From Gekko japonicus (Eukaryota): 64,000 nucleotides of DNA. The stretch is taken from assembly GCF_001447785.1 (NCBI RefSeq), contig NW_015165831.1, forward strand, positions 1,364,064-1,428,063. Direction: 5' to 3'. The notes under the pieces are model-generated. The model was not told the origin of the DNA, made no database searches, and was given only the letters and a program-made list of their open reading frames with translations. Positions 1 through 64,000 of this stretch are shown here, piece by piece; position 1 is the first letter of the stretch; each line of letters opens with the position of its first letter. A program made the position numbers and the translations under genes.

Positions 1-330
1 ATCGCTCTGCTGCCTTTGGCCGCTGCTGGCTACGCGGGGAGTTCTGGATTTAAAGGGGCCGCATCGCCCAAAAGGGCGTCGGGATGTCCCGTCGGGCGAA
101 GGATGAGTACCACCGGCATTACACCGTCACCGACACCCGAACCCACCCCAAAGGCTACACTGAGTACAAAGTGACCGCCAAGGTGAGGGAGGGGTTTTCG
201 AGAACCCCCCCAATCCCACATTGAGGGGAGGGGGCGAAGTGCGTCAATAGGGCTTCTGTCTGTTCGCGGAGTTTGCTTCCAGTGGGTGGAGCCTATGCAG
301 GAGCAGCAGCGCGCAAGACCCTCTGTACAT
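1..330 (+). promoter_or_regulatory. CpG-rich promoter/first exon region of SNX15
   Basis: High CpG density around the ATG at 84 compared with the downstream intron; TATA-like tttaaa near 49. Confidence 0.55.
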
Positions 331-3300
331 GTGCAGAGTACTTTTTTCCTCGGGTGTGGTTCCCCGGCAGGGTCTGAGCTGCAAGTTGCATTTGTTCCCT
401 TACACGTTTTTTTTTAATCTCTATTGAAGGCAGAGCTCCGATACAATCATTGCAGGGAACCCTGCAAGAAATAAAGGCGCCTGCGCTACCGCCCCTCCCC
501 TTTCTGAAATATTAAAAATGGGAGGGGGGAAGACAGGACCCCCCCCCCGCCCCTCTGGATGGCCCTTTGCTCTTTTAGTATTTGTATGTGCTTTTATAAC
601 AATTAGATTTTAGCTGGTTTTAATGACATATGCCACTTTGTGGCATATTGATCAGGAGAAAAGTAGGATATAAGTAAAAAAATATTAAAATTAGAACATA
701 AGTCTTGTCGAGTCTCAACATCTGGCTCTATTTTTCTCTCCTCCAGTTTGTCTCAAAAGTGAATCCAGAAGATGTCAAGGAGGTATGTCCGTCTTTATAC
801 TTGCCTTACAGGTTATGCTAAATGCAGGAGGGAGGAACTGAGGACTGAGATTTGCCCAGGTACAGAGGGTGCTTCCCTTGGCTGCATATCTTTTCAGTGG
901 CTGAGGGGATAATAAAGTAATACTGGTAGGGTGTGTTGGCCCTCCTCAGAAATGGATTTTATCTGCACAATCACAGGGTCAACATCTGCCTCCCATCCCC
1001 AGCCATCACTTTCCGGCTCAAAACTGCTTTAACCTGGAGTACTGTGTCCAGTTTTGGGCACCACATTTTAGGAAGGATGTTGACAAGCTCGAGCGTGTCC
1101 AGAAGAGAGCAACCAGGATGGTGAGAGGGTTGGAATCTAAGTCTTATGAGGAAAGGCTGAAAGAATTGGGTATGTTTAGCTTGGGAGAGAGAAGGCTTAG
1201 AGGGGACATGATTGCAGTCTTCAAGTATTTGAAGGGCTGTCATGTAGAAGATGGAGCAGATCTATTCTCTCTTGCTCCGGATTGCAAGACTAGATCGGAT
1301 GGGTGGAAATTACAAGGGAGTCAATATCAGCTAAATATCAGGAGAAACTTCCTAACTGTAAGAGTGGTTGAGCAGTGGAACAGTCTACCTCGGGAGGTGG
1401 TGGATGCTCCTTCGCTGGACGTTTTCAAGCGGAGGCTGGACGACCATCTTTCGGGTATGTTGTAGGTATGTAGGGCTATCTTTCAGCTATGCTCCTGCAG
1501 AGTGCAGGGGGTTGGACTAGATGACCTGCAAGATACCTTCCAACTCTAACATTCTATGATTCTTTGATTCTAACCCGGAGTATTTTGATACCAGGTCCCC
1601 AAGTGGTGTATTCCTGATTCTCCGGTTCCAGCCGCATTTTCCCCCTGTGTGATCGCTCCTCCGGTGTTGAGCCACTTCTGATTTAAACCCCTTCCCCGCT
1701 CGAAAGCTGCCCGAGGCTTCCGCTTTTCGCCCATTTTTTAAAAAGCGTTGGCGGTGTGCGCATAGGTGGAGGTCCACCACAGGGTTATTAAAAACAATGT
1801 TTAGATGGTGCTTAGTTTTAGCGTTCCGTGCGCCTTGGTGTTTAGTCATGCCAGCCACATGACCACGGAAACGTCTTCGGACAGCGCTGGCTCTTCGGCT
1901 TTGAAACGGAGATGAGCACCGCAACCCTAGAGTCGGCTTCGACTGGCTTTCGAGCAAGGGAACCTTTACCTTTACCTTTCGTTTTAGCCTTTAGACAAGT
2001 TCAGGATCTCACGGAGGCCATTTTTGGCGGTAAACGTTTAAAGGGAAGTGTTCCTTTAAAATTTAAAGGGAAGTGTTACAGCAGTCGGGTTGAAGTGGAA
2101 ATCGCTGTTCTGCGCAGGTGCGAAACTTTTAGTTCCACAGATGGCTGCCTGTGCGCATGCCCAAACTGAGAGAGAGAGAAAAACAACAGCACAGCGATCC
2201 GGAGCAAGGAGGTGAGTGTGATCGCGATTCTCCAGGTTAAAAAAGACCGCATCAGGGCCGGAGCAATTCAAACCGCTCCCAGCACGCCGTCTGACCGCAC
2301 CGGTAGGTTCCCAGAGAGCCAGATGTGAACTTTGTGCCTTGAGTGGATAAGTAAGTTTTTCTGCAGAGCAAGGCTGGATAGATCTGCAGGGCTCCTACAC
2401 AGGATGAATCTGTGAAAATGGGGCAGGGTGTGTGTGAAAGAACAGTTCCTCAGATGTATGTATGTAAGTGCCGTCAAGTCACAACCAACTTACAGTGACC
2501 ACAATAAGGAGCTTTCAAGGCAAGGGAGAAGCAGGGGTGGTTTACCATTGTCTTCCTCTCCGGAGCCTTCCTTGGTGGTCTCTCCTCTAAGTACCAACCC
2601 TGCTTAGCTTTCAAGCTCTGACTTCCATTCCACTTCCTAAGTTCTTCATGCGGAGGTATTATTTCTTGGCAGGAGCCCCATGTTGTGGTGGGCACCGGAA
2701 AGCTCTCTGTATTGTCTGTCTCTCCCGTATTTCATCTTACAGATTGTGGTCTGGAAACGGTACAGCGACTTTAAGAAGCTGCACGGAGACCTGGCCTACA
2801 CCCACCGTAACCTCTTCCGACGTCTGGAGGACTTTCCTCCTTTCCCCAAAGCCCAAGTCTTTGGTGAGGGGCTGAACTGAGCTGGGTGGGAGAGATGCTC
2901 ACCACTGACCTCTCATTCCTGCAGCAGGGATTCTGTGGTGACTGTGTCCTCTGAACATAAGAACATAAGAGACGGCAATGTTGGATCAGGCCAAAGGCCC
3001 ATCCAGTCCAACACTCTGTATCACACAGTGGCCAGAAATACCAGGTGCCATCAGGAGGTCCAGCAGTGGGGCCAGGACATTAGAAGCCCTCCCACTGTTG
3101 ACCCCCCCCCCAAGCACCAAGATGACAGAGCATCACTTGCCCCAGAGTCCCTATCAATATTCCCGCTAAGCTGTGGAGTCTTGTGAGCAAAAATTCTGCT
3201 TTGTGAGCTCCTGGCATTAAAGCTGTGAGCGAGCGATTTGGCTCCTGCATCAATTAGTTTGCCCTGGAGCCCTCCTTCCTGAGCGAAGACAAAAAATGTG

Positions 3301-4025
3301 TGAGCCAGAGGCTAAAAAACTGTGAGCCAGCTCACACTAACTCAGCTTAGAGGGAACACTGGTCCCTATCTATACCTTGTGGCTATTAGCCACTGATGGA
3401 CCTCTGCTCCATATGCTTATCTAATTCCCTTTTGAAGCCGTCCATGCTTGTAGCCGCCACCACTTCCTGTGGCAGTGAATTCCATGTGTTAATCACTCTG
3501 AATACCTGGTGGTGGAAACAGGGGAGATGATCAGGGTCTTTCCAGGAAATTTTCCAGGGCAATCCGTCTGTTACCCCAAATGGTCTAGTAATTAATTGAT
3601 TGTTTGATGGGGGCTTTAGCTAAGCAAGAGTACCCAGAGTGCTGTCACCTATTTGAACTGGGAATTAGCTTTATTAGAGGCAGTATGAGAGGGGGTCACT
3701 AGAGAGATCTCCAGCTATGTATACCAGGATTTTCCCTTAGAGGACTCTTAAATAAATCAGGCTGATGTTCAAATAAAAGTATTTTTATTGAGGGATACTA
3801 AAAAGGCAAATATGCACTCTAAAAGACACACTGAAAACACTCTTGCAAGTTTGGCTAAGAAATAGTGTAGAAAAACGGGGGGTGTAATAGATATGGGAAG
3901 AAGTTATATTTACCTGTCTTGAAGATTCAGATCTGTGGAGGACCTGCGCTTCAAGGAGCCTACTCCTGAGTAAGGGTGTTTAGTATAGCAGAGCAGAGAT
4001 AAACTGAAGAGCGAGCAAGCTAAGC

Positions 4026-4064
<39 letters not shown>

Positions 4065-7000
4065 AAAGAAGTGAGCAGGCAAGCAAACACCACTAAAGAT
4101 GTGAACTTGCATTTTATAGTGGGGGGGGAAATGACATCTAAAAACAAAATGAACTTGGTGTGTTCCTGAGAACCCATCGTTGTTCCTTTTAGGTGGGAGA
4201 GACTTGTTTGTATGTCAGCCCTTTTCGTTCACTTCCAAATATGTTTCCTGGGCTAATTTCCTGGCAGGCAGTGCTGGGGTCACCTTTGGGACCCACACTG
4301 ATTTTATGTGAATGGATATCTGGAGTGATATTAAATATGAAGGGTGGATGGTCTTTATCTCTCTGGGTGCCACCTTTCCCTTCTGCAGGAGGGATCTGAC
4401 AACTAACAAGTCTGGCCACTTCTGGAAATAGAATGGAGAGTGTTACTAGAAATAAGGGGGTCTGTTGTTTTGATCCCACAAAGCCTTTCTAATGATGGGG
4501 AGGGTGGGCCGGGGAATGACCCAGCTGTCTGGGGCAGGGAGGTAGGGGATGTGCTAGATTTCATAGCCCTTTTCAGGATGACTTCCTTCTGAACCAAAAC
4601 ATTTGTTTGGTTGCTTTGGAGAAGGAGGGCATTAGGTTGCTTTTTGGAGTCCAACTGCAGTGTTTAGGGGTACATTCCAGATCCTGCCGAACCAATGGGT
4701 GCTGGGTATGTTCTGTGCTGAAGCTTCTTTCACAGGGGCATAGTGAACTGATTCAGATCAAGGCCAGAGAGTGGGCCTAAGACTTCCACCTGCACCATTT
4801 CCCCAAACTTGAAATTGTCTCAGTGAGCTGCTATTTGCCTCACCAGGGAAACTTGTGTATAGACTGTATATACATAGTCCAGTACATGTTAGTTTTCCAA
4901 TGGGAAAAATAGCTCCCCAGGACTGTTTCAGGTGGGGGTAAATGGTGCACGAGGAAATGCTTAGGTCTCCCCTCCCTGTGTGTCATGGTCTCAATCTGAA
5001 TTGGGTCTGTATTAAGTTTCTACATGGAACTCTCAGCGATTGTCTGGTTCAACAGGTCCCAGAATGGACATGTAAACTATCATGTGTAGCTAGGCTCTAT
5101 GGTTTGGGGAATTTTTGCCAACCTAGCAAAGGGAAGCCTCCTGCGAACGCATGTATACTCCAGACAGGGTGGCACAGCAGCAGTCCTGACACCCAGTGTG
5201 ACGTGGGACTCTTTTTCTTGCAGGGCGATTTGAGCCCAAGGTGATAGAGGAGCGGAGGAAGGCTGCTGAGGTCATGCTGCGTTTCACTGTGCACATCCCC
5301 GCTTTGAACAACAGTCCACAGCTCAAGGAGTTCTTCCGGGTATTTTGACTGGGCAGATGGGAGGAGGGTGGAGATGACCCCTGGGCCACTGGATCCAACG
5401 TTGAGTCCTCGTAGTGGTGGTGGAGGGGGAGGCTTCTAGGGATTTGTGAGTTCCACTGTGGCTCCTGGATCCCCTCCTTGGTTGCAGAATGGGGGTGCTG
5501 GGTCCTGACCCCCAGTCCTCCTGTGAGTTCCAGGTGTGATTCATGGCCTGCTCCGCATCCCACGATGAAGACTGCACTTGTGCCTCTGCACTCATGCTGC
5601 TGCTTTCTGTCTTGCAGGGTGGGGAGGGGAGGAGACCTCTGGAAAACTGCAACCTGCCTTCTCTGCCTCCCCCTCTGATCCCCGTGCCGTCAGAAGGAGT
5701 GGAGCCTGGCGAGGATGCTCTGGCGTCTGACGTGGACCACGGACTCCTGGACCTGGACTCGGAGCATGATCACTGCAGAGCTGCAGAAGCCACGAGGAAA
5801 GTCTGTGATCTGGAGCCCCCAGTGAGGGAGGGAGGTAGGGCTTTCTGGTCCTTGCCTTCTAAAGGAGCTGTGGCTCAGTGATGGAGCAGCTGCTTGGCAT
5901 GGAGAAGGTCCCAGGTTCAATCCCGGGCATCTCCAGTCAAAAGGATCCAGATAGCAGGTGATGTGAACAACCTCTGCCTGAGACCCTGGAGAACTGCTGC
6001 CAGTCTGAGCAGCTGGCCCGTAGATGCAGTGGGGCTATTGGGGGCTCTGCCCCCTTCCTTAAAGGGCCAGCCCCCACAATATATTTTTGAGAAGGATTGG
6101 GGGGTCGTGCGCATGGCCCCCCCACTTCTTCTCAAGAGCATTTAAATGGATCCTTTAAACATTCTTGAAAAGAAGCGGTGGATGGCACGCTTCCCTCTCC
6201 CTTCCCTCCTTCAAGATTTAAAGCGACCTCCAGCTGATCGACGGGCCACGTGCTCCCCACTGATCAGCTGAAGGGCTGCTTAAATCTTGCAGGAGGGGAG
6301 GGAGAAGGGTGGCTCCCAGTGGTTGGGCTTGGGGGCAGACATAAAAATAATGGCAGCCCCACCGGAAAAAATTTGCCCCCCGCAAGCCACAAAATCCTGG
6401 CTATGGGCCTGCTGAGCAGACCTAGAGTCTGACTCAGCAGAAGGCAGCTTCATGTAAGATGCTGAGGCTGAATTTTGTGATCTGCTCCCCTTCTTCTGTG
6501 GGGAGCTGCTTATCAGCAGTGGAGGAGAGGCATGCTGCACGTCCTTGCATGCAGCTTTCCCATGTAATTTTTGCACAAGTTGGGACTTTGCAAACTAGAA
6601 ACCACCCCCCTGTGCTTGTGTTGGGATGGAGGATATGTGCAGGACGAGTGGAAGATTCCTCCTCTCCCACCTCCAATCAGGTTTCTGTGGAGCTGGCTCC
6701 AGGAGGGCAGTCCCTCTTTGCTGCATGCTTCGGTATAAAACCTAAGTGCACACAGGGACCTTTCCAAAGACGGACGATCAGGACCTTGCGAGGCTTGGAG
6801 TGAGGACTGTTGACTCCCTTGGGACTTCTAGTGTTGATAATGAGGCCTCCGGGTTCCTAATCTGCAGCTTCAGAGGCTTGCGTCTGCATTGTGGCAGCTT
6901 GCAGGCGGCTGATAAAGGCCAGATATTATCAGCATCTCTGGAATCCAAAGCGGGAGGGAGAGCTTCAGCTTTAATTTCTTACACATCTGGAGCCTTGGGC

Positions 7001-9719
7001 TCCTGCTCTCACAAGGGCCGGGCCGGGAGGGGATATTGCTGAATGGGAGAAGCTTCCTGCATCCCTGTGCCTTGCCTGCTCTGAGGGCCTGTCATTCCCC
7101 ACCCCCCGCCCCCCAATCACTGCCCAGCCTGATCAAGTGTTCCTGGCACAGGGGACCACTCCTCCCCCCGAAACTGTGAAGATGAAGCCCTGGATGCTCT
7201 CTTTGCTTGTGCTGGGGAGGAGGAAGAGGAGGAGGAGGAAGAAGAAGAGAAGGAAATGAGCTCGCCTTCCCGCTGCCCCCTGTCGGTCCAGGAGCTGGCC
7301 CTGTTTGACCCCTTCGCGGAGGAAGGTAGGTGGGTTGACGGAGGCTGTCAGTGGGCGGCTGGGCCCTGCGTGGTTTTGGCCAAGTGTTGGTCAGCCTTCA
7401 TTCGAGGGGGGAGGATGGACCAGGAGACAGGACTGGGATTCGTTCTGTATTGTCCCCAAGCTCCTCCATGGATCTCCTGCTGGAGCGTGTCTTTTGCAAG
7501 GCCATTGTGTGATTTTAGATGACGGCCTTCACTTAAGCGGTGTGTGGGCACGAGTAGAGTTGTAGAGCCCGGAGGGGGAAGACAAGGAGTGTGTGTTCCC
7601 AGCCTTCTCCCTGTTGCTCAGCCTCGGGTGCGGCCAGCTCGTCCCCTGCTCGTGCTTCCTTGGAAGATGGACCGGCGCCTTCTCCCCTGAGCACAGGAAT
7701 CCTGCAGCCAGCCCAGGCAGGAACGGCCGCGTCAGATCCCGGTGCGTACCTGCCTTTGGCCACCGAGCGTATCAAGCGCGCCTTGGAGAGCGAAGCAGCT
7801 GAAGACTATGAGGGGGCTTTCCATGGCTACCGCAGCGGTGTTGACTTGCTGCTTCAGGGCCTGCAAGGTACGGGGATTGCTTACCTCTGGCTGATGTGGA
7901 GAGCTGGTCCCGTGACTTCCACCCCATCTGAGAGGGTGAGGACGTGGGCAGCCACGTTGCGCTGTCTGTATAAGCGCCCCGGTTTCCCTGTCACAAGGCT
8001 GCAGTCCTTGGCACGCTTAGTTGGACTTGCTTCCTAGTACGTGTGTGTACTGTAAACAATGCTCCCTCTAAGCAGTGGCGTCTTGTGAGCAAAAATTCTC
8101 CTTTGTGAGCTGCTGGCATTAAAGTTGTGAGCGAGCGATTTGGCTCCTGCATAAATCAGTTTGCTCTGGAGCCATCCCTCCTGAGCTGAGGCAAAAATGT
8201 GTGAGCTGGAGGCTAAAAAAACATGAGCTGGCTCACACTAACTTAGCTTAGAGGGAACATTGACTGTAAATAAGAACATAAGAAGAGACCTGCTGGATCA
8301 GACCAGTAGTCCATCTAGTCCAGCATCCTGTCTCAAACACTGGCCAACCAGTTCCTCTGGAGGGCCAACAAACAGGACACAGAGGCTAAGGCCTTCCCCT
8401 GATGTTGCCTTCTGGCTCTGGGATTCAGAGGATGACTGCCTCTGAATGTGGAGGTTCTTTTTAGTCACCGTGGCTGGTGTCCACTGATAGACCTCTCCTC
8501 TATGAATCTATCTAATCCCCTTTTAAAGCCGTCCACGCCTGTGTCCATCAGTACATGCTCTGGCAGCAAATTCCACATTTTAATCACTTGCTGTGTAAAG
8601 AAGAATTCCCTTTTTTTGTCCCGGATCTACTGTCCGTCGACTTCATCTCTCCTTTGTGAGGCATCTGGGTCTACCTCTGGCCTTAATGAACGGTCCTCCT
8701 TTTTGTGAGCAGGGCAGTTTGTATAGATGTGTGTTGTTTGAGCGTGAGCCTTCCTTGGAGGGATGCTCCCCGTCGTTCAGTTTCAGATGTACCCATCTTC
8801 TTTCCAAGGTGGGGGAAGGTGCTGCTTCTGGATGCTGGCAGCCCAGACTGGCCTTGGTTCAGTGTTGTTTGTTTGGAACCGGCAACATGGCTAAACCATC
8901 TCTCTCCTCCCCTGAGAATTTTTTTTTTTAAATCAATTCTACTTTTTAAAAAGGATTCCTAATTGCATAGAGGTTCGTGTTGCATCTTTTTAAAGGGTGC
9001 TGGTTGCATGAGTGGCACAGGCAATGCTAGAATTGGTGGCACATACCTGTGTGTGTTTTCACAACATGCAGTGGATGAAGACGGAGCTCAGGCTGGGGGG
9101 AGGAAAAAAACGAGGCAGAGTCCTCCTTTTCAGGTGCATCCGTACTCACCTTAACTTGGGCTGTGCCTCTTCCCATCACCTATTACACTTCCTTGTACCC
9201 AGGGGTCATTTCGTAGGAAAAGAGGTGCAGGAGCTCATTAGCACAACTCATTCGCATAACTTATTTGCATATGCCACACACCCCTGGCATCACTGGAAGT
9301 GTGTCAGAAGGCAACACCCACCACTCAGGCTCCACTGGACTGTTTTGGATTGCTAGCTATGAGTGGGGGGACGCACAGATCCTCATGCTCCTCGTGGCCC
9401 AGGGTTGCTGGGAGCAGGGGGTGGGGCTTGTTGCATGTGCTCTTTACTGCTGGAGCTCCACTCCTGTGCGCTCCTGCAGGAAATGACCCCTGCGTGTACC
9501 CGAAACAGTAGATTCTGCTCTTACATGGTTTGATACCAAGTGTGGTCTTTTGGCTGTTGCGCTGAGCTTGTCGGGCCCACCCCGTACCTCACTCCTTCCT
9601 TCCTGCTTTCAGGGGACCCAGATGCGGCCCGCAGGGAGGCTGTGAAGAAGAAGACAGCGGAATACTTGCGGAGGGCTGAGGAGATCTTCCAGCAACACCT
9701 GAAGCATCTACACCTTTGA
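84..9719 (+). CDS. SNX15: Sorting nexin-15 (PX + MIT domains), ~371 aa; join(84..182,747..782,2743..2863,5224..5339,5618..5834,7152..7325,7622..7867,9613..9719)
   Basis: Translation MSRRAKDEYHRHYTVTDTRTHPKGYTEYKVTAK|FVSKVNPEDVKE|IVVWKRYSDFKKLHGDLAYTHRNLFRRLEDFPPFPKAQVFG|RFEPKVIEERRK...NNSPQLKEFFR (PX domain), ELALFDPF motif, C-terminal MIT ...REAVKKKTAEYLRRAEEIF. All introns GT-AG with consistent phases; total 1116 nt. Confidence 0.96.
1030..1572 (+). mobile_element. 5'-truncated CR1 LINE (ORF2 C-terminus + 3' tail)
   Basis: ORF 1118..1465 MVRGLESKSYEERLKELGMFSLGERRLRGDMIAVFKYLKG...RRNFLTVRVVEQWNSLPREVV is typical CR1 ORF2; ends in an attctatgattct tail; flanked by taacc(t/c)ggagta direct repeats. 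Confidence 0.92.
1823..1980 (+). mobile_element. Sauria SINE 3' portion
   Basis: gtcatgccagccacatgaccacgg...cttcggc...gagatgagcacc body, (ACCTTT)n tail, 8-bp TSD gttttagc at 1815-1822 and 1981-1988. Confidence 0.85.
2467..2625 (-). mobile_element. 5S rRNA-headed SINE (SINE3) remnant
   Basis: Reverse strand reads ...gaaagctaagcagggttggtacttagaggagagaccaccaagg..., a degenerate 5S internal promoter, followed by the same gacttgacggcac tail as other copies. Confidence 0.6.
2953..3500 (-). mobile_element. CR1 3'-end fragment interrupted by a hAT MITE
   Basis: Reverse complement of the 3' end of the CR1 at 60270-61806 (gaacataagaacataag tail; ccacaggaagtggtggcggctacaagcatggacggcttcaaaagg). Confidence 0.8.
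3155..3361. mobile_element. hAT-type MITE, family A copy 1 (~205 bp)
   Basis: TIR CAATATTCCCGCTAAG / CTTAGAGGGAACACTG; perfect 8-bp TSD gtccctat. Confidence 0.9.
3569..4408 (-). mobile_element. Solo LTR (~840 bp)
   Basis: TGTTA...TAACA termini; near-TSD cgtc/agtc; minus-strand TATAAA (near 4113) upstream of AATAAA (near 3785); internal (GCCA)n. Confidence 0.6.
5863..6455 (+). mobile_element. tRNA-derived SINE (gctgtggctcagtg...ggttcaatccc head); other copies near 10290-10470(-), 25370-25550, 29945-30155, 36870-37010(-), 41180-41260, 41660-41870(-), 52300-52460
   Basis: A/B-box tRNA-like head followed by the shared body gcaggtgatgtgaa...ctgcctgagaccctggagagctgctgccagtctgag...aaggcagcttcat. 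Confidence 0.8.
6013..6411. mobile_element. hAT-type non-autonomous element nested in a SINE
   Basis: Termini ctggcccgtag / ctatgggcctg; perfect 8-bp TSD ctgagcag (6005-6012, 6412-6419). Confidence 0.8.
8057..8262. mobile_element. hAT-type MITE, family A copy 2
   Basis: TIR caatgctccctctaag / cttagagggaacattg; perfect TSD actgtaaa. Confidence 0.9.
9200..9492. mobile_element. hAT-type MITE, family B (octamer-bearing) copy 1
   Basis: TIR CAGGGGTCATTTC / GAAATGACCCCTG; TSD cttgtacc/cgtgtacc (7/8); contains ATTTGCAT. Confidence 0.85.
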
Positions 9720-10509
9720 GGGGTGGCTTCTGAGGCACCCCTGGTGGGCACACGTCAGCGCGGGGTGTCCCTTGCTGAGTTGCTGCTGCTGCCGCCGCCG
9801 CCTTAGGAAGAAGCCACCCTCTGCTCCTTCAGCAGCCACTGCCCTTATCCTGGCCTCGACCGGCCAGAGTAGATGTGACCACTCAACTTCACCTTTCCTT
9901 GCTGTACTGTTGGTGGGTGGAGGATTTGATCCACACTGTCCAAAGACATGTTTGTAAACCTTTCCAGTGCCCTGTTTTAATTTATACCCATTGCATCTGC
10001 TTTTGCTCTGGATGTTCACTTTGTGGGGCAGGGATGTGGGGGGAAGTGGAGTGGGCCGTTCGTGTCGTTGGGAGATGATGATGAGCGCTGCAGTGCCCGG
10101 ATCCGAAATACCGAGAGAGCACAGAGGAGTCTCTCTGTTCCCGCAGTCTCCTTCCTCTTGGTTTAAAGTGGAAAACCCAAGTTCACCACTGCTTCCTGCC
10201 AAGAGTGGGGCTGCTGAATCAAGGTTTGTATCTGAAGCTAATGAAAACCCAGAATCCCCCTCCATATGTGAAACTGCTTTACACTAAATGAGAACATTGG
10301 TCCATCACAGTCAGTATTGTCCAGTCTGACTGGCAGCAGCTCTCCAGGGTCCCAGGCAGAGAGTCTTTCACACCACCTCCTGCCTGGTCCCTTTTAACTG
10401 GAGATTCCGGGGACTGAACCTGGGACCTTCCGCATGCCAAGCAGATGCTCTTCTACTGAGCCACAGTGCCAGGGTGGAATGAAATTAATGAGCAGTAGGC
10501 TTAGAACAG

Positions 10510-10595
10510 GAGGGCTTAGACAGGAGGGCCTGGCGGGATCTTGTCCATGGGGTCGCGAAGAGTCGGACTCGACTGTGCGACTGAACAACAACAAA
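10510..10595 (+). mobile_element. BovB/RTE LINE extreme 3' end
   Basis: gtccatggggtcgcgaagagtcggactcgactg...gactgaacaacaacaa with (CAA)n tail; 11-bp TSD gcttagaacag. Confidence 0.8.
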
Positions 10596-10604
10596 GCTTA
10601 GAAC

Positions 10605-10955
10605 AGATAAAAAAAAAGTCCTTCACCCAAAGAGTAATTAACATATGGAATTCACTGCCACAGGAAGAGGTGGCAGCTACAAGCATGGACAGCTTCAAGG
10701 GGGGATTGGATAAACATATGGAGCAGAGGTCCATCCATGGCTGTTAGCCACAAGGTATAGATGGAACACTCTGTCTGGGGCAGTGATGCTTTGTATTCTT
10801 GGTGCTTGGGGGGCAACAGTGGGAGGGCTTCTGGAGTTCTGGCCCCACTGGTGGGCCTCCTGATAGCCCCTAGGTTTTGGCCACTGTGTGACACAGAGTG
10901 TTGGCTTGGATGAGCCATTGGCCTGATCCAACATGGCTTCTCTTATGTTCTTATA
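10605..10955 (+). mobile_element. CR1 3'-end fragment
   Basis: FTQRVINIWNSLPQEEVAATSMDSFKGGLDKHME followed by 3' UTR ending in tcttatgttctta. Confidence 0.85.
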
Positions 10956-12390
10956 AGAACCAGGGTTAGAGAGCTTACCTTCTGTGGGGCATATTGTTCA
11001 TTACCCCACTTCCTTTCCCTGTAACTTAACAGCCTGCCAGCCATACACCGGAAGTTTTTATAAATGATTTGTAATTGCATTGATAAATATGGCAAAGTCA
11101 CATGCACATTTTAAAAAATATTGCCGGACAATAATATCTTTAGTTCCTGTTGTTCTGAAATGTTCTGTAGGCTATCCGTCCAGGGAGTAATACATTGGTT
11201 ATGAAGTGAAATATAAGGAAAAAAGGAAAGATCCACCCCACTTCAAGAGAGGAATAAGACATATCACAACCATTGTGTGTTGTCCCTGTGAGCGGCTTCA
11301 TCAACAGAGTAAGATTTGAGTCCAGTACCACCTTGAAGACTTAAGATTTCTAGGGAATAAGCTTTTGGGAGTCAAAGTTCCCCTTGTCAGATACCCTGGA
11401 AACCTTGGTGGCCTTTCCAGTGCTACTGCAGACCAACAGAGCTACCTGCCTGAAACCACCTTCGTCAACAGATGTGCTCCATGTCGCTTCCCCTTTTCTG
11501 CTGCTTTGTCAGTGATCACACTAGGAGGATATAATAAGGACAGATGGCGCAATCCCATAAGGGTTGACTCAGAATTACGTCCCGCTGACAGCAGTTACTC
11601 CTCTGCCAATTGTGCTCGGGGGACTGTAGCCAGAAGAAGAATCTTGCAAAAAGCTCCTTGTTCACAAACATTCAGCTTAAGGACACACACACACACATAT
11701 ATGATGCAAGGGAGGATCGCTGCAGCCTCTGCCGAGAAGGCCAGAGAGCCAGTTGTTTGCCTGCGCTTCCAGCAGCAAAACTCACTCCTGACTTGCTCCC
11801 ACTTGCAGCTCCTCCAGAAAAGCTGAATGACATTCCATCAAAAGCTGGATGGAATCAGAATGCTCTTTGTTCAGGGGGGTTAGAATCGTATGACAGGCTG
11901 GGCCTTATGGCAGCTCTGACAGCTGACTCATGTAGCTTCTGGCTGCAGGGAGAAGCCTTCAGCTGCTATTGTTCAAAACGAATTCCAGGGAAGGGGGGGG
12001 GGGGCGGGACAGGAGGCACAGTGAAGCTTCCAGCAACACAATGCAGCCAGTTTTATGGTCAACTCAGAGAGCCTTTGTGTGTTTTCTCTACATATTATGT
12101 GAGTGCGCAATAGATAGGCAAGAGGTGTTGCCTCAGCAGCATATTCCAAAGGACGTCTCAATTTTCACATGCCCCCAAGGAGTTTTAACACTGATAGTCG
12201 GTGGCTCTGGAGTGGTGGGAGCAAAACAACCCCTGAAAGATCTTCTAAACATTTCAGTGGGGTATGTGATGTCCTTTTTGCAAAAATATAAACCTTACCT
12301 GCTTCTGGTTTTACCACAAGAGTGATTTTAAACTCTTTAAAAAACATTTACAGGGAGTGGCTTTACAGTTAAGCCTGGACCAATTTTTGG

Positions 12391-12585
12391 TGGTGGAAAG
12401 TGCTATCAAGTCGCAGGCGACTTACGACGACCCTGTTGGGTTTTCAAGGCAAGGGATGAACAGAGGTAGTTTGCTTTTGCCTGCCCCTGCATAGCAACCC
12501 TGAACTTCCTTGGGGGTGGGGTCTCCTATCCAAGTATTGACCCTGCTTAGCTTCCAAGAGCTGATGTGATTGGGCCATCCACAAT
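12391..12585 (-). mobile_element. 5S rRNA-headed SINE (SINE3)
   Basis: Reverse strand: cttggaagctaagcagggg...tacttggataggagacc (5S boxes), then ggcaggcaaaagcaaactacctctg...gtcgtaagtcgcctgcgacttgatagcactttccaccacc. Confidence 0.7.
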
Positions 12586-12618
12586 CAGAGCTGGGACTAT
12601 TTTTTAGCATTCTACTGC

Positions 12619-13206
12619 AACCATTTCCGCAGTAGTGAAATTCCTCGCATTGACGTTTTTAAAACTCTGCATTATGTGTCATTTTCTGCAGCAGATTTAT
12701 CCTCACCAGGCACAAACCTAAAGTTTTCTCCTTCTTACCCCGCTTTTTTGGGGTAAGAGCCAGTTTGGTGTAGTGGTTAGGAGTGCAGACTCTAATCTGG
12801 AAGAACTGGGTTTGATTCCCCACTCCTCCACATGCAGCTGCTAGTGTGACCTTGGGTCAGTTATAAGTTCTTTCAGAGCTGCTCTCTCAAGGGCACTTCT
12901 CGGCAGAGGTCTCTCAGCCCCACCTACCTCACAGGGTGTCTGTTGTGGGGAGGGGAAGGGAAAGGGATTGTAAACCACTCTGAGACTCCTTCGGGTAATG
13001 AAGGGCGGGGTATAAATCCAATCTCCTCCTCCTCCTCTTCTTCTTCTTTTGGAATCCCTGGGTTTACCGAGTTCCGAAAATGTGGGGTAAGAACGAGAAA
13101 ACTTTGGGTTTGTGTCCGGTGAGAAAAAATCTGCTGTGGAAAATTTCACATAACGTGCAGTTTTTAAAATGTCAGTGCGGGGAATTTCACTACTGCAGAA
13201 ATGGTC
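12619..13206. mobile_element. Foldback/palindromic MITE (~130-bp arms) with a SINE inserted in the middle
   Basis: accatttccgcagtagtgaaattcctcgcattgac... pairs with ...gtcagtgcggggaatttcactactgcagaaatggt; flanks tgc/tgt. Confidence 0.8.
12759..13048 (+). mobile_element. Squam3-like tRNA-derived SINE
   Basis: gccagtttggtgtagtggttagg...ggtttgattcccc head, ctcagccccacctacctcacagggtgtctgttgtgggg body, (TCT)n tail. Confidence 0.85.
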
Positions 13207-13859
13207 TGTAAAGAATGGATTCTATTATGTATACTCACCTATCCCACTTTCCTTCCGCTCTTCTTCCAGGGAGCTCAGGGTGGTGTGTATGGTTTTTACT
13301 TCCCCATGTTATGTCCACAACAATCCTGTGAGGTAGGTTAAGAAGAGCCGGTGACTGGCTCAAGGTTGCCTAGCAAGTTTCATGGCAGAACGTCCTCTGA
13401 CACTCTTTAACTGCTATGCCGCTAAGAGTGGTCTAATGAATATGAGATCTGAAACAGAATCTCCTAGGTGAGGCAGATAAGCAGTCATGATTTCAAAAAG
13501 GCTAGAAGAAAAATGGGTAAGAGCGACCTGAAAATTTTGGCCCAAGGGATGAGAGGCTTATGTTTACAATTTGCTGTTGGGGTGGACGACTTTTAGCTGA
13601 TCAGTTGCAATCTGAAGGTAGAAACTATTTCCAAAATTCTGATGAAATACTGGGTTCACAGAGTGCTCAAAGGCAGATGACACTGCAGAATTTACCTGGT
13701 ATGTGTGTGCTGCTGAGAAACAAAGTTACACACAGAGCCTTTTTATCTTTGCAAAACTAATATGAATCCTTTATTGTAACGAGCTCCATTCTAGACAGGA
13801 TAGAGACGGAATTCTAATCTCATTAACTAGCTTTAAATGGGTGGAGGTGCAGGACTATT

Positions 13860-15120
13860 TTCAGGAAGGGAGTCTGAAGAACTGAGCCAAATTGAAGTGA
13901 CCAGATATGAAGTTCTAGACCTAATGGGGAAATTAAAAGCCGATAAGTGACAGCACGGGGATTCAAATGTGAGACAGTTGATCTACTCACTTTTATATTT
14001 AACCTATCACTAAGTTCATCTGCTGTACCAGAAGACTGGAGAGTAGCACAGTCGTTTTTAAAAAGGGATCCAGAGGGGAACCAGTAAATTACAGGCCAGT
14101 CAGCCTAATGTCTGTCCCAGGCAAATCTGTAGAAATTGTAATCAAAGAATTGTTAGGCACATAGAGGAACAAAGCCTGCCTCGCCAACTTTTGGAGTTCT
14201 TTGAGAAAGTGAACAAGTGTGCTCGCTTCAGCAGTACTAAAATTGAGAAAGTGAACAAGCATGTAGACAATGGTGATCCAGTAGACATTATATGCCTGGA
14301 CTTTCAAAAGGCTTTTGATAAGGTACTTCACCAAAGACTCCTGAGTAAATTTAGCAGTCATGGGAGAAGAAGACAAGTTCTCTTACGGATTAAAAACTGG
14401 TTAAATGATAGTAAGCAAAGAGTAGGAATCAACGGACAGTTCTCACAACGGAGAGAAGTAAGCAGTGGGGTCCCAGAAGGATCGGTTTTGGGGTTAGTAC
14501 TACTTAATTTATTCATAAATGATCTGGAACTAGGGGCAAGTAGTGCAGATGACACAAAATTATTTTGGATGGTGAAGACCAAGGCTGACTGTGAAGGCCT
14601 CCAAGAGGATCTCCAGAAACTGAGTGGGTGAAAAATGTGGCAAATGAAGTTCAATGTTGGTAAGTGTAAGACAATGCATTCCGGGACAAAAAAATCCCTA
14701 CTTTGAGCATAGACGAATGGGGTCTGAACTTGCTGAGAGAGAGGGAGAAAGATCCGGGTCCGTAGTGGATAGCTCAATGAAAGTGTCAACCCAGGGTGCT
14801 GCAGCGGTGAAAAGGGCAAACTCTGTGTTAGGAATTATTAGGAAAGGGATTGAGAATAAAACAGCTAACATAGTAATGCCCCGGTATAGATCTATGATGC
14901 AGACTCATTTGGGATACTGTGTACAGTTCACCATATCTCAAAAAGGACATTGCAGAGCTGTAAGAAGTACAGAGGAGGGCAACCAGGATGATTAAGGAGC
15001 TGGAGCACCTTCCCTATGAGGAAAGGCTGAAGAGTTTGGGATTTTTCAGTTTAGAAAAGAGACAACTAAAGGGGGACATGATAAAGGTTTATAAAATTAT
15101 GCATGGGTGAGAGTTGACAA
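13860..15120 (+). mobile_element. Degraded CR1 LINE reverse transcriptase region
   Basis: Fragments [57 protein letters not shown] with frameshifts and stops. Confidence 0.9.
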
Positions 15121-15437
15121 AGAGGATAACATCAGAGCAGTAGAAAGGAGGGATGCTCAACGTCTTGACCTATCTGTCTCTCAGATTCTCTATAGTGCCC
15201 CTCTGAAGTCTGTGGCTAAGAGACAGTGCAAATTCCTTCACTATTTCCAAAATTTAATGACAACTTTGATGCGGAGTGTTGAAATCTATAAACTTAAAGC
15301 CGTTGACATTTTACTGAACTGTGAAAGAAGCCTGAACAACTTAATGCAGTGCCCTCTAGTGGTGATTTTGAGGGCTACTGAGGTGGGTGGGAAAGTAACC
15401 GCAACAGGATACAGGCTTCCATTCACAGTCTGACACG

Positions 15438-15890
15438 GGCCCCGGTCACACGAGCGGGATTGAGCGGGAAAATCCGTTGGGGAAGGGAGGCATATTAGAT
15501 GCGGAGCTAAAAGAAGCACGGGAGCGCGATCTTACGCTCCCCCGCAGCTCCGTTCTCCCTCCGTTGGCACCCAATCACACTGGGGAGGCAACAGCATAGT
15601 CCCAGCGAGGCAACACGTGTTCCCGTGTTAGTGCGCATGTATGGATCGCGGACAGCTGCAGGATGCTACAGGCTGCCGGAGTGTCCGCGATCCCATGCCT
15701 GCCGTTGCTGCGGATCTTCTGGTAGGTACTCCATTTTCCCTAGTACCTTTTCGATCCGCATTTTTGGCCGGATGCGACGGGTTAGGGGCGGGTGCATGAT
15801 GCTTGCCAGATGTTGGCGTCTGATCGCACCGGTTTGAGCCACCCTTAATCCGTCCACTCCGCTTACCTTATTCTCCGTGTGACCGGTGCC
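15438..15890. mobile_element. PIF/Harbinger-like MITE, family C copy 1
   Basis: TIR GGCCCCGGTCACACG / CGTGTGACCGGTGCC; flanks acg/aca; CpG-rich interior. Confidence 0.7.
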
Positions 15891-16334
15891 ACAGTGCCGC
15901 AACCAATTGAGTCTCCTCATGCGTGCCACGCAGGGGAGGGGGCTCCCCCATCCTGCATTACAAAGGTTTGGGAGGCCAGCTACACATCAGCTTCAGCACA
16001 GGGAGGAGGGTGGGTTTAATGTCCTCTCATCCCACCCAGTCCAAAGGCATCCCATCCAGTCCAACACTCTGCCACACAGTGGCCAAAAATACCAGGTGCC
16101 ATCAGGAGATCCACCAGTGGGGCCCCCCCACTGTTGCTCCCCAAGTACTAAGAACGCAGAGCATCACTGCCCCAGACATAGTGCTCCATCTATACCTTCT
16201 GGCTAATAGTCACTGATGGACCTCTGCTCCATATGTTTATCCAGTCCCCTCTTGAAGCTGTCTTGCCTTGTAACTGCTACCAGTCCAAACATAGACAGCT
16301 TCAAGAAGGGATTAGATAAATATAAGGAGCAGAT

Positions 16335-16722
16335 AGATTCAGGTGGGTAGCCATGTTGGTCTGAAGCAACAGAACAACATTTGAGTCCAGTGGCACCTTT
16401 AAGACTGACAAAGTTTAATCCTGGGTATAAGCTTTTGTGTGTCTGCACACTTCTTCATACGGAGCAGGGACTGTGTACTAGCTTCCTTTGGACAACAGTT
16501 TGAGTTCAGTGGCATGCACCCTTAAGACCAACAAAATTTTATTCAAGGTATAAGCTTTTGTGTGCAAGTACACTTCTTCAGACACAAAAGGTATAAGCTT
16601 GCACAAGGTATAAATTTGCATATGAAAGCTTATACCTTGAATACAATGTTGTTGGTCTTAAAGGTGCCACTGGACTGACTTTGTTCTGCTGCTTCAGTTC
16701 AACCCGGCTACCCACCTGAATG
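16335..16722. mobile_element. Penelope-like element terminal fragments in tandem/inverted arrangement (also near 11315-11450, 30250-30470, 51280-51400, 53115-53310, 62630-63410)
   Basis: ggtagccatgttggtctgaagca...gagtccagtggcacctttaagacc...aagctttcgtgtg...ttcttcagat units and their reverse complements. Confidence 0.65.
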
Positions 16723-16841
16723 TAGCTTCCTCTGGGTGTATGATAACATGATATATTAAGTATAAAAGTGAGACATGAAGCCTTGCAGCTTAACCTGGTC
16801 CACAAAATGCAAAAGTAAGAAGCAGCAAAACTCTCTGAAGG

Positions 16842-17121
16842 TGTTATGTACGTGGACCGCCTCCAGGGGTCCGCGGACAGGCCAGAGCTTGAATCCGAAA
16901 ACAAAGGAAACTTCGGATCCTGGATTCCCCAGCCCCAACCAATAGCCACCTTGGTGGGACATTTAAACCCTCCAATGGGAGTGGGGGGGTGGCTGGTGGA
17001 TATGTATATAGTTGGCCCTGTTGGCCGTTAGAGTTAGTCTTTGTCTATGTGAAGTACAATAAACGTGTGCTACAGCATGTTGTTGTCCGAGTCCTCCATG
17101 CGGCGAACCCCATACTTTTCA
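16842..17121 (+). mobile_element. Solo LTR (280 bp) with 5-bp TSD
   Basis: TG...CA termini, perfect TSD gaagg (16837-16841, 17122-17126), internal CCAAT, TATATA and AATAAA in U3-R order. Confidence 0.85.
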
Positions 17122-17313
17122 GAAGGCATAATGAGTTAAGACCGCAGATGGTGAGTTTCAGCTTTCAAAGTTCCTTCACATTATAAAACAACAACAACAA
17201 AAACATCCTCCATTTGAAGGGAGGGTTAGCACAAGGAACCATTCCAAAATGTGATCCTCTATCTGCAGCCAGGCGCAGTCTGTTCTGCTGCCTCTGATTT
17301 TTTGTTAGATATT

Positions 17314-17675
17314 GGCCCTGTTCACATGGAGGATTTGCCGCGGGAGAGCAACGATTGCATGGCGGATTATCCAGGTGCAATCACACCACAACATCTGGGA
17401 AGACCTGTGGCAAACCCGTGGCTTCCGCCGAAAATGCGTGATTAAAAACTACCTGCTCGAAGGTACTAGCAACCGGTTTGTCACGGGCTGCCTCCGGAGT
17501 CCCTCGGTGTGATTGCGCCACCACGGCTGTTCCCTCTGGCCCCTTGTTGATGCGCAGGCGCGGAGGGACGAAACTGTGGCGTGCCGCTGATGCGTGGGAT
17601 CGCTTTATGGCGGCTCTAATGGTGGTGGCGCAAAAAGTCCCCCCCCCACGTTATCCAGTCCTTGTGACCGGGGCC
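17314..17675. mobile_element. PIF/Harbinger-like MITE, family C copy 2
   Basis: Termini ggccctgttcacatggaggatttgcc / ttgtgaccggggcc; shares aacatctgggaag and gcggatta blocks with the copy at 59367. Confidence 0.65.
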
Positions 17676-17717
17676 TTTTGTACCTCTGCACCCTAGAGGA
17701 CCTGGAAGGGAAGGGAT

Positions 17718-18135
17718 CAGGGGTCATTTCCTGCAGGAGCGCACAGGAGCAGAGCTCCGGCAGTAAAGAGCCCAGGGGGCGGGCACATGCAACAAGCCCC
17801 ACCCCCTGCTCCCAGCAGCCCTCAGTCAGAGCAAGAAGCAGCCAGGTATGTTGCAGAGCTTCCCCCGGCCTCCCGGTCCAAAACAGTCCAGTGGCAACTT
17901 TAAGACCAAGTTTTATTCAGGTACATGCTCTCCCTCCTCTGCGAGGACAGATCTGCACGTTCCCCCCCCCCTCCAATAGCTAGCAATCCAAAACAGTCCA
18001 GTGGAGCCTGAGCGGTGGGTGTTGCCTTCTGACACACTTCCGGTGATGTCAGGGGGCGTGGCATATGCAAATAAGTTATGCTAATGAGTTATGCTAATGA
18101 GCTCCTGCACCTCTTTTTCTACGAAATGACCCCTG
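17718..18135. mobile_element. hAT-type MITE, family B (octamer-bearing) copy 2
   Basis: TIR CAGGGGTCATTTC / GAAATGACCCCTG; perfect 8-bp TSD gaagggat; ATGCAAAT plus two ATGCTAAT. Confidence 0.9.
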
Positions 18136-18609
18136 GAAGGGATTAAGAGGATTCTCTGCTGGGTACACTTGGCAGCTGGCCCCAGGCTCTCATGGGTTAG
18201 ATGCTGAGCCTCCTTGGCCCTTGCTTGCCTTCTGTTTTATCTGATATAGGATCTCTCTTCTCTCTCTTAACTGGGATTGGAGCTGTAGTAAATTAACCTT
18301 TTGTGGAGTTAATCTGTTGAGAATAAGTTAAATGTACCTACATGAATATGTCATGTAAGGTGTGCTTCTGTTTTTGTAAGTAAAATTTATTTCTCTTGTT
18401 ACCACTGGAGTCAAGTCATTTTTGTAATTTATTTGAACAGCATTTCCCCCTTAACTGGGAAAAGTGGAGGATCGGGGATACTGCCCTGTCTGACGAAGCG
18501 AACTTTAATTCTGGAAAGCTGGCACCCTGAAACTCTGGTTGGTCTCTCTACGGTGCTCCTGGACTCTAATCTAAAGTTTTGGTTCCTGCTTTTGCTTCCC
18601 AGAGGCAAG

Positions 18610-19460
18610 GATAACGTCCGGCACAGGCGCACTTGGAATTAGAAGGATTTGCATGCATAGAAAACTCTGCCGGCTCCGATTCACCTCCCGGACCCTTCCC
18701 CTTTCATCTCACGCGGCGGGCAGGCACTCGAGTCCCAAGCGTGAGACCGGTGGAGCTCCCGCTCCGCGCCAAACGGGGCGTCGTCGCAGACAAGAGGCCG
18801 ACCAGGGCCAGGGCTGCCCCTTTCCGGGCGACGACGCTTGGCGCCGCCCCTCGCCCTGCCTTCCGCAGCATGGGCGGCTTCGAGGAGGTCCCGACGGGCA
18901 CCTGCCAGGAGATGTGCCCGGCCGGCGAGCTAGCGCTGCGGCGGCGCCAGGGACGGCTGCATGTCTTGGAGCGGGGGCCGCCCGAGCAGGCGGTGAAGGA
19001 GTACTCGCGGCCGGCCGCCGGCAAGGAGCGCTCGCGGCCCGAGGAGCTGCGTCCGCCGCCGGTGCTGCTGGCCACGGTGCGGCACCTCTTGGGCGAAGCG
19101 GCCCGCTGGCGTCCCGACGTGTCCGTCGCCGAGCAGTGCGCCTTCGTCACTGACCGCCTGCGCGCCGTGCGCCTCGACCTCACCGTGCAGCGCGCCTCCG
19201 GCCTGCCCTGCGCGGCGGTCCTCGAGCGTTCGCTCGTCTACCTGCTCCGCGCCGGACACCAGCTCTGCGGAGAGCCGCCCGCCCGCTTCGACGCCCACTT
19301 GCACCGAGCCCAGGTCCAGGAGTGCTTCGCTGTCTTGCGCCGCGCCTACCGGGACGAGGAGGAGGACCGCGCCGCCGCCGAGCCCCTCTTCCAAGCGCTC
19401 TTCTTGCTATACAACCTGGGTAAGCCGAGGGAGGCTGGGCGGATGTGTAGGATCCTGGGC
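18610..19460 (+). promoter_or_regulatory. CpG island over the SAC3D1 promoter and exon 1
   Basis: Very high GC and CpG content spanning the ATG and first exon. Confidence 0.75.
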
Positions 19461-20767
19461 AAGAGTTGTGATTGCGGTCCATCGTTCCAATTTGCTACAG
19501 TCTTCAGGTGGCCCTAGAGAGCGCCTTTTGCCCCTTTCCCTGCCCTTATGCAGTGCAGGAGTAATCAGGTTGGTCCATCTTGCAAGGTTGTTGTAAGGGT
19601 TGCATGAGAATGCGTCAGAAGGGCTTTGAGCATGTGAGGCGATCTCGAAATGCTGGGTAGGTTCAAGGGAAGCAACTTCTCACCATTGCTCTTGTTTTTG
19701 CAGTAAAGTCTCACCACTTAACAGTGTTTGGGAACCTGGGAGGGAGGGACCCCCATGGGATACATCCTTTCAGTGGGGCATGCTCCCAGGTTGCTCTGTA
19801 TGTGGGCACCCTTTGCTGGCAGCACATGACTGCAGTGCTGAGACTGTGGTCTTCCCAGTATTTTTATAGCTGTTTTGTTTACATTGCAAGGCAGCTTACA
19901 ATGTAAATAAAACAACTATTTAAAAATACCGAAATCCCCACTGCCTTGTGAGTCAGTCAAGAAAACAGCGCTCCGTTTGCAGGACCTGACCAAGGCTGTT
20001 AATGATAGGATGTTTTGGATGTCATTCATTCATTGGGTCGTACACTTGCCCTAAATCAGCAGTGACTTGACGGGAATTAACACACACCCAAGCTGTCCTG
20101 CATTCTGCAAAGCAAAAGGGCGGCTAATAAATGTGTTAAATAAACAAACAAATAATAAAATAAATAACTAAATAAAATATCGAGCTTTAGGATCCAGTCA
20201 GGCGCTCCAGATAATCCCCCAGAATGTCTCCCTGTAATGCTGGCTGTAAGGACTGGAAATAACATCACCATGACTTTGTGTTACTTTTCTCTCCTATCCA
20301 CAGGCAGCCCAGATGCTCTCTGGCAGATTTTAGGGCTCCCCCATCACATCCGAGCCTCCCCTGAGCTTTCCACAGCACGGGCGATCAGCTTGGCTTACTT
20401 GGAGCGCAACTTTGCCCGCTTCTTCCGCCTGGCTCGGGAGCTGCCCTACCTACAGAGCTGTGCCCTCCATCCGCACGTGGCCGGGGCCCGCCGCCTAGCC
20501 CTGCACACCTTCAGCCATGGCTTCAGCAGCAGGAACTGCCGCTACCCTTTGGATTGTCTGGCCCGCCTGCTGGCCACGGACAGCCTCAAGGAGGCTGAGG
20601 CATTGTGCCAGGCACAGGGTTTGACAATACTGGAGGGAAGTGTCGTCTTCCAGAAAGGATCTTTCAAGGACTCTGATCCCCTAAATCACAGGCCTTCCTT
20701 CCTGCTTGTTGATGGGAAGTGGGGAGAGACCACTCTTCATGAGTTCACAGAGGGTATCTGTAGCTGA
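18870..20767 (+). CDS. SAC3D1: SAC3 domain-containing protein 1, ~337 aa; join(18870..19419,20304..20767)
   Basis: GTCQEMCP...LHVLE...AVKEYSRPAAGK...LRPPPVLLATVRHL...FVTDRLRAVRLDLTVQ...FQALFLLYNLG|SPDALWQ...NFARFFRLARELPYLQSC: SAC3/GANP domain, two-exon layout, phase-1 GT-AG intron, adjacent to SNX15 as in mammals. Confidence 0.95.
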
Positions 20768-21289
20768 ATGGAGGGACCAATGTCTGCTCTGAGGGGCGGT
20801 GTTGGCCCCCTCAGCCCAAATTGTTGTATCTACATAGGTGGCAAAGTGACGTGGGAGAATGGATTCTTCTGCTTCCGTGAGGCAGAGTGATGTAGGCCTC
20901 ATCCAGAGGTCCAGGGAAGGGTGGAACCATTGAGTGACTTCAAACAACCATTCACCTCACCGGGACAGCTTCACCGGTAACCGTTGTTGGGTACCTGCTC
21001 ACCCCTTCCTTCTTTTCTGTAGATTGGGAGGGACGGCTACCACACACGGTCCTGTGGTTCAATACCCTGCCAAGGGAGCTGCTATCGTAGCCGTTAAGCT
21101 AAGAAGAAGCCATGGGCCTCAGGGCTATCCAGTATCAAAGGGTGCTCTTGCTTTCTCTTCAGGCCCCACATGCCCTGCTTTGGCGGTGGGATGTGTCTGG
21201 TTGCTGGAAGCAATTTTGCCTGCCTACACACTGCTAGATGCCTCATGCAAGGTGTCAGTTATCAAAGACTGTTAAATTAACAAAATATT

Positions 21290-21473
21290 ACAAGAGTGCT
21301 AGTGTTTTAAGCATGTTTTATTTTAAATTTAAAACTTTAATTGCGTTCGTGTACTTTATAAAGTTTATATCTCCGCTACCTGGTATTACATTTTAAGACA
21401 CACATGGCCCGGCCCAACAAGGTCTCATTTATGTCAGATCCGACCCTTATAACAAATGAGTTTGACACCTCTG
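21290..21473. mobile_element. hAT (Charlie-like) element end fragment
   Basis: ggcccggccc...cagatccgaccct...aaatgagtttgacacctctg; reverse reads CAGAGGTGTCAAACTCATTTG, a hAT-type TIR. Confidence 0.55.
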
Positions 21474-21794
21474 TTTTAGTGCCTTTAAAAATAAAAAAAC
21501 CCAAACCCACTTGTCTTTAGGGTAGGAGGAGAAGAGAAGGAGTGGTTTGATGATGATGATAACAAGTACTGTCTTTGGAAAGGTGGGTTGGAGCTGGGTG
21601 GGAGCAGGTGGGACGAAGAAAACTATAGAAACCTTATGCACAAGGAAAAAGCCGACTCAAAATCAGCTTCCAGAAAAAGATTGGGATAAAAGTGGTCTCA
21701 AAAAATTGGGGGGAGGGGGGGAACGATAAAAAAAGAAGCAAAAACTAAAGGCACAAAAATGCATGCAGAAACTGGGGTAAACCAAAGCACTATA

Positions 21795-22068
21795 GGGAAC
21801 CCTCACTGTTCCCTGGAAGGCCAGATACTGAAGCTGATGCTCAGATACTTTGGCCACCAAATGAGAAGGCAGCACTCACTGGAGAAGACCCTGATGCTGG
21901 GAAAGACTGAAGCTAAAAGAAGAAGGGGACGTCAAAGGATGAGATGGTTGGACAGTGTCATAGATGCAATGTACATGAAGTTGAGCAAATTACGGTGGAC
22001 AGAAGGGTGGTCCCAAGGAGTTGTGAAGAGTCAAGAGTTGACTGTGTAACTGAACAACAACAACAACA
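21795..22068 (+). mobile_element. BovB/RTE LINE 3' fragment
   Basis: Peptide CSLEGQILKLMLRYFGHQMRRQHSLEKTLMLGKTEAKRRRGRQRMRWLDSV; (CAA)n tail. Confidence 0.9.
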
Positions 22069-24579
22069 TGGGGCCAGAACCAATGGGGGGGGAAATGCCA
22101 AAAAGGCCTATGTTTAGTAATAAAGTGTGACCTTTAGCCAACTCCTCCCTTGCTGCCCCTAATGCCTGGAATTGTTTGCCAGAACACCCGTGTGAAGCAT
22201 ACTCTCATGCTTCCTTCACATCTTTCTCTGGGACCCATTTTCCCCATGAAACCTTTGGCACAAACTCTTCCTTGATGAAACTAAGCCTAACTGAAATTAA
22301 TCCACAGCATTCCCTTTGTCAAATGTTAAGCATCTTTTGGCGGGGATCCACCTAATGCATCAGGCATGGTGCAGATGAATTCCTTGTGCTTCTGCCTCTG
22401 ACAGATCTCCATGGAGGTGCCCAGTCAAACTGGCTGCCAGAGGGGCCACTATCTATCTCTCAGTGCCCATGATGGGAGTCATTCTACCCACACATCTCCG
22501 TGTTGCTCCCACGTGGTCACATAGTGATAAAAAGGATAGAATGGGTGGCATGAATCGTTTATACACACATGAGTTGCAGCTATGGCCAATCCACTAGAAG
22601 GCAGTGGATTCACGGGGTAGGCTTTGAATGCACCAGAGGAGGACAATGGGGGGGGGGGGAATCTTGGAGAACTAGCTGCCTGTGAAGAGAGGGTGGAGAA
22701 ATAATCCCCAGCACAGCACTTTAAGCACACGAGAACCTGGTTAGTGATGCTCCCATTCCCAGGGCTGTGTGTGCACGATGATCTTAAATGAACAGTGATG
22801 CTACATGGCAGGGCTAGGATAAATTACACTCCCTCTAGCTCCATCTACAGTGTGAGGAAGCTCACCATGGAATTCACAGCAGGGTTGTAAGCCACTCTCA
22901 CAGTTCCAGTCAGAAACCTGGGGATAGCAATACTAGACGCTCTCAGCCAAAGTGCTATTTCCTGACTGCAACTGCAGTGAAAACATCTTTTCATTTCTGT
23001 TACATGTCCTCAAGCTTCATTTTGGCCCAGAATGTGGGGGGGGGGGGATAAGGGCTTGTACCCAAAGTTCTGTGGGAAAAGTGGGTTATTAGGAGGGATT
23101 CCAAGGAAGTTAGAGGCAGTATTACACTGATTTTTAGGGGGCTATCAACAGCATAAGGGTATATGTCAAAGTATACAGAGGATGATTCAGGGGATAAGGT
23201 GTTCCTTGGAGAACCTGGAGGATCTTCTTAAGTTCCCATTATAACAGGGAAGAGTTTTTTGTGAGAGTAAAAGTTACCACACTGCTTAAGATGCTGAAGC
23301 AGTCATTGAACAAGATAAGCTGGATGTTTGCGTGTCATTAATATGCTGATGACAACTCCATATTACATTAATTAAGTATCCTGTCTCTGTCTTGAATCAG
23401 TGACCCTAGACTGAATTCATTGATGTAGCTAAAATGCAGTCCAAACAAGATGTAGGTTGAGAAGGCTGATCTGCTGGAAGGGGTTGATTTAATGATAATC
23501 CTCGAATGAGCAATTTAACTAGTATTGCTTTTACTGCAGCCTGAAGAATTTTGGGGAGCTTTTTTTATGCTGGGCCACCCACAGCATGCCACCCACAGGA
23601 AGAGACAAAAAGGTGTGGGAATAACTTCTTTTTGGCATTTTAGTAATATTCAGTGGTATACTAAATGATGGCTACATTGTATTAGATAACCCTCACTATA
23701 TAGACACCAGAGTGTAGGGATGTATCATTTGGCGTGGTCCATATTGTTTCGTGGCCCAAGTGTCTGCCTGTGTGATTGTCTTAAGGGTACTCCACTTTGG
23801 AGCAGCTAGCACAAGAACTGTGCTTTGGACCAGGAAACAGGATATATCCCCTTGAAGGGGAGAATCCTGTGAACCTGGGGGTGTATGATGTGTGGTGGTC
23901 CAGACCATATTTTGGGTTCAGAACTTTCAAACTCTTCTCAGTGTTTTTGGTTGAATTCATGAATAAGTTGTGAATAAGGAATGAATAAGGAACTGGGAAT
24001 AAGGAACCAACTTCAGCCTCATTGTACCTTCTGCATGCAAAGCAGAGGCTCTTCCACTGAGCCACAGCCTGGTGTTCTCCAGAGAAACAGAGAATAGAGA
24101 AACCGAGAACTTTTGAGTAGCTGTGATTACGCAGCCATCCATCCCCCTCTAGGTAGAACCAAACGTTTATTGTGAAAACATGGTGTCAAGAGTATTTATG
24201 ATGGCGTTTATGTAGGCTGGTGGTTATGTCAAACTATATGATCCTGGAGGAGGTGGCTCCTTCACAGGCCACCCTGGAGAAAATGGCTGCTTTGATGGGT
24301 GGACTCTATGGCATTGTACCATGCTGAGGCCCCTCCCCTCCCCAAACCCCTTCCTCTCCTGGATCCACCCCCAAAGTCTCCAGATATTTTCCACCCCAGA
24401 GTGGCAACGCTAAAGACACCACGTGTTCTGACCAGGTTTATTTTCGGAAGTGCTCACATACTGTTTTGAGAGTGTTTTAGTATGTATTACTGTGTCGCTA
24501 TCTCTGGTATTGCATTGTTGCATTGTAACCATATTGTTGATATTCACATAAAATTATTAAGCAACTGGGGAGGGGGCAG

Positions 24580-24933
24580 TACCACCGTAAAGGCCTCTAC
24601 GAAGCGGAGCAAGGCGCGGTTGCTAAGGCGACACTACCGTTTCCGCCGATTGGTCATTCTGACAAAAGAAGGCGGGACTAGGTCGGCAGAGGCCGCGTCC
24701 GGAAGAAGCGTTTCATGCAAGAGAGGCGAACCGGAAGGTGAAGCGAGAGGCTGTGAGTGGGCGATGGAGGAGTCAATTACGAGGTTTGTTGTCAGGGGGT
24801 CTGTTGTCAAGCGCCCGCTCGCTGCCGATCGAGTGGAGCTTGGCGGCGGCAGTTGTCAACGCTGAGGGCGGTGGAGCCAGGCAGGGAGGCAGGCAGCCCT
24901 CCCGGTAGATATTGGCTGTCCTGCCGCTGGAGG
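24580..24933 (+). promoter_or_regulatory. KATNB1 CpG promoter and probable non-coding exon 1 (donor G|GTGAGT at 24933/24934)
   Basis: CpG island with X-box GTTGCTAAGGCGAC (24619-24632), reverse CCAAT (gattgg), GC box ggcggga and two CCGGAAG ETS sites; next acceptor tttcag| at 26746. Confidence 0.75.
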
Positions 24934-26981
24934 GTGAGTGGCTAGAGGCTGAGGCTAGAGAAGAAGCACACTCCAGCATGGCGGGGGCGCAGAAGGCACA
25001 GTGTGGCCTTGGTCACTGCCTGGTCCGCCTCCCTTTCCCCTCAGTGAGCGGGAGGAGGCGCTTAGTGAAGCCTTTGGGCCGCCTCCCCCTTGCCTCTGCC
25101 CGTTTCAAAGCTTATAGTTGAGTTCCTTGCTAGGACGCCCTTGTAGCGCTGGCAGTAATAACAGTCATAATAATACCAATAATAGTAACATTGTTAGAGA
25201 GTAACCTCCTTTATTGCTTTCTCAAATCAACGAGGTCACTCATATAACTGCTAATTAGAACAGCTGTTTCTAATAGAATATTTGGAAGTACAGAATAATT
25301 GCTGCAAGGTAGTTGCCTGCCCACACTGCCACTTATTATTATTGCTATATAGACTGTATTATAATAGGAGATATATCTCAGTGGTACAGCATCTGCTTTG
25401 CACGCAGGTAGGTATCGGGTTCAGTTCCTGGCACCTTCATTTTAAAGGGATCAGGTAGTGTGACCCTGGAGAGCTCTGGAAATCAGAATAGAGAACCCTG
25501 ACCTTGATCGATCAAAGGGCCTGACTTGGTAGAAGGCAGCTTCGTGTTTTATTTGCGTAGGGCTCTGCACTGTGTGTGTATTATTTGTACTGTGAATATC
25601 ATTTGTATGGGTGTGCCAATTCAGGTTTAAAAGTGCTTTACATGCATCAATTTGTGGTAGCCCTGTTAGGCTGGTCAGTATTGTTCTTCCAGGATTAAAG
25701 TTGAGAAGATGGTTTAGCTAGGGCCATGAAGTAACAGGGTATGATTTGGACTTCCTGGGTCACAGTTCATCCTGTTTGGTTGAGGCCGATAGAGATGGGG
25801 CTACTAGACTCCCTCCTAGAACAGGCTTCATGTGCCTCTCCTCAATCCTAGGATTTTTAAGAGAGGGAATGTTACCTGACACTGATGCTCCCACTGGTGG
25901 GAAGTTGCACCTCTATTCTTTGGTATGTGATGTTGTACTTAGATTAATGTGCAGTTGCGGTTGAATGCCAGATGTTCTTTCTCCATTAGACTAGGATCTG
26001 GGAGATCCAGGTTCAAATCTACTCTCTGATATCAAGCTTACTAGCTGACTCTGGGCTAGTCCTGGCCTAATTTCCTTCACAGGGTTGTCATGACGATAAC
26101 CGGGAGAAGAGAGAACTGTGTACGACTTCCATGAGCCCCTTAGAGGAAGGGGTGGCCAATAGACATAGACATTGTTTTAGAAATGAAGTGTTCATTGATT
26201 TAGCTAGTGTACATTAAAGAAAACATCTATAGTAATGACTGCAGCAACTTTATTTTTCATCATATTTAAAATGTGTTTTTAAATCGCTCATTAGTATGCT
26301 GCGTCTGTGGTAACCACCTTGTGAGAAACTAGGCACACAGTAGATTTCTTCTAGTATTTGTTAATCAGGTTTATGTCAATGATATATGTCTTCAGAGAAA
26401 ACTAGTTTGGTCCTGAAAGATTTGGGAACTGGTATCATTTTGTGCTCCATTGCCTGGCTATGCACCACTACCTGTAGGTGATGGTTTTCTTGGATTATGA
26501 GCTGTCTACCATTTCTGAGAAGTGTGTTAAGCATAATGTTCTGAAAAATAATATTTTAGTGCTTTAAGGACATTCACACACATACTCCTGTAAATAGGTG
26601 ATGGTATGTATTGTGTTGTGCTCCAGGAAATGGCTGTTCAGATATGTGGACAAATGAGTAACCTCATTAAGCTCTTTAAAGTTGTTTGTTTGCTTTTACC
26701 ATGTTTTGCTGGAGTAATTGATGTGATTCTATCTACTGTCTTTCAGGTTAATTGCTTCCCAGGACCTGGCTCACTTAATGGAAGAAACAGGCCTCTGGAT
26801 CTAGGAGGAGATGGTATAGCAATAACAATAATTGTTCTAAGGAACATTTTGTTGACTTGACTGCTGCAGGGCAGTTCACAAACTGGAGCTTCATACCTGT
26901 GGGGTTTTGCCCCATACACGCTGATGAAAACACAGCCTTTGGGCAGAAAAAGCTGGTTCTCTTGAGTGGTGTCAGACCCCC

Positions 26982-29900
26982 ATGATGGCAGCTGCAGTCG
27001 TCACCAAGACAGCTTGGAAGCTGCGTAAGTGAAATTCTCTCTTTGCTAGCTAGACCTTTACAATGTTAGCAGCTCCACTTTGGAGCATATTAATTCCATC
27101 TTGGTTCCTCCCCCTGGGCCTTGCTACTGTATTTTCTTTTCCTTCTTTTCTTCTCTTAGCCTGTCTTCTTTTCTGGGGAGGCTTGTTCATGGGGCATAGG
27201 TCTTAATGCTGCTAACTTTTGCTTTCAGACTTGGGGAGAGAAGTGCCAAGGGCAAATTTTCTGCACCGTAGTATAAGTTTAGTGTATTGATGTGCTTTGC
27301 GGGGAGGAATGATGGCTGCGGCTTATACAGAAAGATCCCAAACTATCTTGAGGCGTGTGTCAACCCGAGGTTTCAAGGCTAACAGTGAACAGCTGCCTTA
27401 ACAGGTGGTGAACAAATTTCTGCTTAGCTGAGACTGCTTAAAGATAGCTTATTGTTTGTCTAGTTCTGGCATATCATTGTATACAGTTGGTGCTGTCATT
27501 TTTGCACTTCTTTCCTCTATTGTCTAGCTTTGGGTATTAAATCTAATTCCATACCCCTGTGCAATTCTTTATCATCAAGGGAGATACCAAAAATATGCTT
27601 CTCTGCATAGGGGATGTGGGGGGACACACGCACACAATAAGTGACAATTAAAGGAAGTTTAAGAACAGTTTGTTCAAAATTTCCCACTCCTGTGGGGAGA
27701 AGCCCTGCAAGTAAAGAAAGTTATTGCCATTGGAGAAGAAGAGATGAGCTAATGCTACACATGTGGATGCCTCAGTGCAGCCCCAGACTAGGAAATGCTA
27801 AGCTGGCAGCCTGTATTGTTGAGCTTCTTCATCTGCTAACTTTAGAGGTATCCAGTACTTCTTTAAGAGTAGAATAGGAGGAGAGAACTCTGGATAGACA
27901 AGTGCTGTCATTTAACCTACATACAAAAGATAAAGGGCTCCATTTAGACCAGTATCCTGTTTCACACAGTGGCGAACTGGTTGCCCTAGAGGGCCAACAA
28001 ACAGCACATAGAACCCAAGGCCATCCCCCAATATTGTCTCCTAGCACTGGGCTTCAGAGGTTTACTCCTTCTGAATATGGAGGGCGCTTTTACTTGCCAT
28101 GGCTAGTAGCCATATCAAATGTATTGCTGTGAAGGCCATCCTAAACAAGGTGCCCTAGTATGTGTATCCAGAAGCAGTTGTTGAAACTTCCCAGGTAGGT
28201 GGCAAACTAGGTCTGCTCTGTATAGTTATTAAGAGCAGTGCTCTTCTGCTGAGTATGTATAGCTGTACTGTTTAATTGTTCTGACAGTTGGAAACAACAG
28301 CATTTAGTACTGGGGGAGACCTCCAAGTGAAAAGGAGGAAGCAGCCAATCAGGAGGATGTGGAAGGCAAGTGAACTCGTGTCCGGCAAACATTTATTGGA
28401 AAAGAAATTTCATTTTGAGGCTGGAGCTCATTTGCAGAAGCCAAGGGATGGTGTTGCTCAGGTTGTGGTATTATTAGTTTGCAGGTTGGCAAAACCTGCA
28501 GATTCTGAGCTGAGCAGTTGGGCTTCTGGCCTGAACGCCTATCTTGTTCCAGCTTATGCACCTGCAGCAGGGTGGCATAGGGCTTCCTGTCTTTCTCTTT
28601 AAAAAAAAAACCAAACTCTTATTTAAAATGCCGCAGTGTGCATAAAACATGCAACTAAAATAACTTTTCTCTACTGCTTTGTCATTAAATGTGTGCTTAA
28701 GTATATTGTTGTATGTGGGGTGTGGGATGGTAATAAGACTGATAATGGAAAGTACTCAGCCTTTACATTTGCTTTGTCCTGCAGAGGAAATTACAGCTCA
28801 CAGTAGCAATGTTTCTTCACTGGTGCTTGGAAAAAATTCGGGCCGGCTGCTGGCAACTGGTGGAGATGATTGTCGGGTTAACATCTGGTCAGTTAACAAG
28901 CCCAACTGTATTATGGTAAGAATTGGCTAAATCTCCTTTGGCTTGCAGAAAAGTGGGCCAGGAAGTAATAGCTTTGCCAGGGAGAAAACTAGCTTTTTAA
29001 AGCACTGGAGTTCAACAAGGGGAAAAAATCCTCTCTGTGTTACCCGGGGAGGTGGGGGGGGACGGGACAGTGTGGTTGTAGAAAGGAAGAAAGAAAGAAT
29101 TCAAAAACAATTAGGGATGCTTTTTCCCACCAGTAAATTGTAACAATAGGTTAGCCACCAATTAATGCTGTCTTCACTATATCTAGGTTTGACTTAAATG
29201 GATTAAAAAGAGGCCTCATCCAGAAGAACCTGGAGCTTATCCATTACCACCCGTACTCAGTACTCCCCCCACACACCGTGCACCATCTTAAGTGTCCATA
29301 GATGGTCTTATTACCTTTCCCCAGCAGAATTTACCACTTGTGAGTCCTGTGCAAAGTGATTTAGGCTTGGATGGATTTCTTTGGCCTTGGCATATATTTT
29401 CTTCCAGCCTGTTCTTCAAGGGGGTGAGAAGAAATTCTGATGAATTCCTGATATCATCAAGACAGGAGGTTAGTTAGCACCGACCATGGTAGGATTCAAA
29501 TCCAGTTTCCTCTTCTTGTAGATCTTAAGATTCTTTTTCACCCCATCCCTGTTTTTTGACCCAGGCTGGCCTAAGCTGTTAGATAGTATATATTGGTCAT
29601 CAGTAGTGCAGAACTTTTCTGGCCCTGCTAGTTGACTTCCTGATGGCACCTGGGTTTCGGCCACAGTGTGACACAGTGTTGGACTGGATGGGCCATTGTC
29701 CTGATCCAACATGGCTTCTCTTATGTTCTTGTGTTAACTTCCTGGACCCCTTTTTCTTTTCTGCTAATTGTCAGAGGGCAGGTAAGCCAATCTAGAAGCT
29801 TCTCCTGTAGCATAGGAGTTGATTTGCTGTGGCTACAGTACTGCTTCAGTAACAGATGAAGGAACCATCTGGGCAAAGCCAGTTTCCAGTTAAAGAGGCA

Positions 29901-32900
29901 TTAAGTGAAAAGGAGTCTCTGCAATGGGAACTGGTTGACATTTGGGAGGGGCCATGGATCAGTAGAAGAGCGTCTGTTTGGCATGCAAAAAGTCACAGGT
30001 TCAATTCCTGGCATCTCCTATTAAAAGAGTCAGGAAGCAGGTGATGTGAGAGATTGTTGCCTGAGACCCTGGCGAGCTGCTTCCAGTCAGAGTAGACAAT
30101 ACTGACCGTGATGGACCAGAGGTCTGACTGAATATAAGGCAGTTTCATATGTTCATCTGGGAAGGTTGTTCCTTCCCATACAGATGTTGCTTGGCTTCCG
30201 GAAGGGTGACCAAAGACAACTGCATTTTCTAGTGAAAAAGGTCAAGATGGGAAGCTGTGTTAGTCTGTCTGTAGCAGCAGAAAAGAGCAAGAGTCCAGGA
30301 GCACCTTAAAGACTAACAAAATTTGTGGCAGGGGATGAACTTTTGTGAGTCACGGCTCACTTCTTCAGATATCTGAAAAAGTGAGCAGTGATTTACGAAA
30401 CCCCCCCCCCTGCCACAAATTTTGTTAGTCTTTAAAGTGCTGCTGGACTCTTGATCTTTTCTACAGCTAGTGAAAAAGGCTTGTACATTTAAATGCTCAA
30501 ACCGTGGCATTTAGTGAACATGAAGGCTTGCGGGGGAGGGCGGGTTAAAAATACCATAATAATAATAATAATAATAATAATGAGGTTTGGAGGTCAATAA
30601 GAGTTTCTTGAACAAGAGTGGGGTACATTGCTGGGCTAGCCACAAAATGGAGAACACCAGGATTGCCAAAGTGCTTTAATGGTGACCGTATTTCCTATAA
30701 TGTAGTCCAGTAATATACGTTGGGAGTCAGCAGACTTTCATCTGGACTGTCATAGGGCAGGCTAGTTGTTTCTTTGATCTGGATACACTGATGAGGTGTG
30801 AAATGCATCTTCCACTTCTTAAGAAGACTCTTCCCTTTTGTTAAACTCTTCACAATTAGGACTTAACAACTTTTGGTGAATTTTCTGAACTTACAACAAA
30901 CAGATTGTATTTTTCTATGAAACTCATTGAATATTGTCATATGTATTGCACTGTTAATTAGAAAATTATATAAAAACTATGAAATACATTTGTAAGTAAT
31001 TATCATTAGTTAGTCTGTCATGGTTTAATCCTATTTGATATAGAAGTTTCCGTGATTCTCTCTTTGTTTGGTTGCAGCCATAACTGACTGGTTTGTAGAG
31101 GTCTGGCTGCTAATCTTTGAGAACAGAAGGTGGGTAGGGGGTACTTTGCAAGACAGATTTTGCGTGCATATTATTGGGCAAATACATAAGCACCTTTTGC
31201 ACAGGGTTATCATTTTAAGAACAAGATAGCATTAACCTGAAAATGAAGTTCTAGCTCTAACTCTTAAGCCTACTTACACTGTAGGTTAGAGACTGATCAT
31301 TCCCATACATTTAAATATTGGTTTCCTTGCTAGAGTGATAAATTTTAGCAGTAAGGTCATCTGTGTTTTCTCTTGTTATGTAAAGAGTTATGTAGCCAGA
31401 TCCACAGTTTCAAGTACACTGGAACTCTGAGGACAATCTTGCTTGGCATCTTACATGTCTCTGTCCCTTCCAGTAGTGCTATGGGCGTTGTTTGCAGTCT
31501 GTTTAGTGTATTTTCCTCCAAGGAGCTCAGAGCAGCATACATGATTTGTCTTTCCTCCGTTTTATCCTCACAACAGCTCTGCAAGGTAGATTAGGCTGAG
31601 AGAGCAAAAGGCGACTGGCCCACAGTCACCCAGTGAGCTTCATAGCTGAGTGGGGACTTGAACATGGATCTCCCAGAGCCTGCTCTGACCAGTGTATCAC
31701 TCTAGCATTCTGCTGCTGTAAAAAACTTTGTTCTCTATCAGGTAGAGACTGTAGAAGATAATTTTCCAAAATTTTTCTTCCTTTCCAAGATGAAAAATAG
31801 TTTAAAAGCAAAAAGGCCACTGAATATTTATATCAGTTATTCCAGTTTTAATTAGATGTAGGTTAATTAAAAAAAGATCAGCCTCTGCAGAATAGTAATT
31901 TCAATTACTTAGCCTGAGCTTGTTTTTTGTGCAATAGGCAAAATTAAGCTGTCTGTATTCTAATAGCAGTTTAGTTCTTGGATCTTTTCTTAATCCACCA
32001 ATAGGAGGAACTCTGTTCCTCCTTTTACCCTGGAGGCTGGTGCACTGGTATCTTCTGGGGCTGTGAACATGGCGGTCATGTAACTTCCTTGTAACTCCCT
32101 ACCTTGACCTGCAGAAAGAAGTATAGTGATCACTCTCGGATCCTCAGAGCTGCTGCTGTGAGCTCTGGTTTGAGGTGGTTGCTACTCTTTATGTCTTGTC
32201 CAGAGTCTGACTGGGCACACAACTCCCGTGGAGAGCGTGAAGATCAGTACCAGTGAAGAGCTGATTGTTGCAGGGTCACAGTCAGGCTCCATTCGAATCT
32301 GGGATCTGGAAGCTGCCAAAAGTAAGTTCAGAGCCAAATTGTTTTGTGACTTCCAGTTTCTAGACTGCATTGCAACTATCTGGCTTTGTAAACAGCACTG
32401 ATTAGATTTTAAGAAATTGTGTGTGTAAACTTCACCCAGTTTGTATTAATTTCTAATTCTAATTTCATTTTAAACCATATTTTGAACTGACGTTTTAAAA
32501 TATCTGCCTGATCTTAATTTTTTAGAATGGATTTTTTTGGGGGGAGGGGGGGAATCAATGCTTGCTAGCTTTGTTGTCTGGTATGCACGCTATTCTGTGC
32601 TGAAACTCTTTAGCTAGATTATCTCAATATTTTCCTTCCTACCCAGTTATTCGTACTTTAATGGGTCACAAAGCAAACATCTGCAGCCTAGATTTCCATC
32701 CTTTTGGAGACTTTGTAGCTTCAGGCTCTATGGATACTAATGTTAAGGTAAGCTTGCACTGAGTATTTCTCTTTGGCAGCAGTTAGTTCCCTGTGGAATA
32801 TTTCTTCTGCAACACCTGCATATTGGTTTGTTATTGAGGGGTGCTGTTGATATTCTTGCTTGACACATCTGAAATACTGTTGCTAAATGCAGCCTCTGTA

Positions 32901-35900
32901 GCAAACTGGCAATTTATCCCTGGGTGTTTCAGATTTTTCTTCAGATTTCCCCCCAGTTGAATGATAGTTCCCATTATTGGTGGGTGGTGGAAGAAGCTGC
33001 TTATCATTGGACATAAAAAATGGAAAATACATACCGTAGCTTGTGAAACTCACTGTTCCCTGGACTTAGTATAATAACTAATCTAATGGAATTACATGAT
33101 TTAAAAAAAATCTTAGCTTTAGTTGGATCTTTTGAGAGATTTTCAGAGCACTTCCAATTTTGTAACTTTTCTTTTCTTCCCCCCCCCCTCTTGTGTAGCT
33201 TTGGGATGTTAGGAGAAAAGGCTGTGTCTTTAGGTACAAGGTAAGAGAAATTGTTCTGTCTAGGTCTCATGCAGGACTCTGCTAGGACACCTCTAAAATC
33301 TCCTGTGCCATTTGCTGTTATTACAAAAATGTACCTAGAAAAGTCTTTGAACCCAGGATAAGTATACATGCTTTGGCAGTGTCTCTGCGATTCCTTTGCA
33401 TGAATATCCAGCAATTCAGCCACCAAAGTCTGCAGCTGTACTATTTATGTAAGCGTCTACAAAGCTGTATTCTGCCCATTTCATATCTATTTACTTAAGT
33501 TGTCACTGTTTTCAAAGACTTCAGGTAGTTTACTAAATGTCTAGTGTCTTGTACATGTAACTTAACATAGTGAAACAAGATGACCTGTCCTGCTACACTA
33601 GAGTAAATGTGATATTGTTAATGTAGTATTGAAGTCAGAGAAACTCCACAATTAAGTCACAAGCTTTTTGTAAAAAAGCCAGTAAGAGACAACTAAAATC
33701 AAAATGAAGTAACAAATATATTTTACAAGGGGAAGCCTCGAAAATATTCTTTTCAAGATGATTCTCATTCCAAAAACTTCAAAAGGCAAAAAAGTTAATT
33801 GTACAGTTATTAGAACTAGTCTTACCTCTTGAGTAACCTTAAGCAGGCAAATCTTATGAGATACTTTTGTCTTTACGTACAGTGCATCCGCAATACACAG
33901 CATTTAAATAACGTTTTCGTGTCCAAAGCATTTCCCATAAGCTTTTTTGGCAACCCCTCATTTTTCAAAGTTCTTTGGATACAATGGATGACTTCTGTCT
34001 GCTGCTCTGACCCTTTCAGAAAGGGCGGGATGTAAAGGTGTTACTGTTAAAAGCAGTTCCATTATCAAGCTATGAAGAGAGAGGTTTAGTTTTCTTGTCA
34101 GCTAATAGCTCCCATTATTTCCCCAGAATTTAGACCTGGCAAAGAGAGGGGATAGCTGTATGTTACCCTGTTGCGGTGCTGACAGCCTGGTGCCATTATG
34201 GATTAGCAGATTTATTGTGCATCAGCTGGGTTGCCTTGACAGGCATAATCTGCCTTCATGTTGGGTACAAAAGATCCACAGACAGGCTGTCTGCTTGGGT
34301 CTTATTCTCTTCAATGTAGATGACCTGATTTTTGGGGGGGGGGGGGACGGCGGCAAGAGGTATGCTGCACAGCCAGTTGCCTCTTGAATCATGACAGCAT
34401 AGCAGCTACACTAAGAAAGGAAGAACGGTCCTGCTTCTGACCCCCATCCTGAAAGTGCCGTGCTGTTTCCAGGGAACGTACCGCATCCACTTGCTTTTAC
34501 AGGGTCACACGCAAGCAGTCCGTTGTCTCCGATTTAGCCCTGATGGGAAGTGGCTGGCATCCTCATCAGACGATCACACTGTGAAGGTAAGGGTACGGTG
34601 GTGTGGACTGTTTCATTCTCTGGCACACCTGTTCCTGGAGTGGCAATGTCAGTCACTCGTGTTTGCCTGCCTCCCTGCTTTTAATGTCTTATGTGAAGAA
34701 AGGTGCTCTTGTTCAGAAGGATGAGATACGGGGCTGGGCAGCCACACCCCACTCAAAGCATGGCTGTTCATTCTTCTCTCCAGCTCTGGGATCTGGCTGC
34801 CGGGAAGATCATGTGCGAGTTCACAGAACACACGGGCCCAGTAAATGTCGTCGAATTCCATCCCAACGAATACCTTTTGGCTTCTCGTAGCTCTGACAGG
34901 TAAGTGCTCATAGCTCTGACAGGGAAAACTAGGACAGTGGCTACACTGCAAGACAAGAGTGTGGTAAAAGCTTGTAATGCCATGTTTTAAACTTTCATAC
35001 TTTAGCTTCTAGGCTTTGAACTATTGTGATGGAGGAAGATGTCAAAAATATGAAAGCTTAGCTTTGACCTGGATAGCCCAGGCAAGCCTGATCTCATGAA
35101 ATCACGGAAGCTAATCAGGGCTGACCTTGGCAAGTACTTGGAAGGGAGGCCTCCAGGGAATACCAGGGCTCAGGACACAAAGGCAGGCAATATCAAGCCA
35201 CCTCTCTGAAAGTCCAAACCCCACTAGGGGTCACCATGACTTCCAGGCACACAAGCGCATGTGCGTATGCACACACACACACAAAGTGTGAAAGAATAGA
35301 ATATGGGGCTGGTTAGGGAGGGAGCATAATGCTTCTGTGGAATGCAGAAGTTCAGTTCTCAGATCCACTTTCTTGATAGTTTGCATACTTTTTCAAAAAC
35401 TTCTCTGTATAGTCCTGCCAGCCTTATTCTTGTTCAAGCATGTTCAAGCAAAAGACTTTGGCACAGATGTTCTGGCTCCTCAGTTAATCTTGGCAAAGTC
35501 ATGTTTCTTCTTTCCCTTTTTTGGCATCTGCAGGAGGTTTCACCTGTTTGGCTTGAGAGATGACTTTAAAATAGGCTCTCTCTTAATGTGATGAGAAATC
35601 TGCAACCAAGGAATCGGCCAGTTCATTTAGTTCAGAGGTGGGCAGACTTGGTGTTTCTGGGAGCATCATAACTTTTTACAAGAGCTTTTGGAGCTGCCAG
35701 TCACTTGGTGGGTGGAACCAGTCACAGAATGGCAGCTTGTCCAGAAATTACAGCGTTTTAGAGCTTGTCTGCCATGCTCGGTTGAGGAAGACTTTCCAGT
35801 GCTGTTTTCCGAAAGCATAACACCTCCACCCCCTCCCCAAATTGTAACTTGCTGCACAGGGGGAAAATATATAGTTACTTCTGTTTCCTCTAGAGCAGGC

Positions 35901-38900
35901 AAATGGCAGCTTTGGTGCAGGGAGGAAAGAGTCCATAGCACACTCCTCTTCTGTCCAGAGCAAAGCTGCACGGAAGAGGAATCGATAGGAAAGGGTGCCG
36001 TTGCTGTCCTTTCCCCATCCAGAGCAAAGGGGTGTATTGTGCGCATGCTCTGCCCCCTCCTTTGCAAAAAAGAGAAGCTGCTGTGGTAGCTTTAAAGGGC
36101 AGGATAAGGAAGTGACTACAAAAGTACTGGAGGAGGGGCGGAGAGCTGCTTTGAATTAATTGGCAAGTGACTGGTCACTCTGACAGGTTTTATCCTAGCC
36201 TCACTTTCTCACTGTCTCTGGAACAAGTAATTATGCCATTTTCTGTCTTTAGGGCCAGTTTGGTGTAGTGGTTAGGAGCTCTAATCTGGGAGAACCAGGT
36301 TTGATTCTCCACTACTCCACATGCAGCCGTTGGTGTGACCTTGGGTCAGTCACACGTTCTGTCAGAGCTGTTCTCTCAAGGGCAGTTCTCTCAGAGCTCT
36401 CTTAGCCCCACCTACCTCACAGGGTGTCTGTTATGGGGAGAAGGAGGGAAGGAAATTGTAAGCCACTCTGAGTGAAGGATGGGGTATAAATCCAATCTCT
36501 TCTCTTCTTCTTCTTCTTCTTTCATCTGAATTCTTAACAGAAACATAACCTGTTGCTGGAAGCATTGGCAGTAGTGCATGTTATTGATGGGGAAAGTCTG
36601 CATTTGTTGCAGGTTCCCTCAAATGCTCTCTTTTCTTGATTTGTCTTGCAGAACCATCAGGTTCTGGGACTTGGAAAAATTCCAGGTGGTGAGCTGCATT
36701 GAAGAAGAGGCCATTCCTGTCAGGTCAGTATGACTTGGGCAATGTAAAGAAGTGACACACAGTCTGGGAGAGGGGCATCCATAAGTTTGTGCTGCCTTCC
36801 CAGGGGAATCTCAGCCCAGTGAAGCTGCAGAGCTCTTGTGTTGCTTATTGTTAAAGCTTTTGAACTCATGAAGCTGCCTTAGGCTGAGTCAGACCATTGG
36901 TCCATCAAATTCAGTATTGTCTGCTCAGGCTGGCAGCAGCTGTCCAGGGTCTCAAGTGGAGGTCTTTCGCATTACCTACTGCCTGGTCCTTTTAACTGGA
37001 GATGCCAGGGAGGCTAAGGAAGGTGAGCTGTGCAATCAGTTGAAGGCCAGCAGAGATCAAAACCGGGAGCCTGGTTTGACTGGATTAACACTTGGCTTTC
37101 TGAGATGCATTGTCAGTGTACTTGGCGGCCCTTGCTTTGCTCAGCCGCACACTCAGCGCTCTCCTCTCCTCTTCAGGTGTGTGCTGTTTAACCCTGATGG
37201 CTGCTGCTTGTATGCTGGTTGCCATGACGCTCTGCGTGTGTACGGCTGGGAGCCTGAACGCTGCTTTGATGTGGTCATGGTGAATTGGGGCAAGGTGGCT
37301 GATTTGTCCGTCTGTAACAACCAACTGGTGAGTGAGTGAGGTGGTGCGGGTAACTTGAGTCGTCTAGCTTGCTTAGTGATAGGTTGTAGGTCCCCCTGGC
37401 TACCGGGGGGGGGGTAGGATTGTCAGCTCAGGTTGGGAATCTCCTGGAGATTTGGGGGTGGAGCCTAGGGAGGACAGGGACCTCAGCTGGGAACAATGCC
37501 ACAGAGTCCGCCCTCCAAAGCATCCATTTTCCTCGGGGGGACTGAGCTCTGTTATCTGGAGATGAGCTGTAATTCTGGGGGATCCCCAGGTCCCTCCTGG
37601 AGAGTGGCATCCCTACCTAATGTGTTGCTGGGCAGTGAATCAGGCAGCCATGGTTGATGGTACAGGCTGCAAGAGGTCTCTCTGGCAGCAAAAACAACAT
37701 GACAGTGGTGTTGCTGAGACACCTGTGTGGGACTGTATCTGCTGTGTTGGAGACAGGTCTAGGAGATTGTATGCATGTGGGAACCCAGGAAACTGCACTG
37801 AATCCTGTTGTCTGTTTCTATAAATATGTTCTTCAGGGAAAAAGCTTGTTCCCCCTTCCCATAGGAGCATAAGAAGAGCTCTGCTGGATCTGTCCAGTGG
37901 TCCATTTAGTCTAGCATCCTGTTTCATACAGTGGCCAGCCGTTTGCCCTGGAGGGTCAGCAAACAGGACACAGAGGCCAAGGCTTTCTCCCCGTGCTGCC
38001 TGCTAGCACTGGTATTCAGAGGTTTCCTGCATATAAATATGGAGGCTCCCTTTACTCACCATGGCTAGTAGCCAGTGATGGACAAATTATCTGGCAATCT
38101 GTGTAACCCCCTTTTAAAGCCATCTGTATTTGCGGCCATCAGTACCTTCCCTCCCCCTCAATTGCAGTGTCCTACTTTCTTAGTAATCTCAGTGGTGGGT
38201 TTTTGTTGACTCCAGGAGGATCCTGATAGGGGTCTTACGGATTTGATATAAAACCAGGGTGCAAAATGATGTGGTAGTTTATTTAGGCTGGTCATTGAAA
38301 AGGTGCTCTGGAATTCCGCAGTGGTTGAGGCTGTCTCTGTTCTTTGCAGATTGGAGTTTCTTTCTCGCAAAGCATTGTGTCTTCATTTGTTGTGGACCTT
38401 AATAGAGTCTCAAAATGCGGGTCAGGACTCCACGGGCTGGTTAGGGATGACAAGCCTCTTGTTCCGCCTGTGCCTATGGGCTCCTCTCTGCGACGCATCT
38501 ATGACAGGCCATCAACGACATGCAGCAGACCTCAAAGGTAAGGAAGGCTTCAGCCGTCTTTCTGGGAGTGCTAAAATTACTCCTTGGTTTCTGGTTGCGT
38601 AGGTAAAAGTGATTGAATCCCCATTGTCTTTGCCATCTGAGCAAGACGTAGCAAAAGGAATTAATTTTGATACAATTTCAAAAGGAAATCAGACAAAATC
38701 ATGCTAAATATCTGTTGTACCCTGCATTGCTCAATACGCACACTGTTATTTAACTTAAAAATTATATCGAAATGTTGTGTGTTGCTGCAGCCCCCATGCT
38801 ATTGCTTGCGCAAGCAGCTGTGCGAAGTATATCTTCCTTTCTGCTGATGCATCCACTGGATCTAACCCAGTATTTTTGTGGATTAACGGCAGAGTGAAAC

Positions 38901-41900
38901 AAAATTCAGAGAGCGAGAGGCGCAGCCCCAGTAGTGAAGACGATAGGGAGGAAAAAGAATCCACTGCAGAGATCCAGAATCCAGAAGATTACAAGGAGAT
39001 CTTCCAGCCAAAGAATGCCATCAGTGAGTGCTACTAAAATAGCTAGTTGGTGGGGTTCAAGATTTCCTGGATTAACTAGGTCTTATCCTTGGTGGAAACA
39101 CTGTGGTAGATCTTCCCTCCACCGTTGCCTTTTAAAGTTCCGTCTTTTCATGGTGGCCATGAATGAATGAGCAGGTAGGCTAGTAGCTTACTAGAAGGTT
39201 TCTCTTATTTAGGTGGTAAGCTGTTTTATGGGATCTCCTCATTCCCTCACACCATCACTGGTTTAAGGTATTGTTGACTCCAGCGGGTTCAAAAGGCAAG
39301 TTAGTGTTTGGAGGCTTCTCCAAAATACTGCATGTTGGTGCAGCCAGTCATCTGGATCTGGTAAATTCCAAAAAAAACCCCAAAATATCAGAATATCAAA
39401 AAACAGTGCGTAAACTATTGAATTCCTTAGAATTTATCATCAGTGGGCAAGTGGCCACTCTGCAGAACTACAGTGGGGATGAGTCTCAGGCTTGTGAAAG
39501 CTGTAATCTCTTGTGGCTTTTGCAAATGAAATCAGGTACAAGGCTGGGCTTTTGCCTTTTGCAGCTCGAACTCCGCCCTGCAAGAGCGAGCCTTTTCCTG
39601 CACCTCCTGAAGATGGTGAGTTAGGACTTATTTTCCAGGGAATGGGTGCAGGGGGAGACCCCAGAAACAGTCGCTGTATTCCTGACCTTTCTATGGATGC
39701 TTGCAAAATCTATGTTGCCAAAGGAGGTTGAGCAAAATTTTTCCTTGGCTTTAGAGATATCCAGATTTGTCTTGGCGAGTCTCCCCTGGGACAAGCCTGT
39801 ACATACTAGGATCCTTTGCCACCAAAGAGCAACGGATTGTGTCTGGTAAAAATGACAGATGCTTTTCCCACCCAATGGCTATCCCAGAATAAGAGAAGAG
39901 TAGTGGTTAAGTATGCGGACTCTAATCTGGGAGAACCGGGTTTGATTCCCCACTCCTCCACTTGCAGCTGTTGGATGACCTTGGGCAAGCCATAGTTCTG
40001 ACAAGAGCTGTCCTTGAAAGGGCAGTTCTCTCAGAACTCTCTTAGCCCCACCTACTTCACAGGGTGTCAGTTGTGGGGAGGGGAAGGGAAAGGAGTTTGT
40101 AAGCCGCTCTGAGACTCTGAGTGAAGGGCGGGGTATAAATCCAATCTCTTCTTCTTCTTCTTCCTTTATGATTCTCCCCCTGCCCAAGAGTTCCTTGGAT
40201 TTTTCCAATTAAAATCTACCTCCATTTGAGGGACCCTAGTACAGAGGGAACATGACATAACAGCTTCCTTTCCCATTGCCTCCAGAACCCACACTTGCAA
40301 AAGAAACATCCAGGCCAAGTCAGGCTGCAGACAGCCAAACCCCATTGCCAAGCCAAGAGAACGTAAGTATCTTGCAGCAGTTGCTATTTCCTCTTCTCCA
40401 TCTATCGCAGTAAATGTTGTTCATTATGGTGGTGCATCCAACAGCATAAAATGTAGGCTAGGATGGGTGACGCTAAGGAGGGTCTGCCAGTCTGCACTCT
40501 TGTTGGAATCTATTTCCCAGCAGATTTTGGGTCTTGTTTCTTGTTGTTGCAAAACATGTTTGAAGAAAGGTGAGGTAAGAATTGAGAATCCCTTGAACTG
40601 GCAGTAAACGGTATCTCTCCAGGTGTCTTGAGGGTGGCCACTGACTTAGTTTTGGACGTCACTACTATCTAATGGGGTGCTCGGAAGGGGAGGACGGGGG
40701 GAGGGGGGGGAGAGATAGAATTGAATCAGCCTTTTAACGTAGCCTCAACACAGTCCATGTGTCTTGAACAATATGTCTGCCCTGATTTGATGTCTGCTTT
40801 TTCCTACAGCCTGTCCCCATTCAGAGGCCACCAGTAGCTGCCTCAACCCCTATTACTAGGGTTGAGCCCTCAGTGATTCCTGCCGCCAGGAATGAGCCCA
40901 TTGGGCTGAAAGCCTCTGACTTCTTGCCGGTAATCTATTTTCCTGTAGAGAAGGAGTTGGGGAAGGAAATTGGCAGTGGAGAGAGTTTTCTCGCTTTGCT
41001 TCTTGGCTACTTCAGAGGTGGGAGAGCCTTTTGATTTTAAATGCCAAACCATTGGCCTTGCGGTAGAGTGTGAATACAAGCTCTTGGAGAAAGACCTTGA
41101 AGAGGGTCCAGTTGCAGGAAGACTTGTTTAAGGGGACAGGAAATAGAGGGACTTGGAGGGCTTCTTTTCAAGGGCTGGTGAGGGGCTGTGGCTCAGTAGC
41201 AGAGCATCTGCCTTGCATGAAGAAGGTCCCTGGTTCAGTCCCTGGTATCTCCAGTTAGAAAGGTCTTAATTAATTATTGTATGGCATTGTGTGTAGAATA
41301 GCCAGGAGCTCCTAAGATTGTCTGGCAGCCACAAGTTCTAGCTCTTAGTATTATGCTAGCTGCAAGCTAGACTTGTTTTTAGGGGCTGAGAGAGCTCTGA
41401 AAGAACTGTGACTGACCCAGGGTTACCCAGCTGGCTTCATGTTTTTCTTTTGCAGTCCCCCTTCAGTTGTGAATCCTGAGTGGTCGTCAAAACATGAGAG
41501 GGAAAGTGTGTGCCTGCCCTAGAGGTTAGCAAGAGAGTGCAGAGTGGTGACTTCCAGCAGTTCCACTGCTTCTCGCTAGCAGGCCAGAGCTCTTAACCAC
41601 AGCCACCCATAAAAGATGAAGGCCAGTCACTTCACATACCCATTTAACACTGACTGTCACTGAACACATGAAGTTGCCTTATACCAAATGATATTGAATT
41701 GGTCCATCAAGGTTAGTATTGTCTTCTCAGACTGGCAGCGGCTGCCCAGGGTCTTAGGCAGAGGTATTTTGCATCACTTACTGCCAGATCTTTTAAATGA
41801 GATGCCAAGGATTGAACCTGGGTCCCTCCCTATGCTAAGCAGGTGCTCTACCACTGAGCCACACAGGCCCTCCCTTTTCCTGACCCTGTTCAGATGCCAT

Positions 41901-44900
41901 TGATAGCCACCCCTATGCCTCCCCTGCCTCCTATCTGGTTGGCTTCATTGCATATGCTGCAATCGCCTTGTATTTCCCTTTTGTGTCTCCATGTCCAGGC
42001 CATGAAGAACCAAAGCCTGACAGAAATTGTAGATGATGAGGCCATGTCTCAGATCCGAAAGGGCCACGAGACCATGTGCGTGGTCCTTACCAGCCGGCAC
42101 AAAAACCTGGATGCAGTGCGGGCCAAGTGGAGCACTGGAGACATCAAGGCAAGTTGGTCACTTTGGGGCCGGGGGGGGGGGGGGGGGGCGCCGTGTGCGC
42201 CACAAGAGGATCCGGGCACAGGTGTCTGTGACTCGGCAGCAGTTTGATTCCAAATTTCTTGCCTTGATGAGCTTTTGTGTGAGAAGGGGTGGTGAGCTCC
42301 AGCTCTGTATTCCAGAGCTACTCCTACTGTACTGCTGTGTACCCTCAGAGGCTTAGGTCCTTGTGAAACACCTGCCTCTAATTCTGGGCTGAAAACTCAG
42401 CACTGCATTGCATAGGCCGAAGCAGGATGAATGCCGGTCTTTTGCTTTGATTTCAGCCTGCTTTGGGAGGAGGTGTAGAGAGGTGGTGTGGTTGCTATTT
42501 CTATCCTTGTTTTCTGGCAGTCTATGCCTCAACCCCCATCCCCACCCCATCCTGAGCCAAGCGTCCCTTCCAAAACAAAACCTTTGCCCCTCCTTCTTTT
42601 CGTCAGTGGGGTGTGTGTCTGTCCTGGGAAGTATAACTCCCCTGCTTGTCACATTGGCAATGCCAAGGTAACCTGCTTGTTCTTCTGGTAGGAGGCAACC
42701 ATCTCTCCACCGGCTTCATTCCCAGTTCCAGTCCTGCCCATTGTGCACCGCCAAAGGATTCTGTAAGGGCAATGAACAGAGCAGGAGCTTCCATGGATTG
42801 TATTTTCCCTGCTTTCCCTTTCCCTGCATTAGCTAGTTAAGTTGGACAAAGGAGCCCAACCAAGCTGTGCATGTAGTGCCACTGACACACTCTGTAGCCA
42901 CTAGATGCATGACCTTAGAAGAAGAAGAGGTTGGATTTATACCCCGCCCTTCACTTGGAGTCTCAGAGCGGCTTACAAACTCCTTTCCCCTCCCCTCCCC
43001 ACAACAGGCACCCTGTGAGGTGGGTGGGGCTGAGAGAGCTCTGACACAAACTGCTCTTTTTCAAGGACAGCTGTGCCAGAGCTTATGGCTGACCCAAGGT
43101 CACATCAGCAGGTGCAAGTGGAGGAGTGGGGAATCAAACCCGGTTCTCCCAGATTAGAGTCCGCGCACTTAACCACTACACCAAACTTACAAGTGGCTGC
43201 TAAGAACAACAAGAGCAGCTATGCTGGATCAGACCAGCGGCCTGTCTAGTCCAGCAGAATAAGGCTAAGAGGAGTGGAAGGGATGCACTTGCTGCATCCT
43301 TGGAAGATGCTCTTGGAATTGAGGGCAAAGCCAGTGTGGAGGGTTGATCATGCCCCCAAAAGTGTCATTTGCCTTCTTTCTGAGGATCAAATGCCCTGGG
43401 AATCCCAAGCAGGTCTCCTGGGCCCATTTTAACTCAGCGTCCCTTACTGATCTGCAAGAGCTTGCTATCCCACCAAGTTCACAAGCAGGAAGTCGTCTAG
43501 CTCCAGAGCCATGCAGCTCCTGTCCCCAGCAATCATGTACTTTGCCAGATGTCCAGGTGCCTCTGCAGTCTGAAGAAACATTCTTCCTTGAGACCTGTGG
43601 GGCTGCAGTCTGGCCCTTGGTGCATTCTGGCACCTGCTAGTCATAGTGCAGGTTTTTAAAAAGTTAGTTGGTATTTTGGTTTGCAGCCCGTTGCTGCTGT
43701 AAGTTTCTCTGTGAAGTTTTTGGTCAATACTAATGGTCGAGGTACAGATCTTCTCTAAGCTGAATGCCTTCCTGTTTGAGAGGAGCAGGCAAGTTAACGT
43801 TTTCTCTTCGTGGTTCTTGGGTTTTTTGCTTGGTAACTGGTTCTGCTCCCTCTTCATAGAACCACTGAGCAGCAGGGTCAGTAGATGGAGCTGAAGCCTT
43901 TGGGACATTCTGCATCTTGAGGACCATAACAATGACAAGCCCTACTCTAATCCTTCTCCTGCTTCTGTTACCTTTTTCCTCAGACTTCCATGGACTCTGC
44001 TGTGGATATCAATGACCTTTCCGTTGTTGTTGATCTCCTGAACATCATCAACCAGAAGGCGTGAGTCCCAGTATGCTTGTCTTCTACAAGGAGAAGGGGT
44101 TGGCCAGTTGAACTGTTGTGGCATCTAAGCATTAAGGTCCTAAAATGCAGTCACTGCCTTCATGTGCCACTTTATCATGACCCATGTGCTTGTGGGGGGA
44201 GAGGGGAATTGTTCGCGGTGTGCCCTCTGGTATGCAGTTTTACTCAGTTGGCATATCACAGGCATGAAGCCCTTGGCCAACATGACCCAGTTGATCTCAA
44301 AAAGCTCTCGGCAGCCTCTAGAGTTGGGAGGTGGTAGAAGGTCCTGAGGGGCTTGGGCAAGTCTTAATGTGCGCACCCAGAGAACATGTGCACACCCACA
44401 GAGCATGTAAGTCGTTGCCTGGAATTGCAGCATCATTTGGATCCCACATGTGACTTCCCATGGAGAAAAATTGCCTCCAGTCAATCCATGCAGTGCTTTC
44501 TGCCTTGAACTTGCAGGTCCCCATTCTGTTCTTGAAGGGTTCTGAGGATTTAATGGGGGTGGGTGGAGTCTGGCAACTCTCTGGAACCTGCGTCTTTCCC
44601 CAGGTCTCTCTGGAAGCTCGACTTGTGCACTGTCGTCTTGCCCCAGATAGAGAAACTTCTCCAAAGCAAATATGAAAGGTGAGGCTCCAGGGCAGTACAA
44701 GTCCTAGAGGATTTAAAGGCACTTAACCTGGGGAGCAGGTGATTTTGTGGAGACCAAAGTTCTCTCTGGGAGCTAGCACTTTTGTGACTTGTTGCTTGCA
44801 ATTCAGTCATGGTTCTGAGACCGGGCAGCTGCTGCCAGCATTGATTCCAGCAACAGTGTGGGAATTGCCCAACTAGATGGTGGCAGGGGCAGAAGCCTGT

Positions 44901-47489
44901 AAGTTCTGGACTTAGGAGAGCTTTATTCCAAATGTGCCTGCTTGGTCTGTGGGTATTGTGCAGAAGGGCAATGCATGTCTAAGGGGAGAGGCTTCTTCTT
45001 GCTTGACAGGGCCACCTTGCAGTGTCATTTCACTTCCATGTTGGAAAAATCCCATACCCTTTAGTTAAATGTCTTTTGAAAGCTCAAGCCTGGGGAATTG
45101 GGGATCGGTGGGCTTCCAGAGCTAAATTAAGCACTGAGATGAATCAGTCTTAATAGCGTATTGCTTGTGAATTGTTTCTGCAAGACAGTGGAGCAGAGAG
45201 AAATTTCCTAACAATTTTAAATTCTCAACTTTCTTCTTGTCCTGTTGTTAGGGTTCAAGAGCTAAGATTTTCATTTATTGCAACTGGTGCAAAGCTTTGG
45301 TGTGCTTTGATTGTCGGCGTGCTTCAAAGGATGCCTCCTTTCTTTCTTTTACCTTCAAAGGCATCTCTGTACTGAGGTGTGTGCGTGTGTGGCTGCCAGC
45401 ACATTTCTGCCCATTATGCAGCATGTCATTCCACAGGGTCCCCAACACAAAGGTGGTAACTCTATTCATGTACTGCTGCAGTAGAGCAGCAGTGGCAAAA
45501 CTGGAATTCAGCCCATAGAGATGGGAGGCGTTAAGCAGCACTTTTGGTATGGAGGTGATTCAGACATCGGCCCATCATTGTGTGGTTACTGCCAGCAGAG
45601 GGAGCTCTATGCTGAGATTTATTGGTCCTCTACCTTGACTGTGCTCGTTTCCTTCCCATCCCTGTACTGGCCCCTTTTTGCTGGACTTGCCCTTAATGGC
45701 GGCCTGATCAGGGGGATCTGAGTGATGCTGTCCCTACAGTTTACTTGCAGATCAGGGACATAGCATCACTGGGCTAATTTGTGCCATCTGAGCTTTGCAA
45801 AGAGCTGAAACAAGCGGGCAGCTACAATTTATCGACTTCATTTTTACCCCATCTTGCCCCCCACTGGGGACTCAAAGTGGTTTACATAGTTCCCCCTCCT
45901 CCATTTTATCCTCACAGTGATGATCCTGTGAAGCAGGTTAGGGTGAGATTGGGTGACTGGTCCAAGGTCACCCAGTGAGCTTCCATGGCCGAGTGAGGGT
46001 TTATAGAATCATAGAGTTGGAAGGGGCCATGCAGACCATCTAGTCCAGCCCCTGCTCAGTGCAGGATCAGCCTAGAGCATCTCTGACGAGTGTTCGTCCA
46101 ACTGCTGCTTGTGCGGAGGAGCTCACCACCACCTCCCTAGGCAGACAATTCCACTGCTAAACTACTCTTACTGTAAAAAAATAAATAATCCTAATATCCA
46201 GCCAGTACCTTTCTGCTTGTAATTTGAACCCATTACTGCAAGCCGTATCCTCTGCTGCCGACAGGAACAACTGCCTGCATCTCCCAGATCCAGTCCAACC
46301 CTAACCACTGCACCACAATGATGATCCTAGTGTGTTACCCTTTAAAAAAAAAAATCAGAAGTTGGACAAAAGGCAAGTCCTGTTACAGCCAGTGACCATA
46401 TCGGTGAGAAATGCCATTTCTCTCTCCAGGTAGTCTGAAAGAATGTTGTTCTGCACCTTGGCTTGAACAGTTAGACTTGGCAAGCCTTACTGGATGTGCT
46501 TTGGAACATGAGCCACCTCCTTCCTTTTATCTGGTGCTTTTTCAGGCTGTTTTTGAAAGCGTTTCCATTTTTGCTGATGGTCTGTGTTGTCTTGATAGCT
46601 ACGTCCAGACAGGTTGCACTTCACTGAAGTTGATCCTGCAGCGCTTCTTGCCCCTGATCACGGACATTCTCGCTGCACCACCGTCAGTGGGGGTAGACAT
46701 TTCCCGAGAGGAGAGGTAATATTATCTTAAGAGGCTGGATGGCATTGCACTCGCTTCCCTCATTTGCAGGCCTTTGGGTGAAGCTTCTGGGTCTCTACAG
46801 GTGTAATATGACAGTCTAGCCCAAGGCCCTTCCCTTTTAGGACTTACCAGCTTGATTCCCAGTGCTGATGCATCTTGCCAGTCTCTCTTTTGCCCTGTAG
46901 AGTCCTGAAGTCCTCACCTGTGTGTTAGGACATTTGTAGGCCTAGCTGCCGCTAGCTCTGTATGGGGCTGGGGGAAAATGCACACATTCTATTGTATCCA
47001 CTGAGGGCCAAGTGGAAAACTCCTTTGGGCTCCTTTCAGCTAGATTGACTGATCCAGAATATTTTCCTGAGAGAGACACCCACACAGTCTGGTTCATATG
47101 CTTGGAGGGTAAATCCTTTGCCTTCTTCTTGTGCTTGCTCTCTCCATAGCACTTAGTGGGGGATTTTTATTTGAGATATTTGTGTAGTGCTTCTCTGAGG
47201 AGCACTCAAAGTGCTGTTTGTTTAAAATACATTTAAACGCCTTTTGGATGGCAGCGTACCCTTGCAGCTAGCTAGCTACCTACTCCTATGTATTCCTTGG
47301 TTATGTTTCTACGACCTCACTGCAGAGCCATCTAGGAGGGACNNNNNNNNNNNNNNNNNNNNNNNNNNNNNNNNNNNNNNNNNNNNGCTGAAGAACATCA
47401 GCAACATCATCAAGAACAAATGTGGACTCAGTGGCCGCCATGGCAGTGCCTTCTGTGAGCTGCATCTCCTTATGGCTGTCCTTGAGTGA
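26982..47489 (+). CDS. KATNB1: Katanin p80 WD40 repeat-containing subunit B1, ~658 aa; join(26982..27024,28785..28915,32204..32321,32647..32747,33199..33240,34503..34586,34784..34899,36652..36723,37177..37327,38350..38537,38893..39023,39565..39615,40286..40362,40810..40929,41999..42148,43984..44060,44604..44678,46599..46715,<47387..47489)
   Basis: [49 protein letters not shown]... six WD40 repeats, [31 protein letters not shown], con80 domain [43 protein letters not shown]...LHLLMAVLE*. Phases consistent; one GC donor; start of last exon lies in the N gap. Confidence 0.95.
35062..35245 (+). mobile_element. 5S rRNA-headed SINE (SINE3)
   Basis: gcctgatctc...cggaagctaatcagggc...gtacttggaagggaggcctccagggaataccaggg is a degenerate 5S rRNA with A/IE/C boxes, followed by a non-5S body. 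Confidence 0.75.
36253..36522 (+). mobile_element. Squam3-like SINE
   Basis: Same head, body and (TCT)n tail as the copy at 12759. Confidence 0.85.
37379..37614. mobile_element. hAT (Tip100-like) non-autonomous element; related fragment at 24240-24412
   Basis: End tggcatcccta (TAGGGTTGCCA-type TIR); body ggagatttgggggtggag...gagtccgccctccaaagcatccattttc shared in reverse with 24240-24412. Confidence 0.55.
39900..40162 (+). mobile_element. Squam3-like SINE
   Basis: tagtggttaagtatgcggactctaatctgggagaaccgggtttgattcccc...(TCT)n. Confidence 0.85.
42917..43187 (-). mobile_element. Squam3-like SINE (inverted relative to the copy at 39900)
   Basis: Reverse complement of the same subfamily, (AGA)n at left end. 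Confidence 0.85.
47343..47386. other. Assembly gap (44 N) covering the acceptor and first ~30 nt of the last KATNB1 exon
   Basis: Run of N; the protein resumes at [11 protein letters not shown]. Confidence 0.95.
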
Positions 47490-47614
47490 CCTCTGCTGCC
47501 TCCTCTGCCTATGCAGATGCACCACACCAAGGACTAGTCTTCCCGACCACGACCTCCCATTTCAGCCAGCGTTGGGTCATTTTGTTTGGTGTCCAATCTG
47601 TACACTCCTTCAGT

Positions 47615-47620
47615 AATAAA
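47615..47620 (+). terminator. KATNB1 proximal polyadenylation signal AATAAA (distal ATTAAA at 48073-48078 followed by a GU-rich tract)
   Basis: Canonical hexamer ~125 nt after the stop codon. Confidence 0.55.
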
Positions 47621-50514
47621 TAATAAGGGGGTGCCCTAAGCGCTCTGCTCCATCATCAGTGCCTTAACAGGCTGGGTTGCAAAACAAGCTCCCATCTCCC
47701 TCCAACACAGCCCACCCTTCTTTGCATGCAGCAGCTGGGCAGCGTCCCTTGGTCCTGGTGACCCGAGTGCCTGGGACCACCGGCCCCTACCCTGCTTGTG
47801 AGCCCCCTTTCCTTTCCAGTCTTACTGTTGTCTCATGGGCTTTGTCATTCCAGTGAGGGAAAGGGTGGGCCAGACCTGTCTGATCAGTTTGTGCCAGTCA
47901 TGTAGCTACATTTGCCTCTTTGGGAAGTTCTTGGACTGGAGGAGCCGGGCAGGATCAGACGTGGGGCCAACGTGTCTGCTCCTCCTTGCTTTTTCTCCAC
48001 GGTGGAACCTTCAGTGCTGGAGAATGGGAGGGTGTTTCCTGTTCCATGAAACTGTAACTTATAATTAATTTTATTAAAACATTTGTAACTTTTATTTTGG
48101 AATGCTGTTATGAAGTGTTGTGTGTCCCTTTTCAAAGGGCAGCTTGGGATTTTTTTGTTGGGGTTGGACATTTGGGGGTTTTGTTCCAGCAAATCAGTTC
48201 ATTCTTGACAGGTGTCCTCTAGATTTCCATTGAGATATAATATGGGATCCGGGGGGAGGGGGGACCCTCAGATAGTGGCTGATACGGTTTATCTGTGGCT
48301 TCAATGTATCAGTCATTCAGTTCCAACAGGATGAGTATAACCATGGAAACTGCATAGGGGTGATGTCCCACATGTACTACTATCCTTGACTCGAGGTACC
48401 AGATCTTGGAAGAGGACTACCAGTGATGGATTCCTCTCTGTACACATCCTCCCCCCCTCACATATATCTAAATCTTGGCTAGCACCCTGTCCAAGTCCTG
48501 TTGGCATGAGATGCCCCCAACTCCCCAGTTTAACCTATCATGAGGCACCAGATTCTTAAAGGTGACTGACAATATGTTGATTAGGTTTAATTTCCATGTC
48601 TTCAGAGATGGAAATAAGGATGTCTTTGAGCCATGTTAAACATCCCAACAACTTGTTTAAAGCAGTGAGAGGAACATCTACTTTTGAGTACAACTTCAAA
48701 AGTGGTGCATGCATTTGGGTCTATATTGATTTACCATCAACAAAAGCTGTATTACACTGCAAGACTGACCAGTTCTACTTGAATATCTGTCGCAGGAATC
48801 CTACATTTCCAAAGAGAACCTGTGTATTTTTAAACTGTTACAGTAGACATTGGAGGGAGGTAGCAGCAGGGAAGCCGTAACTCCTTAAAGCTGTACTACT
48901 CAGAATGCTTAAGCCATCGGTGTTCCCAAGGGTTTGTAAAAGGAGATCATATGTAGTTGGGTTGGTTGTCTAATTTTAAGAATAGGTTATACTAGGGGCA
49001 CATATTAAAAATTGCATTTAACACCACCTTCATGTTGAATCTTTTACTCTGTCAACTAGTATGTTCCATCTTGCCTAGTCATAGCGTTCCTGTGGCCTCT
49101 TTGTTCTGAAGGTTTTTATACCCCACTTTGCTCTACCTCAAGGAGTCTCAACGGGGCTTACCATCACACTCCCTTCCTCTCTCCACAACAGACACCTAAG
49201 AGGTAGGTGGGGCTGAGAGAGTTCTGAGAGAACCCAGCAGCCTTCATATGGAGGAGTGGGGAAGCGAACCCGGTTCTCAAGATTAGATTCCATCACTCTT
49301 AACCAACTAAACTGTGCTGGGTCCTTGCTTAAACACTGAGTCCAATTAAGAGTTGTTAACTATTGTTTAGAATAGAGGGCAACATTAAATATGCCAACAA
49401 AAGTACCCAAGTGCTACGGAATTCTGGACGTAGAATTACACAATTCAAAATAACCTTATTTTCTCACTATGTAACCACTGATTGGTATGCTTCAATTCTA
49501 TAGCAAATACTGTTGACAGTCAGTTCAGGCTTGACTCTGGCCATGCAGCGGTCAACCCTGCCCAATGGAAGTGGACAGCAGAGGCAGAAAAACTGGGTTG
49601 ATGTTGGGTAAGCCCTGCGGGCTTCACATTTCTGTCATCTGTCACAGCCAAAGCAATGCTCTTCACTGACCGTGTTTCAGGTTGCTGTAGATGCAGAATT
49701 AAGTCACAGCCAGCTTTGCTGGGAAGCTGGCCGACTGCTTCTTTCAAACTAAGAAGGCACAGTCTGCAGCTGGTTAGCTGTGCCAAAGACATGAGCTGAC
49801 TCTAAGACCAGAAGTCACAGAAGAAGTGGTGGTTGTGCTGTATCTAAACAAGCCCAGATCTTTTGTCACAAATAACAAAGGTATAAGTAATTGCCTCTAC
49901 AAAATCACACCAGTATGTCAGATTCAGCATTATTTAATAAGGGGGGGAAGTATCCGTGAGAAGACCACATAAGAGCCCGGCTGGATCAGACCAATGGTCC
50001 ATCAAGTCCAGCATCCTGTCTCACACAGTGGCCAACCAGTTCCTCTGGACAGCCAACAGGGCATAGAGGCTGAGGCCTTCCCAATGTTGCTTCCTAGCTC
50101 TGGGATTCAGAGGCTTAGTGCCAGGAAGGCCTTCTTTCTTCAGGTACCTGCTGTATACAGAGATTACTGCTCATGCAGCTTTAATGAAGACCTCTACAGC
50201 TGTTTCTAGAATATGCAGCTCGTTGCAAGAATGTAAGAGTGAGGCTCGAGCCAAAAAGTAAGGCTGCTTTTGATCTCTCCTCCCCCAAATTATTGGGGAT
50301 ATTTCATTAAAGCACTCCTAAATCATGATTTTGTATATTTTTATGTTCTCTATTTTTTTATATGGTAAGCCACCTTGAACTCCATAAAGAAGAAAGGTGG
50401 CTAATAAAATGCTTTAAGCAAGTGAAATATTGCCATGTTCTTGCTTAATCCCATCACAGTTAACAGCTCTTCATGGAAGACAAACAAGTGGCCCTTTTGC
50501 CAAGTCTGTTTTAT

Positions 50515-52864
50515 TTAAAAACCTTTGTCCATCAGCCACTCCTTCAGTTCCTCGTCAAAATAACCCTTGATGCGAATGAAACAGGCAACTTCATTGACTT
50601 GGGTGGCTGGTGTCCTTCCAGAAAGCTCTGTGAGGAATTCCTTCACTTCCTTCTCAAGGGCCTGTGGGAGAGAAGGAAGAGAGAGGAGTTCAGAAACCTA
50701 GTTCACATACTCTTCATTTAAAGAATCCCATCTCTTCTGAGCTACAAGTGCCAGGCAGGAACAATGCAGCTGTTTAGTAGTACAAACCCATTACAAACAC
50801 CTCTTGCCCTGTTTACCATCTATGTGGACCTTCTGACTTTCAACAATTGACTCTTGATGGGAAAATCTACCACCTAGCAGCTGAAATGCTGGGCCGGGGG
50901 GCTGTTATGCTCACCATCCTTTACTATCACAGCACCAAGAGGTGACAAACACCTACCCAAATATCACCTTCAACCTTCCTGATAAGTGTCATCTTTCTGC
51001 AGCCGTGGGTGGTTTCTCTGTAAACAGGAATGTTGTGCATGCGGGACCGCCGTACAAAATAAGGAAGGGCAGGAGGGGGATCTGACAAGAAAGCAGAGAA
51101 AACTGAAACATGAACAAAGTGTTTCTGGCTCTCATTCAAATCTTATGATGGAAGTAACACACCGTCCACTCAAAGCACAGAATGCAACAGCCTTGCTAAA
51201 CCTCACAGCTTTGCTGTTCACCTATGTAGAGACAGCTGCCTATATATATATATATATATATATGAACTGTTAACTTGCATTTCAATGTATCTGAGGAAGT
51301 GTGCGTTCACATGAAAGTCCATACCTTGAATAAACCTTTGTTGGTCTTAGTGCCACTGGACTCAAAATTTGTTCTACTGTTTTAGACCAACATTGCTGCC
51401 CACTAGTGTTCCCTCTAAGATGAGTTCACGTGAGCTAGTTCACAGTTTTTTAGCCTCTGGCTCACACATTTTTGTCTTAGCTCAGGAAGGATGGCTCAAG
51501 AGCAAACTGATTTATGCAGTAGCCAAATTGCTTGCTCACAACTTTAATGCCGGTACCTCACAAAGTAGAATTTTTGCTCACAAGACTCCACAGCTTAGAG
51601 GGATTAAGTGCCCACCTCAATGTAAGAACAGTTAGCTCTGCACAGTACAACTGACTACTAAGCCCTCTTTCCAACTAGCCACTCTACTAAATCCTCAATT
51701 TGTGTATCTTGTTTCAGCAGCAACATTTGATGTTCTATCAAGGATGAGGAAGAAAGGTGGTTTGGAGCGGTAGGAGGCAAAGGAAGAAGAACTGAATTAC
51801 TCAAAGTTGCATATTTACTATGTCAGGCCATTAATGCAATCCTACAAGGCCAGGCCTGCTTAGTTCCAGCAGAAGATAACATGTGCATTCAGTCTAAGGG
51901 TGCAGCTACACTAGTCCAAGACTCTACCAAACATAACCTATACATGTCCATGTCATGCTTACATTCCCAACCAGTGTCCCACCATATTTACCTTGTGGAG
52001 GCCTCCACCCAGATGGGGTGGGGTATGTGTCATGTTTGGGCGGTTCAGGTACTCTGGAGGGAGGTATAAGCCTCTCCACAAATCTATATTCTTCAATAGA
52101 TTCAACAATCCCTGGATATTTTAGGCCTGTAGGGTTGGGTTCAGCTGACTCCTGGCTCTGAAACACAGTGAGATTGCAGTCAACACACAATGTCTCCACT
52201 GAGAATTATTTTTTTGCTCCAGTGGGCTACGGAGAACTTTCATTGTTTGGCATGTGCTGCTCACATGTGAATGACAATGACAGAACACTTGCTATCCATG
52301 CAGATGTTCCCAGGTTCAGTCCCTAGCATCTCCTGTTAAATGGGTCAAACAGCACCTTAAGCAAAAGACTTCTACCTGAGACCTTGCATAGCTACCGACA
52401 GTCCAAGCAGACAATACTTATATTGATAGTCTGATTCAGTTTAACACAGCTTCATTTGTTTAAGCTTTCCATCACAAAAATTTGTCCCTGACAAGGTGGG
52501 AGCACCTCATTTAAGCTTCTGAGGACAAGAAACTGTGGCCATAATACACACTAGAATGCACATTTTCAGGGAGTCCAGAGGGGCTGCAGAGGGTCTCTGG
52601 ATAGGCAGTTTTGGGATTAGGATCATTATAAGCAGTTTTGCAGAACCTGCCAGGCATACTCTGAACTTCTCAGATATGGTGGCAGGCATCCATGCTGCTT
52701 TGCGAATAACACTGTGTTGACTGTTATGCTCTCTCAATATGTACATTTATAGCTTACTACTTTCTTAAATACTATACACAACCAACACATTCCACTCTGA
52801 ATTCACTGGATGAAGGGGAGGATAACAATAAAATGTATTTATTTATAACATTTATATGCCGATG

Positions 52865-52952
<88 letters not shown>

Positions 52953-53547
52953 TGTAAATAATGCTCTGTAGTTCCCAGTACAGTATACAGATAGTAATCA
53001 CTACCACCCTCTTCATTTGTTTCTTTTGCTGGCATAACTCTTTTAAAAGGCAAGAAGATGAAGGGGGAGAGATGCTAAAAACTACTAAATTTCTGCCTGC
53101 TATATAGTTACTATTAGAAAAGAGCAAGAGTCCAGTAGCACCTTAAAGACTAACAAAATATGTGAGGGAATGAGCTTCCATGAGTCACTGCTGTACCTGA
53201 AGAAGTGAGCAGTGACTCACGAAAGTTTTGTTAGTCTTTAAGGTGCTACTGGACTCTTGCTCTTTTCTATTCCTACAGACAGACTGACATGGTTATCCAT
53301 CTTGATAACGCTACCATGGAAAGGAATTCCTGGGCGTTAGAAAACTAGTGTTTCCCCCTTTCTTTCTCAGGTTCGTCTACGGCGTCCTCCAAACCAAGCT
53401 ACATCTGCCCAGTCCCATGCAAAGCCTTCCCCCCGCCCCAGTGACCCCTACCAGATAGGCCGCTCCTAAAGACAGCAGCCGTTGCATTCGTACGTCCAGC
53501 ACCCGTGCCCTCCGCAGCCCAACTCTCGCTACCGCCAGGGCCGCCAT
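50515..53547 (-). CDS. MRPL49: Mitochondrial ribosomal protein mL49, ~177 aa; complement join(53452..53547,51992..52157,50957..51081,50515..50661)
   Basis: Arg-rich targeting peptide [16 protein letters not shown]..., [57 protein letters not shown]...[12 protein letters not shown]|[10 protein letters not shown]...[18 protein letters not shown]; GT-AG introns; head-to-head with FAU. Confidence 0.96.
51404..51607. mobile_element. hAT-type MITE, family A copy 3
   Basis: tagtgttccctctaag...cagcttagaggg; near-TSD ctgcccac/gtgcccac. Confidence 0.8.
52867..52950. repeat. Compound (CT)n(CA)n microsatellite in MRPL49 intron 1
   Basis: Directly visible. Confidence 0.95.
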
Positions 53548-53777
53548 CTTTCCCCCTCCCGGATCCTCCGCGCGGTGGCCGCCGGGAACGAACCGGGGGG
53601 GGGGGGAGCACCATAGAGATAGAAAAATGCGAGCGTAAAACATTATATACACTTCCGGTAAAATTGGAAGCCACCTCTGGCCGTGATGAAAGAAGAATTG
53701 CGTCTCTCGGCATTAAAAGTTTCTGTGGTGAAAAGCTATAAAATAATTCTTTATCTGTATTTGTCTATCTGTATGTC

Positions 53778-54170
53778 TCAGAGGGTAACCAGCTCGGTCT
53801 GCAGTGGGACAGAATCAGGAGGGGTAGCCGTGTTGGTTTAAAGCAGCGAAACAAAGCTGGAGTCCAGTGGCACTTTTAAGACCAACAAGGTTTTATTCAA
53901 GGTATAGGCTTTCGTGTGCACGCACACTTCGTCAGACACAATGACACAGACGCAAAGCAGTGAGACAGACCAGGAGCACCTTAGAGATCAACAAGATTTT
54001 CAAGGTATAAGCTTTCGAGAATGTGTCTGACGAAGGCTGCTTTGACTCTCCTGAAAATCTTCTTGGTCTCTAAGGGGCTACAGATTCGAATCCAGTAGAG
54101 CCTTACAGACCAGGCCAACAAGATTTTCAAGGTCTAAGCTTTGACAGTCAACGCTCCCTTCATCAGACAC
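53778..54170. mobile_element. Cluster of Penelope-like fragments inside the MRPL49/FAU promoter interval
   Basis: Three or more gagtccagtggcac...aagaccaacaag...aaggtataagcttt units plus one inverted copy. Confidence 0.65.
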
Positions 54171-54431
54171 GAGTAGGAAAGGAGAGCTCTGAGTCTTTAA
54201 TCCCCAGACGTTGGCGTGTCCCTTTAGTCTTTATGTACCTCTACAGCAAAAATGGCTGCGCGGATTGATGACGACATCAAGCCGACAAGTTGTGTTCATG
54301 AGAGAACGGAGAGGAAGGAAGATTGTGCGTAATCATAGACGAGAGCGGACGCTTCCTCAGTGCGCCTGCGTATGCAAAGCCCCGCCCTCCCCGTTTACTT
54401 CTCTTATCTGCGTGCGCGGGGTTCCGGAAGT

Positions 54432-54474
54432 TTCCTTTTCTCTCCGGTCTCCATCTTGGGACGGCGTGCGACTG
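54432..54474 (+). promoter_or_regulatory. FAU: FAU non-coding exon 1 with 5'-terminal oligopyrimidine (TOP) tract
   Basis: ttccttttctctcc start, YY1 ccatctt, donor ctg|gtgagg; typical ribosomal protein gene leader. Confidence 0.75.
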
Positions 54475-54683
54475 GTGAGGCTGAAGGGGCTGAAAAGAGG
54501 GTGGCTGAGGGGAACTGGAACGATCCACTCGCTTGACGAAAAGGAGGGAGGCGGGTTTGCGGGTTCTTTCCCCAAATTTCACCGAGGGGGCTGAGAATAA
54601 GCGGATCCCTGAGTTTGCGCGGCGAGGGCCAGCTGGATCGCGACTCCCGGGTTCTCTTTTGGACGGGGAAGACGACTGGTGAG

Positions 54684-54889
54684 CAGTCTTCCCTCTAAGC
54701 TGAGTTAGTGTGAGCTAGCTCACAGTTTTTTAGCCTCTGCCTCACACATTTTTGTCTTAGCTCAGGAAGGAGGGCTCCAGAGCAAACTAATTTATGCAGA
54801 AGCCAAATCGCTCGCTCACAACTTTAATGCCAGTAGCTCACAAAGTAGAATTTCTGCTCACAAGACTCCGCAGCTTAGAGGGAACATTG
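54684..54889. mobile_element. hAT-type MITE, family A copy 4 (FAU intron 1)
   Basis: TIR cagtcttccctctaag / cttagagggaacattg; perfect TSD ctggtgag. Confidence 0.9.
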
Positions 54890-55708
54890 CTGGTGAGCCA
54901 GGATGTTTTGAGGGGAGGGTGCTGGAAGTTAAAAGCCAGAACTCCTGGCTGCGGTTTATTTTGGAGGAATCAAGAGTTGGGGTCCAACTGGGCATGAATT
55001 GTTTGTTTAAATCTTGGGAAGAGGGGGGGGAGTAAACTGTAACTATCGTGGTGAAGGGAAGAGGGTTCTGGTTTCTTCCAGGGGTTTGAGGCTTCCGAGG
55101 TTTTTGAAGGTGAATCCAGTAAGAGCTCAGACACATGCGTTCTGTTTCAGGGTAGTGGTGAGGAGATGAGGTTTTATTTATTTATTTTATTTCTATCCTG
55201 CCCTTCCCACTTGTGGTCTCAGGGTGGATTACAATATATAAAACTCACAACAATAAAAACCAACTTTAATAAAATCACTAACCCCTTAAAGGAGAGGACT
55301 CCTGTGCTCTTTGGTGGATCAGTGGGAGAGATGGGAAGCGGGTTTTTTGGAGAGCGGGGATTCTGATTCTGCAAAGGTATTGATAGGAAGGATAAAAAAA
55401 GATAAGGGATAAGAATCCTCAGTCCCTGGAGGAGGGTTGGGAGTAGATTTCTTCTCACTCTTAGAATGCAAAAACAGGATTTTTCTTTCTCTCTACACTA
55501 CCCTAGCGTGCAGAACAGATCAGTCAGCTGATTTCCCCCCAAGTTTAGAGAGGCTGGTCCTGGTCAAGTTGATGGCACTGAACATTTGGAGAAATGTGGT
55601 TCTTGCCTCTGGCACGAGCAGTGTCCAGGATGGTCCTTCTGGGCTGGACTCTGTTCTTTAGAGAGTAAAGTCTTAATCTCACTGCTCTTCCTCAGTACAG
55701 CAGGAACC

Positions 55709-58528
<2,820 letters not shown>

Positions 58529-58545
58529 ATAGCACCTAGTTACCT

Positions 58546-58551
58546 AATAAA
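58546..58551 (+). terminator. FAU polyadenylation signal AATAAA
   Basis: 17 nt after the stop, followed by GU-rich tggtgtggtttct. Confidence 0.85.
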
Positions 58552-59366
58552 TCTGATATTTGCTTGGACCATTCTCCTGGTGTGGTTTCTCTTTGGAATA
58601 GGTGTAAAAATGCTTTGTGCCATCTGGGGTCAGTGCTGTAGATAATCACAGCTGTAAGTCATGAACAGGAGAGTCCTGCTGGTTCAGATAAAAGGGCTGT
58701 CTAATCCAGTCTCCTCTTCAGAGACCAGTCGTATGCCCCCAGAAAGGCTACAAGCAGGGAATGAGGACAATAGCCCTTCCCTTATAGCTTATCCTAATAT
58801 CTGGTATTCAAGGGTATATTGTCTCAGAATGTTGTGTATATATAATTTGTTTGGATTTTTATGTTGTCAAACTCTTCCATTTTGAAATAATTTCTCTGCA
58901 GAACACACGACTGGGGAAGCCAGCAAAAAGATGCTTAAGTCTTTATAATTGCCTGGTTATCAACCTTCCCCTTAAAAGGCTAAATGCTGTTGAGGGGTTC
59001 TAAAGTTACGTAGAAGTCTTCAATGGCTGCATGTATAAACCTTACCAGCCATTTTAACTATGTTCACAAAAACGAGATGTTAAATGAAGTATTTAAAACA
59101 GGCAAGTTCTTTGGTCTTCTGTCCTGTTATACAAGTGCAGTGCTGGCTTTGACCTGTAACATAACTTCAGCATCAGCGTGCTGCTTCACAGTCTAAGCAT
59201 AATGCAAGCGGTTTATGAAGAAGGAAGGGAAAGGTTAAGAGGGCAAAGGGATGTGACCAAATACAGTTGTACACGTTTAAGCATCCATTGGATATGTGAA
59301 GAGTTTTTTGGCTATACCACTTCAACCTAGTGGAAGGGTGTGGGTAGGAAAAATTAAGTTTGCCAT

Positions 59367-59807
59367 GGCACCGGTCGCGCGGGAGGATTTGCCCTGCGAA
59401 ACGGACGGGTTGAGGGCGGATTAAACCAGCGCGATTAGATGCTAACATCTGGGAAGTGTCGCGCTCCCGCCCCCAACCCATTGCTACCGGCCAAAAACGC
59501 GGATTTAAAAGAGACCTGCAAAAGACTACTACTTACTGGGAAACGCGCAGCATGGGTGGCTGTGTGATCGCCGACGCGCCCGTATCCCATGGTATGCGAG
59601 GCCCTGCCACACCGCATCCGCAAAACTGCGCAGCTGCCTCGCCTCACCCTTCGTCCCATCACTTCCCCCTTGGCATGTGATTGTGCCGGGGAGCAAATGT
59701 GGCGCCGCTTGGGGGATCTGTATGATCCTGATGCCGTGCTTCAATTTGCTGTGGCTCTAAAAAGCTGCATTTCTGCTGTGGCTTTTCCCGCTAGTGTGAC
59801 CGGGGAC
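59367..59807. mobile_element. PIF/Harbinger-like MITE, family C copy 3
   Basis: TIR GGCACCGGTCGCGC / GTGTGACCGGGGAC; 3-bp TSD cat/cat. Confidence 0.75.
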
Positions 59808-60269
59808 CATGTGTAGCATCTCGTGCCAGTTTGCTATCAGCAGGGGATTATGTTGTATTAGGTAGTATACAGTTGTGTTAACCCTGACTTGCATTCTAAT
59901 GTAGTACAGCCTATATCTCCAAAAAATCAGGTCCTTGGTTTCCGATTTATAAGGATAAAAATGCAGTATGCTTCACTCCCCTTTTGCCTGATGTCTGTAG
60001 AGGATGTGGAGGGGAGTTGAGGTACTGCTTTAAATGTAGACCACTGGTCTGGTGTATAGGGACTAACAATGAACTATAATGAGGTTGATCCCTGGTTCAA
60101 ATCTTGCCTTTGGTATTAATTCACTGGGTGCTCCTAAGCAAGACATGGTCTCTTACTCAGCTACCTATCTGAAAGACAGGCATAACAGCCTACCTTATAA
60201 GCTAGGGTCTGTAAAGTCCTTTGAATACTGAAGGCTTTGTATTTCCTGTAAGCAAAATGGAACTTCCTG

Positions 60270-61806
60270 AGGACTGGAAGGTAGCTAATGTCACTCCCAT
60301 CTTTAAAAAGGGTTCCAGAGGAGATCCGGGAAATTACAGGCCAGTCAGTCTGACGTCGATACCAGGTAAATTGGTGGAAACCATTATTAAGGAAAGAATT
60401 AGTAGGCACATAGATGAACAAAACCTATTGAGGCAGACTCAGCATGGGTTCTGTAAGGAAAGATCTTGTCTCACTAACCTGTTAGTGTTCTTTGAGGGGG
60501 TGAACAAACATGTGGACAAGGGGGATCCAATAGATATTGTTTACCTTGACTTCCAGAAAGCTTTTGATAAAGTTCCTTATCAAAGGCTCCTAAGTAATCT
60601 CAAAAATCATGGGATAAAAGGAAAAGTCCTTTTATGGATCAAAAACTGGCTATTTAATAGAAAACAAGAGAGAGTATAAATGGGCAATTTTCTCAGTGGA
60701 GGAGGGTGGTAAGCAGTGGGGTACTGCAGGGATCAGTACTTGGTCCACTGCTTTTTAACTTGTTCATTAATGATTTGGAGTTGGGAGTAAGCAGTGAATG
60801 ATATGAAGTTGTTCAGGGTGGTGAAAACCAGGGAGGATTGTGAGGCACTCCAAAGGGATCTGTCAAGGATGGGCAAGTGGGCGTCAACATGGCAAATTGG
60901 GTTCAATGTGGCCAAGTGCAAGGTGCTACACATTGGAGCCAAAAATCTTAAATATAAATACACATTGATGGGGTCTGAACTGGCAGAGACTGAGCAAGAG
61001 AGAGATCTTGGAGTTGTAGTGGATAACTCACTGAAAATGTCGAGACAGTGTGTGACTGCAATAAAGAAGGCCAATGCTATGCTGGGGATTATTAGGAAGG
61101 GTATTGAAAACAGATCAGCCAGTATCATAATGCCCCTATATAAATCAATAGTGCGACCTCATTTGGAATACTGTGTGCAGTTCTGGTCGTCACACCTTAA
61201 AAAGGATAATATAGCTTTGGAAAAAGTGCAGAAAAGGGCAACTCAAATGATAAAAGGGTTGGAACACTTTCCCTATGAGGAAAGGTTAAAGCACTTAGGG
61301 CTCTAGCTTGGAGAGACGATGACTGAGGGGTGACATGATTGAAGTTTATAAGATTATGCATGGGATAGAGCAGGTAGAGAAAGAGGTACTTTTCTCCCTT
61401 TATCACAATACAATAACTGGTGGGCACTCCATGAAATTGCTGAGTGGTCGGGTTAGAGCGGATAAAAGGAAGTACTTCTTCACCCAAAGAGTGATTAACA
61501 CTTGGAATTCACTGCCACAGGAAGTGGTGGCGGCTACAAGCATGGACGGCTTCAAAAGGGAATTAGATAAGCATATGGAGCAGAGGTCCATCAGTGGCTA
61601 TTAGCCACAAGTTATAGATAGGAACTCTCAGTCTGGGGCAAGTGATGCTCTGTCTTCTTGGTGCTTGGGGGGGGGGGGTCAACAGTGGGAAGGCTTCTAA
61701 TGTCCTGGCCCCACTGGTGGACCTCCTGATGACACTGGTATTTCTGGCCACTGTGTGATACAGAGTTTTGGACTGGATGGGCCTTTGGCCTGATCCAAGT
61801 TCTTAT
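60270..61806 (+). mobile_element. 5'-truncated CR1 LINE (RT domain + 3' UTR), frameshifted
   Basis: PEDWKVANVTPIFKKGSRGDPGNYRPVSLTSIPGK...YLDFQKAFDKVP...RPHLEYCVQFW...YEERLKHLGL; 10-bp TSD gaacttcctg (60260-60269, 61807-61816). Confidence 0.95.
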
Positions 61807-62000
61807 GAACTTCCTGTTGCCTGCCAGAGGTGGTCAAAAAGGTCCCTGTACTTATTATTACTTCTGTCATTTCACAGAATGTGCAAAACAAATCTTCAGG
61901 AGGGACTTTCTGAGGGTATATATGCTAATATAAAGGAGCAGGTTAACTGATTGCTTCTGTAAGGAACAGTATTGTAGTTTATTGGGATGTTTATGTATTG

Positions 62001-62185
62001 GTGATGGAAAGTGCCCTCAAGTCACAGCTGATTTATGGTAATCCGGTAGAGTTTTCAGAGGTAGTTTGCCATTGCCTGCCTCTGCCTCATAACCGTAGTA
62101 TTCCTTGGAGGTTTCCAGTCCAAATACTTGCCAGGGCTGACCTGGTTTAGCTTCTGGGATAGGAGCGGATTGGGCTAGCCTGGGG
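62001..62185 (-). mobile_element. 5S rRNA-headed SINE (SINE3)
   Basis: Reverse strand: cagaagctaaaccaggtcagccctggcaagtatttggactggaaacctccaaggaatac, then gaggcaggcaatggcaaactacctctg tail. Confidence 0.7.
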
Positions 62186-62682
62186 TCAGGCCATTCTGTG
62201 TATTGCTTCCCTCTTTTTCCTACAGCATCCTCGACCTTTGTAACCCCTTTTCTTGATTGTGGTATTGTGGCCTTAGACAATTTTTAGTTGCACAATTTCC
62301 CAGTTCTTTCATCCTGATCCTACTGCATTGTTTTTGGGAGGTTTTCACGTTTTTTAATCTGCTTTGTGCCTCCCTGAGATAGGTGGGCTATAAATAAGAG
62401 CAAGGAGTGTGTGTGGGTATGCATGACAGCATGGACAGGCCGCCCCTTTGCCCCCTTCTGCCATGGCTGGCTACTCCTCCCCTGACAGTCTGCCGGTCTC
62501 AGAATGGCCGAGGAGGGAGGGTTCCTTCACCTCTCCCTTCCACCGGCTTGCTGAGTCTCCCTGCCCTCCTCCTTGCTGCTCCAGACTCCAGCGCATTCTT
62601 CCAGTTTCATTCTCACATCTGGTCAGCTGTGCTGGTCCAGTGACACCTTTAAGACCAACATAAACTTTGTTGGTCTTAAAGG

Positions 62683-63382
62683 TGTAAGACAGAAACTCTG
62701 TCACAGGTGGTGCTTCCCCAGCCCAATTTGAGAAAGCACTCGGCAGTCTTGTAGAGGAGAATCCAAACTTTAAAACTTTATTAATAAAGGAGGAAAAGTA
62801 CAGGCACAACAAGGTTTTGAACCCGTGAGTACCCACAGCTCTCCCTAAGGTTACAATGGGAGACATAGGGTTTTATACTTCACATTACATCAGAGAAATA
62901 AAACAGAATTATTGGTTCCATCAAGCATTGTCAAATTTCATCACCTATTTCCCATTGGGTTAAGACGGGGGGGGGTGGTTGTTCCCAGGCAGAGTTCTTC
63001 TTTTCCTAACAGAACGGTACACACCTAACAGAACAATACACTTTTCTTTCAGAAGCTATGAAGCTGCATGTTGTATCTATATGATATGGTTACAGAGTGC
63101 TTACTGTTCTTCATTCTAGCTAGGCTAACTGACATCAGAAACATGTGCAGTTGTAGCTGGCCAGAACGAGCAAGGTCATGGGTAGCATAACTGTGTATCA
63201 ACATTTCAGCCTTCTTCCCAGCTTGCATTCAAACAACAGTCACAAATGAACGAAAGTTAATACCTGAATACATCCATGATGTTAGAATCATCTGTATTAT
63301 GGAAGTGCTAAGTATACCTACTAAGTTAAACCTGTTAGGCAGTGGCAGAGTACAAAGTGGTTCATAAAATGTGCCTACAACA
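62683..63382 (-). mobile_element. Solo LTR (700 bp), 4-bp TSD, nested in a Penelope-like fragment
   Basis: TGTAAG...CAACA termini, TSD aagg; removing it restores gttggtcttaaaggtgccactggactc; minus-strand TATAAAA (~62875) and AATAAA (~62780). Confidence 0.85.
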
Positions 63383-63639
63383 AAGGTGCCACTGGACTCT
63401 AAATTTCTCACATCTGTTCTCTTGCATTTATGTGGTAATTTGCTGCCTTCCATTTAAACTACTGGCCACCCATTCCAATAGGCATCTGGGCTCTGAGTGG
63501 CCTCTCTCCTAAGGGCTTACTCCCCACTCTTTTCCTGTAAGGAGCTTTTGAGATTTTATTCCAGTTTTGTCTGAAGAAGTGTGTTTTGTACATGAAACCT
63601 TGCGCTTTGAATAAAATTTAGTTGCTCTCCAAGGTTTCA

Positions 63640-63953
63640 CCTAACTCAAACTTTGCTCCCCGACCTCAGCGTCCCTGCCCTTTATAAAGTACTTCTCCAC
63701 CCCTCTTGGCCTCGCTCCTTTATCTCCCGACTCTGGCCGTTTGGGCGTGGGGCAGCGCCCCTGCACTCCGGAGGCTCCTTTGCCCTTCCCGGCTCGGGTC
63801 TTCTCACAGTCGCGAGCTCGGCTTGGCCCACTCGACAAGGACCGGAATTGCCCGAGTAAAAACGAAGGCGAGGCCTTTTCAGAAACGGAAATGACCGACA
63901 ACTGACGGAAATTCCCGAACTCTCTCGGATTCCTCGAGCATGTGTTCCCGACG
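63640..63953 (+). promoter_or_regulatory. CpG promoter of the next gene
   Basis: CpG-rich, GC box gggcgtggggc, ETS-like cggaaat x2. Confidence 0.65.
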
Positions 63954-64000
63954 ATGGAAGCCGAAAGTTCGAGTCCCTCTTCCGACCCTTGCTGTGAGCT
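63954..64000 (+). CDS. ZNHIT2: Probable N-terminus of zinc finger HIT domain-containing protein 2 (runs off the window)
   Basis: Kozak ACGATGG, MEAESSSPSSDPCCEL... resembles the ME..GPCxxC start of ZNHIT2, which lies directly downstream of FAU on the same strand in mammals; only 15 codons visible. Confidence 0.45.
   Translation, partial: MEAESSSPSSDPCCE

What the first reader, a model, noticed from the sequence alone, without database searches (positions are those of the whole stretch)
24580..48080. Full intron-containing KATNB1 sits inside the 11q13-like block, at an apparent inversion breakpoint
Seen: gene order SNX15(+) SAC3D1(+) KATNB1(+) MRPL49(-) FAU(+) ZNHIT2?(+). Known (from memory): in human, KATNB1 is on 16q21 between DRC7 and KIFC3. 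Human 11q13 runs SNX15(+) SAC3D1(+) NAALADL1 CDCA5 ZFPL1 VPS51 TM7SF2 ZNHIT2(-) FAU(-) MRPL49(+). Inference: the MRPL49-FAU-ZNHIT2 block is inverted relative to human, and KATNB1, with all its introns and its own CpG promoter, occupies the junction without DRC7 or KIFC3. Since it has introns it is not a retrocopy. It is a DNA-level single-gene transposition, a lineage-specific duplicate or a retained ancient paralog.
Basis: partly seen in the sequence, partly recalled or inferred. Interest (0 to 1): 0.7.

Follow-up and report, generated by a model that had tools for sequence, protein, structure and literature searches.

The report
Katanin gene that moved in geckos
The only copy found in this gecko genome of KATNB1, a cell-division and cilia gene, is intact, spliced and sits among unrelated genes at the edge of a chromosome segment that is likely flipped; it likely moved there as a piece of DNA in an early gecko ancestor, a known but uncommon kind of gene move that would mark the gecko lineage.

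Summary
A complete KATNB1 (19 coding exons, 24.6-48.1 kb, +) lies between SAC3D1 and MRPL49. RNA confirms 12 of the 16 introns examined. It is the only copy found, and the gene tree places it among gecko orthologs, so it is not a duplicate or ancient paralog. Its intron positions match those of birds and mammals, so it is not a retrocopy. DRC7 and KIFC3 lie on other scaffolds with no KATNB1 remnant in 817 kb. KATNB1 shares a sequence record with SAC3D1 in 4 of 4 other geckos (consecutive IDs in Gekko kuhli). It does so in 0 of 19 other squamates, 0 of 7 marsupials and 0 of 1 bird. MRPL49 to NAALADL1 runs in reverse of the recalled human order. Serial IDs in three snakes and one lacertid suggest the reversal is gecko-derived; one RefSeq pair disagrees. 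Best reading: DNA-level relocation of one gene on the gecko stem, likely captured at the inversion break. The relocation is well supported (about 0.93); coupling to the inversion is inferred (about 0.5). This is a known kind of event, and my searches found no report of this case.

The parts
24581..25100 (+). KATNB1 CpG-island promoter and predicted non-coding exon 1 (predicted donor after 24933). Holds an X-box-like site (24619), a CCAAT box (24649), a GC box (24670) and two ETS-like sites (24699, 24731); motif patterns recalled.
   Evidence: the exon 1 splice joint was not confirmed by RNA
26985..47489 (+). KATNB1 coding region, 19 coding exons: 26985-27024, 28785-28915, 32204-32321, 32647-32747, 33199-33240, 34503-34586, 34784-34899, 36652-36723, 37177-37327, 38350-38537, 38893-39023, 39565-39615, 40286-40362, 40810-40929, 41999-42148 (GC donor), 43984-44060, 44604-44678, 46599-46715, last exon to 47489. 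About 657 aa: WD40 propeller plus con80 domain.
47343..47386 (.). 44-N run over the acceptor and start of the last exon; read as an assembly gap, because the public protein record deviates exactly here and RNA bridges it
47490..48090 (+). KATNB1 3' UTR; ATTAAA at 48073; RNA depth falls to near zero in the bin starting at 48025
18870..20767 (+). SAC3D1 coding region (left neighbour; AATAAA at 21490)
21500..24580 (.). Left junction zone: SINE/LINE fragments and about 1.6 kb of unique DNA, also present in DNA runs of two other organisms; no match to old-locus DNA
48090..50400 (.). Right junction zone between the converging 3' ends of KATNB1 and MRPL49; no terminal inverted repeat or target-site duplication pairing it with the left zone
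50515..53547 (-). MRPL49 coding region, first gene of the reversed block
55709..58528 (+). FAU coding region (named by eye from its translation)
63954..64000 (+). Start of the single-exon ZNHIT2 (419 aa, runs past the window end)
747..7950 (+). SNX15 exons (PX and MIT domains); gene ends not mapped

Best explanation
This is the genome's single found, intact and spliced KATNB1 ortholog, which likely left its old place beside KIFC3/DRC7 as a DNA fragment with its introns and promoter, and was likely patched into the SAC3D1-side break of an inversion on the gecko stem lineage. Shown: intact and expressed gene, orthology, ancestral intron positions, no copy found at the old site, and a shared record with SAC3D1 in geckos but not in other amniotes sampled. 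Inferred: that the move was between chromosomes; that the promoter came along (in the recalled mammalian order only 3' ends face this junction, so no local promoter was on offer); that the inversion is gecko-derived; and that insertion and inversion were one double-strand-break repair event, either cut-and-paste or copy then loss of the parent. Odds: relocation on the gecko stem about 0.93; coupling to the inversion about 0.55 of that.
For: Single copy: 16 of 41 matches of the full-length protein lie in this locus at 62-96% identity; the other 25 are WD40-only matches at 27-55% (68 of 279 candidates scored). The con80 family hits only this locus and C10589, where four KATNB1 queries gave no match better than E 0.11. 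Tree of 29 rows: the window groups with 6 other gecko rows, 100/99, end branch 0.016, inside squamates. Introns: 23 of 40 deletions of 12 aa or more in non-gecko KATNB1 isoforms or models have both ends within 2 aa of this gene's exon boundaries, against about 1.5% by chance; they include birds, marsupials and primates. Expression: 12 of the 16 introns in the laid stretch appear among the 15 joints shown. Old site: no tblastn match at E 0.1 in 817 kb around DRC7, KIFC3, CIAPIN1 and USB1. Mammals list KATNB1 between CCDC135 (DRC7) and KIFC3 (PMC13255800 table passage; PMC8227816 passages). Same record length for KATNB1 and SAC3D1 in Gekko kuhli, Paroedura, Heteronotia and Eublepharis. G. kuhli IDs run SAC3D1 ..923, KATNB1 ..924, MRPL49 ..925. 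Record lengths differ in 19 of 19 non-gecko squamates, 7 of 7 marsupials and 1 of 1 bird. SAC3D1 and MRPL49 are 10, 16, 20 and 40-41 serial IDs apart in Liasis, Crotalus horridus, Naja and Podarcis lilfordi. In Eublepharis the chicken-11 homolog is distal chromosome 16 (PMC10509250 passages), while KATNB1 is on a 255-Mb record.
Against: No sequence scar ties insertion and inversion: no shared flank, target-site duplication, terminal repeat or donor-site remnant. Two events on one long branch need not be one event. The far end of the reversed block joins a cystatin-like cluster and PAQR6-SMG5-TMEM79-GLMP, not SYVN1. SYVN1 is on another scaffold with other neighbours, so the region broke several times and may simply be fragile. 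Pantherophis RefSeq IDs for SAC3D1 and MRPL49 are consecutive, which could mean the adjacency predates geckos; RefSeq IDs are not positional in this genome's own records, and two other colubrids show gaps of 117-118 and 818. Cross-species synteny rests on record lengths and ID order, not on DNA. KATNB1-KIFC3 adjacency outside mammals was not tested. The KIFC3 scaffold ends about 21 kb past the gene and the fetched scaffolds contain N runs, so a remnant could be hidden. No single DNA contig spanned either whole flank.
Confidence: 0.52

Rival explanations
1. Same single-gene DNA relocation, but independent of the inversion: KATNB1 inserted before or after it at a site that breaks often.
For: The 11q13-like region is reshuffled at several points in this genome. 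No scar links the two events. PMC12820338 (passages) describes breakpoint regions that cluster in fragile sites and recur. Pantherophis IDs hint at an older SAC3D1-MRPL49 adjacency.
Against: The gene fills the junction with about 3 kb and 2.4 kb to spare, and 4 of 4 serial-ID assemblies outside geckos lack the adjacency. An independent insertion had many other intergenic gaps to land in.
Confidence: 0.33
2. A larger block moved, or two chromosomes met, and later inversions or losses pruned the block down to KATNB1 alone.
For: The donor region is also rearranged against the mammalian list: DRC7's 3' neighbours are an Ig-domain gene and the chemokines, and CIAPIN1's is FA2H. Geckos fused microchromosomes onto larger ones (PMC10081179 passages).
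Against: No other gene of the KIFC3 block was recognised in about 510 kb of the host scaffold (exon-candidate scan, by eye). DRC7, KIFC3, CIAPIN1, USB1, ZNF319 and TEPP remain on other scaffolds.
Confidence: 0.1
3. Lineage-specific duplicate or retained ancient paralog, with another KATNB1 elsewhere.
For: G. kuhli lists two near-identical SAC3D1-KATNB1-MRPL49 sets. Only 68 of 279 candidates were scored.
Against: Both G. kuhli sets are at the new-type locus. No second copy in this genome. The tree follows species relationships with no long branch.
Confidence: 0.03
4. Misassembly joined KATNB1 into this scaffold, or this position is ancestral and mammals are derived, or it is a retrocopy that regained introns.
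For: The assembly is fragmented (191,500 contigs) and no laid contig spans a whole flank.
Against: No N run lies in either flank. The same order appears in an independent 178-Mb G. kuhli record. All 27 non-gecko comparisons are unlinked. Intron positions match birds and mammals.
Confidence: 0.02

Closest known systems
Positionally relocated genes (individual gene translocations; PMC13689697, citing Han and Hahn 2012; Bhutkar et al. 2007 as cited in PMC12954441)
   Same: One ortholog on an unexpected chromosome, shared by a clade, parent copy absent, introns retained as expected for the DNA-based route. PMC13689697 gives about 0.6% of gene families per 100 My in bilaterians, about one gene per My.
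   Different: That study excludes vertebrates, and reports that ancestral translocation drops for genes above 10 kb; this gene spans about 23.5 kb today. It also sits at an apparent inversion junction.
Sauropsid single-gene relocations: IRF9, CARMIL3, PLEKHA4, TPPP2 (PMC12954441 passages)
   Same: Single vertebrate genes moved to non-syntenic positions in one reptile or bird clade.
   Different: Those left dot chromosomes. Here a gene entered a block whose bird MRPL49 records sit on tiny scaffolds (dot-chromosome identity recalled).
KATNB1 / katanin p80 (PF13925 con80 plus WD40; PDB 5LB7, 5NBT, 6GZC)
   Same: Same domains; 79-89% identity to non-gecko amniote orthologs and 95-96% to other geckos; same intron positions.
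   Different: Genomic address only, plus one Gekko-restricted Gly-to-Arg change in a WD40 repeat.
Retrogenes
   Same: A gene in a new place with its parent absent.
   Different: All ancestral introns are present.

Membership tests
KATNB1 ortholog | N-terminal WD40 propeller plus C-terminal con80 domain | tested here: met
   WD40 E 5.6e-57, Katanin_con80 E 1.5e-43; p80 structure 5lb7 E 7e-86
KATNB1 ortholog | Gene tree follows species tree | tested here: met
   7 gecko rows form one group, 100/99, inside squamates; 29 rows used, no amphibian, fish, turtle or crocodilian rows
KATNB1 ortholog | Intact frame and spliced transcript | tested here: met
DNA-based positionally relocated gene | Both flanks belong to a different syntenic block | tested here: met
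   ARL2, SNX15, SAC3D1 on the left; MRPL49 to NAALADL1 on the right
DNA-based positionally relocated gene | Parent site lacks the gene | tested here: met
   No match in 817 kb; limits: KIFC3 scaffold ends about 21 kb on, N runs present
DNA-based positionally relocated gene | Ancestral introns retained | tested here: met
   23 of 40 non-gecko deletions match exon boundaries at both ends
DNA-based positionally relocated gene | Outgroups keep the gene away from the new block | tested here: met
   27 of 27 non-gecko comparisons differ in record length; a proxy, not DNA
DNA-based positionally relocated gene | New site on a different chromosome from the old block | tested here: inconclusive
   Indirect only: 255-Mb record in Eublepharis against chicken-11 homology on chromosome 16; the KIFC3 record in other geckos was not looked up
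Retrogene | Loss of parental introns | tested here: not met
Transposon-captured (Pack-type) gene | Terminal inverted repeats and target-site duplication bracketing the gene | tested here: inconclusive
   None found, but the event is old enough for such marks to have decayed
Insertion at an inversion breakpoint | Neighbouring block reversed against the ancestral order | tested here: inconclusive
   Eight genes in reverse of the recalled human order; 4 of 4 serial-ID assemblies lack SAC3D1-MRPL49 adjacency, 1 RefSeq pair is consecutive
Insertion at an inversion breakpoint | Insertion and inversion arose in one event | not testable with these tools
   Needs early-branching gecko genomes; no scar seen

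The most novel reading that the evidence does not exclude
One multi-break repair event on the gecko stem cut a long, 20-exon housekeeping gene with its promoter out of one microchromosome and stitched it into an inversion break on another, while also rearranging the donor site beside DRC7: a fixed germline case of chromoplexy-like gene capture between microchromosomes, linked to the period in which geckos lost their microchromosomes.
Probability: 0.2. Interest if true: 0.6.

Novelty: new member of a known kind. Interest (0 to 1): 0.38.

Why it matters
It gives a clean presence/absence character for gecko phylogeny. Scoring pygopodoids and dibamids would date it and test whether it marks all Gekkota. 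It is a well-bounded vertebrate example of a long, intron-rich single-copy gene moving by a DNA route; one survey puts such moves at about one gene per million years and finds them rarer for long genes. If insertion and inversion prove simultaneous, it shows breakpoint repair capturing a whole gene from another chromosome. Practically, synteny-based orthology tools would miss or mislabel gecko KATNB1, and the public protein record for this species is wrong at the gap. No change in function is indicated.

Tried and rejected
C7917 was fetched as a KIFC3 candidate and rejected: it holds a KIFC2-like gene and FOXH1-like genes (names by eye). C10589, the second con80 locus, is not KATNB1; one exon candidate looks like KATNBL1 (recalled). 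A ZNF319 look-up meant to give the old block's chromosome in other geckos failed: the sequence is not in the collection. The DNA lay at 85% likeness was swamped by repeats and showed no contig spanning a whole flank; it is neither support nor refutation. The run search listed no holder on record as RNA; expression evidence comes from laid reads only. RefSeq accession order was rejected as a positional guide because it fails in this genome's own records. Dropped from the record-length count: Euleptes, Sphenodon and Anolis carolinensis (no record length), Sphaerodactylus (no KATNB1 row), Podarcis muralis (KATNB1 row pools two species), and Pogona, Phrynosoma, Anolis sagrei, Tiliqua, Elgaria, Thamnophis, Naja, Ahaetulla, Phrynocephalus, Protobothrops, Ophiophagus and turtles (length for one side only); eutherians were not tabulated. 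No terminal repeats, target-site duplication or homology between flanks and old-locus DNA. Paper searches found no report of this relocation: KATNB1+synteny, katnb1+gecko (41), KATNB1/KIFC3/DRC7/CCDC135/CNGB1 (42), SAC3D1/MRPL49/ZNHIT2/SNX15/synteny (43), KATNB1+KIFC3+chicken (66). The library lacks most subscription papers and supplements were not searched. Searches for chemokine-locus synteny (67) and human KATNB1 splice variants (85) gave nothing usable. The Sphaerodactylus synteny table is an image and was not seen. The Sceloporus preprint passages did not link record sizes to chicken chromosomes. Earlier-findings look-ups returned nothing. No folding or complex prediction was run; neither bears on the question.
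Full report
Observation. The window is G000:C6121:1364064-1428063 of a 2.49-Gb genome in 191,500 contigs. Eighteen KATNB1 coding exons from 26985 to 46715 join into an open frame with canonical splice sites and one GC donor. The last exon begins inside a 44-N run and ends at 47489. The model matches P0003, named Gekko japonicus KATNB1 by its source, at 644 of 651 positions, differing only at the N run. Pfam gives WD40 repeats and the con80 domain, and the PDB gives katanin p80. A CpG island with X-box-like, CCAAT, GC and ETS-like motifs lies at 24.6-25.1 kb (motif patterns recalled). RNA runs show 12 of the 16 introns in 32.0-51.2 kb among the 15 joints displayed, with 159 more joints not shown. 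They include the joint into the last exon, bridged in frame by my reading, and depth ends near 48.0-48.1 kb. The first three introns were not confirmed.

Copy number and orthology. A search with one exon gave one match (5 of 5 candidates scored). The full-length search gave 41 matches: 16 in this locus at 62-96% identity and 25 WD40-only matches elsewhere at 27-55% (68 of 279 candidates scored). The con80 family hit this locus and C10589 (8 of 8 scored); KATNB1 queries found nothing there better than E 0.11. In a maximum-likelihood tree of 29 amniote rows chosen from the hits, the window's protein (represented by P0003) groups with six other gecko rows at 100/99, inside squamates, with an end branch of 0.016. 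Intron positions are ancestral: 23 of 40 deletions of at least 12 aa in non-gecko isoforms or models end within 2 aa of this gene's exon boundaries on both sides, where chance gives about 1.5%. The 17 misses are mostly imperfect gene models or lie in the variable linker, by my reading.

The old address. A cattle table lists ADGRG3, CCDC135, KATNB1, KIFC3, CNGB1, TEPP in one window (PMC13255800, one passage), and a pig table lists the same genes within 0.3 Mb (PMC8227816, passages). In this genome DRC7 is on C7371, preceded by ADGRG genes and a ZP-domain gene and followed by an Ig-domain gene, chemokines, PLLP and ARL2BP. KIFC3 is on C6831, with only repeats in the 21 kb between its 3' end and the scaffold end. 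CIAPIN1 is followed by FA2H on C5039, and USB1, ZNF319, TEPP and CNGB1 are on C9008. Names not backed by Pfam were recognised by eye. No KATNB1 remnant was found by tblastn or blastn in 84 loci totalling 817 kb. The donor region is thus itself rearranged against the mammalian list; whether that is gecko-specific was not tested.

Other species. No relative's DNA was available, so I used record lengths and accession order as proxies. KATNB1 and SAC3D1 share a record length in 4 of 4 other geckos with both values: G. kuhli 178,238,668; Paroedura 205,925,973; Heteronotia 285,831,653; Eublepharis 255,159,772. G. kuhli's serial IDs run SAC3D1, KATNB1, MRPL49 consecutively. Heteronotia and Paroedura RefSeq numbers fall in the same order, but RefSeq numbers are not reliably positional. 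KATNB1's record differs from that of SAC3D1 or MRPL49 in 19 of 19 non-gecko squamates: Lerista, Sceloporus, Pantherophis, Vipera, Candoia, Rhineura, Podarcis raffonei, P. lilfordi, Lacerta, Zootoca, Liasis, Crotalus tigris, C. horridus, Pseudonaja, Hemicordylus, Erythrolamprus, Pituophis, Python and Notechis. The last two are small scaffolds and weigh little. It also differs in 7 of 7 marsupials and in Rhea. Dropped rows are listed under Tried and rejected. The move therefore maps after geckos split from other squamates and before gekkonids split from eublepharids. Pygopodoids and dibamids were not sampled. PMC10509250 (passages) places chicken-11 homology on distal Eublepharis chromosome 16, whereas KATNB1 there is on a 255-Mb record, so the move was likely between chromosomes (inference; that the old block belongs to chicken 11 is recalled).

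The inversion. Beyond ZNHIT2 the scaffold continues TM7SF2(-), an LRR gene, VPS51(-), ZFPL1(-), CDCA5(+), an unnamed gene and NAALADL1(+). This is the reverse of the recalled human order. SAC3D1 and MRPL49 are 10, 16, 20 and 40-41 serial IDs apart in Liasis, C. horridus, Naja and P. lilfordi, so they are not neighbours there; some of those IDs are isoforms. Against this, the Pantherophis RefSeq pair is consecutive, while Ahaetulla and Pituophis pairs are not. The far end does not rejoin SYVN1. It meets cystatin-like genes and then PAQR6, SMG5, TMEM79 and GLMP, and SYVN1 lies on C6729 between CAPN1 and a PRPF39-like gene, RBM14, CCS, CCDC87 and SPTBN2. The block has broken more than once, which weakens any claim that one break explains the insertion.

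Junctions. Neither flank contains an N run. Unique DNA at about 22.1-23.7 kb and 48.1-49.0 kb has no match in 1.5 Mb of fetched loci, and the two flanks share nothing beyond 13-20-nt chance matches. No terminal repeats or target-site duplication bracket the gene. Contigs from one same-species DNA run and two other organisms cover the left flank in pieces but none spans it.

Mechanism. A DNA route is required by the introns. The fragment likely carried the promoter, since in the recalled mammalian order only 3' ends face this junction. I commit to capture at the SAC3D1-side inversion break during double-strand-break repair, because the gene fills the junction with about 3 kb and 2.4 kb to spare and both changes map to the same branch. 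Independent insertion at a fragile site is the main rival. Cut-and-paste and copy-then-loss cannot be told apart. PMC12820338 (abstract and passages) reports that sequences from ancestral microchromosomes occupy the nuclear interior, which would favour contact between donor and target; this is context, not a test.

Comparison and novelty. Individual gene translocation is a known class. PMC13689697 (abstract, passages and section 24) estimates about one gene per million years in invertebrate bilaterians, describes the DNA-based route and finds lower ancestral rates above 10 kb. PMC12954441 (passages) lists four sauropsid cases. PMC10081179 (passages) covers microchromosome fusion in geckos. Five searches found no report of this case; supplements and most subscription papers were not covered, and the public annotations of these geckos already hold the gene at this place. 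Verdict: real, well supported, a new member of a known kind, of modest interest (0.38).

Noticed in passing
window 34784-34899 (KATNB1 exon, protein position about 206): A Gly-to-Arg change in a WD40 repeat (LASGSSD to LASRSSD) occurs in 4 of 135 sequences, namely this one, two G. kuhli records and one unnamed G. kuhli-like record; the other 131 have Gly.
   Followed up: partly
Gekko kuhli records P0007/P0004, P0123/P0267, P0293: The SAC3D1-KATNB1-MRPL49 set appears twice on one record, in opposite order, about 110 IDs apart, with one residue difference per protein pair. Recent inverted duplication or uncollapsed haplotype.
   Followed up: partly
window 47343-47386: The public protein record P0003 has a few wrong residues where the N run hides the start of the last exon; other geckos and the RNA agree on the normal sequence.
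   Followed up: yes
L079 (about 19.7 kb upstream of the window): A 325-aa single-frame RBM4-like ORF with two RRMs next to ARL2, while RBM4/RBM14-like genes also lie on C6729; possibly a retrogene or a second inserted gene.
   Followed up: no
L077 (about 28-30 kb downstream of the window): A 640-aa single-exon LRR ORF without an evident TIR domain between TM7SF2 and VPS51; resembles a soluble TLR5 (recalled, untested).
   Followed up: no
G000:C7371:181000-305000: A ZP-domain gene sits between ADGRG3 and DRC7; an Ig V-type receptor with a transmembrane segment and ITIM-like motifs sits between DRC7 and the chemokines. Two DRC7-region exon candidates occur twice in tandem, perhaps assembly artefacts.
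   Followed up: partly
L109-L130 (about 160-376 kb downstream of the window): A cluster of cystatin- or cathelicidin-like genes, then PAQR6, SMG5, TMEM79 and GLMP (human 1q22-type, recalled), directly follows NAALADL1.
   Followed up: partly
G000:C6729:584000-824000: SYVN1 lies between CAPN1 and a PRPF39-like gene, followed by RBM14, CCS, CCDC87, RBM4 and SPTBN2 (names by eye).
   Followed up: partly
G000:C7917:55000-94000: At least two FOXH1-like copies follow a KIFC2-like gene (names by eye).
   Followed up: no
window 30272-30469: A 99-nt inverted repeat pair with no spacer, 85% complementary, in a high-copy repeat; MITE-like.
   Followed up: no
G000:C6831:1-21000: Only retroelement fragments, including L1-like ORF1 frames and an env-like piece, lie past the 3' end of KIFC3.
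   Followed up: no
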